Origin: Polaromonas sp.
GTDB taxonomy: Bacteria > Pseudomonadota > Gammaproteobacteria > Burkholderiales > Burkholderiaceae_C
DNA length: 64,000 nt
Assembly: GCF_029945685.1 (NCBI RefSeq)
Contig: NZ_JAQSDA010000020.1
Coordinates: forward strand, 238,044-302,043
Direction: 5' to 3'
Part shown: positions 1 through 64,000 of the stretch, in pieces
How the letters are laid out: each line of letters starts with the position of its first letter
How positions within the stretch are numbered: position 1 is the stretch's first letter
Notes under the pieces: model-generated
Seen by the model: the letters and a program-made list of their open reading frames with translations, nothing else
What the model was told of the DNA's origin: nothing
Database searches by the model: none
Program-made: the position numbers and the translations under genes

Positions 1-1842
<1,842 letters not shown>

Positions 1843-1850
<8 letters not shown>

Positions 1851-3057
1851 TCTTGTGTTTCTCCATCAATGCCGTGAAACGGTCGAACAAATACGAAATG
1901 TCGTGCGGGCCGGGCGAGGCTTCCGGGTGCCCCTGGAAGCAGAACGCCGGCTTGTCGGTGCGGGCCAGGCCTTGCAGGGTGCCGTCGAACAGGCTGATGT
2001 GGGTCGGGCGCAGGTTCGCCGGCAGGGTTTTTTCGTCCACCGCAAAACCGTGGTTCTGGCTGGTGATGCTGACGCGGCCGTTGTCGAGGTCTTTCACCGG
2101 ATGGTTGGCGCCGTGGTGACCGAACTTCATCTTGAAGGTTTTCGCGCCGCTGGCCAGCGCCATGATCTGGTGGCCCAGGCAGATGCCGAAGGTCGGGATG
2201 CCGGTGTCGATCAGCTCGCGCACCGCCGCTATCGCGTAGTCGCAAGGCTCCGGATCGCCCGGTCCGTTGGCCAGGAAGATGCCATCGGGCTTGAGCTTGA
2301 GCACGTCGGCGGCGGGCGTCTGCGCCGGCACCACCGTGATGCGCGCGCCGCGTTCGGCCATCATGCGCAGGATGTTTTTCTTCACGCCGAAATCGAAGGC
2401 GACGACATGGAATTTCGGCGTGATCTGCACGCCGTAACCCGAGCCCAGCTTCCACTCGGTCTGGGTCCATTCGTAGGACTGCTTGCAGGAGACCACCTTG
2501 GCCAGGTCGAGCCCGGCCATATCGGGTGCGCTGCGGGCCACGAGAACCGCTTGTTCAATATGTTCAGGCGACACCTCGTCGCCCGCAGGCAAGGCCAGGA
2601 TGCAGCCGTTTTGTGCGCCCTGCGTGCGCAGCATGCGTGTCAGCTGGCGCGTGTCGATGTTGGCAATCGCCACCGTGCCCTCCCTGACCAGGTACTCGGA
2701 CAGGGTCATGGTGCTGCGGAAATTCGACGCGATCAGCGGCAGGTCCTTGATGATCAGCCCGGCGGCATGGACTTTTTCTGCCTCCACGTCTTCGGCATTG
2801 ATGCCGTAGTTGCCGATATGGGGGTACGTGAGGGTGACGATCTGCTGGCAGTAGCTGGGATCCGTGAGGATTTCCTGGTAGCCGGTCATGGCGGTGTTGA
2901 ACACCACCTCACCGACCGTGGAGCCCACGGCTCCAATGGAATTGCCGATAAAGACCGTGCCGTCTGCGAGCGCCAGAATGGCGTGAGGGGTATTTCCCTG
3001 TAGAGACAAAAGCACTGGGTTCTCCGGGTTGGTTACGGTTCGCCCAAGCGTGCACAA
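1843..3057 (-). CDS. carA: Carbamoyl-phosphate synthase small (glutaminase) subunit
   Basis: 404-aa ORF with [32 protein letters not shown] and GICLGHQ motifs. The likely true start is GTG at 3015, preceded by GGAGA at 3021-3025. The track start at 3057 is a TTG. Confidence 0.93.
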
Positions 3058-3160
3058 GAAACGTCTCTGTCAAGACTCTTGCGGGCTGCTTTTGTGAGGG
3101 TGTTGGCTTGGTATGCGCTCGGGCGAAGCTGTGTTTTGAAAAGCCACTGATTATATAACG

Positions 3161-3257
3161 CCCCCACGGTCGCTCGCTTTGCGTAGCTCCCTGCCCCCCG
3201 ATGGGGCCGCTGCGCCTGCGGCCTGGCGAAGCCAGTTCCGCGGCCCCAACTGGTGAA
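3161..3257 (-). repeat. REP1 GC-rich intergenic repeat, copy A (inverted relative to B-D)
   Basis: The reverse complement aligns to 15421-15539: ..GGGGCCGCGGAAC.GGC..GGCCGCAGGCGCAGCGGCCCC.TCGGGGGGCAG.GAGCTACGC.AAGCGAGCGA.CGTGGGGG. Confidence 0.8.
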
Positions 3258-3299
3258 GAAAGTGCCTCCAGCACCTCGCGTCACAGCACAGAAAGCTGG

Positions 3300-4085
3300 C
3301 TAGCTGCGGGAAATGGAGCTGGCGTACAGGCAAATGGCCGCGGCAGCAGCCACATTGAGCGACTCCTCGCCGCCCGGCTGGTCGATGCGCACCTTCAGGC
3401 TGGCCCGGGCCATCAGGTCGTCGCCGACACCCTGCCCTTCGTGTCCCATGGCCCAGGCGCAGGGCATGGGCAGGGTTTGCTGGTGCAGGAAAGCGCCGTG
3501 GTGCGAACTGGTCACCAGGATGGGAACGCTCAAGCCGTCCAGCGCCTGCGGCTCCACCCCTTCGAGCAGCTGAAGCCCGAAATGGGCGCCCATGCCTGCG
3601 CGCAGCACCTTGGGCGACCACAGCGCCGCCGTGCCCTTGAGCGCAATCACCTGGCTGAATCCGAAGGCCGCGGCGCTGCGCAGCATGGAGCCAACGTTGC
3701 CGGCGTCCTGCACCCGGTCGAGAATCAGCGTTGCCGCCCCTGGCGACAGGGCCGTTGGCGCCGGCAGATCAATCACGAACCCCATGCGGGCCGGCGACTC
3801 CAGGCCACTGATCTCGGGCAGCAGGGCATCCGCAATCACTATGGTTTTGATAGCTGCTCGCGCCCATTCGGCGTGGGCCAGAGGCCAAAATGACTCTGCA
3901 AACACGGCCATCGCCGGTGTCAGCCCGCGCAGCAGCGCGGCGCGGCACAGGTGGTCGCCCTCCAGCCAGACCCGTCCCTGCTTGCGGTAGGCCGTGCTGT
4001 CCTGCGAGAGCCTGCGCAGCTCCTTGACCAGGGGGTTGTCGCGCGAGGTGACAAACACCGGCGCCACCGGCGCAGGCGTGCTCAA
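3300..4085 (-). CDS. TrmH/SpoU-family RNA 2'-O-methyltransferase
   Basis: C-terminal SpoU motifs are present ([40 protein letters not shown]). The 445-aa track ORF overlaps rnhB. The plausible start is TTG at 4085, overlapping the rnhB TGA. Confidence 0.8.
3838..3854 (+). repeat. 17-bp RCTMY-N7-ATAGC motif copy
   Basis: ACTATGGTTTTGATAGC, inside the TrmH-family gene (encodes AIKTIV on the minus strand). Confidence 0.6.
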
Positions 4086-4699
4086 CGCAGGACCTCGGCC
4101 ACCGGACTGAACGACCGGCGGTGTTGCGGGCAGGCGCCGTGCGCGCGCAGGGCCGCCAGATGTTCGGCCGTGCCGTAGCCCTTGTGGCCGGCAAAACCGT
4201 ATTGCGGGTATTCGAGGTGGAACTGCTCGCACCAGCGGTCCCGGTGCACCTTGGCCAGGATGGACGCGGCAGAGATGGCCGGTACCAGCGCGTCGCCCTT
4301 GACGATGGCTTCGGCCAGCATGCTGAGCACCGGCAGGCGGTTGCCATCGACCTGCACTTTCACGGGTTTCAGGCGCAAACCCTCGACCGCGCGTTTCATC
4401 GCCAGCATGGTGGCCTGCAGGATGTTGAGGCGGTCGATTTCCTCGACGCTGGCCTGGGCAATCGAGCAGCACAGGGCCTTGGCGAGGATTTCCTCGTAGA
4501 GCTGTTCCCGGCGCCGCGCCGTCAGCACCTTGGAGTCCGCCAGGCCCTTGATGGGCTGCAGATCGTCCAGAATCACCGCGGCGGCCACCACCGGGCCGGC
4601 CAGCGGCCCGCGGCCGGCCTCGTCCACACCGGCCCACAGTCCGGGCGTGTCCCAGGACAGGGTGACCTGTTCAGCCTTCAAGAATGTTCTGGATCGCAT
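4082..4699 (-). CDS. rnhB: Ribonuclease HII
   Basis: 205 aa. [19 protein letters not shown] and DSK motifs typical of RNase HII. Conserved lpxB-rnhB position. Confidence 0.93.
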
Positions 4700-5870
4700 C
4701 GGTGGCCAGTTGGGCGGTGTCGCGCTGCAGTTCGTGGTGCAGCTGCGTGAATCGTTGTTCGACGGCAGCTATTTTTTCGGGTGCGGAGATTTTCGCATCT
4801 ATCCATTGCAGCACCGCAGCGGCCAGCGCCTGCGGCGTGGCGGCATCCTGCAGCAGCTCGGGCACGACAAAATCGCGGCACAGGATGTTGGGCAGGCCCA
4901 CCCAGGGCTGCAGCTTCTTGCGGCGCATGATCTGCCAGGACAGCCAGTTCATGTTGTACGCAATCACCATGGGGCGCTTGAACAGCGCCGCCTCCAGCGT
5001 TGCGGTGCCGCTGGCAATCAGCGTGACATCGCAGGCCGCCAGCACCGTGTGCGACTGCCCGGTGACGATCTGCACCTGTGACCCCACACCTGCTTCCCGC
5101 GCCGCCTGTTCGATCTGCTGGCGCAAGGCGGGCACCGCCGGAACTATTATTTTGATAGCAGGTTGCGCACGCTGGACAAGGGCTGCAGCCCGAAAGAACC
5201 TGTCGGCCAGGTACTGGATCTCGGAGCGTCGGCTGCCGGGCAACACGGCCAGCACCCGATCACCCGCTGCCAGGCCCAGCGCTTGCCGGGCCGCCGCCTT
5301 GTCGGGCTGCATCGGGATCATGCCCGCCAGCGGGTGGCCCACATAGGTAGCGGCAATGCCATGCTGCGCCAGCAGGGCCGGCTCAAAGGGAAAGATGCAC
5401 AGCACGTGGTCGACGCTGCGGCGGATTTTTTCGACCCGGTCTGCGCGCCAGGCCCAGACCGAGGGACTGATGAAATGAACGGTGCGTATGCCGGCGGCCT
5501 TGAGGTCGGCCTCCAGGTCGAGGTTGAAGTCGGGTGCATCGACGCCGATGAACACATCGGGCCGCAACTGCAGCAGCCGCTGCCGGAGCTGCCGGCGGAT
5601 GCCGACAATTTCGCGGTAGTGCCGCAGCACCTCGACATAACCGCGCACCGCCAGCTTTTCGCTGGGCCACCAGGCGGAGAAGCCGCGGCCGGTCATCTGC
5701 GGCCCGCCTATGCCCACCGCCGTCAGCCCCGGCCAGCGTGCGCGACAACCGTCAAGCAGCAAACCGGCCAGCAGGTCACCGGAGGTTTCGCCGGCGACCA
5801 TGGCGAACGCAGGGTCCTTGGAGGTGCCGGCCACTCCACGGGCCGGCAGAGAGCTGGGTGCGTCCGGCAC
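4671..5870 (-). CDS. lpxB: Lipid-A-disaccharide synthase
   Basis: 399 aa. [14 protein letters not shown]-terminus. Lies in the lpxD-fabZ-lpxA-lpxB cluster. Confidence 0.93.
5143..5159 (+). repeat. 17-bp RCTMY-N7-ATAGC motif copy
   Basis: ACTATTATTTTGATAGC, inside lpxB (encodes AIKIIV). Confidence 0.6.
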
Positions 5871-5877
5871 GAGAGGC

Positions 5878-6672
5878 CTAACGCACGATGCCGCGCTGCG
5901 GCGAAGTGGCTTCCAGAAACCCGAGCATCATCTGCACATCGGCTTCGGCTTCGGGATGCCGGGCCGTGAGCGCGGCGATGCGCGCCCTGGCCTGCTCCAG
6001 CGTCAGGTCCTCCCGGTACAGGGCCTTGTGCATGCCCTTGACGGCCGCGATGCGCTCTGGCGTGTAGCCGCGCCGGCGCAGGCCCTCATAGTTCATCGAA
6101 CGCGCCCCGGCAGGCTGGCCCTGGCACATCACGAACGGCGGCAGATCGGCAAACAGCAGCGAACACATGGCGGTCATGCTGTGGGCACCCAGCCGGACGA
6201 ACTGGTGCACGACGGTGAAGCCGCCCAGGATCACCCAGTCGCCGACATGCACATGACCGGCAAGCTGCGAGTTGTTGGCAAAAATCGTGTGGTTGCCGAC
6301 ATCGCAGTCGTGCGCCAGATGCACATAAGCCATGATCCAGTTGTCGTTGCCGACCCGCGTCACCCCGGTGTCGCCGGGCGAGCCGATGTTGAAGGTGCAG
6401 AACTCGCGGATGGTGTTGCGGTCGCCGATGACCAGTTCGCAGGGCTCCCCCGCATACTTCTTGTCCTGTGGAATGGCACCCAGCGAGTTGAACTGGAAAA
6501 TGCGGTTGTCGCACCCTATCGTCGTGTGGCCTTCGATGACGCAATGCGCGCCAATCGTCGTGCCGGCTGCAACCTTGACGTGCGGGCCGATCACGGTGTA
6601 CGGCCCCACGCTGACGCTGCTGTCGAGCTGGGCCTGGGGATCAACCAGCGCTGTGGGATGTATAGCCATCAT
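5878..6672 (-). CDS. lpxA: Acyl-ACP--UDP-N-acetylglucosamine O-acyltransferase
   Basis: 264 aa. [13 protein letters not shown] plus hexapeptide repeats. Cluster context. Confidence 0.94.
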
Positions 6673-6758
6673 GAAAAAATGTACTGTTCAGCGAATAAGT
6701 CGGCCAGCTGCCGCGTCGGCAAGCGCCCCTTCAAGCCTGAGCCTCGGGACATATCTCC

Positions 6759-6852
6759 TGCAAGCAGGGGCCGCGGGTCCGGCTTCGCCGGCCCGCAGGC
6801 GCAGCGGCCCCCTCAGGGGGCAGCACATTACGCGAAGCGAAAAGCGTGGGGG
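6759..6852 (+). repeat. REP1 GC-rich intergenic repeat, copy B
   Basis: GCAAGCAGGGGCCGCGGGTCCGGCTTCGCCGGCCCGCAGGCGCAGCGGCCCCCTCAGGGGGCAG..CGCGAAGCGAAAAGCGTGGGGG. It ends 0 nt from the fabZ stop codon (6853). Confidence 0.8.
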
Positions 6853-7293
6853 TCATGCAATGCTGCGCATGGTGCACATCAGCTCGGCCTCGCAGACCAT
6901 GTTGTCATCGACCCGGGCCACACCCTTGAACTTGAACACGCCGGCCTTGAGCCGCTCCAGCGTGACGTCCATGATCAGCTGGTCGCCGGGCTCCACCGGC
7001 CGCTTGAAACGCGCGCCGTCGATACCGGCAAAGTAATACACGGTCTTGTCATCGGGTGTCACACCCTGCATGTCGAACGCCAGCAGGGCTGCGGCCTGCG
7101 CCATGGCTTCGAGCATCAGCACACCCGGCATCACCGGCCGGTGCGGAAAGTGCCCGGTAAAAAACGGCTCGTTGATCGTGATGTTCTTCAGCGCCTTGAT
7201 GCGCTTGCCTTTTTCGAGTTCCAGCACACGGTCCACCAGCAGGAAGGGGAAGCGGTGCGGGAGCTGCTTGAGAATTTGGTGAATGTCCATCAT
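6853..7293 (-). CDS. fabZ: 3-hydroxyacyl-ACP dehydratase
   Basis: 146 aa. [30 protein letters not shown] motifs. Confidence 0.95.
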
Positions 7294-8375
7294 GATTTTT
7301 CTTCGGTCTTTCCAGAGGCTTTGTCAGTCGTTTGCTCGAGCGCCTTGAGGCGTTCACGCAAGGCGTGAAGCTGCTTGAGTGTGGCTGCATTTTTTTCCCA
7401 CTGCGCATTGTCGTCGATGGGAAACAGGCCGGTGTAATGCCCCGGCTTGTGAATCGAGCGGGTCACCACCGAAGCGGCGGAAACATGCACATGGTCGGCC
7501 AGGCTCAAATGTCCCAGTACCACCGCACCGCCGCCAATGGTGCAATGGGCACCAATGGTGGCACTGCCCGCCACCCCGGCACAACCGGCCATGGCCGTGT
7601 GCGCGCCCACACGCACGTTGTGGCCGATCTGCACCAGGTTGTCCAGCTTGACGCCGTCTTCAAGAACGGTGTCCTGCAACGCACCCCGGTCGATGCAGGT
7701 GTTGGCGCCGATCTCGACGTCATTGCCGATGCGCACCGCGCCCAGCTGTTCGATTTTTTCCCAACGCCCGGCATGTGGCGCAAAGCCGAAACCGTCGGCG
7801 CCGATCACGGCACCCGGGTGAACGATGCATCGCTCACCAAGGGAGCAGCCGTCGGCAACGGTCACCCGGGCCGACAGGCGCGTCCCGGTGCCGATCCGGA
7901 CGCCGTTGCCAATGACGCTGTGCGCGCCAATCTCGACACCGGTATCCAGCACCACCTGGGCACCGATGCAGGCAAAGGCACCCACCACCACACCGGGCGC
8001 CAGGCGTGCCTGGGGGTCGATGAAGGCGCTGGGGTGAATGGGGGGCCCGCTGGTCGTCCCGGAAGAGCCCGACCGCGCGTGCTCGCGCTTCCAGAGCTGG
8101 GTAACGCGGGCAAAATAGAAATACGGGTCATCAACGATGATGCAGGCGCCGCGCTGCATGGCCACCTCGGCCACGCCAGGCCCCACCACCACACAGGCGG
8201 CGGCAGAGCGGGCGAGTTTGCCCTGGTATTTGGGGTGACTGAGAAAAGTCAGCTCGGCCGCGCTGGCCGATTCGAGCGTGGCGAGCCGCTCGACCAGGAC
8301 ATCCGGGTCTCCTACCAGCCGGGCGTCGAATTCGCCCGCCAGCGCCGCAACAATGTCCCCGAGTCTGAGCGTCAC
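7290..8375 (-). CDS. lpxD: UDP-3-O-acylglucosamine N-acyltransferase
   Basis: 361 aa. N-terminal LpxD domain plus long hexapeptide-repeat region. ATGA overlap with fabZ. Confidence 0.93.
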
Positions 8376-8400
8376 ACCTGGCGTGTCCCTGAATGCGGGC

Positions 8401-8907
8401 TTATCTGGCGGCGTTGAGCGCCTTGATCACCTTGTCGGTGATGTCATGCTTGGGGTTGGCGTAAACCGCTTCCTGCAGGATGAGGTCGTACTTCTCGGCC
8501 TCGGCAACGGTCTTGACGACCTTGTTGGCGCGCTCGATGACCTGCTGCAACTCTTCGTTTTTGCGCGCGTTGAGGTCTTCCTGGAATTCGCGGCGCTTGC
8601 GCTGGAAATCCCGGTCCTGTTCCACCAGTTGTTTCTGGCGGGTCACGCGCTGGCTCTCCGCCAGGGTTGGTGCCTCGCGGTCGAACTTGTCGGCCATGGC
8701 CTTGAGCTGGGTCCCGACGTCGGTGAGCTCCTTCTCACGCTTGCCGAATTCCTGCTCCAGCTTGGCCTGGGCCGCCTTGGCGCTGTTGGCTTCGCGAAAG
8801 ATGCGGTCGATGTTGACGATGCCGATCTTGAAGTCCTGCGCGGCTGCCGCAAACGCGGCCAGCGCCATCACGGCAGCGAGGAAGAACTTGAGTGAAAAGG
8901 ATTTCAT
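8401..8907 (-). CDS. skp: OmpH/Skp-family periplasmic chaperone
   Basis: 168 aa. Signal peptide followed by a Lys/Glu/Gln-rich coiled region. Conserved bamA-skp-lpxD position. Confidence 0.88.
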
Positions 8908-11213
8908 TAGAAGGATGTACCAATCTGGAATTGCAGTCGCTGGATTTTATCCGTCGGCTTCTTGTTCAAAGGATGGGCAAACGCCAGCCGCAGGGGTCCG
9001 AGCGGCGAGATCCAGCTCACACCGAAACCCACCGACGAGCGCATCTCGCTGAGTGAATATTTCTCGTTCTCGCCAAACACATTGCCCGCGTCGACGAAAC
9101 CAAACATCCGCAGGGTCCTGTCGTTGCCTGCGCCGGGAAACGGCGCCAGGATTTCGGCGTTCAGCGTGATCTTTTTCGGCCCGCCGATGGAGTTGCCCTG
9201 GCTGTCACGGGGACCCAGGGTACCCGGCTCATAGCCGCGCACAGAACCCAGGCCGCCGGAATAGAAGTTCTTGAACACCGGGAAAGGTTGTCCGTTCAGG
9301 CCCTTGCCCCAGCCCAGCTCGGTGTTGAGCGCGATGGTGAACTGCTTGTTCAGCGGGATGTACTGCTGGAACTGGTAGTTGCTGCGCAGGAAACGGGCAT
9401 CCCCTGCAACACCCCAGTCGCCGTAAACGCGCTGAAAACGCCCCTTGGTCGGGACGATCGCGCTGTCGCGTTCGTCACGCGACCAGCCGATGGTCAGGGG
9501 GATGGAATTGCTTTTGGCACCAAAGGTATTGATGTAAGTCTGATAGACCGGCGGAAGGTTGGTGCCGGAAATATCGATCTGCTCGAGTCCCCCACCGAAA
9601 TACACCGTATCGACCTCGCTGAAGGGCACACCGAAACGAATGCTGGCGCCCGTGGTCTTGAGCTCATAGTCGGTGTTCAACACGCCGATCTGGCTGCTGT
9701 AGGGCCGCGAAGTGCGGGTGTACACGTCGATGGTCCGCGAAATGCCGTCGTTCGTGAAATAGGGGTCCACGGTGCTCAGCACCAGCTGCCGGTTGTACTT
9801 GCCGGTGTTGACCTCCAGGCCCAGGTAGTTGCCGGTGCCAAAGGCGTTTTCCTGCTTGAAACCGAACACCAGCGACAGGCGGTCGGCGCTGGAAAAGCCG
9901 GCGCCGAGCTGCAGGTTGCCCGTGGGTTTTTCCGCCACCGAGAGGTTCAGGTCCACCTGGTCGGGCGTGCCCGGGACTTCCTGCGTGTCGATGTTGACTT
10001 CGGTGAAAAACCCGAGACGGTCCACGCGATCACGCGACAGGCGGATCTTGTCACCGTCATACCAGGAGGCCTCGAACTGGCGGAACTCCCGGCGAATGAC
10101 TTCATCGCGCGAACGGTTGTTGCCGCTGATATTGATGCGCCGCACATAAGCGCGGCGCGAGGGCTCGCCCTGCAACACAAAAGCCACGCGGTTGTTGGTC
10201 CGGTCGATCTCCGGCTGGGCGTCCACCTTGGCAAAGGCAAAGCCGAAACTGCCGTAATACTCGACGAAGGCCTTGACGGTCTGGGCCACCTGGTCGGCGT
10301 TATAGGGCTCGCCCGGCTTGATGGTGACCAGCGACTTGAACTCGTCCTCGCGTTCGAGGAAATTGCCTTCGAGCTTGACACCGGACACGGTGAAACGTTC
10401 ACCCTCGGAGATGTTGATGGTGACCGAAATATCCTGCTTGTTCGGGGAGATGGCGACCTGCGTGGAGTCGACCTTGAACTCCAGGTAACCGCGCGTCAGG
10501 TAGTAGGAACGCAGGGTTTCAATGTCGGCATTGAGCTTGGCGCGCGAGTAACGGTCCGACTTGGTGTACCAGCTGAGCCATCCGCCGGTGTCCAGGTCAA
10601 ACAGGCCGCGCAAGGTGGACTCGCTGAACACCTTGTTGCCGACAATGCGGATTTCCTTGATCTTGGCGACATCGCCTTCGGTCACGCTGAAGGTCACGTT
10701 GACCCGGTTGCGCTCGATCGGGGTCACGGTGGTCACCACCTCGGCGCCGTACAGGCTGCGGTTGATGTACTGACGCTTGAGCTCCTGCTCGGCCCGGTCG
10801 GCCAGCGCCTTGTCGAAGGGCCGGCCATCGGTCAGCCCGATTTCCCGCAGCGCCTTCTTGAGCACGTCCTTGTCAAACTCCTTGGCCCCGACGAAGTCCA
10901 CGTCGGCAACTGTTGGACGCTCCTCGACAATCACGACCAGCACATCTCCGCTGACTTCAAGCCGCACATCCTTGAACAGGCCCAGCCCGAACAGCGCGCG
11001 GATTGCACCGGCGCCCTTGTCGTCGTTGTAGGTCTCGCCGACACGGAAAGGCAGCGACGCAAAAATGGTCCCGGGCTCGACGCGCTGCAGGCCTTCGACG
11101 CGGATATCGCGAACGGTGAAGGGATCGACGGCCCAGGCTGCATGCGCGATGAGAAAGCTGGCCACCACCGCGGAAACGCTGCGGACCTTGAATCGTTTGA
11201 TTTGTTTTTGCAT
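8907..11213 (-). CDS. bamA: Outer membrane protein assembly factor BamA
   Basis: POTRA repeats and a C-terminal beta-barrel ending ..RLQFQIGTSF. I start it at the ATG at 11213 (MQKQIKRF.. signal peptide ..AHAAWA) rather than the track start at 11264, which overlaps rseP. Confidence 0.93.
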   Translation of the reverse strand: MQKQIKRFKVRSVSAVVASFLIAHAAWAVDPFTVRDIRVEGLQRVEPGTIFASLPFRVGETYNDDKGAGAIRALFGLGLFKDVRLEVSGDVLVVIVEERPTVADVDFVGAKEFDKDVLKKALREIGLTDGRPFDKALADRAEQELKRQYINRSLYGAEVVTTVTPIERNRVNVTFSVTEGDVAKIKEIRIVGNKVFSESTLRGLFDLDTGGWLSWYTKSDRYSRAKLNADIETLRSYYLTRGYLEFKVDSTQVAISPNKQDISVTINISEGERFTVSGVKLEGNFLEREDEFKSLVTIKPGEPYNADQVAQTVKAFVEYYGSFGFAFAKVDAQPEIDRTNNRVAFVLQGEPSRRAYVRRINISGNNRSRDEVIRREFRQFEASWYDGDKIRLSRDRVDRLGFFTEVNIDTQEVPGTPDQVDLNLSVAEKPTGNLQLGAGFSSADRLSLVFGFKQENAFGTGNYLGLEVNTGKYNRQLVLSTVDPYFTNDGISRTIDVYTRTSRPYSSQIGVLNTDYELKTTGASIRFGVPFSEVDTVYFGGGLEQIDISGTNLPPVYQTYINTFGAKSNSIPLTIGWSRDERDSAIVPTKGRFQRVYGDWGVAGDARFLRSNYQFQQYIPLNKQFTIALNTELGWGKGLNGQPFPVFKNFYSGGLGSVRGYEPGTLGPRDSQGNSIGGPKKITLNAEILAPFPGAGNDRTLRMFGFVDAGNVFGENEKYSLSEMRSSVGFGVSWISPLGPLRLAFAHPLNKKPTDKIQRLQFQIGTSF

Positions 11214-11226
11214 GAAAAAATTGGTG

Positions 11227-12579
11227 TTAGCCCAAAAGCCGGGAGACATCGTTAAACAGGGCAACTGACATCATGCCCAGCAGGATTGCAACGCCTCCGC
11301 GCTGCAACCGGTCCATCCACGCGTCAGACACGCTTTTGCCGGTAATCGCCTCCCAAAGATAATACATCAGGTGCCCCCCGTCCAAAACCGGCAGCGGCAG
11401 TAAATTGAGCACGCCCAGACTCACGCTGATCAGCGCCAGAAACAGCAGATAGGCCGTCCAGCCAATGCTCGCCGACTTGCCGGCATAGTCGGCAATCGTC
11501 AGCGGGCCGCTGAGGTTTTTCAGGGAGGCCTCGCCGATGACCATCTTGCCCATCATTTTCAGCGTCAACGCCGAGACCTGCCAGGTACGGACCGCACCCT
11601 GCCACAGGCCTTCAAGCGGGCCGTACCGCACCGTGACCATGGCGGGCGGTGCGCCGACATAGGCGCCGATGCGGGCGATCGACCGGCCGGCCTCCTGCCT
11701 GATCTCCGGCGTGACCGGCACCTCCATCGCCCGCCCTGCCCGCTCGATGCCCCAGGTCTGGGTGCCGCTGGACGCCCGGATGGTTTCACGCAGTTGCGGA
11801 CCGTCGACGATGGCCAGGCTGCCGATGCGCAGCACCAGGTCGCCGCTGCGAAGGCCCGATTTCTCGGCAGCGCCGCCGGCCATCAGTTCACCGATCACCG
11901 GCTGGGTCCAGGGCCCGATGAGGCCGATCCTGCGAAACAACTGGGCATCGGCGTCGGCAGCCTGGAGCTGGCCCAGCGGCAACACCAGTTCTCGCGTCGC
12001 GGCGGTAGCCGCGTCGGGCCCGCCTATCGCCAGCCGCACGTCACGGCCATTGAGCGCGCCCTGGGTCAGGAGCCAGCGCAGGTCCTCGAAAGAACGCATG
12101 TTCTGCAAGGACTCCCCGTCCAAAGCCGCCTGCTGCACCCGCTCGCCGCCGCGCAGGCCGGCACGCTCGGCGATGGACCCCGCGACGGGACTGGCCAGGA
12201 TGGCCTCCGGTTCCTGCAGGCCGCTCCAGTTGACCACGGCGTACAGCACGATGGCCAGCAGCAGATTGGCCGCCGGCCCGGCCGCCACCACCGCGGCACG
12301 CGAGCGCAGAGGCTGGGTGTTGAAGGCCAGATGGCGCTCTGCCCGGTCGACCGGCCCTTCCCGCTCGTCCAGCATCTTGACGTAGCCGCCCAGCGGCAGC
12401 ATGCCAATGGAAAATTCCGTGGGACTGTTCTTGAGCCGCCAGGTGTAGATCGGCTTGCCAAACCCGACGGAGAACTTCAGGACCTTGATGCCGCAGGCCA
12501 CGGCCACGCGGTAGTGCCCGTACTCGTGGACGGCGATCAGGATCCCCAGGGCAACAACAAAGGCGACCAAGGTCAGCAT
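11227..12579 (-). CDS. rseP: RIP zinc metalloprotease RseP
   Basis: 450 aa. HEYGHY zinc motif near the N-terminus, PDZ region, LNLLPLPVLDGGH motif. Confidence 0.93.
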   Translation of the reverse strand: MLTLVAFVVALGILIAVHEYGHYRVAVACGIKVLKFSVGFGKPIYTWRLKNSPTEFSIGMLPLGGYVKMLDEREGPVDRAERHLAFNTQPLRSRAAVVAAGPAANLLLAIVLYAVVNWSGLQEPEAILASPVAGSIAERAGLRGGERVQQAALDGESLQNMRSFEDLRWLLTQGALNGRDVRLAIGGPDAATAATRELVLPLGQLQAADADAQLFRRIGLIGPWTQPVIGELMAGGAAEKSGLRSGDLVLRIGSLAIVDGPQLRETIRASSGTQTWGIERAGRAMEVPVTPEIRQEAGRSIARIGAYVGAPPAMVTVRYGPLEGLWQGAVRTWQVSALTLKMMGKMVIGEASLKNLSGPLTIADYAGKSASIGWTAYLLFLALISVSLGVLNLLPLPVLDGGHLMYYLWEAITGKSVSDAWMDRLQRGGVAILLGMMSVALFNDVSRLLG

Positions 12580-12592
12580 GGAAAAACTCCTG

Positions 12593-13780
12593 TCAAGTCG
12601 TCAGATTGCCGGTGATGCGGGTGGCCGCGGCGCGCGCCTGCGCATCCAGCGCCAGCAAGTCGCCGATGCCCCGGATTTCAGAGGCGCTCACGGTGTCCAG
12701 AGTTCCACGGTTCACGGCGTGAATCTGGTCAAAGCGTATCCGTTTTTCAAGGAAAGCGGCCACCGCCACTTCGTTGGCAGCGTTCAGCACCGCCGTGGTG
12801 CCGACAGGCGCATCGAGCACCTCCCAGGCCAGCGGCAAGCCGGGGAAATGTTCGTTGTCCGGAACCGCGAACGTCATGGTGGCCAGCGCCCGGAAATCGA
12901 GCGCCTGCGCACCCGAGGAAATCCGGCCAGGCCAGGCCAGGCCGTAGGCGATCGGCACCCGCATGTCAGGCGTTCCAAGCTGGGCCACCACCGAGGTGTC
13001 GCGGTATTGAACCATCGAATGAATGATGCTTTGCGGGTGAATCACCACCTCGATCTGCGCCGGCGCAAGACCGAACAGGTAACGCGCCTCGATCACTTCG
13101 AGCGCCTTGTTCATCATGGTGGCCGAGTCCACCGAAATCTTGCGGCCCATCACCCAGTTCGGGTGGGCGCAGGCCTCGTCGGGGGTCACGTCGCGCAGCG
13201 TGGCTGGCGCCCGGGTGCGAAACGGCCCCCCGGAGGCTGTCAGGATGATCTTGTCGATGCGCTCCAGCCAGGCCGCCGGGTCTTCGGGCAGGGACTGGAA
13301 GATCGCCGAGTGTTCGCTGTCGATGGGCAACAACTGCGCGCCGCCCTCACGCACGGCCTGCATGAACACCTCGCCGCCGACCACCAGCGCCTCCTTGTTG
13401 GCCAGTAGCAGGCGCTTGCCGGCGCGCGCCGCCGCCATGCAGGCCGCCAGCCCGGCCGCGCCCACGATGGCCGCCATCACGGTATCCACCCGCTCGTCAG
13501 ATGCTATCATTTCAAGAGCATCCGACGCATGAAGGACTTGGGTTGAAAGCCCGTTTTCCTTCAAACTTTGGGCCAGAATGCGGGCGTGCGGGGCGCTTGC
13601 CATGACGGCGTAGGATGGTTTGAAGCGCAGGCACTGCGCCAGCATCAAATCGGTCTGCGTGGCCGCACTGAGCGCAAAAACCTCAAACCGGTCGGGGTGG
13701 CCGGCAATCACGTCCAGTGTATTGACCCCCACCGAGCCGGTCGAGCCCAGCACCGTGACACGTTGTTTCTGCACTGTCAT
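12593..13780 (-). CDS. dxr: 1-deoxy-D-xylulose-5-phosphate reductoisomerase
   Basis: 395 aa. VTVLGSTGSVG, LLANKE and IDSEHSAIFQ motifs. Confidence 0.95.
   Translation of the reverse strand: MTVQKQRVTVLGSTGSVGVNTLDVIAGHPDRFEVFALSAATQTDLMLAQCLRFKPSYAVMASAPHARILAQSLKENGLSTQVLHASDALEMIASDERVDTVMAAIVGAAGLAACMAAARAGKRLLLANKEALVVGGEVFMQAVREGGAQLLPIDSEHSAIFQSLPEDPAAWLERIDKIILTASGGPFRTRAPATLRDVTPDEACAHPNWVMGRKISVDSATMMNKALEVIEARYLFGLAPAQIEVVIHPQSIIHSMVQYRDTSVVAQLGTPDMRVPIAYGLAWPGRISSGAQALDFRALATMTFAVPDNEHFPGLPLAWEVLDAPVGTTAVLNAANEVAVAAFLEKRIRFDQIHAVNRGTLDTVSASEIRGIGDLLALDAQARAAATRITGNLTT
13503..13519 (-). repeat. 17-bp RCTMY-N7-ATAGC motif copy (only minus-strand copy)
   Basis: The minus strand reads GCTCTTGAAATGATAGC, inside dxr (ALEMIA). 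Confidence 0.55.
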
Positions 13781-13790
13781 GGGCGGGCGT

Positions 13791-14627
13791 TCAGACCGTC
13801 ACCAGCATCATGGCCAGCGGTAGCACCGGCAACAGTGCATCGACCCGGTCCAGCACCCCGCCGTGGCCCGGCAGCAAACCGCTGGAATCCTTGGCGCCGG
13901 CGCTGCGCTTGATCAGGGACTCGACCAGATCACCCACCACGCTGAGCGCCGCCAGAAACACCATGGCCAGCAGCGTCACGGCAAGGCCGTGTTGCGCCGC
14001 CAGGCGCGCATACAGACTCTCACCAGTGGCGTCAAGCAGCAGCCAGGCGATACACAGCACAAGCACCCCCGCCATGCCGCCCCAGACACCCTCCCAGCTT
14101 TTGCCGGGGCTGATCGAAGGGGCCAGCTTGCCCTTGCTGAAGCGCCCGCCCAGGGCCTTGCCGGCGAAATAGGCGCCGATATCGGCGACCCAGACCAGCA
14201 GAAGCACCGACAGCAGGAACTCGATGCCGATGAAACGCGCCTGCGCCACGGCCAGCCAGGCCAGCCAGAGCGCCAGCACACCGACCACCAGGCGCACGGT
14301 GCGCGGAATGCGCGACCAGCCGGCCACGCCACCGCGCAGCAGCCAGGCGCCCGCCAGCACCCAACCCGCGCCGGCCAATCGCCATAGCAAAGGCAGCGGT
14401 TGGTCGAGCATCCCCAGGTCCCAGGACATGCCGCACAGCACCACGCAAACAAAGCCGGCCACCAGCGCACTGAGCTGTCCGTAACCGTTCAGCCGCGCCC
14501 ACTCCCAGGCACCCGCGGCAATCAGCACCAGCGCGACCACGGCAAAAGGCACCGGGGTCTGGTAAAAAAGCGCCGGCAGCAGAATGGCCAGCATCACCAG
14601 CGCCGTGATCACGCGTTGTTTGAGCAT
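13791..14627 (-). CDS. cdsA: Phosphatidate cytidylyltransferase
   Basis: 278 aa polytopic membrane protein. C-terminal SLIKRSAGAKDSSGLLPGHGGVLDRVD signature. Confidence 0.92.
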   Translation of the reverse strand: MLKQRVITALVMLAILLPALFYQTPVPFAVVALVLIAAGAWEWARLNGYGQLSALVAGFVCVVLCGMSWDLGMLDQPLPLLWRLAGAGWVLAGAWLLRGGVAGWSRIPRTVRLVVGVLALWLAWLAVAQARFIGIEFLLSVLLLVWVADIGAYFAGKALGGRFSKGKLAPSISPGKSWEGVWGGMAGVLVLCIAWLLLDATGESLYARLAAQHGLAVTLLAMVFLAALSVVGDLVESLIKRSAGAKDSSGLLPGHGGVLDRVDALLPVLPLAMMLVTV

Positions 14628-15385
14628 CAGGCAGCCTTCATGTCGGGGTTGGGGGGTGGCGAGACGACTTGCGCGGAGGTCTGGCCAAAACGCCGCTCGC
14701 GGCTGCGGTAGACCGTGATCGCTTCATCGAGCGCCGTCTCGTCGAAGTCGGGCCAGAGTTTGTCGGAAAAATGCAGTTCGGAATACGCCGCCTGCCAGAG
14801 CAGGAAATTGCTGATGCGCAGTTCGCCGCCGGTGCGGATCACGAGGTCCGGGTCGGACACATGGGCCAGCGCCAGCGCACGGTCCAGCGCCATTTCGGTG
14901 ATCTCCTGGCCCGCCGCCGCCAGCTTGCGTGCCGCCTGGGCGATGTCCCAGCGGCCACCGTAGTTGAAACACACATTGAGGATCAGCCGCTGGTTGTCTG
15001 CGGTGGCCTGCTCGGCCTGGTCCAGCCCGGCCTTGAACTTGTCGGACAGGCGCTGCCGGTCGCCGACAAAATGCAGTTGCACGCCGTTGGCCTTGAGCGA
15101 GGGCACTTCCCTGGCCAGCGACAGCGCCAGCAACTCCATGAGGCCGGAGACTTCGTCCGGCGGCCGGTTCCAGTTTTCGGAAGAAAAGGCAAACACGGTC
15201 AACACACCGATGCCGCGGGCCATGCAGGCCTGCACACAGCGGTTTAGCGCGCCGACCCCTTGCTTGTGGCCGGCGATGCGCGGCAGGAAACGCCGCGTGG
15301 CCCAGCGGCCGTTGCCGTCCATCACGATGGCGACATGGTGCGGAACGGCGGTGGAGCTTGTTTGAGCCATGTGGCAGTCAGTCAC
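14627..15385 (-). CDS. uppS: Undecaprenyl-diphosphate synthase (isoprenyl transferase)
   Basis: 252 aa. HVAIVMDGNGRWA and FSSENWNRP motifs. The start may be the internal ATG at 15370. Confidence 0.93.
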   Translation of the reverse strand: MTDCHMAQTSSTAVPHHVAIVMDGNGRWATRRFLPRIAGHKQGVGALNRCVQACMARGIGVLTVFAFSSENWNRPPDEVSGLMELLALSLAREVPSLKANGVQLHFVGDRQRLSDKFKAGLDQAEQATADNQRLILNVCFNYGGRWDIAQAARKLAAAGQEITEMALDRALALAHVSDPDLVIRTGGELRISNFLLWQAAYSELHFSDKLWPDFDETALDEAITVYRSRERRFGQTSAQVVSPPPNPDMKAA

Positions 15386-15420
15386 TACGCACAGTGCGCG
15401 CGTTTGAGGGCAACTGTCTT

Positions 15421-15539
15421 TTCAAGCCGGGGCCGCGGAACCGGCCTTGGCCTGTCCTGCGCCGGCCGAAGGGCCGGGCCGCAGGCGCAGCGGCCCCCTC
15501 GGGGGGCAGAGAGCTACGCGAAGCGAGCGAACGTGGGGG
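15421..15539 (+). repeat. REP1 GC-rich intergenic repeat, copy C (longest, with a ~23-nt internal expansion)
   Basis: TTCAAGCCGGGGCCGCGGAACCGGCC...GGGCCGCAGGCGCAGCGGCCCCCTCGGGGGGCAGAGAGCTACGCGAAGCGAGCGAACGTGGGGG. It ends 4 nt from the frr stop codon (15544). Confidence 0.8.
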
Positions 15540-15543
15540 CAAT

Positions 15544-16104
15544 CTAGACTGCCATGATGTCTTGTTCCTTGCCGGCGACCAGCTTGTCGACTTCGGCAAT
15601 GAAACGGTCGGTGAACTTCTGTACTTCGTCGTGGGCGCGGCGTTCATCGTCTTCCGACGCCAGCTTGTCCTTGACGAGTTTCTTGACGCCGTCGTTCGCA
15701 TCACGGCGCAGATTGCGGATGGCGACCTTGGCGTGTTCGCCTTCGCCGCGAACCACCTTGGTCAGCTCCTTGCGCCGCTCTTCGGTCATGGCCGGCATGG
15801 GCACGCGAATCAGGTCGCCCTGGGACGCCGGGTTGAGTCCGAGGTCGGAGTCACGGATGGCTTTTTCAATCTTGGCTCCCATGCCTTTTTCCCAGGGCGC
15901 AACACTGATGGTGCGTGCATCGAGCAGCGCCACATTGGCGACCTGGCTGATCGGCACCATGGCGCCGTAGTAGTCCACATGCACCGTGTCCAGCAGTCCG
16001 GGGTTGGCACGGCCGGTACGGATTTTGGTCAAGGCATGCTTGAAGGACTCTACCGACTGCTGCATTTTCTGCTCGGCCTGGCTCTTGATATCGGGAATGC
16101 TCAT
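15544..16104 (-). CDS. frr: Ribosome recycling factor
   Basis: 186 aa with typical Frr sequence (..[15 protein letters not shown]...P..Q.A..). Confidence 0.95.
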
Positions 16105-16169
16105 GATTGAAATCTCCGGAGGATTCTTGTTCTGCTAAGTCTGGGGGATGGCATGCACACCGGCAGGTT

Positions 16170-16880
16170 TCAGACGTGGACCAGCGTGCCTTCGTCTTCG
16201 CCCTGCACCACGCGCTTGAGCGCGCCGTGCTTGAAGATGCTGAAAATCTTGATCGGCAGTTTCTGGTCGCGGCACAACGCAAAGGCGGTGGCATCCATGA
16301 CTTCGAGGTTTTTGCCCATGGCCTCGTCGAAGGTGATGTTGGTGTAACGCGTGGCCGTCGGGTCTTTCTTCGGGTCCGCGCTGTACACACCGTCCACCTT
16401 GGTGGCCTTGAGCACAATCTCGGCCCCGATTTCCGCGCCACGCAGGGCGGCTGCGGTGTCGGTGGTGAAGAAAGGATTGCCGGTGCCGGCTGCGAAGATG
16501 ACGACCTTGCCCTCTTCGAGGTATTGCAGCGCCTTGGGGCGCACATACGGCTCCACGATGCGTTCAATGCCGATGGCCGACATGACACGCGGTGTCAGGC
16601 CCGCCTTGTCCATGGTGTCGCCGAGTGCCAGCGCGTTCATCACGGTGGCCAGCATGCCCATGTAGTCGGCAGTTGCACGGTCCATGCCGACCGAACCGCC
16701 GGCCACGCCGCGGAAAATATTGCCGCCGCCGATCACGACAGCCACTTCCACGCCCATGCGGGTGACTTCGGCAATCTCCTCTACCATGCGCACAATCGTC
16801 GCACGGTTGATGCCGAAGGCATCGTCTCCCATCAAGGCTTCACCTGAAAGTTTCAACAAGATTCGCTTGTAGGCTGGCAT
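16170..16880 (-). CDS. pyrH: UMP kinase
   Basis: 236 aa. [13 protein letters not shown] and [11 protein letters not shown] motifs. Confidence 0.95.
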
Positions 16881-16942
16881 GAGGGAGTTCCTGTCGTTTT
16901 TATGGGCGTAAGTTTAGCGGCCTTTCGGATCAGCGGGCGTTA

Positions 16943-17857
16943 TCAGGCGGCTTTGGCGGCGGCCACCTGGGCGGCCACTTCAGCCGCAAAATCGTCGACC
17001 TTCTTCTCGATGCCTTCGCCGACAACATACAGCGTGAACGCCTTCACGGTCGTGCCTTTTTCCTTGAGCATCTGCTCGACCGTCTGCTTGTCGTTTTTCA
17101 CGAAAGGCTGGTTGAACAGGGACACTTCCTTGAGGTATTTCTGCACGCCGCCGTCGATACGCTTGGCAACAATTTCGGGAGATTGCACAGGCTTGCCGGC
17201 GGCGGTGGCCACCGCGGCATCCTCGGCAGCCTTGGCCGCAGCGACCGAACGTTCGCGCGCGACGAGCTCGGCAGGCACCTGGTCGCTCGACAGCGACACC
17301 GGCTTCATCGCGGCGACATGCATGGCGACGTCCTTGGCCGGCACTTCTTCGCCTTCGTACTCGACGACCACGCCGATACGCGTGCCGTGCAGGTAGGAGG
17401 CCAGCTTACCGCCGTCAAAACGCTTGAAGCGGCGCACGCTCATGTTTTCGCCGATCTTGCCGATCAGACCCTTGCGCACGTCTTCCACCGTCGGGCCGAA
17501 ACCGTCCAGGCTCAAAGGCATGGCGCCGATGGCGGCGACATCGGCCGGGTTGTTCTTGACGATGCCCTTGACCACCGCGTCGGTGAAAGCCAGGAAGCTG
17601 TCGTTCTTGGTGACGAAGTCGGTTTCGCAGTTGATCTCGACCAGCGCGCCCACGGCACCTTCGCTGTGGAAGGCGATCACGCCTTCAGCGGTGATGCGGG
17701 AGGCCGCCTTGCCTGCCTTGTTGCCGAGCTTGACGCGCAGGATTTCTTCGGCTTTTTCGAAGTTGCCGTCGGCCTCGGTCAGTGCCTTTTTGCACTCCAT
17801 CATCGGGGCGTCGGTTTTTGCGCGCAGTTCTGCGACCATGCTTGCTGTGATTGCCAT
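16943..17857 (-). CDS. tsf: Translation elongation factor Ts
   Basis: 304 aa. [27 protein letters not shown]-terminus. Confidence 0.96.
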
Positions 17858-17920
17858 TTTTGGTTCTCCGTGTGTCGTGTTGACTTCAAATAAATACTGG
17901 TGCCTTTGGACAAGGCTGTG

Positions 17921-17947
17921 AAAAAGGGGCTACGCGAGCCCCTTTTT
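17921..17947 (-). terminator. Rho-independent hairpin between rpsB and tsf (probable attenuator)
   Basis: GGGGCT-5 nt-AGCCCC stem (17926-17942), flanked by A5 on one side and T5 on the other. On the minus strand it reads hairpin followed by TTTTT. An internal rpsB-tsf terminator is known in E. coli. Confidence 0.6.
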
Positions 17948-17972
17948 CGCGTCAGGCGCAGGGCCGGGCCGT

Positions 17973-18725
17973 TCAGGCAGCGGCGTTTTCCACTTCGACG
18001 AATTCGTCGGCGCTCTCGGCGGATGCCATCTTGACGACTTCATTGCCGGCGGCAGCGCGGCCTTCGATGATCGCGTCGGCGATGCCGCGGGCATACAGCG
18101 CCACGGCCTTGGACGAGTCGTCGTTGCCGGGGATGACGTAGTCAATGCCGATGGGGGAATGGTTGGAGTCAACCACGCCGATCAGCGGGATGCCCAGTTT
18201 CTTGGCTTCGAGGATGGCGATCTTGTGGAAGCCCACGTCGATCACGAAGATCGCGTCGGGCAGCGCATTCATGTCCTGGATGCCGCCGATGTCTTTTTCC
18301 AGCTTTTCCATTTCGCGCTTGAAGGTCAGCTGCTCTTTCTTGCTCAGGGTATCGAGACCGACTTCCTGCTGGGCCTTCATTTCCTTGAGGCGCTTGATCG
18401 AGGTCTTGACCGTCTTGAAGTTGGTCAGCATGCCGCCCAGCCAGCGCTGGTCGACAAAAGGCACGCCAGCGCGTTTGGCTTCAGCGGAAACGAGTTCGCG
18501 CGCCTGGCGCTTGGTGCCGACCATCAGGATGGTGCCGCGGTTGGCGGACAGCTGTTTGGCGAACTTCATCGCGTCCTCGAACATCGGCAGCGATTTTTCG
18601 AGGTTGATGATGTGGATACGGTTGCGGTGGCCGAAGATGTACGGGGCCATCTTGGGGTTCCAGAAGCGAGTTTGGTGACCGAAATGGACGCCGGCTTCCA
18701 GCATTTCACGCATGCTAATTGACAT
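17973..18725 (-). CDS. rpsB: 30S ribosomal protein S2
   Basis: [29 protein letters not shown] at 18725 with GGAG 8 nt upstream. The track start at 18737 is a TTG. Confidence 0.96.
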
Positions 18726-19084
18726 AAATAACTCCAAAGGTTGTGTCTAAAATCAGCGCTTATCACCTGAAAGCCTTGTTAAAAGCTCCCGGGCAACACC
18801 TTGAATGACTGATTTGCGATTTGCTGCACGACGGCTCAATTGCCTTTCGCACAGCCTGCTGAGTATAACATCCCTGCCTGTGCCAACGTACCCGCCCGAG
18901 CCCTGTCACGCGCCATCTCCTGTTGCCGGCAAGCTGCCGGCCACGGTTTCCGGCCCGTCCGCACTTCCAAAACAATAGCAGTCGGCGCTTTTTCCGCGCT
19001 GGCTTCTGACCGGTTGAACCCCAGGAACATGAACCCATTGACTGCCTGCACAAGCCCCTGTCCCCGCCCTGCACGGACCGCCCC

Positions 19085-20356
19085 ATGAGGATCGCGGTCA
19101 TCGGCGCCGGCATCATCGGCATCACCACCGCCTGGGAGCTTGCCCGGGACGGCCACGAGGTCACGGTTTTCGATCGCCGCGGCGCCGCTGCCGAAGAAAG
19201 CAGTTTCGCCAATGCCGGCGTGGTGGCCCCGGGCTACGTGACCCCCTGGGCAGCGCCCGGCATGCCGGGCAAGGTGCTGGGCCACCTGCTGGGCCGCCAC
19301 GCGCCGGTCCGGCTCAGCCTGCCGCTGTCCGGCCGCGAGCTGGCCTGGATGTGGAAGTGGTGGCGCGCCTGCCGCCTGGAAACCTACCTGGCCAACCGCG
19401 CCCGCCTGCAGCGCCTGGCTTTTTACAGCCGCGCGCGCCTGCACCAGATCACCGCCGAGTGCCAGCTCGACTACGACCGCAGCCCCGGCTACATGGTGCT
19501 GCTGCGCGCCGAACAGGACGGCCAGATGGTCGAACCCGGCCTGCAGGTGCTGCGTGACGCCGGGGTCAGCTTCCGGCAGATCGGCTCGGACGAGGCGCGC
19601 CGGATCGAACCGGCGCTGAATCCGGACACACCCCTGCTGGGCGCCATTCACCTGCCCGACGACGAAGTGGCCAACTGCCGTCAGTTCGCCCTGCTGCTCA
19701 AAACCGAGGCCCAGCGCCTGGGTGTGACTTTTGAGTTCAATACGACTGTGGCCCAAATGGACCGGGCGCAACCAGCTACCTTTTTGATAGCAGGCGAAGC
19801 GACGCCGCGAAACTTTGACGCCGTGGTGCTGTGCGCCGGCCTGGACTCGGCCTCGCTGCTGCGGCCACTGGGCATCCGCATGCCGCTGGCAGCGGTGTAT
19901 GGCTACTCCCTGAGCGCGCCGATTCGCGAGCCACTGAACGCGCCGCGCAGCGCCCTGATGGACGAACGTTACAAGGTCGCGATCTCGCGCCTGGGCAACC
20001 GAGTTCGCGTGGCCGGCAGCGCCGAAATTGGCGGCCGCCCCGACAGGAAGAGTGCCGCGGCCATCCAGACACTGTACAAGGTGCTGCAGGACTGGTTCCC
20101 GGGTGCTGCCCACACCTCCAACACCACCACCCATGTGCAGGAATGGAAAGGTGTGCGGCCCATGTTGCCGGACGGCCCGCCCATCCTCGGTGCCAGCGGC
20201 CTGCCCGGCCTGTGGCTCAACCTCGGCCACGGCTCCAGCGGATGGGCGCTGAGCTGCGGCAGCGCGCGGGCCGTCGCCGACCTGGTCGCCGGCCAGGCGC
20301 CCGAGATTGACCTCGAAGGGCTGGATCTGAACCGGCTCACATCCCCGGCCGCCTGA
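19085..20356 (+). CDS. dadA: D-amino acid dehydrogenase-like FAD oxidoreductase
   Basis: 423 aa. MRIAVIGAGIIGITTAW dinucleotide fold. Colinear with E. coli DadA (..SFANAG...PGY..PWA.PG.., ..LNLGHGS.GW). Confidence 0.82.
   Translation: MRIAVIGAGIIGITTAWELARDGHEVTVFDRRGAAAEESSFANAGVVAPGYVTPWAAPGMPGKVLGHLLGRHAPVRLSLPLSGRELAWMWKWWRACRLETYLANRARLQRLAFYSRARLHQITAECQLDYDRSPGYMVLLRAEQDGQMVEPGLQVLRDAGVSFRQIGSDEARRIEPALNPDTPLLGAIHLPDDEVANCRQFALLLKTEAQRLGVTFEFNTTVAQMDRAQPATFLIAGEATPRNFDAVVLCAGLDSASLLRPLGIRMPLAAVYGYSLSAPIREPLNAPRSALMDERYKVAISRLGNRVRVAGSAEIGGRPDRKSAAAIQTLYKVLQDWFPGAAHTSNTTTHVQEWKGVRPMLPDGPPILGASGLPGLWLNLGHGSSGWALSCGSARAVADLVAGQAPEIDLEGLDLNRLTSPAA
19775..19791 (+). repeat. 17-bp RCTMY-N7-ATAGC motif copy
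   Basis: GCTACCTTTTTGATAGC, inside the dadA-like gene (ATFLIA). Confidence 0.6.
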
Positions 20357-20374
20357 AGGCTGCACAATCGGCCC

Positions 20375-21922
20375 ATGTTAGCCGTCTCCCCTGCCCTCAG
20401 CCTGCCGCTCCACGGGGTTGCTTCGACGCGCCTGCTGGAGCAGCGGGCGGCAGCCCACCTGCCAGCGCACACCCTGATGCAGCGCGCGGGGCTGGCCAGC
20501 GCGCGCCTGGCCCTGGCGCTGGCGCCGCACGCGCAGTGCCTCTGGATCGCCTGCGGGCCGGGCAACAACGGCGGCGACGGACTGGAAGCGGCCCTGCACC
20601 TGCACCAGTGGGGGAAAAACGTGCGGGTGACCTGGCTGGGCGCACAAAACGAAGCCAGGGTACCCGCCGATGCGCTGGCCTCGCTGGCGCGTGCCCGTGC
20701 GGCCGGCGTGCCCTTTGCCGGCACGCCGCCAGCCGGCTTTGACTTCGCCATCGACGCCCTCCTGGGCATAGGCGCGGTACGCCGCCCCACGGCGGCCACG
20801 GGCCAGACCGATCTGCTCGGCCAGTGGCTGGCGCTGCTGCAGGCCAGCCCGCAACCGGTCCTGGCGATCGATATCCCGAGCGGGCTGGACGCCAATACCG
20901 GTGCATCGATTGCTCCTGAATCAATAGCTGCCAGCGCTTTACCTTCAAGGGCTGGTGCCCGATTTACCTTGAGCCTGTTGACACTGAAACCGGGCTTGTT
21001 CACGGCCACCGGCCGCGACTTGGCCGGGCAGGTCTGGTGGGACGACCTCGGCGTCACCCCTGCATCAGCGCTGGCGCCTGACGCCTGGCTGCTGGGCCGG
21101 GACCGTGCCGGGTCGCACCACCGGGCGCAGGCGGCGCATGCCAGCCACAAAGGCAGCTTTGGCGATGTCGCCATCCTCGGCGGCCAGTCCAGCCCGCAAG
21201 CCGCGACCCACATGAGTGGCGCCGCCCTGCTTGCCGGGCGGGCCGCCCTGCATGCCGGCGCCGGACGGGTGTTTGTGGCCCTGCTTGGCGGCGCCGGCCT
21301 CACGGTGGACCCGCAGCAGCCCGAGCTGATGTTCCGCAGTCCCGACGCGCTCGACCTCAAGACCCAGGTGCTGGTCTGCGGCTGTGGCGGCGGCGACGCC
21401 GTGGCCGCCGTGCTGCCGCGCGTGTTGTCGGGCGCGCAGGCCGCCGTGCTGGACGCCGATGCGCTCAATGCCATCGCCGCCGACACCCAGCTGCAAACCC
21501 TGCTCCGGGCCCGCCAGGGCCGCGGCTACCGCACGGTGTTGACACCGCATCCGCTGGAGGCCGCCCGCCTGCTCGGCAGCAGCGCTGCCGTGGTGCAGGC
21601 CGACCGCCTGCTGGCAGCGCGGCAGCTGGCTGAAAATTTCGGCTGTGTGGTGGTGCTCAAGGGTTCGGGCACGGTGATCGCTGCGCCGGACCAGGTCAGC
21701 GCCATCAACCCCACCGGCAACGCGCGCCTGGCCACGGCAGGTACCGGCGATGTGCTGGCGGGCATGGTGGGTGCCCGGCTGGCCGGCGGACAGACGGCCT
21801 TGGATGCCGCATGCAGCGCCGTTTTCCGGCATGGCCAGCTGGCCGATGACTGGTCGGCCTGGCGCCCGGGACAGCCGCTGACCGCCTCCGACCTAGCCCA
21901 GAACCATCAGGCCGATCTGTAG
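20375..21922 (+). CDS. nnr: Bifunctional NAD(P)H-hydrate epimerase / ADP-dependent dehydratase
   Basis: 515 aa. YjeF N-terminal domain (GPGNNGGDG) plus C-terminal carbohydrate-kinase-like domain (GTGDVLAG). Confidence 0.88.
   Translation: MLAVSPALSLPLHGVASTRLLEQRAAAHLPAHTLMQRAGLASARLALALAPHAQCLWIACGPGNNGGDGLEAALHLHQWGKNVRVTWLGAQNEARVPADALASLARARAAGVPFAGTPPAGFDFAIDALLGIGAVRRPTAATGQTDLLGQWLALLQASPQPVLAIDIPSGLDANTGASIAPESIAASALPSRAGARFTLSLLTLKPGLFTATGRDLAGQVWWDDLGVTPASALAPDAWLLGRDRAGSHHRAQAAHASHKGSFGDVAILGGQSSPQAATHMSGAALLAGRAALHAGAGRVFVALLGGAGLTVDPQQPELMFRSPDALDLKTQVLVCGCGGGDAVAAVLPRVLSGAQAAVLDADALNAIAADTQLQTLLRARQGRGYRTVLTPHPLEAARLLGSSAAVVQADRLLAARQLAENFGCVVVLKGSGTVIAAPDQVSAINPTGNARLATAGTGDVLAGMVGARLAGGQTALDAACSAVFRHGQLADDWSAWRPGQPLTASDLAQNHQADL
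20912..20928 (+). repeat. 17-bp RCTMY-N7-ATAGC motif copy (weaker spacer)
   Basis: GCTCCTGAATCAATAGC, inside nnr (APESIA). Confidence 0.45.
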
Positions 21923-22441
21923 CAGCAGGAGCAGCACCAGCGCCGACAGGTCAACCCCGCCGATCGCCGGAATGATGCGCCGCAGCGGCGCCAGCAGCGG
22001 CTCGGCCAGCCGGCCCAGCAGGCCATACATGGGCGAACCCGGCTGCAGCCAGGAAATGATGGCGTAAACCAGCACCACCATGAAGGCCAGTTGCAGCGCG
22101 ACACGCAGCAGCATCTTCAGGCTCATCCACAGCAAAGCCGGCAGCATGGCCGCGGTCAGGTTCAGCAAGGCGCCGAACAGGGCCGCCCACACCAGCGCAT
22201 ACACCAGTGCCAGCAGCAAGGCGGCCAGCAGACTGGCCCAGTCCACACGCGACTGCGCAATCGCCTTGGGCAACACGCGCCGCAGGGGCTTGACCAGCCA
22301 GTCCGTCACGGCCATCACAAAGGTGCCGGGCTGCGCGCTCATGTTGATGCGCAGGCGGTTCATCCAGGCACGCATCAGCGCCGCGCCTATCAGCACGAAG
22401 AAAAGGCTGTCCACCAGAAAGGACAGGATGCGGATCAGCAT
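21893..22441 (-). CDS. YggT-family integral membrane protein
   Basis: 182 aa with two YggT-like repeats. Hydrophobic helices and a ..VTDWLVKPLRRVLP.. motif. Confidence 0.8.
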   Translation of the reverse strand: MLIRILSFLVDSLFFVLIGAALMRAWMNRLRINMSAQPGTFVMAVTDWLVKPLRRVLPKAIAQSRVDWASLLAALLLALVYALVWAALFGALLNLTAAMLPALLWMSLKMLLRVALQLAFMVVLVYAIISWLQPGSPMYGLLGRLAEPLLAPLRRIIPAIGGVDLSALVLLLLLQIGLMVLG

Positions 22442-22501
22442 GGTTGTTGGCTTCCGGGTATGGCGGACGAGACTCGCAATGGATCAGGGGTGCTCATGTC
22501 T

Positions 22502-24700
22502 TTAGCGCCGGGGTTTCTTGCTCTGCTTGCGCCCGGCGCTGGAAGCAGATTTCTTGACCGCCGCCTTCAGCGCCTGGATCGGCGACTTGGCAGTGCGGCC
22601 GCCCGCCGCACTGCCCTCGCGCGCGCCGGCGCGCTGCTCGGTGCCCTTGCCCGCGCGTTTGTCGTCACGCTTGCCACCGCGTTGCTCGCTGGCCTTGCGC
22701 GGCAGTGCACGTTCCTGCTCGGGCAGGTCGGAGGTGCGGCCGCCGGCCTTGTCTTTCATGGCGCGGGTCAGCAGCTCTTCGCCCTCGCGCACCAGCCGGA
22801 AGTCGATCTTGCGGCCGTCGAGATCGACCCGGCTGACCTGGACACGCACCCGGGTGCCGATGGCGTAGCGGATGCCGGTGCGTTCGCCGCGCAGCTCCTG
22901 GCGGGCCTCGTCAAAGCGAAAATACTCGCCACCCAGTTCGGTGATGTGCACCAGGCCCTCGACATACATCGCATCGAGCGTGACAAAAATGCCAAAGCTG
23001 GTGGCCGCCGTAACGACGCCGCCGAACTCCTCGCCCAGGTGCTCGCGCATGTATTTGCACTTGAGCCAGGCTTCCACGTCGCGGCTGGCTTCGTCGGCAC
23101 GGCGTTCGTTGGCGCTGCAATGCAGGCCGGCCGCCTGCCAGGCGAGCTGGTCAGCGGTTGGTTTTTTGGGTTTCTGGTCCGGCTCGGTGACGCGCGAGGC
23201 CAGCCGTTTCGACAGCTTGGCCTCGGCCTCGCCAGGGGTGGGCAACACCGGCAGCTGATACCTGGACTTGGTCAGCACCGCCTTGATGACGCGGTGCACC
23301 AGCAGGTCCGGGTAGCGGCGGATCGGGCTGGTGAAGTGCGTGTAGGCCTCGTAGGCCAGGCCGAAGTGACCGGCGTTCATGGGGGTGTAGATCGCCTGCT
23401 GCATGGAGCGCAGCAGCATGGAATGGATCTGCATCGCGTCGGGCCTGTCCTTGGTCGCCATGGCAATCTTCTGGAACTCGCCCGGCGCGGGGTTCTCCGT
23501 GATCGTCATGCCGATGCCCAGGGCCTTCAGGTAGGTGCGCAGGATGTCCTTCTTCTCGGGTGTCGGGCCTTCGTGCACGCGAAACAGGCCTTCGTGTTTG
23601 CTGCCGGAGATGAAGTCCGCCGAACAGACGTTGGCCGCCAGCATGGCCTCTTCGATGATGCGGTGGGCGACGTTGCGGGTGCGCGGCACGATTTTCTCGA
23701 TGCGCCCGGCCTCGTCGCAGACGATCTGGGTCTCGGTGGTTTCAAAGTCCACCGCGCCGCGCACGCCGCGCTCCTTGAGCAGCGCCTGGTAGACGTCATG
23801 CAGGTCCAGCAGGTGCGGCACCAGCGCCTTGCGCTGCGCCGCTTCCGGGCCCCGCGTGTTGGCCAGGATGGCGGCGACTTCGGTGTAGGTGAAACGCGCG
23901 TGGCTGAACATCACGGCCGGGTAGAACTGGTAGGCGTGGACTTCACCCTTGGCGTTGACCAGCATGTCGCAGACCATGCACAGGCGTTCGACGTTCGGGT
24001 TCAGCGAACACAGGCCGTTGGAGAGTTTCTCCGGCAGCATGGGGATCACGCGGCGCGGAAAATAAACGCTGGTCGCACGGTCGTAGGCGTCGATATCGAT
24101 CGCACTGCCGGTTTCGACATAGTGGCTCACGTCGGCAATCGCGACCAGCAGGCGCCAGCCCTTGCCGCGGCCGACCTTGGCCGGCTCGCAATACACGGCG
24201 TCGTCGAAGTCACGCGCGTCTTCACCGTCGATGGTCACCAGCGGAATGTCGGTCAGGTCCACGCGGCCTTTTTTGTCGGCGGGGCGAACGGCGTCCGGCA
24301 GAGTGCGGGCCAAGGCAAGTGCGGCGTCGCTGAACTCATGCGGCACGCCGTATTTGCGCACGGCAATTTCAATTTCCATGCCCGGGTCGTCGATTTCCCC
24401 GAGCACTTCCTTGACGCGGCCCACCGGCTGGCCAAACAGCGCCGGCGGCTCGGTGAGCTGTACCACCACAATCTGCCCGGGCTTGGCCGTGCCGATGGCT
24501 CCCTTGGGGATCAGCACATCCTGGCCGTAACGCTTGTCCTCGGGCGCCACCAGCCAGACACCGCTTTCCTGCAGCAGGCGGCCAATGATGGGGTTGGGGG
24601 ACCGTTCGATGATTTCCGTGACGCGGCCCTCGGGGCGGTTCTTGCGGTCATGCCGCACAATGCGCGCCTTGACGCGGTCCTTGTGCAGCACGGCACGCAT
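22502..24700 (-). CDS. rnr: Ribonuclease R (start uncertain; frame is open upstream to 24865)
   Basis: RNB catalytic domain, S1 domain and a Lys/Arg-rich tail. The first ATG is at 24700, but the conserved cold-shock-domain sequence EGTVSGHRDGHGFVQRDD lies in frame upstream of it (see finding). Confidence 0.9.
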   Translation of the reverse strand: MRAVLHKDRVKARIVRHDRKNRPEGRVTEIIERSPNPIIGRLLQESGVWLVAPEDKRYGQDVLIPKGAIGTAKPGQIVVVQLTEPPALFGQPVGRVKEVLGEIDDPGMEIEIAVRKYGVPHEFSDAALALARTLPDAVRPADKKGRVDLTDIPLVTIDGEDARDFDDAVYCEPAKVGRGKGWRLLVAIADVSHYVETGSAIDIDAYDRATSVYFPRRVIPMLPEKLSNGLCSLNPNVERLCMVCDMLVNAKGEVHAYQFYPAVMFSHARFTYTEVAAILANTRGPEAAQRKALVPHLLDLHDVYQALLKERGVRGAVDFETTETQIVCDEAGRIEKIVPRTRNVAHRIIEEAMLAANVCSADFISGSKHEGLFRVHEGPTPEKKDILRTYLKALGIGMTITENPAPGEFQKIAMATKDRPDAMQIHSMLLRSMQQAIYTPMNAGHFGLAYEAYTHFTSPIRRYPDLLVHRVIKAVLTKSRYQLPVLPTPGEAEAKLSKRLASRVTEPDQKPKKPTADQLAWQAAGLHCSANERRADEASRDVEAWLKCKYMREHLGEEFGGVVTAATSFGIFVTLDAMYVEGLVHITELGGEYFRFDEARQELRGERTGIRYAIGTRVRVQVSRVDLDGRKIDFRLVREGEELLTRAMKDKAGGRTSDLPEQERALPRKASEQRGGKRDDKRAGKGTEQRAGAREGSAAGGRTAKSPIQALKAAVKKSASSAGRKQSKKPRR

Positions 24701-25080
24701 TTCGTTGGGCGGCAGGTAGATGTCGGCTTCGCCGTCATCGCGCTGGACAAAGCCGTGGCCATCGCGATGGCCTGAAACAGTGCCCTCAAATTCGGCGAGC
24801 AGGCCGGCGCCTGGGCCGTTGCTGTGGGTAGTTGTTTTGATAACAGGTCTCTCTTCTTGAGATGATTAATGGGGGAAAGGATTCCGGCATCGGCTTGCTG
24901 CCGGCGGGAAATACATCGTCTTGTCTGTCTTTGTCTGCATGTCAAAAGCCGGCGGCTTGCCGGACCGGGGCGTGAAGTTGCGGCCTCGGCATGGGATGCG
25001 CCTCATGGACCGCACTTCGATTGAAATTTTTTGGAATCCGTACCGGAAAACCGATTTTGCAATGGTACACTGCTGGCTGT

Positions 25081-25165
25081 GCCCGGGTGGCGGAATTGGT
25101 AGACGCGCACGGTTCAGGTCCGTGTATCGCAAGATGTGGAGATTCGAGTTCTCTCCCGGGCACCA
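25081..25165 (+). tRNA. tRNA-Leu (anticodon CAG)
   Basis: 85 nt, GCCCGGG...CCCGGGCACCA. 7-bp acceptor stem, anticodon loop TTCAGGT, long variable arm, encoded CCA. Confidence 0.93.
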
Positions 25166-25194
25166 GATACATAAAATCCAGCAAAAGCTGGTAC

Positions 25195-25228
25195 AAAAAA
25201 GGCCACCGCCAACCCGGTGGCCTTTTTG
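25195..25228. terminator. Bidirectional rho-independent terminator (tRNA-Leu / rimO)
   Basis: AAAAAA-GGCCACCG-ccaacc-CGGTGGCC-TTTTT. Perfect 8-bp GC stem with an A-run and a T-run, located between convergent tRNA-Leu and rimO. Confidence 0.8.
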
Positions 25229-25276
25229 CTTTCCAGGCGCTTTTTCAGCACTTGTGCCAGCCCCTTCCGGACGTCT

Positions 25277-26686
25277 TCAGACCGGCACCGCCACCAGATC
25301 GTGGCCCTGCGTGCCGACAATCCGGGCCCTGGTGAATTCCCCGACCTTGAGCGTCTTGCTGATTTTCTCGGGAGGCAGCAATTTCACGACGCCGTCGATC
25401 TCCGGCGCGTCGGCATAGCTGCGGCCCACGCCGCCCTTTTTACCCATGCCGGGCGCCGAGTCCACCAGCACCTGCATGGTGGCCCCCACACGTTGCTGCA
25501 GCTTCGCTGCCGAGACCGCTTCGGCCACCGCCATGAAACGAGCGCGGCGCTCTTCGCGCACTTCGAGTGGCAGCATGCCCGGAATGTCGTTGGCGGTAGC
25601 GCCTGCCACCGCGCTGTAGGCAAAACAGCCGGCACGGTCAATCTGGGCTTCCTTCATGAAGTCCAGCAGGTGCTCGAACTCGGATTCGGTTTCACCGGGG
25701 AAACCGGCAATGAAGGTGCTGCGAATCACGATCTCGGGGCAGATCTCGCGCCAGCGCCCAATCCGCTCCAGATTTTTCTCGCCGCTGGCCGGCCGCTTCA
25801 TGCGCTTGAGTACATCGGGATGGCTGTGCTGCAGGGGTACGTCCAGGTAGGGCAGCACCTTGCCGGTGGCCATCAGCGGCAGGATCTCATCCACACTTGG
25901 GTACGGGTAGACGTAATGCAGGCGCACCCAGGCGCCGTAGGGCTCGGCAATCTCGCCGAGCGCCTGCACCAGTTCCAGCATGCGGGTCTTGACCGGCTTG
26001 CCATCCCAGAAGCCGGTGCGGTACTTCACGTCCACCCCGTAGGCCGAGGTGTCCTGGCTGATGACGAGCAGCTCACGGACACCGCCCTCAAACAGCGCAC
26101 GCGCCTCATTGAGCACGTCGCCGATCGGCCTCGACACCAGGTCGCCGCGCATCGACGGAATGATGCAGAAGGTGCAGCGGTGGTTGCAGCCTTCGCTGAT
26201 CTTCAGGTAGGCGTAATGCCGCGGCGTGAGCTTGATGCCGGCGATGCCAAAGGCGTTGGGAACCAGGTCCACAAACGGGTCATGCGGCTTGGGCAGGTTC
26301 AGGTGGACCGCGTCCATCACTTCCTGCGTCGCGTGCGGGCCGGTCACGGCCAGTACACTCGGGTGCATCTGGCGCACCAGGTTGCCGCCACCCTCGCCCG
26401 CCTTGGCGCCCAGGCAGCCGGTCACGATGACCCGGCCGTTTTCGGCCAGTGCCTCGCCAATGGTGTCCAGGCTTTCCCGGACGGCATCGTCGATGAAGCC
26501 GCAGGTGTTGACAATCACCAGGTCGGCGCCTTCAAAGGTTTTGGAGGTCTGGTAACCCTCGGCGCTGAGCTGCGTCAGGATCAGCTCGGAGTCGGTCAGG
26601 GCCTTGGGACAGCCGAGGCTGACAAACCCGACGCGCGGCGCGGTGTTCAAGGTGGGGGAAGGTGGGGTAGCTAGGGCTTGGCTCAT
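25277..26686 (-). CDS. rimO: Ribosomal protein S12 methylthiotransferase
   Basis: 469 aa. [16 protein letters not shown], radical-SAM CNHRCTFC motif, TRAM domain. Confidence 0.93.
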
Positions 26687-26749
26687 GCCCTCTATTGTCT
26701 CAGAGCCGGCCCGCTGCGACAGCCGGCGCGCGAAATGGCCTGACCCCGG

Positions 26750-27367
26750 TCAGCGCTTGAGGCCCAGGGCGGCCAGCATCTGCTCGCTTTGTTTTTGCAT
26801 CTGCTCCTGCATTTGCGTGAACACGGTTTTCGACTGCTCGACATAGCTGCCCATCATGCCCTGCATGGTTGGCGACTGGGCATTGACAAACTGCGCCCAC
26901 GCCTCCGGCGTCAGGCCCTTGGACTGCTCGGACATCTTGAGCTGCAGGTCCATGAAGGACTGGACGTTTTTCTCGAGGTAGGAACCCATGAAGCTCTGCA
27001 TCGCATTGCCGTAAAAACGGATGATGTTGGACAACACCGCCTCGGTGAACATGGGCGCGCCGCCGGCTTCCTCTTCCAGAATGATCTGCAGCAGGATGCT
27101 GCGTGTCAGGTCCTCGTTGGTCTTGGCATCGCGCACCACGAAGTCGGTGCTGTCCATGACGAGGTTTTTGACTTCGGCCAGCGTGATGTAGGCTGAAGTA
27201 TCGGTGTCGTAGAGACGGCGATTCGGGTATTTCTTGATGACACGCGGCGAGGCCGCCTTGCCGTTACCGCCCTTGCTGCCCGGTATTTTCCCCGACGTGC
27301 TGCCGACGGGGGGAGCCGGGTCGGTTGACGGGCTCCTGGACTGACTGGTGGGCTTGCTCTTGGGCAC
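26750..27367 (-). CDS. phaR: Polyhydroxyalkanoate synthesis repressor PhaR
   Basis: IKKYPNRRLYDTDTSAYITLAEVKNLV..SILLQIILEEE is colinear with Cupriavidus PhaR. I prefer the GTG at 27367 (AGGAG 8 nt upstream) over the track start at 27406. It has a ~45-aa Ser/Pro/Lys-rich N-terminal extension. Confidence 0.88.
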   Translation of the reverse strand: MPKSKPTSQSRSPSTDPAPPVGSTSGKIPGSKGGNGKAASPRVIKKYPNRRLYDTDTSAYITLAEVKNLVMDSTDFVVRDAKTNEDLTRSILLQIILEEEAGGAPMFTEAVLSNIIRFYGNAMQSFMGSYLEKNVQSFMDLQLKMSEQSKGLTPEAWAQFVNAQSPTMQGMMGSYVEQSKTVFTQMQEQMQKQSEQMLAALGLKR

Positions 27368-27508
27368 TGTGCGAACTCCTGTGAATGACTGCCTGCACCA
27401 ATGCACAGGGTCACCACATTCTAGGAAGTATGCTTACCTGCAATCCCCTTGGTTTACCCTGTGAGCACCGTGGAATGCACAGTTGACAGGAAAACAACTA
27501 AAGGAAAT

Positions 27509-27585
27509 TGGTAGGCGCGATTGGACTCGAACCAACGACCCCCACCATGTCAAGGTGGTGCTCTAACCAGCTGAGCTACGCGCCT
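27509..27585 (-). tRNA. tRNA-Val (anticodon GAC)
   Basis: The reverse complement reads AGGCGCGTAGCTCAGCTGGTTAGAGCACCACCTTGACATGGTGGGGGTCGTTGGTTCGAGTCCAATCGCGCCTACCA. Good cloverleaf, loop TTGACAT. Confidence 0.93.
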
Positions 27586-27662
27586 AAGGACTGTTCGACC
27601 TCGTCATTGTAGCAGGGCAAACCCGGCCTTTTTGCACCCTGGCCGAAATTTTTGCCGACAAA

Positions 27663-29963
27663 TCAACGCCTGCGCGCCGAACGCACGCCACTGACCTCGG
27701 CGACGATCGCAAGCACCTGGTTGAGCCGGCCCGAGTTGGCCACCTCCACCGTGAACGTCATCCAGGCCGTGCCGCCGCGGTTGTCCTTGACCGACGTGGT
27801 CTGCACGCCGATGACGTTCATTTTTTCACGCGCAAACACTTCCGAGATGTCGCGCAGCAGGCCCTGCCGGTCGGCCGCTTCCACGGCCACATCCACCGGG
27901 TACACCGACCCTTCGCTGCTTTTGGGCTGGCTCCACTGCACTTCGATCACCCGGTCGGGGCTGCCGCTGGCCATGTTCCTGAAGTTGCTGCAATCGCTGC
28001 GGTGGATGCTCACGCCCTTGCCCTTGGTGACAAAACCGAGAATCGCATCGGGTGGTGCCGGCTTGCAGCACCTGGCCAGCTGCGTGAGCAGCGAGTCGAT
28101 GCCGACCACCAGCACCCCGCCCTTGCGTGCGCGCTCGGACGACTTGTCATGCTGCCGGGCTTTTTTGGCCAGCACATAGTCGTCCTGCGTGGGCGGCGGC
28201 TCGGGCGGCTTGAGCATGTTCTCGATGGTGCGCAGCGACAGCTCGTCCTTGCCCACCACTTCGAACAAATCTTCGGCGCTTTTAAAACCCAGTTGCGTCG
28301 CCACATCCTCGAGCTTCATCGCGGTCTTGCCCTCGCGCTGCAGCAGTTTTTCCACAGCCTCGCGTCCGCGCGCCACCGTCTGTGCCATGGCCTGGGCATT
28401 GAACCAGGCGCGCACTTTCGAGCGAGCGCGGTGGCTGGCCAGGAAGCCGAGTTCGGGGTTGAGCCAGTCACGCGACGGCCCCCCCTCCTTCGTGGTGACG
28501 ACCTCGACCGTCTGCCCGTTTTGCAGCGGCGTGTTCAGCGGCACCATGGCGCCGTCGATGCGTGCGCCGCGGCAGCGGTGACCCAGGCTGGTGTGCACGC
28601 TGTAGGCAAAGTCGAGTGCTGTCGCACCCTGCGGCAGTTCGACAACGGCCGCGTCCGGCGTCAGGACGTAGATGCGGTCCTCGAACAGGCCCTGGTTGGC
28701 GTCGCGCGCCTTGGCCGCCACCGGCCCCGACAAATCACGTTCCCAGGCCAGCAACTGCCGCAACACGGCAATTTTTGCGTCGTATTCGCTGCTGGCCGAC
28801 ACGCCGCCGTATCCCTTGGTACCCGCTTCCTTGTAAGCCCAATGGGCAGCCACGCCGTGCTCGGCATGGTCGTGCATGGCCTGGGTGCGGATCTGGATCT
28901 CGACCGCCCGCTGCTGTGCGTCGCGCACCACCGTGTGCAGCGACTGGTAGCCGTTGGATTTGGGCTTGGCAATGTAGTCGTCGAATTCGCCCTCAACCGG
29001 CGTGAAATGCGAATGCACAAAACCGAGCGCCGCGTAGCAGCCCTTGACGTCGGCGGCGATCACGCGCAGGGCGCGGATGTCGAACACCTGTTCAAAGTCA
29101 AGGCCCTTGCCACGCATCTTCTTGACGATGCTGTAGATGTGTTTGGGCCGGCCCTGCACCAGCGCGGCAATGCCGTTGCTGTTCAGGTCGCGTTCCAGCT
29201 GGGCGCGCAGCGCCTCCATGAAAACCTCGCGCCCGGCGCGTTTTTCATCGAGCAGGCGGGCAATGCTTTTGTAAGTGTCCGGCTCCAGAAAGCGGAAGGC
29301 CAGGTCTTCCATTTCCCACTTGATCTGCCAGATGCCCAGCCGGTTGGCCAGCGGTGCAAAAACGTTGAGCGACTCGCGCGCCACGGCCAGCGGGCATGGT
29401 TGCCGTATGGCTGCAAAGTGACGCAGCGTCTGCAGGCGGGACGCCAGGCGCAGCATGACGACGCGCAGATCGCGCGAAAACGCCAGCAGCATCTTGCGCA
29501 CGTTTTCAGTTTGCGCCGCCGGGTCTTCCAGCTGCGCCCTGTCGTCGGCGGCGCGGGCCTGCTTCTGCACATGGACGAGCTTGGTGGTCTCCATGGCCAG
29601 GGCGGCGAAGTTGGCACCGAAAGCCTTGGCAATCACCTCCTGCGGCTTGTTCAGGTGCGCGCAGGCGTGAACGAGGTAGGTGGCCGCCTGCATGGCCTCG
29701 GAGCCGCCAATGGCCCTGAGAATGGCCGCGACGGCGTCCGCATGGGCCAGGATGTTTTCACCGGTGTCCAGCGTTTCGCTGGCGATCAGCGGCTCGGCAA
29801 AGGCCCTGGCGCGGGCCAGCGTGTGCGGCTGGTCCGGCAGGCTGTCCGCTGTCGCCGTCACGATGGACGCGTTGGGCAGCGGTGTCATGGGCGCCACGCT
29901 CGGCTGGGCTTTCAAAGGCGATTTGGGCGGGGCGCCAGTCCCGGCCCCGGCATGTTTCGTCAC
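27663..29963 (-). CDS. relA: RelA/SpoT-family (p)ppGpp synthetase, RelA-type
   Basis: 766 aa with GTG start. Synthetase, TGS and ACT regions are present. The N-terminal pseudo-hydrolase lacks the HD..ED motif (reads ..YLVHACAHL..), hence RelA rather than SpoT. Confidence 0.85.
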   Translation of the reverse strand: MTKHAGAGTGAPPKSPLKAQPSVAPMTPLPNASIVTATADSLPDQPHTLARARAFAEPLIASETLDTGENILAHADAVAAILRAIGGSEAMQAATYLVHACAHLNKPQEVIAKAFGANFAALAMETTKLVHVQKQARAADDRAQLEDPAAQTENVRKMLLAFSRDLRVVMLRLASRLQTLRHFAAIRQPCPLAVARESLNVFAPLANRLGIWQIKWEMEDLAFRFLEPDTYKSIARLLDEKRAGREVFMEALRAQLERDLNSNGIAALVQGRPKHIYSIVKKMRGKGLDFEQVFDIRALRVIAADVKGCYAALGFVHSHFTPVEGEFDDYIAKPKSNGYQSLHTVVRDAQQRAVEIQIRTQAMHDHAEHGVAAHWAYKEAGTKGYGGVSASSEYDAKIAVLRQLLAWERDLSGPVAAKARDANQGLFEDRIYVLTPDAAVVELPQGATALDFAYSVHTSLGHRCRGARIDGAMVPLNTPLQNGQTVEVVTTKEGGPSRDWLNPELGFLASHRARSKVRAWFNAQAMAQTVARGREAVEKLLQREGKTAMKLEDVATQLGFKSAEDLFEVVGKDELSLRTIENMLKPPEPPPTQDDYVLAKKARQHDKSSERARKGGVLVVGIDSLLTQLARCCKPAPPDAILGFVTKGKGVSIHRSDCSNFRNMASGSPDRVIEVQWSQPKSSEGSVYPVDVAVEAADRQGLLRDISEVFAREKMNVIGVQTTSVKDNRGGTAWMTFTVEVANSGRLNQVLAIVAEVSGVRSARRR

Positions 29964-29986
29964 AGGCAGCTTTTCAATAAAAAATT

Positions 29987-30886
29987 TCAGACAAGAAGAA
30001 AATCGCCCACCGTGCTGACCTGATCCATCGCCACCAGGGTCGGTGCGTGGCCGACACCTTCAAACTCCACCAGGCGGGCCCGGGGACCGCGCTGCATCAT
30101 GGCCTGCGCCGTGACACGGCTGAGCAAGTCCGATTGTGCGCCGCGCACGACCAGTGTCGGCGCGCGAATGTTGTCAAAAAGTTGCCACAGCAGCGCCTCG
30201 CCTTCGCGCGCCGCCGCTTCGGTCGTCGCCCGGACCGGCTCCGCAATGGCCGGGTCGTAATGCAGCATCACGCGGCCATCGTCTGCACCGGGCACGGGCT
30301 TGACCATGTGGCGCGACAGCGCCAGCCATTGCTCGGGCGTGTGCGGGCCAAAGCTGGTCGAGATCGCCCACATCGCGTCGGCCGCGTGCTGCAGCGAGGC
30401 GAAGTGACCGGCTTTGCCGAGGTAGGCCGCAATACGCGTGATGGCCTGCCACTCAATGGACGGCCCCACATCGTTCAGGACCAGCTTGTGAACAGGCGCT
30501 GGCAAGCTCAGCTCAGGCTGGCCAGCCATGGCCATGCCGATCAGGCCGCCCATGCTGGTGCCGACCCAGTCCAGCATCGTGACCGGCGCTTGCTGGTGCA
30601 GGTGCGCCAGCAGTGCCATCATGTCCGCCGCGTACTGGGGAATCTGGTAACCCATGGGGTCCTGGAGCCAGTCGCTGCGACCGCGGCCCACCACGTCGGG
30701 GCACACGACCCGGACCTCGTCCGACAGGTACTCTGCCAGCACGTCAAAATCCCTGCCCTGGCGCGACAGGCCGTGCACACACAGCACCACATGCGGGTTG
30801 GCCGGATCGCCCCACTCCCAGTACGCCATGCGGTGGCCTCCCGAAACGTCGGGGCACGATACGTAGTTCAGCGTAGGTTCAGTCAT
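29987..30886 (-). CDS. Alpha/beta-fold hydrolase
   Basis: I start it at the ATG at 30886 (MTEPTLNY..). The longer track ORF overlaps bdhA. HGLSRQGRDF and a G-T-S-M-G-G nucleophile elbow are present. Confidence 0.8.
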   Translation of the reverse strand: MTEPTLNYVSCPDVSGGHRMAYWEWGDPANPHVVLCVHGLSRQGRDFDVLAEYLSDEVRVVCPDVVGRGRSDWLQDPMGYQIPQYAADMMALLAHLHQQAPVTMLDWVGTSMGGLIGMAMAGQPELSLPAPVHKLVLNDVGPSIEWQAITRIAAYLGKAGHFASLQHAADAMWAISTSFGPHTPEQWLALSRHMVKPVPGADDGRVMLHYDPAIAEPVRATTEAAAREGEALLWQLFDNIRAPTLVVRGAQSDLLSRVTAQAMMQRGPRARLVEFEGVGHAPTLVAMDQVSTVGDFLLV

Positions 30887-30980
30887 GGCCAGGGAATCCG
30901 GGTTGCAGGCTTGATAATTGCCCGAGCCGCTATTTTTTTCAGCGTCTGACAGGCATCGTAAATCATCCGGAGAAAACTTC

Positions 30981-31763
30981 ATGCTCAAAGGTAAAACTGC
31001 ACTCGTGACCGGCTCCACCAGCGGCATCGGACTGGGGATCGCCAGGGCGCTGGCGGCGCAGGGGGCCAACATCGTGCTCAACGGCTTCGGCGACACTGAA
31101 GGCCCCAAGGCGGAAATTGCAGCGCTGGGCGTGAAGGTGGCCTACCACGGTGCCGACATGAGCAAGCCCGCCGAGATCGAGGCCATGATGACTTTTGCCG
31201 CGGCGCAATTCGGACAGGTGGACATCCTGGTCAACAACGCCGGCATCCAGCATGTGGCAAAAATCGAGAACTTTCCCGTGGAACGCTGGGACGCCGTTCT
31301 GGCGATCAACCTGAGCAGCGCCTTCCATGCCACACGGCTGGCCCTGCCGGCCATGCAGGCCGCCCACGGGGGCAAGGGCTGGGGCCGCATCATCAATGTC
31401 GCCTCGGTGCACGGCCTGGTTGGCTCGGCGGAAAAATCTGCGTATGTGGCGGCCAAACACGGCATCGTCGGCCTGACCAAGGTGACGGCCCTCGAAAACG
31501 CCACCACCGGTGTGACCTGCAACGCCATCTGCCCGGGCTGGGTGCTGACGCCGCTGGTGCAAAAACAGGTGGATGCCAAGGCCGCAGCTGGCGGCATCTC
31601 CAACGAACAGGCCACGCAGCAACTGCTGGGCGAAAAAGAGCCCTCGATGCAATTCACCACGCCCGAGGAACTGGGCGCGCTGGCGGTGTTTTTCTGCTCG
31701 CCGGCCGGCAACAATGTGCGCGGCGTGGCCTGGAACATGGATGGCGGCTGGGCAGCGCAGTAA
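30981..31763 (+). CDS. bdhA: 3-hydroxybutyrate dehydrogenase (SDR)
   Basis: MLKGKTALVTGSTSGIGLGIA, NNAGIQHV, YVAAKHG. GGAGA lies 8 nt upstream of the ATG at 30981. Confidence 0.88.
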   Translation: MLKGKTALVTGSTSGIGLGIARALAAQGANIVLNGFGDTEGPKAEIAALGVKVAYHGADMSKPAEIEAMMTFAAAQFGQVDILVNNAGIQHVAKIENFPVERWDAVLAINLSSAFHATRLALPAMQAAHGGKGWGRIINVASVHGLVGSAEKSAYVAAKHGIVGLTKVTALENATTGVTCNAICPGWVLTPLVQKQVDAKAAAGGISNEQATQQLLGEKEPSMQFTTPEELGALAVFFCSPAGNNVRGVAWNMDGGWAAQ

Positions 31764-31873
31764 AGCGCCGAAACCCCAGAACGCGCCAGGCTGGTGGCTG
31801 ATGCCGCCAGCCATTCATGCGTCAAGAAATATAGCCAAATCGGTCGTCAGCCCTTGCTGATATTGCGCCAGCA

Positions 31874-31890
31874 GCTATTTATTTCATAGC
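31874..31890 (+). repeat. 17-bp RCTMY-N7-ATAGC motif copy
   Basis: GCTATTTATTTCATAGC, intergenic downstream of bdhA. Confidence 0.6.
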
Positions 31891-31965
31891 AAACTTATTC
31901 TGCTCGCAACCATGCAAGCACAGCGGGTGTGGACTGGTCCACCGGGGACATATCGCGCCGGCCAT

Positions 31966-31999
31966 AGAAAAAGCCCCAAGTCGCAAGCGACTTGGGGCT
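31966..31999 (-). terminator. Rho-independent terminator after tRNA-Val(CAC)
   Basis: AGCCCCAAGTCGC/GCGACTTGGGGCT 13-nt complementary arms, followed on the minus strand by TTTT. Confidence 0.7.
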
Positions 32000-32006
32000 T
32001 CAATTC

Positions 32007-32081
32007 TGGTGGGCGGTGCAAGTTTCGAACTTGCGACCCCTGCAGTGTGAATGCAGTGCTCTACCCCTGAGCTAACCGCCC
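32007..32081 (-). tRNA. tRNA-Val (anticodon CAC)
   Basis: The reverse complement reads GGGCGGTTAGCTCAGGGGTAGAGCACTGCATTCACACTGCAGGGGTCGCAAGTTCGAAACTTGCACCGCCCACCA. 75 nt, loop TTCACAC. Confidence 0.9.
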
Positions 32082-32115
32082 TGTTTGGTCAGCCTCAGAT
32101 TATAAGGGGTTTTTG

Positions 32116-32823
32116 TCACGCATCAGCGAGTTCACGCCAGACAGTTTTGCCTTTGCTGCTTTTATCGATGTCTGCCAGCAGGCTTTCGTGGGCGGCGATC
32201 TCCTGATCGTTGGCCAGCAGCAGCGGCAAGTCAAAGCCACGGAGGTCCATCACCACGGCGGCGCCACCGTCCTGCGTACTGCCGCCCAGGTCCATCACCA
32301 GAGAATTCTGCCCGCGTGTCAGGTTGATGTAGACGTCAGCCAGCAGTTCGGCGTCCAGCAAGGCGCCATGCAGTGTGCGGCCCGAGTTGTCGACGTCCAG
32401 GCGATCACACAGGGCGTCGAGCGAATTGCGTTTGCCGGGATACAGCTCCTTGGCCATCATCAGGCTGTCGGTGACCTTGGCCACGCAGTTGCGGATCGAG
32501 ACACGTCCCATCAGCTCGAGCTCCTTGTCCAGGAAGCTGATATCGAAAGGCGCGTTGTGGATGATGACTTCGGCACCTTCCAGGTAAGCCAGCAACTCGT
32601 CGGCGATGGCCGGAAACTTGGGCTTGTCCTGCAGGAACTCGTTGCTGATGCCGTGCACCTTGAGCGCGTCCTCATGGCTGTCGCGCTCGGGGTTCAGGTA
32701 GAAATGTTTGTTGTTGCCGGTGAGCTTGCGGCCGATCAGCTCGACGCAGCCGATTTCGATGATGCGGTCGCCGTTTTCAGCGGACAGACCGGTGGTTTCA
32801 GTGTCTAGAACGATTTGGCGCAT
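32116..32823 (-). CDS. dnaQ: DNA polymerase III epsilon (proofreading exonuclease) subunit
   Basis: 235 aa. MRQIVLDTETTGL, IIHNAPFDISFL and HGALLDAELLADVY exo motifs. Confidence 0.93.
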   Translation of the reverse strand: MRQIVLDTETTGLSAENGDRIIEIGCVELIGRKLTGNNKHFYLNPERDSHEDALKVHGISNEFLQDKPKFPAIADELLAYLEGAEVIIHNAPFDISFLDKELELMGRVSIRNCVAKVTDSLMMAKELYPGKRNSLDALCDRLDVDNSGRTLHGALLDAELLADVYINLTRGQNSLVMDLGGSTQDGGAAVVMDLRGFDLPLLLANDQEIAAHESLLADIDKSSKGKTVWRELADA

Positions 32824-32863
32824 GCCGTGGATTATCCCTCCAACACTTGCGCCAGGGTGCAGT

Positions 32864-33202
32864 TCAGTGCACTTCCTTGGCGTGGTTGATGGAGTATTTG
32901 GGAATCTCGACCGTCAGGTCGGTTTGGGCAACGATGGCCTGGCAGCTCAGGCGCGAGTTGGGTTCCAGACCCCACGCGCGGTCCAGCAGGTCTTCCTCGC
33001 TTTCGTCCATCTCGTTGAGCGAACGCATGCCTTCGCGCACGATGACGTGGCAGGTGGTGCAGGCGCAGCTCATGTCGCAGGCGTGTTCGATGTTGATGTT
33101 GTTGTCGAGCAGCGCCTCGCAGATGGACGTGCCGGCAGGCGCGGACACTTCGGCACCGTTGGGGCAGTACTCAGGATGGGGCAGTATTTTGATGATGGGC
33201 AT
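32864..33202 (-). CDS. fdx: ISC-system [2Fe-2S] ferredoxin
   Basis: 112 aa. CDMSCACTTCHV cysteine pattern. Follows hscA. Confidence 0.92.
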   Translation of the reverse strand: MPIIKILPHPEYCPNGAEVSAPAGTSICEALLDNNINIEHACDMSCACTTCHVIVREGMRSLNEMDESEEDLLDRAWGLEPNSRLSCQAIVAQTDLTVEIPKYSINHAKEVH

Positions 33203-33221
33203 GGTGTGTTCGGTCCGCGGG

Positions 33222-35096
33222 TCAGACCGTCGCTATGTTTTTTCCGGCCAGGGCCTGGCGGATGCCCCGGTTCATGCGCTGGGCCGCAAAGTTCTCGGTA
33301 CCGGCAGCCAGGGCCTTGATGGCGGCTTCGATCTGCGCGGCGTCGCCCTGCTGCCGGACGGCCGCCAGGTCGACCATCAGGCGGTCGATCTCCACCTTTT
33401 CCTCGGGGGTCAGCAGGTCGGCATCGGCATCCAGCGCACTGCGCGTTGCCAGGATCATGCGGTCGGCATCGACCTGCGCCTCGGCCAGCGCGCGCGCCTG
33501 CATGTCCTGCTGGGCCGTTGAAAAACTCTCCTGCAGCATGCGGGCAATGTCGTCGTCGGACAAGCCGTAGGAGGGCTTCACGTCAATCCGCGCTTCCACG
33601 CCGCTGCCCTGCTCCCTCGCGCTGACGCTGAGCAGGCCATCGGCGTCCACGGTGAAGGTCACGCGGATACGCGCCGCGCCTGCGGCCATCGGCGGAATGC
33701 CGCGCAGCTCGAAACGCGCCAGGCTGCGGCAGTCGGCCACCAGGTCGCGCTCACCCTGCACCACATGCAGGGCCAGCGCGGTCTGGCCGTCCTGGTAGGT
33801 GGTGAAGTCCTGCGCCATCGCGGTCGGGATGGTCTGGTTGCGCGGCACGATGCGTTCAACCAGGCCGCCCATGGTTTCGATGCCCAGCGACAGCGGAATC
33901 ACGTCGAGCAACAGCAGGTCGCTGCCGGTGCTGTTGCCGGCCAGCTGGTTGGCCGAAATGGCCGCCCCCAGGGCCACCACTTCGTCGGGGTTGAGGTTGA
34001 TCAGGGGCTCGCGGCCAAACAGGCCGGCCACCGCGCGGCGCACCTGCGGCATGCGCGTGGAGCCGCCCACCAGCACCACGCCCTGCACGTCGTCCTTGCC
34101 CAGCCCGGCATCGCGCAAGGCTTTGCGCGCCACTGTCAGCGTACGCTGGGTCAGCCCGGCCGTGGCAGCTTCAAAGTCCGCAGCCTTCATATCAAATTGC
34201 ACGTTAGCCCTTGCCAGACGGGCGGAGAATGCTACTGAATCCGTAGCAGACAAGGCCTCCTTGCAGACCCGGGCAGCCTGCAGCAATGCGGCTTTGTCGC
34301 CCGGTGTGAGGGTGTCTGCGGCCAGGCCCGCCTTGACCAGCACCCATTCGACCAGCGCGCGGTCATAGTCGTCGCCGCCGAGGGCCGAGTCGCCGCCGGT
34401 GGCCACGACTTCAAACACGCCCTGCGTCAGGCGCAGGATGGAAATGTCAAAGGTGCCGCCACCGAGGTCATAAATCGCGTAAACCCCTTCGCTGGCGTTG
34501 TCCAGGCCGTAGGCAATCGCCGCCGCGGTCGGCTCGTTGATCAGGCGCAGCACGTTGAGCCCGGCCAGTTGCGCGGCATCCTTGGTGGCCTGCCGCTGGG
34601 CGTCGTCAAAGTACGCCGGCACGGTGATGACCGCACCGAAAATCTCGTCGTCAAAGCTGTCTTCTGCCCGGTAGCGCAATGTCGCCAGGATCTCGGCGCT
34701 GACTTCGACCGGGCTTTTTTCACCGGCCACGGTCTGCAGCGTGACCATGCCGGGCTGGTCGATCAGCTGGTAAGGCAATTGCGCGCGGTTGACGATGTCG
34801 CCAATGCCACGGCCCATCAGGCGCTTGACCGAGGCGATGGTGTTTTGCGGATCCTGCACCTGCGCGGCCAGCGCGTCGAAACCGATCTGGCGGCTGGTGA
34901 CGCCCTTGTCGTCGACCAGGTAACGCACCACGCTGGGCAGCAACACACGGCCCAGCGCATCGGGCAGGCATTCGGCCACACCGCTGCGCACGCTGGCCAC
35001 CAGCGAATGGGTGGTGCCCAGGTCAATGCCGATGGCGATGCGCCGCTGGTGCGGATCGGGAGTCTGTCCGGGTTCGGAAATTTGCAGTAGGGCCAT
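33222..35096 (-). CDS. hscA: Fe-S cluster assembly Hsp70 chaperone HscA
   Basis: 624 aa. [13 protein letters not shown] and DLGGGTFD Hsp70 motifs. isc operon context. Confidence 0.95.
34231..34247 (+). repeat. 17-bp motif variant GCTAC-N7-GTAGC
   Basis: GCTACTGAATCCGTAGC, inside hscA. Perfect 5-nt inverted arms but a G in the ATAGC half. Confidence 0.4.
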
Positions 35097-35131
35097 GAAT
35101 GTTTTGGGTCGCGCTGGAGGTCTGTGACGGG

Positions 35132-35653
35132 CTATTGTCCCAGCGAGTCGATGCGCGCATCAATCTCGCTGCCAAAGCGCTCAATAAACATAAGGCTTCT
35201 GACCTGTTGGGCAGCAGCCGGATAGTCCTTGTCCCGATCCAGCGAGCGCTCTATTTTTGATAGCAGTTCGCGCTTGCTGTTCAAGGTCTGAGCGGCGATT
35301 TCTTCCAGATTGTCCAGGCCCTCGGCCTCTTCCAGCGCTTCACGCCACTGCATCTGCTGAATCAGGAAATCCGGCGGCATGGCCGTGTTGCTCTCGGCCT
35401 GGATGGGCGCGCCGTGCAGCTCACAGAGGTAGATCGCACGTTTGAGCGGGTTCTTCAGCCGTTGGTAGGCCTCATTGATACGCACCGACCACTGCATGGC
35501 CACGCGCTGGGCGGCAGCGCCCTGCGCCGCAAACCTGTCGGGATGCGCCTCGCGCTGCAGCTCTTTCCAGCGCGCGTCGAGCGCGGCACGGTTCTGCGCG
35601 AACTGCGCAGGCACGTCAAAAAGTTCGAAATCGTTGGATTGGAGCGACGCCAC
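35132..35653 (-). CDS. hscB: Fe-S cluster co-chaperone HscB
   Basis: 173 aa with GTG start. J-domain with HPD (REAHPDRF). Confidence 0.9.
35248..35264 (+). repeat. 17-bp RCTMY-N7-ATAGC motif copy
   Basis: GCTCTATTTTTGATAGC, inside hscB (LLSKIE, a different codon phase). Confidence 0.6.
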
Positions 35654-35792
35654 TTGGAGAATCTGGTTTCGGGATGGAAAGCGTAGCGAGCGGTCGTCAG
35701 GCGAGGCGCACGGAGCACAGCAACCGGAACGTACTCAGGTACGTGAGGATTGCGAGCACCGCGCAACGACGCATGGCGCCCGCGCAGTAGCT

Positions 35793-36116
35793 TTACACGC
35801 GAAAGCTTTCGCCGCACCCACAGCGGTCGCGCTCATTCGGATTGATGAACTTGAAGCCCTCATTGAGGCCCTCACGCACAAAGTCGAGCTGGGTGCCGTC
35901 GATGTAAGCCATGCTTTTGGGGTCCACCAGCACCTTCACGCCGTTGTCTTCAAATACCACGTCCTCCGGCGCAATCTCGTCGGCATATTCGAGTTTGTAG
36001 GCCAGGCCGGAGCAGCCGGTGGTTCTGACGCCCAGGCGTACACCCACGCCCTTGCCGCGTTTGGTCATGTAGCGGGTGACGTGACGTGCTGCGGCGTCGG
36101 TGAGAGTAACGGACAT
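35793..36116 (-). CDS. iscA: Iron-sulfur cluster insertion protein IscA
   Basis: 107 aa from the ATG at 36116 ([13 protein letters not shown]..). C-terminal CGCGESF. The track ORF is extended artificially into iscU. Confidence 0.93.
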
Positions 36117-36142
36117 GGGAAAAGCTTCGCAGGTCGATGAGG

Positions 36143-36529
36143 TTAGTGGGCGTGCTTCAACTTGTAGTCGCTGACAGCCGCCTTGATGGCGTCTTCGGCG
36201 AGGATGGAGCAATGGATTTTCACCGGCGGCAAGGCCAGCTCTTCGGCAATCGCGCTGTTCTTGATGCTTGCCGCTTCGTCCAGCGTCTTGCCTTTGACCC
36301 ACTCGGTCACGAGTGAGCTCGACGCAATCGCCGAGCCGCAGCCGTAGGTCTTGAAACGCGCGTCTTCAATCACGCCCGTCAGCGGGTTGACCTTGATCTG
36401 CAGCTTCATGACGTCGCCGCAGGCCGGTGCGCCGACCATGCCGGTGCCTACCGTGTCGTCGCCCTTTTCAAACGAGCCGACGTTGCGGGGGTTTTCATAG
36501 TGGTCTACCACTTTTTCGCTGTATGCCAT
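36143..36529 (-). CDS. iscU: Fe-S cluster scaffold IscU
   Basis: 128 aa. [36 protein letters not shown]. Confidence 0.96.
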
Positions 36530-36574
36530 TTTGTTTACCTCTTCAAGCTGTTGGTGCGTTACGTACGGCCGGCC

Positions 36575-37792
36575 TCAATGGGCGGCCCACTGGATGGTGG
36601 ACAGATCCACGCCGTCCTTGAACATTTCCCAGAGCGGCGACAGGTCACGCAGCTTGGCCACGTTCTCCTTGATCGTCGCCACGGCGTAATCAATCTCTTC
36701 TTCGGTGGTCCAGCGGCCTATGGTCATGCGCAGGCTGCTGTGGGCCAGCTCGTCGCTGCGGCCCAGGGCACGCAGCACATAGCTGGGCTCCAGGCTGGCC
36801 GAAGTACAGGCCGATCCGCTGGACACCGCCAGGCCCTTGATGCCCATGATCAGGGACTCGCCCTCGACAAAGTTGAAGCTCATGTTGAGGTTGTGCGGCA
36901 CGCGCTTGTCGGCATGGCCGTTGAGGAAAACCTCTTCCACGTCCTTCAGGCCTGCCAGCATGCGCTCGTGCAGGGCACGGATACGCTGGTTCTCATCGTG
37001 CATTTCCGCCTTGGCAATACGGTAGGCCTCGCCCATGCCCACGCACTGGTGTGTCGGCAAGGTGCCGGAACGCATGCCGCGTTCGTGGCCGCCCCCGTGC
37101 ATCTGTGCCTCCAGCCGCACGCGCGGCTTGCGCCGCACATACAGCGCGCCTATGCCCTTGGGCCCGTAAGTCTTGTGCGAGGTCAGGCTCATCAGGTCAA
37201 CCGGCAAGGTGGCCAGATCAATGTCCACGCGACCGGTGGCTTGCGCGGCGTCCACATGGAAAATGATGCCTTTTTCCCGGCACAGGGCGCCAATCGCCGG
37301 GATGTCCTGAATGACACCAATCTCGTTGTTGACGAACATGACGCTGACAATGATGGTGTCGGGACGGATCGCCGCCTTCAGCACCTCCAGGTCAAGCAGA
37401 CCGTCGGCCTGCACGTCGAGGTAGCTCACTTCAAACCCCTGGCGCTCGAGCTCGCGGCAGGTGTCGAGCACGGCCTTGTGCTCGGTCTTGACCGTGATCA
37501 GGTGTTTGCCTTTGGACTTGTAGAAATGCGCGGCGCCCTTGAGCGCCAGGTTGTTGGACTCGGTCGCACCGCTGGTCCAGACGATCTCGCGCGGGTCGGC
37601 ACCGATCAGCTCGGCGACCTGCTCGCGGGCTTTTTCCACCGCAGCTTCTGCCTCCCAGCCCCAGGCATGGCTGCGTGAAGCGGGGTTGCCGAAATGCTCG
37701 CGCAACCAGGGAATCATGGCGTCCACCACCCGCGGGTCGCACGGGTTCGTGGCGCTGTAGTCCATGTAAATGGGGAAGTGTGGGGTTTCCAT
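36575..37792 (-). CDS. iscS: Cysteine desulfurase IscS
   Basis: 405 aa. [20 protein letters not shown] (PLP lysine), SSGSACTS. Confidence 0.96.
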
Positions 37793-37896
37793 GTGGCTAG
37801 CTTTTTATTTCAGGGCTGGCTTGCAGCATCAGCATCAAAAAATGGACGGCAGTCTCCGGCAATCAGGCCCTCGCAGGCCAGCAAGACCAGGACCGC

Positions 37897-38439
37897 TCAG
37901 GACTTCGAAAACGCGTTGCCCAGGGCAAACACCGAATTGGGCGCGTTGACGCGCATCGGCTTGGCCATAGGCGCTGTGAAGATGGCTTTCTTCACCATGG
38001 GTGTGTTTTCGACCACGACACCCTTGGCCAGCTGGTCGTCGACCAGCTTTTGCAGGGTCACGGAGTCGAGAAATTCCACCATGCGGCTGTTCAGCGAAGC
38101 CCACAACTCGTGGGTCATGCAACGGCCACCGTCACCGAGACAGTTTTCCTTGCCGCCGCATTGGGTCGAGTCGATGGGTTCGTCCACCGACACAATGATG
38201 TCGGCAACAGTGATGGCTGCCGCCTTGCGGCCCAAGGTGTAGCCGCCGCCGGGGCCACGGGTGGACTCGACGAGCTCGTGGCGACGCAGCTTGCCGAACA
38301 GTTGCTCAAGGTAGGACAGCGAAATCTGCTGGCGCTGGCTAATGGCCGCCAGGGTGACGGGGCCGTTGTTCTGGCGCAGGGCCAGGTCAATCATCGCGGT
38401 GACCGCAAAGCGGCCTTTGGTCGTGAGGCGCATTTTCAA
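37897..38439 (-). CDS. iscR: Fe-S cluster assembly transcriptional regulator IscR (Rrf2 family)
   Basis: [18 protein letters not shown].., plus the three Cys ligand region C..(5)..C..(5)..C ([17 protein letters not shown]). Confidence 0.92.
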
Positions 38440-38567
38440 GCTCCTTAAAAGTTGGCTTGACTGTCGTTTGGCTCACCCTGCCAAGCTTGTGGCTTGAAAG
38501 GGAACTTTTTCTCCACCCGCCCCGGCCTGACGGCCTGATCGGCTACAGGGCTCTTGTTGTTCTGTTG

Positions 38568-38592
38568 GTTCTTGACTGTTTTCGTCAAGTAT
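38568..38592 (-). promoter_or_regulatory. IscR type-1 operator, site 1
   Basis: The minus strand reads ATACTTGACGAAAACAGTCAAGAAC. It matches the type-1 consensus ATASYYGACTRWWWYAGTCRRSTAT at 22/25 positions. Confidence 0.6.
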
Positions 38593-38599
38593 AGCACAG

Positions 38600-38624
38600 A
38601 TGCCCGACCGATTCAGTCGTCATT
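38600..38624 (-). promoter_or_regulatory. IscR type-1 operator, site 2
   Basis: The minus strand reads AATGACGACTGAATCGGTCGGGCAT, matching the consensus at 20/25. It lies 7 nt from site 1 and overlaps the predicted -10. Confidence 0.45.
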
Positions 38625-38649
38625 GTACCGCTCAAGCCACTTTGTCCAA
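38622..38649 (-). promoter_or_regulatory. Candidate sigma-70 promoter of the isc operon
   Basis: The minus strand reads TTGGAC (38649-38644), 16 nt, TACAAT (38627-22). No better -35/-10 pair lies between uvrB and iscR. Confidence 0.45.
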
Positions 38650-38699
38650 GACAAACAAAGCCGAATCCGTGACGAAAGTCCCGCTTATCCGTTTCATTT

Positions 38700-40802
38700 T
38701 CAGCCCGCCACCGGCGGCACATTGTCCACACCCGGTGCGCCAAACGCCTGCGCCTTGAGCACATGCAACTGGTCCCGGACGCTGGCCGCCCTTTCGAACT
38801 CCAGGTTTTTGGCGTGTTCGATCATCTGTTTCTCCAGCCGCTTGATTTCGCGGGCAATGTCTTTCTCGCTCATGTCCTCCACCAGGGCCTTCTGCAGCTC
38901 GAGTTTTTCCGCTTCCTTGCCGGACTTCTCGCTGTAGACACCGTCGATCAGGTCCTTGATGCGCTTGACGATGCTGCGCGGCGTGATGCCGTGTTCGAGG
39001 TTGAAAGCGATCTGTTTGTTCCGTCGGCGTTCGGTTTCATCCATCGCCTTTTTCATGGAGTCGGTGATGCGGTCCGCATACAGGATGGCCCGGCCGTTGA
39101 GGTTTCGGGCGGCCCGGCCTATGGTCTGGATCAGGCTGCGCTCGGCGCGCAAAAAGCCTTCCTTGTCGGCGTCCAGGATGGCAACCAGGCTGACTTCCGG
39201 AATGTCCAGGCCCTCGCGCAGCAAGTTGATGCCGACCAGCACGTCGAAGGTGCCCAGGCGCAGGTCACGCAGGATTTCCACACGCTCGACCGTGTCCACG
39301 TCGCTGTGCAGGTAACGCACCTTGACGCCGTTGTCGGTGAGGTAGTCGGTGAGCTGTTCGGCCATGCGTTTGGTCAGCGTGGTGATCAGCACCCGTTCGT
39401 TTTTGTCGACGCGGATGCGGATTTCCTGCAGCACGTCGTCGACCTGGTGCGTGGCCGGCCGCACTTCCACCTCGGGGTCCACCAGCCCGGTAGGCCGCAC
39501 CACCTGCTCGACCACCTTGCCGGCATGCTGCTGTTCGTACGCGGCAGGCGTGGCCGAGACAAAAATCGCCTGGCGCATCTTGGTCTCGAACTCCTCGAAC
39601 TTCAGAGGCCGGTTGTCCAGTGCGCTGGGCAGGCGAAAACCGTATTCGACCAGCGTGGTCTTGCGCGAGCGGTCGCCGTTGTACATGGCGTTGAGCTGAC
39701 CGATCATCACGTGGCTCTCGTCGAGAAACATGATCGCGTCTTTCGGCAAATAGTCGCACAGTGTCGAGGGCGGGGAGCCCGGCGGCGCGCCGCTCAAGTG
39801 ACGGGTGTAGTTCTCGATGCCCTTGCAATGGCCGATCTCGCTGAGCATTTCCAGGTCGAAACGCGTGCGCTGCTCGATGCGCTGGGCTTCCACCAGCTTG
39901 CCGTCGCCGACAAATTGTTTGACGCGCTCCGACAGTTCGAGCTTGATGGTTTCGACCGCCGCCATGACCTTGTCGCGCGGGGTCACGTAATGGCTTTTCG
40001 GGTAGACCACAAAACGCGGCACCTTCTGGCGAATGCGGCCGGTCAGCGGGTCGAACAGCGACAGTGACTCGATCTCGTCGTCGAACAGCTCGATGCGGAT
40101 GGCCAACTCGGAATGTTCCGCCGGAAACACGTCGATCACGTCGCCGCGCACGCGGAAGGTGCCGCGCACAAAGTCCTGGTCGTTGCGCGCGTACTGCATG
40201 CGGATCAGGCGCGAGATCACGTCGCGCTGGTTCATCTTGTCGCCGCTGCGCGCGATGAAACGCATCTGCGTGTAATCCTCGGGCGCGCCTATGCCGTAAA
40301 TTGCGCTGACCGTCGCCACGATGATGGTGTCGCGCCGCTCCAGCACGCTTTTGGTCGCCGACAGGCGCATCTGCTCGATGTGTTCATTGATCGCCGAGTC
40401 TTTTTCAATGAACAGGTCGCGCTGCGGCACGTAGGCCTCAGGCTGGTAGTAATCGTAATAACTGACGAAATACTCGACCGCATTTTTCGGGAAGAACTCG
40501 CGGAACTCGCTGTACAGCTGCGCCGCCAGCGTCTTGTTGGGGGCAAACACGATGGCCGGCCGGCCCATGCGGGCGATCACGTTGGCCATGGTGAAGGTCT
40601 TGCCCGAGCCGGTCACGCCCAGCAGGGTCTGGAAGACTTCGCCGTCATGCAGGCCCTCGACCAGTTGCTCGATCGCCACCGGCTGGTCGCCCGCCGGTGG
40701 GTAGGGCATGAAGAGCTCGAACGGAGAGTCCGGAAAGCGCACAAATTCGCCTTCGGCGGCGGCCGTGCTGGCCTCTGGCATGACGTCAATCACTTCTGGC
40801 AT
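38700..40802 (-). CDS. uvrB: Excinuclease ABC subunit B
   Basis: 700 aa. [15 protein letters not shown] Walker A, helicase motifs, C-terminal UVR domain ([13 protein letters not shown]). Confidence 0.96.
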
Positions 40803-40974
40803 ATAAAACCCAATCCTGGCCCGCTAAAATCTGGGGCAACCGAACAGAATACGACATTTGGCGGGCGGGCGTCACTGGGGGCCGACTATCTGCCGGCCGT
40901 CTTCGCCGCAGCCGGTAAACCAGATGGCGTGCCGGACCGTTTAAAAACACAAACCACCCTTTTAGAGGATTTTC

Positions 40975-42171
40975 ATGTCGCTTTTCACCGCGGTCGAAAT
41001 GGCCCCCCGTGACCCTATATTGGGCCTGAACGAGCAATTCAATGCCGACACCAACCCGAACAAGGTCAATCTCGGCGTTGGCGTCTATTACGACGACAAC
41101 GGCAAGCTGCCCCTGCTGCAATGTGTGCAGGCCGCCGAAAAGGCCATGATGGCGTCGCCCAAGCCGCGCGGCTACCTGCCCATGGACGGTGTGGCTGCCT
41201 ATGACGCGGCCGTCAAGGCCCTCGTCTTCGGCGCCGACAGCGAGCCGGTCAAAAGCGGCCGCGTTGCCACTGCCCAGGGCATAGGCGGCACCGGCGGCCT
41301 GAAAATTGGCGCCGACTTCCTGAAAAAGCTCAGCCCGGACGCCAAGGTGCTGATCAGCGACCCCAGCTGGGAAAACCACCGCGCCCTGTTCGCCCAGGCC
41401 GGCTTCACCGTGGAAAGCTACCCTTACTACGACGCCGCCAAGCGCGGTGTCAATTTCGAAGGCATGCTCGCGGCCCTGAACGCCGCACCTGCCGGCACCA
41501 TCGTCGTGCTGCACGCCTGCTGCCACAACCCGACCGGCTACGACATCACCAGCGCCCAGTGGGATCAGGTGATTGCTGCCGTCAAGGCCCGCCAGCTGAC
41601 CCCTTTCCTGGACATGGCCTACCAGGGCTTCGGCCAGGGCATCCAGGAAGATGGCGCCGTCATCGGCAAGTTTGTCGCCGCAGGCCTGTCCTTCTTTGTC
41701 TCGACCTCCTTTTCCAAAAGCTTCAGCCTGTACGGCGAACGCGTCGGCGCCCTGTCGGTGCTGTGCGAAAACAAGGACGAGGCCGATCGCGTGTTGTCGC
41801 AACTCAAGATCGTGATTCGCACCAACTACAGCAACCCGCAGATCCACGGCGCCACCGTGGTCGCCAACGTGCTGAACAACCCCGAACTGCGCGCGCTCTG
41901 GGAAAAAGAGCTGGGCGAGATGCGTGTGCGCATCAAGGCCATGCGTCAGGCACTGGTGGACGGCCTGAAAGCCGCCGGAGTGAAGGAAGACATGAGCTTC
42001 ATCACCCAGCAGATCGGCATGTTCAGCTACTCCGGCCTGACGAAAGACCAGATGGTTCGCCTGCGCAATGAATTCGGCGTGTACGGCACCGACACCGGCC
42101 GCATGTGTGTGGCTGCGCTGAACAGCCACAACATCGCCCACGTCTGCGCGTCCATCGCCAAGGTGATGTAA
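40975..42171 (+). CDS. Aromatic/aspartate aminotransferase (class I, AspC/TyrB type)
   Basis: 398 aa. DPILGL, NLGVGVYYDDNGK, SFSKSFSLYGERVG (PLP lysine). Confidence 0.9.
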   Translation: MSLFTAVEMAPRDPILGLNEQFNADTNPNKVNLGVGVYYDDNGKLPLLQCVQAAEKAMMASPKPRGYLPMDGVAAYDAAVKALVFGADSEPVKSGRVATAQGIGGTGGLKIGADFLKKLSPDAKVLISDPSWENHRALFAQAGFTVESYPYYDAAKRGVNFEGMLAALNAAPAGTIVVLHACCHNPTGYDITSAQWDQVIAAVKARQLTPFLDMAYQGFGQGIQEDGAVIGKFVAAGLSFFVSTSFSKSFSLYGERVGALSVLCENKDEADRVLSQLKIVIRTNYSNPQIHGATVVANVLNNPELRALWEKELGEMRVRIKAMRQALVDGLKAAGVKEDMSFITQQIGMFSYSGLTKDQMVRLRNEFGVYGTDTGRMCVAALNSHNIAHVCASIAKVM

Positions 42172-42201
42172 ATCGGCGAGGCAGGCCTGCCGCAGCGGTT
42201 T

Positions 42202-42777
42202 GTGCAGGACGCCCTGCGCAACCCCTGCAACCAGGCCCTGCTGGACGGCCTGGCCGACCTGCATCTGCCCGACGCCTGGCTGGTCGGGGGTTGCCTGTTC
42301 CAGACGGTGTGGAACCTGCTGGACGGCCGCTCACCCGGCGCAGGCATCCGCGACTACGATATTTTCTACTTCGACTCCAAAGACCTTTCCGATCATTCGG
42401 AGCAAGCCGCCAACCGGCAGGCACAGGCTCTTTTTTCCGGCCTGGGCGTCCAGCTCGATGTCAGGAACCAGGCGCGAGTGCACCTCTGGTATCCGGCGTA
42501 TTTTGGGCGCCCCTGCCCGCCGCTGCAAAACGCCTGTGAAGGCGTGGACCGCTTTCTGGTGGGCAGCACCAGCGTCGGTTTGCGCCGGGAAGCCGGCCAC
42601 ATAGAGGTTTACGCACCCTACGGACTGGACGACATGTACCGGGGCATCCTCAGCCCCAACCCTCGCGTGGACCACGGGCCCCTGTATGAAAACAAGGTGC
42701 GCGACTACCAGGCGCGCTGGAACTGGCTGGGCCGGCCCGACCCGGCGCCACTTGCGGCCGCACGCCGGGATTTATGA
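42202..42777 (+). CDS. Nucleotidyltransferase-family protein (DUF925-like)
   Basis: 191 aa with GTG start. WLVGGCLFQTVWN..DYDIFYFD pattern typical of this uncharacterised NTase family. Assigned from memory of the family only. Confidence 0.55.
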   Translation: MQDALRNPCNQALLDGLADLHLPDAWLVGGCLFQTVWNLLDGRSPGAGIRDYDIFYFDSKDLSDHSEQAANRQAQALFSGLGVQLDVRNQARVHLWYPAYFGRPCPPLQNACEGVDRFLVGSTSVGLRREAGHIEVYAPYGLDDMYRGILSPNPRVDHGPLYENKVRDYQARWNWLGRPDPAPLAAARRDL

Positions 42778-42814
42778 AAAAAGTGCCTGCATCCCTTATG
42801 GGACAAGCGCAAGC

Positions 42815-42831
42815 AGCTATACATTTGATAG
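42815..42831 (+). repeat. 17-bp RCTMY-N7-ATAGC motif copy
   Basis: GCTATACATTTGATAGC, intergenic between convergent genes. Confidence 0.6.
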
Positions 42832-42861
42832 CAAAATCATGACAACCATTGCCACCATGTA

Positions 42862-43227
42862 TCAGGCGCCAACCGTTGTCGGATCGTAGAAAAAGCGCTC
42901 TTCCACAATCTTGTCACCCTCCCAGCGCTGGTGCGCGAGCTCGTCGATGCGCAGCATCGATCCTGAAACGCGCGTGAATTCGAACACCCAGTGGATCACG
43001 ACGAAGTCACCGTCCACCAGGAAGGACTCGACCGGCAAGGTGCGCATCGTACTGCAGGCGGCGATCACCGCCCGCTCATAACTGACCAGCGCGTCGCGGC
43101 CACGCCGGGGCGGCTGGCTGTTCTCCTGCATGCTGGCATGGGGGGCATAAAACTGCTCGATGGCCTCGACGTAGCAGCCCTGTTCCACCATTGCAATGAA
43201 CTCCTGGACGGTTTGGCGGCTTGGCAT
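42862..43227 (-). CDS. SnoaL/NTF2-like fold protein
   Basis: 121 aa. The size and pattern (..FIAMVEQG.YVEAIEQFYA..A.MQEN.., ..ERFFYDP) are typical of SnoaL-like domains. Confidence 0.55.
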   Translation of the reverse strand: MPSRQTVQEFIAMVEQGCYVEAIEQFYAPHASMQENSQPPRRGRDALVSYERAVIAACSTMRTLPVESFLVDGDFVVIHWVFEFTRVSGSMLRIDELAHQRWEGDKIVEERFFYDPTTVGA

Positions 43228-43247
43228 GGTGTTGGGAGCTTCCCGGT

Positions 43248-44102
43248 TCAGCCCCAGATCACGGAGCGCATGGAGATCGAACCGAGCTGGAAACTGGTGT
43301 TGAAAAAGCGTGGCGCTTCATGGCTGTCCACGGCCGCTGCCGCATACAGCAGCGGCAGGTAATGTTCATGGGTCGGGTGCGCCATCAGCGCCAGCTGACC
43401 GAGCTTCTGGAAGTTCTGCAACGCGTCCAGATTGCCCTGCTGAATATAGCCCCCGGTGGTCTGGTCAAACTCCAGCGCCCAGTCGTAAGCCTGGTTGCCG
43501 GCGGCGCCGCGCTGGGCCTGGCGCAGGTTGTGCACGATGTTGCCGCTGCCCACAATCAGCACCCCGCGCTCGCGCAGGCCCTTGAGCTGCCGGGCCAGCG
43601 CGTAGTGGTCAGACGGCGGGCGGCTGTAGTCCATGCTCAGCTGCAGCACCGGGAGGGCGGCGTCCGGAAACATGGGTTTGAGCACCGACCAGGCGCCGTG
43701 GTCGAGCCCCCAGGCGTCAACGTCCACCCCCAGCGGCGCCGAGCCGCGCTGCCTGACAAAACGGCCGATCTCGCGTGCGGCCGCCGGCGCACCCGGCGCC
43801 GGGTACTGCTGGTCGAACAGCTCCTGCGGAAAACCACCGAAGTCATGGATGGTTTTGGGCTGGTCCATGCCGGTCACCCACCAGCCCTCGGTCAGCCAGT
43901 GGGCCGAAATGCACAACACCAGCTGCGGCGGCGGGTACTGGCTGCCGAACGCTGCGCCCAGTTCCTGCCAGCTGCGGCGGTATTCGTTGTCGCCAATCGC
44001 GTTCATGGGGCTGCCATGGCCGACAAACAGCACCGGCATCCGGTCCGATTTTTTCAGGGAGGTGAATTCGTCAAGCGCCAGGGCGCCGGTCATTTCGTTC
44101 AT
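43248..44102 (-). CDS. Class III extradiol dioxygenase (YgiD / 4,5-DOPA dioxygenase-like)
   Basis: From the ATG at 44102. MPVLFVGHGSPMNA.., ISAHW, DHGAW and PTxEHYLPLLY motifs. Confidence 0.82.
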   Translation of the reverse strand: MNEMTGALALDEFTSLKKSDRMPVLFVGHGSPMNAIGDNEYRRSWQELGAAFGSQYPPPQLVLCISAHWLTEGWWVTGMDQPKTIHDFGGFPQELFDQQYPAPGAPAAAREIGRFVRQRGSAPLGVDVDAWGLDHGAWSVLKPMFPDAALPVLQLSMDYSRPPSDHYALARQLKGLRERGVLIVGSGNIVHNLRQAQRGAAGNQAYDWALEFDQTTGGYIQQGNLDALQNFQKLGQLALMAHPTHEHYLPLLYAAAAVDSHEAPRFFNTSFQLGSISMRSVIWG

Positions 44103-44345
44103 AAATTTCCATGGTGGCGCCCTTGCCTGCGGCCCGGGCGCTTTGCGCGGCATGATGGCGACTTTTACGCCTGTCTGCCGGGGAGATGCTCAGGCATCCG
44201 TCGGCCAGACATGTGCAATTTTCCATTGAATGGCCAAAAGAAGTGCCCATCCGGCTTTCGTATTGGTGTTTGCCCTCCATTTAATCGTAAGCACACCTGT
44301 TATTATTTGTTGCACTGCAGCATATTGTTGTACAAAGGTCAAATC

Positions 44346-45740
44346 ATGCTTTATCAAGTTTATGAAACCCAGCGTCAGCTGATGGAGCCGTTTGTCGACT
44401 TCGCCCAGGCCGCCGCCAAGCTCTACAACAACCCGTTGTCACCCTTGAGCCAGAGCCCGCTGGCGCAGAGAGCGGCAGCCGGCTACAGCCTGATTTACCG
44501 TCTCGGCAAAGACTACGAAAAACCGGCCTTTGGCCTGACCACGGTTGATGTGGATGGGGTCGGCGTCGCCGTGCATGAGCGCATCGAGATGGACAAGCCC
44601 TTTTGCGAGCTGCGCCGCTTCAAGCGTTTCACCGACGACCCGGCCACCCTGACCAAACTCAAGGGCCAGCCGGCCGTGCTGATCGTGGCGCCGCTGTCGG
44701 GCCACTATGCCACCTTGCTGCGCGACACTGTCAAGACCATGCTCAAGGACCACAAGGTCTACATCACCGACTGGAAAAACGCCCGCACCGTGCCGCTGTC
44801 GGACGGCGCTTTCGCGCTGGACGATTACGTCAACTACGTGCAGGAATTCATCACCCACCTGCAGGGCATCTACGGCAACTGCCATGTCATCAGCGTGTGC
44901 CAGCCGACCGTGCCGGTGCTGGCCGCCATTTCACTGATGGCCAGCCGGGGCGAAACCACGCCGCTGTCCATGACCATGATGGGCGGACCCATCGACGCGC
45001 GAAAATCGCCGACTGCCGTCAATAACCTGGCCATGAACAAGAGCTACGAGTGGTTCGAGAACAACGTGATCTACCGCGTGCCGAGCAACTTCGCGGGCGC
45101 CGGACGCCGTGTCTATCCGGGCTTTTTGCAACACACCGGTTTTGTCGCGATGAACCCCGACCGCCACGCCACCAGCCACTATGACTACTTCAAGGACCTG
45201 ATCAAGGGCGACGACGTCAGCACCGAGGCACATGTGAAGTTTTACGACGAGTACAACGCCGTGCTGGACATGGACGCCGACTACTACCTGGACACCATCA
45301 AGACCGTGTTCCAGGAGTTCAAGCTGGTCAACGGTACCTGGGACGTGAAGTCCAGGCACGGCAAAATCGAGCGGGTTCGCCCCGAAGACATCACCACCAC
45401 GGCCCACTTCACGGTGGAAGGCGAGCTTGACGACATTTCCGGCTCGGGCCAGACCGAAGCCGCCCACGGTCTTTGCTACAACGTACCCAAGTCACGCCAG
45501 AAGCACCTGGAAGTCAAGGGTGCCGGCCACTACGGCATTTTCAGCGGACGCCGCTGGCGCGACATCGTGTATCCGCAGGTCAAGGCTTTCATTCTTGAGC
45601 ACAACCAGGGGCCTTCCCTTTCTGCCAATGGCAAGGCGGCTCCAAAGAAGACAACAAAGCCCGCTGTGAAACCCGCACTCCAGGCGGTACCCAGGCCCGC
45701 CACCCGCAGCGTCGCTAAAAAGAGTGCCGCCAGGAAATAG
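44346..45740 (+). CDS. phaZ: Intracellular poly(3-hydroxybutyrate) depolymerase
   Basis: MLYQVYETQR.. is colinear with Cupriavidus PhaZ1 (VISVCQPTVPVLAAISLMA, MTMMGGPIDARKSPTAVN, GHYGIFSGRRWR). The 839-aa track ORF is an artefact. The true start is the ATG at 44346. Confidence 0.9.
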   Translation: MLYQVYETQRQLMEPFVDFAQAAAKLYNNPLSPLSQSPLAQRAAAGYSLIYRLGKDYEKPAFGLTTVDVDGVGVAVHERIEMDKPFCELRRFKRFTDDPATLTKLKGQPAVLIVAPLSGHYATLLRDTVKTMLKDHKVYITDWKNARTVPLSDGAFALDDYVNYVQEFITHLQGIYGNCHVISVCQPTVPVLAAISLMASRGETTPLSMTMMGGPIDARKSPTAVNNLAMNKSYEWFENNVIYRVPSNFAGAGRRVYPGFLQHTGFVAMNPDRHATSHYDYFKDLIKGDDVSTEAHVKFYDEYNAVLDMDADYYLDTIKTVFQEFKLVNGTWDVKSRHGKIERVRPEDITTTAHFTVEGELDDISGSGQTEAAHGLCYNVPKSRQKHLEVKGAGHYGIFSGRRWRDIVYPQVKAFILEHNQGPSLSANGKAAPKKTTKPAVKPALQAVPRPATRSVAKKSAARK

Positions 45741-45766
45741 AGCGCATCAATTGTGGGGGCGGCGTC

Positions 45767-46429
45767 GTGAACCTGCTTGCCGAGCGGCTCAATGCCGCAC
45801 TGCCGCAAACGCAGTGCACGCGCTGCGGCTACCCTAACTGCGCAGCCTACGCGCAGGCCCTGGCCGACGACCAGGCAGGGATCAACCAGTGCCCGCCGGG
45901 CGGTGCCGAAGGCGTCACGCGACTGGCCCTGATCACCGGCCGCCCCGCCCTTCCCCTCAACCCCGACAACGGCAACGAAGGCCCGCGCCAGATGGCCGTG
46001 ATCGACGAGGCCTGGTGCATCGGCTGCACGCTGTGCCTCGACGCCTGCCCGGTAGACGCCATCCTGGGCAGCAACAAGCAGATGCACACCGTGATCGAGT
46101 CCTGCTGCACCGGCTGCGAACTCTGCCTTCCGGTGTGCCCGGTGGACTGCATCAGCCTGGAAAACGTCACGGGCGAGCGCACCGGCTGGGCCGCCTGGTC
46201 GGAAGCCGAAGCCGGGCTGGCCCGAAAGCGCTATGAAATTCATAGCTACCGGCGCTTGCTGGACGAGGGAAAAAACCAGAAAAGACTTGAAGAAAAAGCC
46301 GAAGCCGCGCTGGCAGACCTGCCCGGGCATTCCCGACACACGGACCCTGTGGTGCTGGACCAGAAACGGACCATCATTGAAGCAGCGTTGGCACGCTCAC
46401 GCGCCAGGCGCGACGCAGGCAACAGCTAG
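45767..46429 (+). CDS. RnfB/RsxB-like 4Fe-4S ferredoxin
   Basis: 220 aa with GTG start. N-terminal CTRCGYPNC..C cluster plus two CxxCxxCxxxCP motifs. No other rnf genes are nearby. Confidence 0.8.
   Translation: MNLLAERLNAALPQTQCTRCGYPNCAAYAQALADDQAGINQCPPGGAEGVTRLALITGRPALPLNPDNGNEGPRQMAVIDEAWCIGCTLCLDACPVDAILGSNKQMHTVIESCCTGCELCLPVCPVDCISLENVTGERTGWAAWSEAEAGLARKRYEIHSYRRLLDEGKNQKRLEEKAEAALADLPGHSRHTDPVVLDQKRTIIEAALARSRARRDAGNS
46230..46246 (+). repeat. 17-bp RCTMY-N7-ATAGC motif copy
   Basis: GCTATGAAATTCATAGC, inside the RnfB-like gene (RYEIHS). Confidence 0.6.
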
Positions 46430-46437
46430 GGTCCTTC

Positions 46438-46878
46438 TCAGCCCAGCGCGTCATTGACCGAGTCGCGGAACTCGGCCAGGCTCACCGCGCTGTCGATCTC
46501 CCGTGGCAAGGCATCACGAATCGAGAACACCCCCAGGATTTTTCCGACCGACGAAACAATCGGCAAATGCCGGAAGCCGCGCTCAAGCAGGATCAGCACG
46601 GCATCCGACACGGCCAACTCGGGCACCACACACAGGGGGTTCTGCGTCATCACCTGGGACACCGGGGTTTTTTTGGCATTCAGGGCCTTGGCCAGCACAC
46701 GGGTCATCAGGTCACGCTCGGTCAGGATGCCCTGCATGACGCCGGCTGCGTCGATGACCAGCACACTGCCGCAGTTGGCCCGGGTCATCAGACAGGCGGC
46801 CTGCCAGACGCTGGCCTGCGGCGGGCAACTCACCACATGCCGGTGCGGGATGGATTGAAACACGGTACGTTCAGACAT
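46438..46878 (-). CDS. CBS-domain pair protein
   Basis: 146 aa from the ATG at 46878 (AGGAGG upstream). Two CBS repeats (..GILTERDL.., ..RHLPIV..). Confidence 0.8.
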   Translation of the reverse strand: MSERTVFQSIPHRHVVSCPPQASVWQAACLMTRANCGSVLVIDAAGVMQGILTERDLMTRVLAKALNAKKTPVSQVMTQNPLCVVPELAVSDAVLILLERGFRHLPIVSSVGKILGVFSIRDALPREIDSAVSLAEFRDSVNDALG

Positions 46879-46906
46879 GAGGTTCCTCCTGTCCAGCGGG
46901 CATCGG

Positions 46907-47962
46907 TTAACGCAGGGATGAATTGACCTTGTCCAGCGTGCGCGCGCCCGGGCACAGCGCCGCGGCATCGAGCTGGTTCAGCGGTGTAGCGCTGGTGTTG
47001 AGCGCCACGTGCAGGTCGGTCGCCAGCGGGTCGACATAAAGCAGACCGGTGACCACTTCGCCCCGCGCCTGGTGCGTATTCATGTAACTCAGGGCCGCAT
47101 AACGGTCGGTGGGGTCGTAATCGGCCTGCAGCTTGCGAAACCGCAGGCTGGTGCCGTCGTGCTGCACCACCTCGATCACCTCGCCCGGCGCATAGCTGGC
47201 GGTGATTTCCTCGCGCGCGCTGATGAAGTCGATCCGGTTGACCGCCTCGTTGTGTTCGCGCACATAGTCGTAACTCTTGGTGCTGCCGGCGTGATTGTTG
47301 AAGGCCACGCAGGGACTGATGATGTCGATGAAGGCGGCACCGCCATGGCCAATGGCGCCCTTGATCAGCGGCACCAGCTGCGCCTTGTCGCCCGAAAAGC
47401 CGCGCGCCACGTAGGTCGCGCCCAGCTGCAGCGCGAGAGCCACCAGATCGACCGGGCTGTCGCTGTTGACCACGCCCTTCTTGCTTTTGGAGCCCTGGTC
47501 AGCGGTGGCCGAAAACTGCCCCTTGGTCAGGCCGTACACGCCGTTGTTCTCGACCAGGTAGACCATGTTGACGCCGCGCCGCATCGCGTGGGCGAACTGG
47601 CCCAGGCCAATCGACGCAGAATCACCGTCCCCCGAGACACCGAGGTACAGCAGGTCGCGGTTGGCCAGGTTGGCGCCGGTCAGCACCGAGGGCATGCGGC
47701 CATGCACGGTATTGAAACCATGCGAGGCACCGAGAAAATAGTCCGGCGTCTTGGAACTGCAGCCTATGCCCGAGAGTTTGGCGACGCGGTGCGGTGCTAT
47801 GTCGAGTTCCCAGCAGGCCTGGATGATGGCCGCCGAGATCGAGTCGTGCCCGCACCCGGCGCACAAGGTGGAAATTTTTCCCTCGTAGTCGCGCCGGGTG
47901 TAGCCGACCTTGTTGACGGTCAGCGACGGGTGGTGCAAGCGGGGCTTGGCCAGATAAGTCAT
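46907..47962 (-). CDS. korB: 2-oxoglutarate/2-oxoacid:acceptor oxidoreductase beta (TPP-binding) subunit
   Basis: 351 aa. CAGCGH, GIGCSS and GDGD.ASIG TPP motif. Confidence 0.88.
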   Translation of the reverse strand: MTYLAKPRLHHPSLTVNKVGYTRRDYEGKISTLCAGCGHDSISAAIIQACWELDIAPHRVAKLSGIGCSSKTPDYFLGASHGFNTVHGRMPSVLTGANLANRDLLYLGVSGDGDSASIGLGQFAHAMRRGVNMVYLVENNGVYGLTKGQFSATADQGSKSKKGVVNSDSPVDLVALALQLGATYVARGFSGDKAQLVPLIKGAIGHGGAAFIDIISPCVAFNNHAGSTKSYDYVREHNEAVNRIDFISAREEITASYAPGEVIEVVQHDGTSLRFRKLQADYDPTDRYAALSYMNTHQARGEVVTGLLYVDPLATDLHVALNTSATPLNQLDAAALCPGARTLDKVNSSLR

Positions 47963-49809
47963 GTCATGTGCTCCCTGCCCTGTTGTTGAGCCCTGTCCGC
48001 CTGCGCCTTCACATGCGCGGTGATGGCCGCGGTGATGAAACGCGCGGTGATCGGCGTGCCGTCGTAATGCAGTACACGCACCAGGCGCGCAGGATCAACA
48101 TCGAGTTCGTTGACCAGCAGGCAGTGCATCTGGGCATCGCGGTTCTGCTCCACCACAAACACCCTGTCATGCCCGGCAATAAATTGCGCGACCAGCGCGG
48201 GAAAAGGAAAAGCCCGCAGCCGGAGCGCATCGATGTGGATGCCGGCTTCGCTCAACACATCGAGCGCCTCGTTCATGGCCGGGCTGGTGGAGCCGAAATA
48301 AATCACGCCCAGCCGGGTCGGATGCTCGGCGGACCGCAGCACCGGCTGCGGCACCAGCGTGGCCGCGGTTTCGAACTTCTTCAGCAGGCGCTGCACGTTG
48401 TAGATGTAGTCCGGACCGCGTTCGGAATACTGTGCATAGGCATTGCGCGTGGTGCCGCGCGTGAAATAACTGCCCTTGCTCGGATGTGTGCCCGGCAAGG
48501 TGCGCCAGGGGATGCCGTCGCCGTCCACGTCCTTGTAGCGACCGAAATCCTTGCCGGCTTCAAGTTCTTCCGCTGTCATGACCTTGCCGCGGTCATAGCT
48601 GCGGCTGTCGTCCCAGGCAAAGGGTTTGCACAGGCGCTGGTTCATGCCGATGTCCAGGTCGGTCATCAAGAACACCGGCGTCTGCAGCCGGTCGGCCAGA
48701 TCCAGCGCTGCCGCGGCGTGTTCAAAACACTCGTGCGGGTCTTCCGGCAGCAGCAGCACATGTTTGGTGTCGCCATGCGAGGCGTAGGCGCAGGAGATCA
48801 GGTCGGCCTGCTGGGTGCGGGTCGGCATGCCGGTGGACGGACCGCCGCGCTGCACGTTGATGATGGTGACCGGAATTTCGGCAAAGTAGGCCAAGCCGAG
48901 GAACTCGGTCATCAGCGACACCCCTGGCCCCGAGGTCGCGGTGAACGCGCGTGCACCGTTCCAGCCCGCACCCACCACCATGCCGATGGAGGCAATTTCA
49001 TCTTCAGCCTGCACCACGGCATAGTTGTGCCGGCCGGTTCCGGGGTCCACCCGGTATCTGGCGCAATAGGACTGGAAGGCTTCTGCCACCGAGGACGAGG
49101 GAGTGATGGGGTACCAGGCAGCAACAGTGGCACCGCCATAGACGCAGCCCAGCGCCGCGGCACTGTTGCCATCCACAAAAATCCTGTTGCCGACCTGGTT
49201 GCTTCGCTTCACGCGAATGCCCAGAGGACCCTTCAGGTGCTCACTGGCAAAGTCACGCCCCAGATGCAGCGCCTGCACATTCGACGCCAGCAGTTTCTCC
49301 TTGCCCTTGTACTGCTCACCGAACAGCTTTTCCAGAACCTCCGGCTCAATTTCCAGCAGCACCGACAGCGCCCCCACATACACGATGTTCTTGAAAAGCT
49401 GGCGCTGTCGCGGGTCGCTGTAGACGGCGTTGCAGATTTCCGTCAACGGCATGCCAATGACATGAATGTCTTCGCGAAACTTTTCCGGCGGCATGGGCCG
49501 GGTACTGTCATAAAACAGATACCCACCAGGCTCCAGCTCGGCCACATCGGCATCCCAGGTCTGCGGATTCATCGCCACCATCATGTCAATGCCGCCACGC
49601 CGGCCCTGGTAACCCCTGCCGCTCACGCGTGCCTCGTACCAGGTCGGCAAACCCTGGATGTTGCTGGGGAAAATGTTGCGCGGGCTGACCGGCACCCCCA
49701 TGCGCAAAATGGCCTTGGCAAACAGCTCGTTGGCCGAGGCCGAGCCGGAGCCGTTGACGTTGGCGAACTTGATCACAAAGTCGTTGACGGCTTCAATCCT
49801 TTTTTTCAT
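47959..49809 (-). CDS. korA: 2-oxoglutarate/2-oxoacid:acceptor oxidoreductase alpha subunit
   Basis: 616 aa from the ATG at 49809 (MKKRIEAVNDFVIKFANVNGSGSASAN). ATGA overlaps at both ends. Confidence 0.88.
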   Translation of the reverse strand: MKKRIEAVNDFVIKFANVNGSGSASANELFAKAILRMGVPVSPRNIFPSNIQGLPTWYEARVSGRGYQGRRGGIDMMVAMNPQTWDADVAELEPGGYLFYDSTRPMPPEKFREDIHVIGMPLTEICNAVYSDPRQRQLFKNIVYVGALSVLLEIEPEVLEKLFGEQYKGKEKLLASNVQALHLGRDFASEHLKGPLGIRVKRSNQVGNRIFVDGNSAAALGCVYGGATVAAWYPITPSSSVAEAFQSYCARYRVDPGTGRHNYAVVQAEDEIASIGMVVGAGWNGARAFTATSGPGVSLMTEFLGLAYFAEIPVTIINVQRGGPSTGMPTRTQQADLISCAYASHGDTKHVLLLPEDPHECFEHAAAALDLADRLQTPVFLMTDLDIGMNQRLCKPFAWDDSRSYDRGKVMTAEELEAGKDFGRYKDVDGDGIPWRTLPGTHPSKGSYFTRGTTRNAYAQYSERGPDYIYNVQRLLKKFETAATLVPQPVLRSAEHPTRLGVIYFGSTSPAMNEALDVLSEAGIHIDALRLRAFPFPALVAQFIAGHDRVFVVEQNRDAQMHCLLVNELDVDPARLVRVLHYDGTPITARFITAAITAHVKAQADRAQQQGREHMT

Positions 49810-51719
49810 GCGGGCACCCCTGCTGCGCGTGTGGCAACCGTGTTGGCATCGCGACAGGACGGTCCGGCCTGCGTGGTCTGCAGCAAAAATTTCTGCATGT
49901 CCCAGGCACCGGTGGGGCAGCGCTCGGCACACAGGCCGCAGTGCAGGCAGACATCCTCATCCTTGACCATCACCCGCCCGGTCTTGAGTTCGCCGGACAC
50001 ATAGAGGTCCTGCGCCAGGTTCAGCGCCGGCGCCTTGAGCCGCGTGCGCAAATCGGGCTCATCGCCATTGGCGGTGAAGCTGATGCAGTCCATCGGGCAG
50101 ATATCGACACAGGCGTCGCATTCGATGCAGGCCGGCGCAGCGAACACCGTCTGTACATCGCAGTTCAGGCAGCGCCCGGCTTCCTTGAAGGCCGTTGCGG
50201 CGTCGAAACCGAGTTCCACCTCGACACGTATGCTGGCCAGCGCAATTTCCGCCTTGGCCCAGGGCACCTTGAAACGGGCATCGTTGGAGGTGTCGTTGTC
50301 GTAACTCCACTCATGGATGCCCATCTTGGTGGACATCAGGTTGGTCATCGGGTCAGGCCGGCGCCGGATGTCCTCGCCGTTGAGAAAGCGGTCAATGGAC
50401 ACCGCAGCCTCATGGCCATGCGCCACTGCGGTGATGATGTTTTTTGGGCCGAAGGCCGAATCGCCGCCAAAAAAAACATGGGGCATAGTGGACTGGAAAG
50501 TCTCCTTGCCCAGCAACGGCAGCCCCCACTTGTCGAAGGCGATGCCGCAGTCGCGCTCTATCCAGGGAAAGGCGTTTTCCTGGCCGACGGCAATCAGCAC
50601 GGCGTCGCATTCCACCCGCACGTCCGGCGCGCCGGTCGGCACCAGGCTGCGCTTGCCGTTGCCGTCGTAGACCGCCTGAACCACCTCGAAAGTCATGCCG
50701 GTGAGCTTGCCCTGGTCATGTTCGAAAGACTTGGGCACATGGAAGTTGATGATGGGAATGCCTTCGTGCTGGGCGTCTTCCTTCTCCCAGGGCGACGCTT
50801 TCATTTCGTCGAAGCCGCTGCGCACAATCACCTTCACGTCGCTGCCACCCAGGCGCCTTGCCGAGCGACAGCAGTCCATGGCCGTGTTGCCACCTCCGAG
50901 CACGATCACGCGCTGGCCGATGGACGTGATGTGGCCGAAGGACACCGAGGCCAGCCAGTCGATGCCGATGTGGATGTTCTCCGTGATCTCGCTGCGCCCC
51001 GGCAGGTCCAGGTCGCGCCCGCGCGGCGCGCCGCAGCCGACAAACACCGCGTCGTAGTCCTGCGCCAGCAAGCCCTTCATGGAGGCGATGCGCTGGCTGC
51101 TCTTGAAGTTCACGCCAAGGTCCAGGATGTAGCCGGTTTCCTCGTCGATCACCGACTCGGGCAGGCGAAAGCGCGGAATTTGCGTGCGAATGAATCCACC
51201 GGCCTTGGCCTCGCCGTCAAACACCGTGACCTCGTAACCGAGCGGCGCCAGGTCGCGCGCCACGGTCAGCGAGGCCGGGCCGGCACCGATGCAGGCAATG
51301 CGCTTGCCGTTTCGGGGAGCGACCTGGGGCATGCGCTGGCGGACATCATTTTTCATGTCGGCGGCCACCCGCTTGAGGCGGCATATCGCCACCGGTTCCG
51401 GCTGCTCGCCGTTGTTCTCCTCGACGCGGCCCCTGCGGCAGGCCGGCTCGCAGGGCCGGTCGCAGGTGCGGCCCAGAATGCCGGGAAACACGTTGGACAC
51501 CCAGTTGACCATGTAGGCGTCGGTGTAGCGACCCTGGCCGATCAGGCGGATGTATTCAGGAACGGGGGTGTGGGCGGGACAGGCCCATTGGCAATCGACG
51601 ACCTTGTGGAAGTAGGACGGCTGGGCTACGTTGGTTGGCTGCAAAACGCTGTCTCCTTCGCCCCGCTGCAACACCACCGGGTCAGGAGGCCAGACCAGTT
51701 TACGCCCGTCCCTGCGCAC
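49806..51719 (-). CDS. GltD-like FAD/NAD(P)H oxidoreductase fused to a 2x[4Fe-4S] ferredoxin domain (KorC-like)
   Basis: 637 aa. N-terminal Fe-S region, IACIGAGPASL and VLGGGNTAMD dinucleotide folds. C-terminal CIECDACVDICP and CLHCGLCAERCP. Confidence 0.8.
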   Translation of the reverse strand: MRRDGRKLVWPPDPVVLQRGEGDSVLQPTNVAQPSYFHKVVDCQWACPAHTPVPEYIRLIGQGRYTDAYMVNWVSNVFPGILGRTCDRPCEPACRRGRVEENNGEQPEPVAICRLKRVAADMKNDVRQRMPQVAPRNGKRIACIGAGPASLTVARDLAPLGYEVTVFDGEAKAGGFIRTQIPRFRLPESVIDEETGYILDLGVNFKSSQRIASMKGLLAQDYDAVFVGCGAPRGRDLDLPGRSEITENIHIGIDWLASVSFGHITSIGQRVIVLGGGNTAMDCCRSARRLGGSDVKVIVRSGFDEMKASPWEKEDAQHEGIPIINFHVPKSFEHDQGKLTGMTFEVVQAVYDGNGKRSLVPTGAPDVRVECDAVLIAVGQENAFPWIERDCGIAFDKWGLPLLGKETFQSTMPHVFFGGDSAFGPKNIITAVAHGHEAAVSIDRFLNGEDIRRRPDPMTNLMSTKMGIHEWSYDNDTSNDARFKVPWAKAEIALASIRVEVELGFDAATAFKEAGRCLNCDVQTVFAAPACIECDACVDICPMDCISFTANGDEPDLRTRLKAPALNLAQDLYVSGELKTGRVMVKDEDVCLHCGLCAERCPTGAWDMQKFLLQTTQAGPSCRDANTVATRAAGVPA

Positions 51720-51814
51720 AGCGCTCTCGGGTGAATCCCTCAGTCCCTCCTCAGCTTTCTCCCCGGTTTCTCCCGGTCCCGCCCCTATTCCTCCTCAATC
51801 CCGGGGTGCCCGCA

Positions 51815-53338
51815 TCAGCTCGCCGCGAGGTTTTTATAGACACCGCAGCCCACAAACACATCGTCTACCTGCTGGACAAAAGACATCTTGGTCTGGACCT
51901 TGCCCGTCATCGGGTGGGTGATGCCGTACTCCACCCAGCCCGGCCCGTCGCTGGCCTGGTCAATGATGGACTGGAGCAATTGCCCGCCGTCGATGCCGGG
52001 GATGTCCTGCACCCGCGTGCCGACCTTGGACGGGTTGCCGCCGAAGGCGAGGTAGCGGCCGTGGCTGTCGAGTGCAAAAACATACATGTCGCGGTCGTGA
52101 AACCCCCTGGCGGGCAGCGTGAGGTCGCGCAGGAAGGCCTCTTTCGACCTGTGCTGGCGGTGCGCCACGGCACGCGCCACCAGGGCCACTGCTTCTTCGG
52201 CCGACCCCTGCTGCAGCTTGAACGAGGCCACCGACTGCACCAGCGTGCCGGCCCGCGCCTCCAGGTTGACGGCCTGGCTGACCGCGCGCTCCACCATCCG
52301 GGCATTGCTCTGGGTGATCTCATCGAGCTGGTGCACGGCCGAGGTGATTTCAGTCAGGCCCGTGCTCTGCTCGGCGCTGGAGGCCGATATCTGCGACATG
52401 TTGGCCGCCACGTCGCGGATGCCCGAAACGATCTGGTTCATGTTGATACCCGCCGCACGGATTTTTTCCGCACTGGCCGCCACCTGGCCCGACGACACAC
52501 CGATCAGCTGGCGGATTTCCCGGGCCGAGTTGGCCGAGCGTTGCGCCAGCGAGCGCACCTCGCTGGCCACCACCGCAAAGCCGCGGCCCGACTCGCCGGC
52601 ACGCGCCGCCTCCACGGCCGCGTTGAGAGCCAGGATGTTGGTCTGGAACGCCAGCCCGTCGATCACCCCGACAATGTCGCCCATGCGTTTGGCGCTGCCC
52701 TGCACGGCTTCCACCGACTCGATGGCCTGGGCCATGGCCGTCGCGCCCTGGTCGGCCACATCCCGCGCCTGGGCGGCCCGGGTGCTGGCCTGACTGGCCA
52801 TGCCGGCATTGGCCTGAACCGTGGCCGACAGCTGTTCCACGCTGGCCGCCGTTTCCTCAAGGTTGGCCGCCTGCCGCCCGGTGCGGTCCGACAGGTCCCG
52901 GTTGCCCATGGCCATGCTTTGGCCCGAATGGGCCACAAAAGCGGCGTTGCTGCGTACATTGGCCACCATGCCGGACAGGGTGCGGCCCAACTCGCCCATG
53001 GCCTGGGCCAGCTGGCCGGCCTCGTCGGGACCGCGTCTCGCCAGATCCAGGCGCAAATCGCCGGCCACCAGCTGCCGGCTCGCCAGGATCACCTGCTGCA
53101 GATCCTGCGCAAGGCTACGGTGAAAAGCCAGCAAAAAATACAGCAACAGCAGCAGCCCCACACTGCCGGTGGCAAGCACGCCGCCCGGGCTGCCGAAGCC
53201 GCCGCTGCCCGACAGGCCCTGCAGCGCCAGCAGCAGCAGCGGTAAGGCCGCCACAAACCCAAGCAGGGCCAGCTTGCCGGCCAGACGCAGCCGGCGCAGC
53301 AAGCAGGTGGCGGGAGAAAGCAGCTTGCCAAATATCAT
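51815..53338 (-). CDS. Methyl-accepting chemotaxis protein with C-terminal sCache-like domain
   Basis: From the ATG at 53338 (GGAGAA upstream). Order is a TM hairpin, HAMP, the MA signalling domain ([35 protein letters not shown]), then a ~140-aa Cache-like C-terminus. Confidence 0.88.
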
Positions 53339-53593
53339 GAGGATTCTCCGGAGTCGCGGCATGGAAACCGGCCTGGGGTGGCGGTGCGCGGGCCCGGGGA
53401 CTGGCGCCAGGGACCTGCGTGGCACACACCCGCACGGCCGTGCGTACACAGGGAACCGCCAGCAAGCATTGCCCGACAGCCAGCCAGTACCGGCCCGGTT
53501 ACAGTGCTGCACCAACGGATCAGGGTGCTCTCACTTAACGGCTGCGGAGCCTGGAAACTGAAGCCGGGTTATCCCGAAGGGCGCGTTTTCTTT

Positions 53594-54087
<494 letters not shown>

Positions 54088-54091
<4 letters not shown>

Positions 54092-54369
54092 GAGGCTGCG
54101 GCCGCTCGGCGGCCGACCCGGTAAATCACGCCATGGGGGCCGGCACATTCCAGGTGGGGCGTTCCTGCCGCCAGCCGGAAAACCTCGCCCGCGGCATAGG
54201 TGGTGGAAACACCTGCCACCACGAGCGTGATCTGCCCGTCGGTCACCAGGGCGCAGGCATCAAACGGATGCACGTGTTCACCCAGCTGGTAACCGGCCGG
54301 CCTGTCAACGTCGGTGATCTCTCTGAAGTGTTCGGTTTTCAGCAAGGCTTCAAAGGTTTGAGGGTTCAT
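54088..54369 (-). CDS. Cupin-domain protein
   Basis: 93 aa. G.H.H..(n)..G-type cupin motifs (GEHVHPFDA..., ..[14 protein letters not shown]). ATGA overlap with the epimerase gene. Confidence 0.6.
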
Positions 54370-54387
54370 GGCGTGTCCCGGTTCAGC

Positions 54388-56511
54388 TCAGACAAACTCG
54401 ACAATTGGCTGGTCCACGCTGAGCGACTCGCCCCTGGCAGCCAGCACCTTGCCGACCACGCCGTCGGCGGTGGCAAACAGCACGTTCTCCATCTTCATGG
54501 CCTCGATCACCGCCACGCGTTCGCCGGCCTGAACCTTCTGGCCGGGCTGCACCGCGACCTCCACCAGCAGTCCTGGCATGGGCGAGAGCACAAAGCGGCT
54601 CATGTCCGGCGGCGCCTTGTAAGGCATCAATGCGTGAAGCTTCGCCGCGCGAGGCGTGAGAACCATCGCATCGAGCCGCGTGCCGTTGTGCGCTATACGG
54701 ATCGCCATGGGATTGCGGCCCACGCCACGCTCAACCTGCGCGGCGAACGGTTCGCCATTGACCGTGCCGCGGATGCGGGCCCCGCCCAGATGCCAGTTGC
54801 TACATATTTCATAGCTGCCGGCGCCCGTCTCCACTCGGCTGGAGCCCGATTTTGCTTGATAGTCCCGCACCATGGCCGCCTGGGCGGTGTTGTTGCCCCC
54901 GGCGCCCAGGTTGACCACCACAAACTCCTCGCCGACCGTCACGCCGTGCCCGGGCATCTGGCCGCTGATACCCGCAGCACGACCCAGCATACGGCGGTTC
55001 ACATAAGCGGCCAGCGCCACCAGAAAGTCCGGGTCGTCATGCGGCACGTCTTCGGCGCGGAAACCCTGGGCGTAGTTTTCGGCGATGAAGCCGGTGTTGA
55101 AGTCGCCGGCGACAAATTTGGGGTGCGCCAGCAGCGCCGCCTGGAAGGGGATGTTGCTGGACACGCCGCGAATCACAAAGCTGTTCAGGGCCTCGCGCAT
55201 CTTCGCGATCGCGTCCCGGCGGTCGGTGCCGTGAACAATGAGCTTGGCAATCATCGAGTCGTAAAACATCGGGATCTCGCCGCCGTCCTGCACGCCGGTA
55301 TCCACGCGCACGCCGTAGAAGCCACCCTCACCCCTGCCCTCTCCCAGAGGGAGAGGGGGCGATTCACTCCCTCTCCTCTCGGGAGAGGGCTGGGGTGAGG
55401 GCTCCCCCGCCGCAAACATGGTTTCCTTCGGCGGCTGGAAGCGCACCAGCCGGCCGGTGGACGGCAGGAAATTGCGGAACGGGTCTTCAGCATTGATGCG
55501 GCATTCGATGGCCCAGCCATTGCGCTGCACGTCCTTCTGCGCCAGCGGCAGCTTCTCGCCGGCTGCCACGCGGATCATCAGCTCGACCAGGTCCAGGCCG
55601 GTGATGCATTCCGTCACCGGATGCTCGACCTGCAGCCGGGTGTTCATCTCGAGGAAGTAAAAACTCTGGTCCTTGCCGACCACAAACTCCACGGTGCCGG
55701 CACTTTCGTATCTGACGGCTTTCGCCAGCGCGACGGCCTGCTCACCCATGGCCTTGCGTGTGGCCTCGCTGATGAAGGGCGACGGCGCCTCTTCGATCAC
55801 CTTCTGGTGGCGGCGCTGGATGGAGCATTCACGCTCGTTGAGGTAAATCACGTTGCCCTGGCTGTCGCCGATCAGCTGGATCTCGATGTGGCGCGGCTCC
55901 TCGACAAATTTTTCGATGAATACACGGTCGTCGCCAAAACTGTTGCGGGCTTCGTTGCGGCAGGAGGTGAAGCCCTCGAAGGCCTCCTTGTCATTGAAGG
56001 CCACGCGCAGGCCCTTGCCGCCACCGCCGGCACTGGCCTTGATCATCACCGGGTAACCAATACCCTGGGCAATCTCGACCGCTTCCTCGGCAGTCTCGAT
56101 CGCGTCATTGACACCGGGAATGCAGTTGACACCGGCTGCGCCGGCCAGTTTTTTCGACTCGATCTTGTCGCCCATCGCGGCGATCGAATAATGCTTGGGG
56201 CCGATGAACACCAGGCCCTCTTCTTCCACGCGTTTGGCAAAGCCGGCGTTTTCGCTGAGGAAGCCGTAGCCCGGGTGAATCGCCTGCGCGCCGGTCTGTT
56301 TGGCCGCCGCAATGATCTTGTCGGCCTGCAAATAGCTGTCGCGGCTGGGCGCGGGACCAATGTGAACCGCCTCGTCGGCCAGCTCCACATGGCGCGCGTC
56401 CTTGTCGGCGTCGGAGTACACCGCGACGGTTTTGATGCCCATCTTGCGGGCGGTGAGGATGACGCGGCAGGCGATTTCGCCCCGATTTGCTATCAGTATC
56501 TTTTCAAACAT
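54388..56511 (-). CDS. pccA: Propionyl-CoA (acyl-CoA) carboxylase alpha subunit: biotin carboxylase + BCCP
   Basis: MFEKILIANRGEIACRV.. from the ATG at 56511 (GGAGAAGG upstream). ATP-grasp domain and C-terminal biotinyl motif EAMKMEN. Carries an in-frame palindromic insertion (see repeat 55325-55401). Confidence 0.92.
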   Translation of the reverse strand: MFEKILIANRGEIACRVILTARKMGIKTVAVYSDADKDARHVELADEAVHIGPAPSRDSYLQADKIIAAAKQTGAQAIHPGYGFLSENAGFAKRVEEEGLVFIGPKHYSIAAMGDKIESKKLAGAAGVNCIPGVNDAIETAEEAVEIAQGIGYPVMIKASAGGGGKGLRVAFNDKEAFEGFTSCRNEARNSFGDDRVFIEKFVEEPRHIEIQLIGDSQGNVIYLNERECSIQRRHQKVIEEAPSPFISEATRKAMGEQAVALAKAVRYESAGTVEFVVGKDQSFYFLEMNTRLQVEHPVTECITGLDLVELMIRVAAGEKLPLAQKDVQRNGWAIECRINAEDPFRNFLPSTGRLVRFQPPKETMFAAGEPSPQPSPERRGSESPPLPLGEGRGEGGFYGVRVDTGVQDGGEIPMFYDSMIAKLIVHGTDRRDAIAKMREALNSFVIRGVSSNIPFQAALLAHPKFVAGDFNTGFIAENYAQGFRAEDVPHDDPDFLVALAAYVNRRMLGRAAGISGQMPGHGVTVGEEFVVVNLGAGGNNTAQAAMVRDYQAKSGSSRVETGAGSYEICSNWHLGGARIRGTVNGEPFAAQVERGVGRNPMAIRIAHNGTRLDAMVLTPRAAKLHALMPYKAPPDMSRFVLSPMPGLLVEVAVQPGQKVQAGERVAVIEAMKMENVLFATADGVVGKVLAARGESLSVDQPIVEFV
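54799..54815 (+). repeat. 17-bp RCTMY-N7-ATAGC motif copy
   Basis: GCTACATATTTCATAGC, inside pccA (SYEICS). Confidence 0.6.
55325..55401. repeat. 77-bp nested palindromic (REP-like) element inside the pccA ORF
   Basis: The outer arms CCCTCACCCCTGCCCTCTCCC and GGGAGAGGGCTGGGGTGAGGG are 20/21 complementary. An inner imperfect palindrome lies around GGCGATTCAC. Confidence 0.85.
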
Positions 56512-56632
56512 ACGCCTTCTCCATCGGGGTGAAATCGCCTGCATGCACTTCGTGCATCAGGCGATGTAGCTGTGCTGCTGCGCCGCTTCGCGGCTGGTCG
56601 CCCCGATTTGCGATCAGTATTTTGTCAAACAT
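56504..56632 (-). other. 42-codon upstream ORF beginning with a duplicate of the pccA 5' end
   Basis: GGAG, 8 nt, then ATGTTTGACAAAATACTGATCGCAAATCGGGGCGA. This is 32/35 identical to the real pccA start. It terminates at a TGA overlapping the pccA ATG (T-ATG-TTTGA). Confidence 0.3.
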
Positions 56633-56654
56633 AAGCGTTGCTCCATGACAGGTT

Positions 56655-56746
56655 TTCAAGCGGGGGCCGCGGAACCGGCTTAGCCGGGCCGCAGGCGCCG
56701 CCCCGGAGGGGGGATCCGGCTACACGGAGTGAGCCGAGAAGGGGGG
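56655..56746 (+). repeat. REP1 GC-rich intergenic repeat, copy D (most diverged)
   Basis: TTCAAGCGGGGGCCGCGGAACCGGCTTAGCCGGGCCGCAGGCGCCGCCCCGGAGGGGGG...GAAGGGGGG. It ends 3 nt from the pccB stop codon (56750). Confidence 0.7.
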
Positions 56747-56749
56747 AAC

Positions 56750-58282
56750 TCATAAGGGAATATTCCCGTGTTTGCGCCACGGATTCTCAAGCTTCTTGTC
56801 TTTCAGCATCACCAGCGAGCGGCAGATGCGCTTGCGGGTTTCATGCGGCAGGATCACGTCGTCGATGAAGCCGCGCGCGCCAGCCACAAAGGGATTGGCA
56901 AACCGCGCCTTGTACTCGGCCTCTTTCGCAGCCAGCTTGACCGGGTCCTTGCGGTCTTCGCGGAAGATGATCTCGACCGCCCCCTTGGCGCCCATCACGG
57001 CGATCTCGGCGTTGGGCCAGGCAAAATTGACATCGCCGCGCAGGTGTTTGGAGCTCATCACGTCATAGGCGCCGCCGTAGGCCTTGCGCGTGATCACGGT
57101 GATTTTCGGCACCGTGCATTCGGCGTACGCATACAGCAGCTTGGCGCCGTGTTTGATGATGCCGCCGTACTCCTGGCTGGTGCCGGGCATGAAGCCGGGC
57201 ACGTCGACAAAGGTGATGACCGGAATGTTGAAGGCATCGCAGAAACGCACAAAACGCGCCGCCTTGATCGAGCTCTTGATATCCAGGCAGCCCGCCAGCA
57301 CCAGCGGCTGGTTGGCGACGATGCCGACGCTCTGGCCTTCCATGCGCGCAAAACCGATGATGATGTTTTTTGCGTACTCGGGCTGCAGCTCGAAGAAGTC
57401 GCCGTCGTCCACCGTCTTGGTGATCAGCTCCTTCATGTCGTAAGGCTTGTTCGGGTTCTCGGGCACCAGGGTGTCCAGGCTCAGGTCCATGCGGCCGGCC
57501 GGGTCGGCGCTGGGGCGGATAGGCGCCTTCTCGCGATTGTTCAACGGCAGGTAGTTGTAGAGCCGGCGCAGCATCAGGAGCGCCTCGACATCGTTTTCAA
57601 ACGCCAGGTCGGCCACGCCGCTGCGCGTGGTGTGGGTGGTGGCGCCGCCGAGCTCCTCGGCGGTGACTTCCTCGTGCGTCACGGTTTTCACGACCTCGGG
57701 GCCGGTGACAAACATGTAGCTGCTGTCCTTGACCATGAAGATGAAGTCCGTCATGGCCGGCGAATACACCGCGCCGCCGGCGCAGGGGCCCATGACCATG
57801 CTGATCTGCGGCACCACGCCCGAGGCCATGACGTTGCGCTGGAACACATCGGCATAACCGCCGAGCGACGCCACGCCTTCCTGGATGCGGGCGCCGCCCG
57901 AATCATTGAGGCCGATGACCGGGGCGCCGACCTTCATGGCCTGGTCCATCACCTTGCAGATTTTCTCGGCATGGGCCTCGCTGAGGGCGCCGCCAAACAC
58001 CGTGAAGTCCTGGCTGAAGACAAACACCAGTCGGCCGTTGATCATGCCGTAGCCGGTCACCACGCCGTCGCCAGGGACCTTGTTGTCAGCCATGCCGAAG
58101 TCGGTGCAACGGTGCTCTACAAACATGTCCCATTCTTCGAACGTGCCTTCGTCGAGCAGCAGCTCCAGCCGCTCGCGCGCCGTGAGTTTTCCTTTGCCGT
58201 GCTGGGCATCGATGCGTTTCTGCCCCCCGCCCAGGCGGGCTGCGGCGCGTTTTGTTTCGAGTTGTTCAAGAATGTCTTGCAT
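56750..58282 (-). CDS. pccB: Propionyl-CoA carboxylase beta (carboxyltransferase) subunit
   Basis: 510 aa. Typical PccB/methylmalonyl-CoA carboxyltransferase sequence ([31 protein letters not shown]). Confidence 0.94.
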
Positions 58283-58298
58283 GGTTCGCTTTCTGTAT

Positions 58299-58315
58299 GC
58301 TCTCTATTTAATAGC
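58299..58315 (+). repeat. 17-bp RCTMY-N7-ATAGC motif copy
   Basis: GCTCTCTATTTAATAGC, spanning the meaB stop codon (..AAIK-TAG). Confidence 0.6.
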
Positions 58316-59349
58316 TGCTGGCGCACGCCCTGATTGGGCTGCAAGCAGATTTCTTGCTGCGGTGGAGGCCGGGATGCGGCCACTTTCGACATCGGCCACC
58401 AGGGTGGGCAACAAGGCGCTGACCGCCGGGTCCTGCCGAAAGGCCTGCTTGAGCCCCGCATCGAGACGCTCCCACATCCAGGCCAGCGACTGGTGCCGGC
58501 GGCGTTCGGCCAGCCGGCCGTTGGCGGTCTGAATGTTTTTGAACTGCGTCACCGCTGCCCAGAAGTCATCGACCCCCTGCTTGTGCAGCGCGCTGAGCTG
58601 GATCACCTGCGGGTGCCAGAAGGAGTCGTAGGCCGCGGTCTGCGCCTCACCTCCGTGATTCGCCATCGCGTTGTTGACCAGCCCGAACAGGCGCATGGCC
58701 GAAGCAATTTGTGCCTGCGCACGCATGGCGGCATCGGCATCGATGTCAGCCTTGTTGATGACGACCAGGTCGGCCAGCTCCATGACGCCCTTCTTGATCG
58801 CCTGCAGGTCGTCGCCGGCATTGGGCAGCTGCATCAACACAAACATGTCGGTCATGTTGGCCACGGCGGTTTCGCTTTGGCCCACACCGACGGTTTCGAC
58901 GATCACCACGTCGTAACCGGCCGCTTCGCAGACCAGCATGGCCTCGCGCGTTTTTTCCGCCACGCCGCCCAGCGTGCCGCTGGACGGACTGGGCCGGATG
59001 TAGGCGCGTTCGTGGACCGAAAGATGTTCCATGCGCGTCTTGTCGCCGAGGATGGAGCCGCCCGACACACTCGACGAGGGGTCAATGGTCAGCACCGCCA
59101 CGCGATGGCCCTGCGCGATCAGGTAAAGGCCCAGCACTTCGATGAAGGTAGATTTGCCGACACCGGGCACGCCGCTGATGCCCAAGCGGAAGGCCTTGCC
59201 GGTGTGGGGCAACAAGGCCGTCAGCAACTCGTCGCCCTGGGCGCGGTGGTCAGTGCGTGTGGATTCGAGCAGGGTGATGGCTTTGGCGATGGCACGGCGC
59301 TGCGCGGCGGCGTCGCCGCGCAGAACCTCATCCACCAGTTCGCCGGAAG

Positions 59350-59353
<4 letters not shown>
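58304..59353 (-). CDS. meaB: Methylmalonyl-CoA mutase-associated G-protein chaperone MeaB/ArgK
   Basis: 349 aa. [10 protein letters not shown]-loop, [17 protein letters not shown] overlap with the mutase gene. Confidence 0.93.
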
Positions 59354-61518
<2,165 letters not shown>

Positions 61519-61659
61519 GGCGCGTGTTTCGATGGGTTTGCGCAGCTAGGCTGCCGATTTCGCCAGTTTACATTATTTATAATTATTGATGCAGAATTTA
61601 GTTTCGGATAAGATCGCGCTGTCCAGCCCTCTGGCTGCAATCGACTCCTTACCACGACC

Positions 61660-62295
61660 ATGGCCGCTGTTTCACTGACCCCCCGCGCACTTTACGAAGA
61701 GGTGGCGGAGCTTTTGCGCCAGCGTATTTTCAGCCGCGAACTGGCGCCGGGCAGCTGGATCGACGAGCTCAAGCTGGCCGAAGAATACGGCATCAGCCGC
61801 ACGCCGCTGCGTGAAGCCCTCAAAGTGCTCGCCACCGAAGGCCTGGTGACCATGAAGGTGCGGCGCGGCGCCTACGTCACCGAGGTGTCCGAACGCGACC
61901 TGGCCGATGTCTACCACCTGCTGTCGCTGCTGGAAAGCGACGCCGCGGGCGTGGTGGCGAGCCAGGCCACCGAGGCCCAGCTGCAGGAACTGCAAACCCT
62001 GCACCGCGAGCTCGAGAAAGCCGTGACCAACCGCGAGCGCTTCTTCCAGATCAACGAAACCTTCCACATGCGCCTGCTGGAGATCGCCAACAACCGCTGG
62101 CGCGACCAGATGGTGGCCGACCTGCGCAAGGTCATGAAGCTGAACCGCCACAACTCATTGCTCAAAAGCGGCCGTATCGAAGAGTCACTGGCCGAACACC
62201 GCGCCATCATGGCGGCGCTGACCGCACGCGATGCCGATGCCACCGTGCAGCGCATGCGGGAACACTTCAGGAACGGGCTGGAAGCGGCGGCTTGA
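61660..62295 (+). CDS. GntR-family (FadR/FCD subfamily) transcriptional regulator
   Basis: 211 aa. wHTH EYGISRTPLREALKVLATEGLV plus an all-helical FCD domain. Divergent from the mutase operon. Confidence 0.88.
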   Translation: MAAVSLTPRALYEEVAELLRQRIFSRELAPGSWIDELKLAEEYGISRTPLREALKVLATEGLVTMKVRRGAYVTEVSERDLADVYHLLSLLESDAAGVVASQATEAQLQELQTLHRELEKAVTNRERFFQINETFHMRLLEIANNRWRDQMVADLRKVMKLNRHNSLLKSGRIEESLAEHRAIMAALTARDADATVQRMREHFRNGLEAAA

Positions 62296-63199
62296 CAGGC
62301 TGTTTGATCGGCCGCGTGACCAGAAACACCCCCGGCAGGATCAGCAGCGCGCCGACCGCATGGTGCCAGCCCGGCGGTTCACCCAGCAACCAGGCCGCCC
62401 CCGCTGCGTAAAGCGGGCCCAGGTACAGCGCCACGGCCACCCGGCTGGCCCCGAGGATTTTCTGCGCCCAGCCGTAGATCCAGTAAGCACCCACGCCGGG
62501 AATCAGCGCGGCCACCACCATCAGCAACAAGGCCTGTCCACCCAGGATGTCCGCGCCGGGCCGCGTCGCCTCCCACAGCGCCGGCGGCAGCAGGACCAGG
62601 GTGCCGCCAATACAGATGGCGGCCAGCCGCGCCGTCGCGCTCAGGGAACTGGGCCACCTTTTCTGCAGCAGCGCATAAGCGGCCCAGGACACCGTGGCCG
62701 CCAGGATCCAGGCATCCCCTGCCACAAAAGACACGTCGGCCAGGGCCGTCCAGCGTCCCTTGACGACCACGTGCACCACGCCCGTCAGCGCCAGCAGCAC
62801 ACCGGCGGCCTGCCGCGCGCCGAAACCCTCGCCCAGCCACCACATCGCCCCGAGGGCGATCAGCACCGGCGAGGCTGAATAGATCAGCGCAATGTTCATG
62901 GCCCCGGTGGAGCGCGCCCCTTCATACACCCAGGCACCGCAAACCAGCATGCCCAGGAAACCGAGCACCAGATATTGCCGCCAGGCGCGCATGATTGCAG
63001 CGCGTTGCACCCAGAGTTCAGCCCGGGTCAGCACAATGAGGATCAGCGCAGCCAGGGCCCAGCGGCCCAGCGCCAGCATGTAGGGGCCGATCACGCCCGG
63101 CGCCTTGCGCGCCACGATGTAGTTGACGGCCCAGAGTGCGGGCACCAGCCACAGCAGGAGCAGCGCCCGGCGCGTCTCGCGTTGCGCGGAATCAAACAT
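62267..63199 (-). CDS. DMT-superfamily (EamA-like) transporter
   Basis: 310 aa from the ATG at 63199. About ten hydrophobic helices in two EamA-like halves. Confidence 0.8.
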   Translation of the reverse strand: MFDSAQRETRRALLLLWLVPALWAVNYIVARKAPGVIGPYMLALGRWALAALILIVLTRAELWVQRAAIMRAWRQYLVLGFLGMLVCGAWVYEGARSTGAMNIALIYSASPVLIALGAMWWLGEGFGARQAAGVLLALTGVVHVVVKGRWTALADVSFVAGDAWILAATVSWAAYALLQKRWPSSLSATARLAAICIGGTLVLLPPALWEATRPGADILGGQALLLMVVAALIPGVGAYWIYGWAQKILGASRVAVALYLGPLYAAGAAWLLGEPPGWHHAVGALLILPGVFLVTRPIKQPVKPPLPARS

Positions 63200-64000
63200 G
63201 GGCCGCCACCGCAACCTGCCATGAAGAGTCAGCGCTTTCCCCCGCAGCGCCCGGCGCATGGGCCAGCGCCATCACCTCGCGCGGGTGCAGGTGCTTGAGC
63301 TTGTGGTCGCTCCAGACCTGGCGCCAGCGCCGCGAACCGGGCAGGCCGTGCCGCAGGCCGAGCATGTGGCGGGCGATCGTTGGCCAGGGCGTGCCGTGTT
63401 CCGCGAACGCCCCGGCCATGTAGTCGGCCATCTGCGCCTCGACGGACTCACGCGTCGCTTCGCCGGGCGCCGCGCCAAAAAAGCTCTCGTCCCAGGAGGC
63501 CAGCCACCAGGGGTTGTGGTAGGCCTCCCGCCCGACCATCACGCCGTCGAGTTCGCGCAATTGCGCCGCCACCTGTTCGCCGGTGGTGATGCCGCCGTTG
63601 ATGGCGATGGTGAGGTCGGAAAACTCCCGCTTGAGCCGGTGCACCATCTCGTAGCGCAGCGGCGGCACCTCGCGGTTTTCCTTCGGGCTCAGTCCCTTGA
63701 GCCAGGCATTGCGCGCATGCACGATGAAGGTGCTGCAGCCCGCCTCGCTGACCGTGCCGACAAAATCGCGCACGAAGTCATAACTTTCACCCTTGTCGAT
63801 GCCGATGCGGTGCTTGACGGTGACGGGCACCGTCACCACGTCGACCATGGCTTTCACGCAGTCGGCTACCAGTTGCGGCTCGGCCATCAGGCAGGCGCCG
63901 AAGGCACCGCGCTGCACACGCTCGCTGGGACAACCGCAATTGAGGTTGATTTCGTCGTAGCCCCATTGCTCACCGAGCCGGGCGCAGTGCGCCAGATCGG
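63192..64000 (-). CDS. dusA: tRNA-dihydrouridine synthase A, 3' part (runs off right edge)
   Basis: ..INLNCGCPSERVQRGAFGACLM..VTVKHRIGID..FIVHARNAWL. The frame is open to the window end, beyond the track start at 63917. Confidence 0.9.
   Translation of the reverse strand, partial: DLAHCARLGEQWGYDEINLNCGCPSERVQRGAFGACLMAEPQLVADCVKAMVDVVTVPVTVKHRIGIDKGESYDFVRDFVGTVSEAGCSTFIVHARNAWLKGLSPKENREVPPLRYEMVHRLKREFSDLTIAINGGITTGEQVAAQLRELDGVMVGREAYHNPWWLASWDESFFGAAPGEATRESVEAQMADYMAGAFAEHGTPWPTIARHMLGLRHGLPGSRRWRQVWSDHKLKHLHPREVMALAHAPGAAGESADSSWQVAVAAHV

Follow-up and report, generated by a model that had tools for sequence, protein, structure and literature searches.

A ~66-nt element, best read as a protein-recognised DNA motif, recurs in genes and spacers of a Polaromonas genome

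The stretch of DNA that was analysed (the window; 64 kb of contig NZ_JAQSDA010000020.1 of Polaromonas sp.) carries twelve copies of a ~66-nt element whose cores an earlier note on this DNA had described. Nine copies fall within well-supported genes, where they occur in three codon phases and in either orientation; two are intergenic, and one overlaps a stop codon. The best copy in the window (3834..3904, + strand; 53.5 bits, E=8e-16 with an independent profile) is antisense to its host, a trmH/SpoU-family methyltransferase gene identified by Pfam (3300-4085, -), and covers residues ~63-83, where no insertion was found relative to PDB homologues or 27 orthologues; orthologous copies are present at 10 other carrier loci. 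The copy at 5143..5205 (+; 44.3 bits, E=6e-13) lies in lpxB (4671-5870, -; residues ~223-243), which shows no gaps there against E. coli LpxB 5W8N or 30 orthologues, and its site is kept in 9 other carriers. A weaker copy at 13499..13570 (+; 26.9 bits, E=1.7e-7) in dxr (12593-13780, -; residues ~73-93, DALEMIAS), likewise without gaps against E. coli Dxr, is common to only the loci L121, L124, L131 and L160. The next two copies are located in a DAO-family (dadA-like) oxidoreductase gene assigned by Pfam (19085-20356, +), at 19726..19792 (-; residues ~216-236; 35.3 bits, E=4e-10), and in nnr/yjeF (20375-21922, +), at 20908..20970 (+; residues ~180-200, the end of the YjeF_N domain; 45.2 bits, E=3e-13); the latter protein has only ~10 extra residues relative to T. 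maritima Nnr and lacks a 22-residue insert.

An intergenic copy at 31831..31893 (-; 45.2 bits, E=3e-13) occupies the convergent spacer between an adh_short gene (30981-31763, +) and tRNA-Val(CAC) (32010-32081, -) / dnaQ, and has an orthologue in Polaromonas sp. UC242_47 (L220:10940-11009, 55.6 bits). The copy in hscA (33222-35096, -; residues ~284-304), at 34186..34249 (-; 28.3 bits, E=6e-8), is in the gene-sense orientation and has orthologous copies in L218, L219 and L220, while the one in hscB (35132-35653, -; residues ~115-136), at 35245..35309 (+; 26.8 bits, E=1.8e-7), has counterparts of up to 43 bits in L219, L220, L221 and L223; the HSCB_C Pfam match of hscB (92-165 to 1-74) shows no length excess. 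The second intergenic copy, at 42766..42834 (-; 44.1 bits, E=7e-13), fills an 84-nt convergent spacer between genes assigned by Pfam as NTP_transf_6 (42202-42777, +) and SnoaL-like (42862-43227, -), with an orthologue at L220:109-177 (47 bits). Further copies are found at 46228..46291 (+; 27.4 bits, E=1.2e-7), in the part of a 4Fe-4S (RnfB-like) ferredoxin gene assigned by Pfam (45767-46429, +) that encodes the C-terminal tail, and at 54795..54861 (+; 44.7 bits, E=5e-13), in the BT domain of a propionyl-CoA carboxylase alpha gene (54388-56511, -; residues ~551-571), where gaps of only 3-4 residues occur nearby relative to 3N6R and no 22-residue insert is present. At the 3' end of meaB (58304-59353, -; gene map, translation and Pfam), the core of the copy at 58296..58353 (+; 45.8 bits, E=2e-13) provides the final codons and stop (AAIK*), 16 nt before the start of a carboxyltransferase gene (56750-58282, -).

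All twelve sites of the earlier note were present as written, except that the one placed at 42815 begins at 42816. Its regular expression matched 18 times on both strands, against 0.36 +/- 0.71 expected under a 3rd-order Markov null, and TTGATAGC occurred five times against 0.76 +/- 0.79 expected under the same null, which bears out the claimed over-representation. Half of the regular-expression hits are palindromic double counts, and 6 of the 11 matches on the + strand also fit the expression on the - strand. The proposed 17-bp unit is, however, only the AT-rich core of the discrete ~66-nt element, since every site has one arm of 45-50 nt on one side. The layout is the AT-rich quasi-palindrome GCTAT-N7-ATAGC followed by the one-sided arm TGCttGCGC-N12-GGGCTGgAGGCC-ATTT; the arm contains a second quasi-palindrome, GCGC-N12-GGGC(TGGAGGCC), and the element also has an A/T tract. 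It carries 53-61 bits over ~66 bp, and the arm alone holds 31.3 bits compared to 10.2 +/- 0.8 at random anchors (z=27). In leave-one-out scoring, each copy ranked immediately after the other 11 among 128,000 positions, and a profile built from 177 copies, all in other genomes, recovered exactly the 12 window sites (E 8e-16 to 2e-7). The next match of this foreign profile was a candidate 13th copy, decayed, at 18964..19011 (+; 11.6 bits, E=0.01) in the divergent spacer between rpsB (by Pfam) and the DAO-family gene, followed by noise; among the degenerate half-sites suggested previously, that at 18972 thus corresponds to this weak copy, while those at 4771, 24828 and 30928 are not members. The sites act as independent matches to a single set of position weights, and near-identical paralogues are absent (best non-orthologous pair 0.77 vs a null maximum of 0.75).

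The earlier claim that the DNA is conserved here, rather than a peptide, was upheld: the motif occurs in genes that are unrelated to one another, in several reading frames and different orientations, and carriers conserve it at synonymous sites. At orthologous positions in carriers, the fraction of identical codons was 0.63-0.70 inside the element and 0.48-0.51 in the flanks (gap-free analysis of 27-79 orthologues per gene). The motif codons are rare and AT-rich (GC3 of 0.37-0.44 vs 0.75-0.79): carriers keep, for example, GCA GCT ATC AAA AAC ATA GTG ATT, whereas non-carriers encode nearly the same peptide with GC-rich codons. The motif is written even into essential genes by unusual codon choice. 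Comparison of Dxr, LpxB, the TrmH-like protein and propionyl-CoA carboxylase alpha with solved homologues revealed no insert of ~22 residues, and 91-residue segments at three sites were gap-free in nearly all orthologues, carriers and non-carriers alike. Interval length was unchanged in 93 of 102 comparisons with element-less syntenic partners; one spacer differed by a 195-nt block that includes the element. In the non-coding rpsB / DAO-family spacer, stronger orthologous copies were found in L131, L140 and L151, and graded decay at the same length in L135, L155 and L162. We show in this way that copies emerge, persist and decay in place via base substitution, not insertion.

Searches of relatives, whose loci were ascertained via a strict pattern, yielded 190 copies in 855 kb, and hits were obtained in at least 118 stretches, almost all from Comamonadaceae, a family in which the element is common (about 1 per 4.4 kb). 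Some lineages of this family, including this Polaromonas, maintain roughly one copy every 4-5 kb throughout the genome. As judged from 13-21-kb stretches and a single-gene NJ tree, carriage is all-or-none per genome, patchy on the Dxr tree and lost even in close sister lineages, while shared orthologous sites span at least four clades. A conjugative plasmid from a carrier had zero full copies in 150 kb of sequence. Some viral or prophage contigs held 2-3 copies, which fall outside the prediction of a transformation drive (see below) except where such contigs include host DNA or the prophages have been resident for long. The element has lineage dialects, the Polaromonas form being GCGC..GGGC and the Acidovorax-type form a perfect palindrome (PMC5217627), and a 2017 study had already listed parts of the motif as unexplained (PMC5217627). 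No protein family or transposase-like neighbour was linked in cis to the element, and no candidate reader protein was identified.

Of the copies, 59% were intergenic and a further 16% lay at the edges of genes, within 16% of the DNA, and they are solitary, only 2 of 107 neighbours lying within 300 nt. Most copies follow closely on a gene end. Intergenic copies favoured the ends of genes and convergent spacers (32% against 17% of spacers) and were enriched 15-25 nt after stop codons, but were scarce in divergent promoter spacers (10% against 26%). Placement is independent of position, also relative to genes, and tracks permissive sequence: the motif accumulates downstream of stops, between convergent genes and in stretches of proteins with little conservation, which spell it by codon choice; the enrichment after gene ends could instead mean a local function.

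The earlier note had counted 11 of 12 copies in one orientation, because it oriented them by the T-rich centre, and likened the motif to a strand-polar, replication-oriented motif of the Chi or KOPS kind. The strand counts for TTGATAGC (5:0) and TTT[GC]ATAGC (7:1) in the window, a T-rich centre on the + strand in 9 of 12 copies and a cumulative GC skew that is monotonic over the window agree with such polarity. Orientation defined by the arm was nevertheless 8:4 (p=0.39), or 9:4 with the 13th copy (p=0.27), and the T-rich-centre pattern in minus-arm copies was not significant (p=0.10). In addition, the 122 intergenic copies of relatives pointed the core (47) or the arm (48) toward a gene start equally often, with 36:35 in co-directional spacers, the unit is ~66 nt instead of an 8-17-mer, and the palindromic double counts inflate the matches, so that we regard this polarity as very improbable. 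More improbable still is a cis-regulatory or RNA element, whether a sigma-70 promoter, LysR T-N11-A operator, terminator or small RNA. Some copies read from arm to core resemble TTG-N17-TATnAA, the core fits T-N11-A and many copies lie near gene ends, but a promoter scan of the stretch at 30-47 kb flagged none of the four copies there (31874, 34231, 35248, 42816), window copies are mostly mid-gene, orientation relative to genes shows no preference, and the avoidance of divergent promoter spacers fits the earlier rejection of a local LysR operator. Neither Rfam match nor pairing was found for the element, and hairpin, consensus structure and covariation were absent on either strand.

Old, decaying copies of a mobile element that is small and non-autonomous (MITE-, REP/REPIN- or RPE-like) and had transposed into spacers and, with the frame kept, into genes would account for a discrete unit with sharp boundaries, for hundreds of chiefly extragenic copies near gene ends, for an (A/G)TAGC head recalling the GTAG head of REPs, for the slightly stronger folding of the arm (-10.3 vs -8.4 to -8.9 kcal/mol), for the perfect inverted repeat of the Acidovorax-type variant (PMC5217627) and for the single 195-nt difference. 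This is an improbable explanation, as the consensus lacks terminal inverted repeats, target duplications and a covariation-supported hairpin, copies are solitary without near-identical paralogues or a transposase-like neighbour, and the 150 kb of plasmid carry none; for coding copies, the gap-free host proteins and unchanged interval lengths, the latter also in a non-coding spacer, largely refute it. The other live mechanistic reading besides the one preferred below matches the array of nucleoid-protein sites suggested previously: an abundant chromosome-associated protein or complex inside the cell would bind the motif with high affinity, and weak purifying selection would keep each site for its part in chromosome structure or in managing supercoils downstream of transcription units. 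Examples would be a nucleoid protein resembling a multi-dimer regulator, or a complex of the topoisomerase/IHF type like that at E. coli REP/BIME elements. Two quasi-palindromes and an A/T tract over ~66 bp match in size the footprint of a tetramer or oligomer, the sites past stops and in convergent spacers lie where positive supercoils accumulate, and the cross-species conservation at synonymous sites and absence of RNA structure are in line with it. We consider it possible but rather unlikely, since all-or-none loss in close sisters would be odd for core chromosome architecture, rare-codon copies in essential genes are left unexplained where nearby spacers could serve a local function, and the conserved blocks show no helical phasing.

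Each site is best read as one copy of a ~66-bp motif that a protein recognises in double-stranded DNA and that is kept in place. Very probably, a trans-acting and dispensable DNA-binding factor reads this motif, and copy number is sustained by a directional pressure that acts across the genome and is tied to the factor; loss of the factor in a lineage would lead to loss of the motif. We tentatively suggest that the motif may be a self-DNA tag of the uptake-signal kind, in which case homologous DNA bearing it would be preferentially bound, taken up or recombined in natural transformation, and molecular drive would then spread substitutions that improve the motif, in the manner of the USS of Pasteurellaceae and the DUS of Neisseriaceae. 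Within coding regions, USS and DUS behave as the element does (PMC2817400). Within Comamonadaceae, Verminephrobacter and Acidovorax undergo natural transformation via type IV pili, and competition data suggest selective DNA binding, with no uptake sequence known (PMC4212676). The behaviour of the element is closest to these self-recognition DNA tags of two other bacterial families, although known uptake signals have cores of 9-12 bp and extend to about 30 bp at most, whereas the element is far longer and richer in information, and at 1 per 4.4 kb it is 4-5 times less dense than those signals (about 1 per kb).

The twelve AT-rich 17-mers listed in the earlier note could all be located in the window with the stated sequence; a single coordinate, 42815, is corrected to 42816. 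The GC content of this DNA is 63.6%, and the word TTGATAGC occurred five times on the + strand and not at all on the - strand, while TTT[GC]ATAGC occurred seven times and once, respectively. The full degenerate pattern of the earlier note, [AG]CT[AC][CT]N7[AG]TAGC, gave 11 matches on the + strand and seven on the - strand, where six of the seven are palindromic sites already counted on the + strand. Against a third-order Markov null of the window, the pattern was observed 18 times with 0.36 ± 0.71 expected, and TTGATAGC five times with 0.76 ± 0.79 expected; the over-representation is therefore real. Chance and codon-pair usage were ruled out as explanations by this null together with a flank-information test, leave-one-out scoring and an independent profile. 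The observation proved stronger than first reported, and concerns an element of approximately 66 nt that lacks the polarity claimed for it.

The unit of 17 bp did not stand, since each core has a conserved arm on one side, and the element has the shape GCTAT-N7-ATAGC followed by the arm TGCttGCGC-N12-GGGCTGgAGGCC-ATTT. The arm lies to the right of the core at eight window sites and to the left at four. The proposed strand or replication polarity of the Chi or KOPS kind was not upheld by this arm-defined orientation (8:4, p = 0.39); a surplus of T-rich centres on the + strand, whichever side the arm takes, was likewise not significant (p = 0.10), given the A-rich centres of 32% of the copies from other genomes. 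The 45 columns outside the 17-mer carried 31.3 bits as compared to 10.2 ± 0.8 at random anchors (z = 27), and an algorithm left free to choose the arm side agreed with the choice made by eye. In leave-one-out scoring with the arm columns alone, each copy ranked right behind the other 11 among ~128,000 positions. A profile built from 177 copies of other genomes, none of them from the window, recovered exactly the same 12 sites (E = 8e-16 to 2e-7); the next match was a weak thirteenth copy at 18964-19011 (E = 0.01), in the divergent spacer between rpsB and a DAO-family gene, and everything below it was noise. Among these 177 copies, no information remained beyond positions -3 to +63, where the flanks were back at normal GC. 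The total information of the element was 53-61 bits, its head being ATAGC in 88% of copies and GTAGC in 6%, and no helical phasing of its conserved blocks was detected.

The arm occurs in more than one form. The Polaromonas type is GCGC-N12-GGGC with a fixed G.G mismatch, while the other is a perfect inverted repeat, CTAGCGCTTAT-N5-AAAGCGCTAG, found in the alignment of the rpsB/DAO spacer (3660-3726 of L131, one of the loci scanned) and matching the Acidovorax ebreus motif GCTTAT(N)5AAGCG (PMC5217627 Table 7). The Acidovorax-type arm, a perfect GCGC...GCGC palindrome, was also present in some of the loci scanned, among them the predicted viral contig L217, so lineage dialects exist.

Window genes were predicted with a codon-usage caller and named by Pfam, and the same caller, trained on the window, was applied to the loci of relatives. 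In the window, nine copies lie well inside housekeeping genes (trmH-family, lpxB, dxr, DAO-family, nnr, hscA, hscB, a 4Fe-4S ferredoxin gene and PCC-alpha), one forms the stop codon of meaB, and two to three are intergenic. Fully coding copies made up 9 of 13 in the window and 24% in relatives, where 59% of copies were intergenic and 16% were at gene edges, non-coding sequence being ~16% of the DNA. The codon phase of coding copies was strongly biased (25/31 and 13/15), as would be expected if in-frame TAG, TGA and TAA in the AT-rich core were avoided. The intergenic copies of relatives lay a median of 15-25 nt from stop codons; they were enriched in convergent spacers, which held 32% of them but represent 17% of spacers, and depleted in divergent spacers, with 10% of them against 26% of spacers. 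There was no preference in relatives for the element end facing the gene (47 vs 48, and 36 vs 35 in co-directional spacers). Copies were solitary, only 2 of 107 neighbouring copies being 300 nt or less apart.

A sigma-70 promoter had been considered, the stretch from arm to core being first read as TTG-N17-TATnAA, and was rejected because most window copies are mid-gene and none was flagged by a promoter consensus scan (0 of 4 copies in the 30-47 kb stretch of the window). A promoter or operator role in general is contradicted by the preference of intergenic copies for gene ends, their scarcity in divergent spacers and their lack of orientation preference; the earlier note was thus right that the T-N11-A resemblance does not denote a local LysR operator. 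At the RNA level, a search of the window with Rfam at gathering thresholds returned two tRNAs only, the alifold consensus structure had an energy of ~0 on both strands, and mutual information was barely above the null and not of Watson-Crick type, with no complementary covariation. In the best pairing register of the arm, the G.G mismatch was fixed and the inner pairs were at chance (0.37-0.49), and the arm folded only 1.5-2 kcal/mol better than genomic controls. Consensus folding, covariation, register scans and the comparison of folding energies with genomic controls together ruled out a REP-type hairpin. A candidate sRNA downstream of 31874 was also discarded, its apparent terminator being part of the minus-strand tRNA-Val.

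The history of the sites was determined by comparison of carriers (loci with the element) and non-carriers. Alignment with solved homologues revealed no insert at the element site in Dxr, LpxB and the TrmH-family protein, and just 3-10 extra residues, not 22, in PCC-alpha and Nnr. At the trmH, lpxB and dxr sites, windows of 91 residues were gap-free in nearly all listed orthologues from carriers and non-carriers, and the peptides barely differed between the two groups. In carriers the codons were GCA GCT ATC AAA AaC ATA GTG ATT and TTT TGG CCT CTa GCC C; the fraction of identical codons at synonymous pairs was 0.63-0.70 in the element as compared to 0.48-0.51 in the flanks, and GC3 was 0.37-0.44 as compared to 0.75-0.79. 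Non-carriers showed no contrast between element and flank in synonymous identity or GC3. The suggestion that DNA rather than peptide is conserved was borne out, carriers keeping their codons at synonymous sites where non-carriers spell nearly the same residues in GC-rich form.

When the flanks of every copy were mapped on all loci, 93 of 102 syntenic partners without the element still had an interval of 60-69 nt. In the non-coding rpsB/DAO spacer, an interval of 89-91 nt was common to carriers and non-carriers, the sequences scored as lacking the element resembled graded decay of the same 66 nt, and the thirteenth copy of the window is a decayed orthologue. The sole length difference found was a 195-nt block downstream of tRNA-Val, not a 66-nt indel. 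The spacer in question, dnaQ/tRNA-Val(CAC)/adh_short (window 31764-32115), varies in length among Polaromonas: the window and locus L220 have the ~195-nt block with the element, which L219 and L222 lack, while L218 has an OmpA-like gene at this spot (region ~10700-11050 in L218, L219, L220 and L222), which is a typical variable spot 3' of a tRNA. A clean insertion polymorphism in spacers was accordingly rejected, the two candidates being this 195-nt block and, in locus L151, an irregular, variable spacer that holds an orthologous copy. In-frame insertion in the manner of Rickettsia palindromic elements (RPE) or MITEs was ruled out by the alignments with PDB homologues and orthologues and by the flank mapping, and the consensus of the 177 copies has no terminal inverted repeats as a hallmark of MITEs. 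The closest non-orthologous copies reached a similarity of 0.77, as compared to a maximum of 0.75 ± 0.02 for independent draws from the position weights, and the only closer pairs were orthologues with conserved flanks; for non-orthologous copies, a similarity no higher than that of such draws counts against a recently mobile element. Clustering of 762 proteins from 118 loci revealed no recurring transposase-like or other special family beside the copies, and the generic families obtained excluded a linked master gene.

A scan of one genome per species with a strict pattern, which biases the primary matches toward strong copies, returned at least 118 stretches with the element. Among the matches listed, almost all belonged to Comamonadaceae, mostly to Polaromonas, followed by Rhodoferax, Acidovorax, Simplicispira, Curvibacter, Ottowia, Ramlibacter, Hylemonella and Giesbergeria. 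The window-derived profile found 190 copies in 855 kb of the listed stretches, or one per 4.4 kb, in agreement with the 13 copies in 64 kb of the window, whose dnaQ product is 82-92% identical to named Polaromonas proteins, which assigns it to this genus. An HscA identical to that of the window is recorded in a Logan assembly only. Presence was nevertheless patchy. Five of six named Polaromonas loci had copies, and none was found in 20.7 kb of the P. eurypsychrophila locus; the element was present in 10 of 80 metagenomic loci with Dxr orthologues (67-81% identity), and the two loci with the Dxr closest to that of the window (L120 and L123) had zero copies in 13-21 kb. In a neighbour-joining tree of this one gene, with carrier status judged on pieces of 13-21 kb, many of them metagenomic, carriers were spread over at least four clades, between which long non-carrier loci were interspersed. 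The orthologous copies in these clades would argue for ancestral presence followed by repeated decay.

Among replicons, no full copy was present in 150 kb of the conjugative plasmid pPNAP01, which belongs to P. naphthalenivorans CJ2, a strain published as a carrier, and BLAST of the element consensus against PLSDB matched three plasmids and no more. A few predicted viral contigs of IMG/VR (L217, L205 and L203) had 2-3 genuine copies within 1-13 kb, including three within ~1.2 kb at 2063-3292 of L217 (GC 0.72) and those at 1517-2151 of L205; these contigs may include host DNA. As a separate observation on pPNAP01, two annotated IscB RNA-guided endonuclease genes (42315-43709 and 45563-46882) lie beside type IV pilin genes and are unrelated to the motif.

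The window contains other repeats. BRE, reported in Polaromonas, Rhodoferax, Acidovorax and Delftia as mostly intergenic and in some cases genic repeats of 75-91 bp, 69% GC and often tandem (VNTR) arrangement (Hot et al. 2011; PMC3110155), is set apart by this description from the element, which has an AT-rich core and ~66 nt and is solitary. A second, unrelated and GC-rich family of dispersed repeats of 45-90 nt was found in the spacers at 6757-6840, 15419-15526 and 56653-56701 (families D13, D16 and D17; for example CAAGCGGGGGCCGCGGAACCGGCTT.GCCGGGCCGCAGGCGCAGCGGCCCCCTC.GGGGGCAG), and it is these that, by size, GC and location, more likely represent BRE. In the PCC-alpha region, a 42-nt direct repeat (56477-56518 and 56598-56639, 88% identical; family D19) has one copy at the 5' end of the PCC-alpha gene, encoding MFEKILIANRGE, and the other in the spacer, 121 nt upstream, as if a fragment of the gene start had been duplicated. 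Solved alpha subunits of PCC and MCC have nothing equivalent to a stretch of ~35 residues in the PCC-alpha protein (54388-56511) that is rich in Pro, Gly and Ser (residues ~365-398, ...aagepspqpsperrgsespplplgegrgeggf...). This stretch is probably a linker of low complexity inserted between its BC and BT domains.

Taken together, the data describe a long, composite motif in double-stranded DNA, with gain, retention and loss of copies all occurring at the site itself through substitution. It sits wherever the sequence is permissive, is independent of orientation and position, and is all-or-none for each genome, and a resident plasmid lacks it. It is very likely that a dispensable trans-acting DNA-binding factor reads this motif and that a linked, genome-wide directional pressure maintains it, in which case lineages losing the factor would also lose the motif. 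As to the nature of this pressure, the preferred reading, put forward tentatively and by analogy, is a tag of self-DNA comparable to uptake signals, which would spread through bias in uptake or recombination. It is favoured because it would best explain copies forced into essential genes against codon bias, the pile-up in the least constrained DNA, the dialects and the plasmid without copies, and because it fits the transformation biology of Comamonadaceae: Verminephrobacter and Acidovorax are naturally transformable via type IV pili, and competition data suggest selective DNA binding in them, with no uptake sequence known (PMC4212676). Against it, length and information are far above those of known uptake signals, copies are sparser and also turn up in some viral contigs, and the link is drawn by analogy. 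The main rival holds that the copies are high-affinity sites of an intracellular nucleoid or topology complex, to which the ~66-bp architecture with two palindromes and the position after transcription units would be suited; it is considered somewhat less likely.

In its full form, which is more doubtful, the uptake reading would make the motif the signal by which naturally transformable Comamonadaceae take up or recognise their own DNA. Uptake sequences would then have a third family of independent origin and distinct architecture (long, composite, dialect-forming), and its repeated loss would track loss of the receptor. Were the uptake-signal reading true, it would account for the selective DNA binding in Verminephrobacter and Acidovorax. 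An uptake tag would provide a new experimental system, with comparison of carriers and non-carriers as a route to the receptor, in a family of hosts that dominates in the environment and for which natural transformation is documented. If the element were a nucleoid or topology site instead, it would be an unusual chromosome-architecture motif imposed on coding sequence. The element bears on the origin of self-DNA tags, on their maximum length and on their readers, as a much longer composite motif with the same evolutionary behaviour as known tags. In practical terms, it gives rise to islands of rare codons and to stop codons at gene ends, and is a lineage marker of core versus acquired DNA in Comamonadaceae genomes and MAGs.

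Parts of the element are already on record. Searches of the literature by motif strings listed only unrelated eukaryotic matches. In P. naphthalenivorans CJ2, Tong and Mrazek (2017, BMC Genomics 18:27; PMC5217627) reported ATAGCT(N)22CAAAAG as a "potential novel motif" of unexplained role, with 125 copies, 101 of them intergenic (81%), 18 genic (14%) and 34 between convergent genes, at a distance of about 50 bp from genes; GCTTAT(N)5AAGCG of A. ebreus TPSY, likewise unexplained, had 114 copies (44 convergent, 4 divergent), and among the genomes of that survey the number of significant pairs was highest in Rhodoferax ferrireducens T118, at 140. The CJ2 pairs at gap 6 in their supplement, GCTAT_GATAG, CTATA_ATAGC and CTACT_ATAGC (PMC5217627), are exactly the core described here, and the placement distribution is also alike, so these pairs very probably represent the same element family seen as pentamer pairs. 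Because the N22 spacing to CAAAAG does not fit the window consensus, CJ2 may carry a dialect of the element. The over-representation is thus on record as fragments in single genomes, without architecture, evolution or function, while the 66-nt architecture, the patchy family-wide distribution, the origin in place, the synonymous-site constraint in genes and the plasmid depletion do not feature in that work.

Among known systems, the uptake sequences of Pasteurellaceae (USS) and Neisseriaceae (DUS) are lineage-specific words of high copy number in both orientations. Within coding regions they are written in place, using permissive frames and weakly conserved stretches of protein; they are enriched in the spacers that follow genes, conserved across orthologous positions, split into dialects and depleted in recently acquired DNA. 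They have near-invariant cores of 9-12 bp, span about 30 bp at most and occur about once per kb; to our knowledge, sequence-tagged self-DNA is known from only these two bacterial families. Competent cells bind or take up DNA with such words in a motif-dependent manner, through a dedicated receptor such as the ComP minor pilin. The placement of USS and DUS in coding regions is treated in PMC2817400, and PMC3630211 and PMC7371117 also deal with these sequences. The element resembles them in being over-represented, lineage-specific (zero copies in sister lineages) and symmetric in orientation, and in that its copies arise in place through substitution, also within genes wherever position and frame are permissive. 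It differs from their short cores in being ~66 bp long and degenerate, with 53-61 bits and about one copy per 4.4 kb, and its intergenic enrichment is stronger, about 12-fold per base. HIP1 (GCGATCGC) of cyanobacteria is also over-represented in genes and spacers and is thought to be kept in place at orthologous positions, but is an 8-bp perfect palindrome, far denser and methyltransferase-linked, whereas the element is long, composite and asymmetric.

With REP, BIME and REPIN sequences the element shares hundreds of short extragenic copies after gene ends or between convergent genes, an xTAG head beside a GC-rich quasi-palindrome and a possible protein-binding role (gyrase, IHF). REPs, however, form stable hairpins, mostly in pairs or clusters; they are confined to extragenic DNA and owe their spread to RAYT, while the element has no supported hairpin, is solitary and lies at least a quarter of the time inside genes without added length, and no RAYT-like gene was seen next to its copies in the neighbourhoods of 118 loci. 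Like RPEs and in-frame MITEs, it is a dispersed repeat in coding genes with the frame kept, but RPEs are insertions that add 30-50 residues, whereas hosts of the element have the same length as homologues without it. Unlike Chi and KOPS/AIMS, which are words of about 8 nt biased by strand or replichore, it is ~66 nt long and unoriented relative to flanking genes. The element belongs to the in-place, genomic-tag kind of motif, of which parts had been noticed before.
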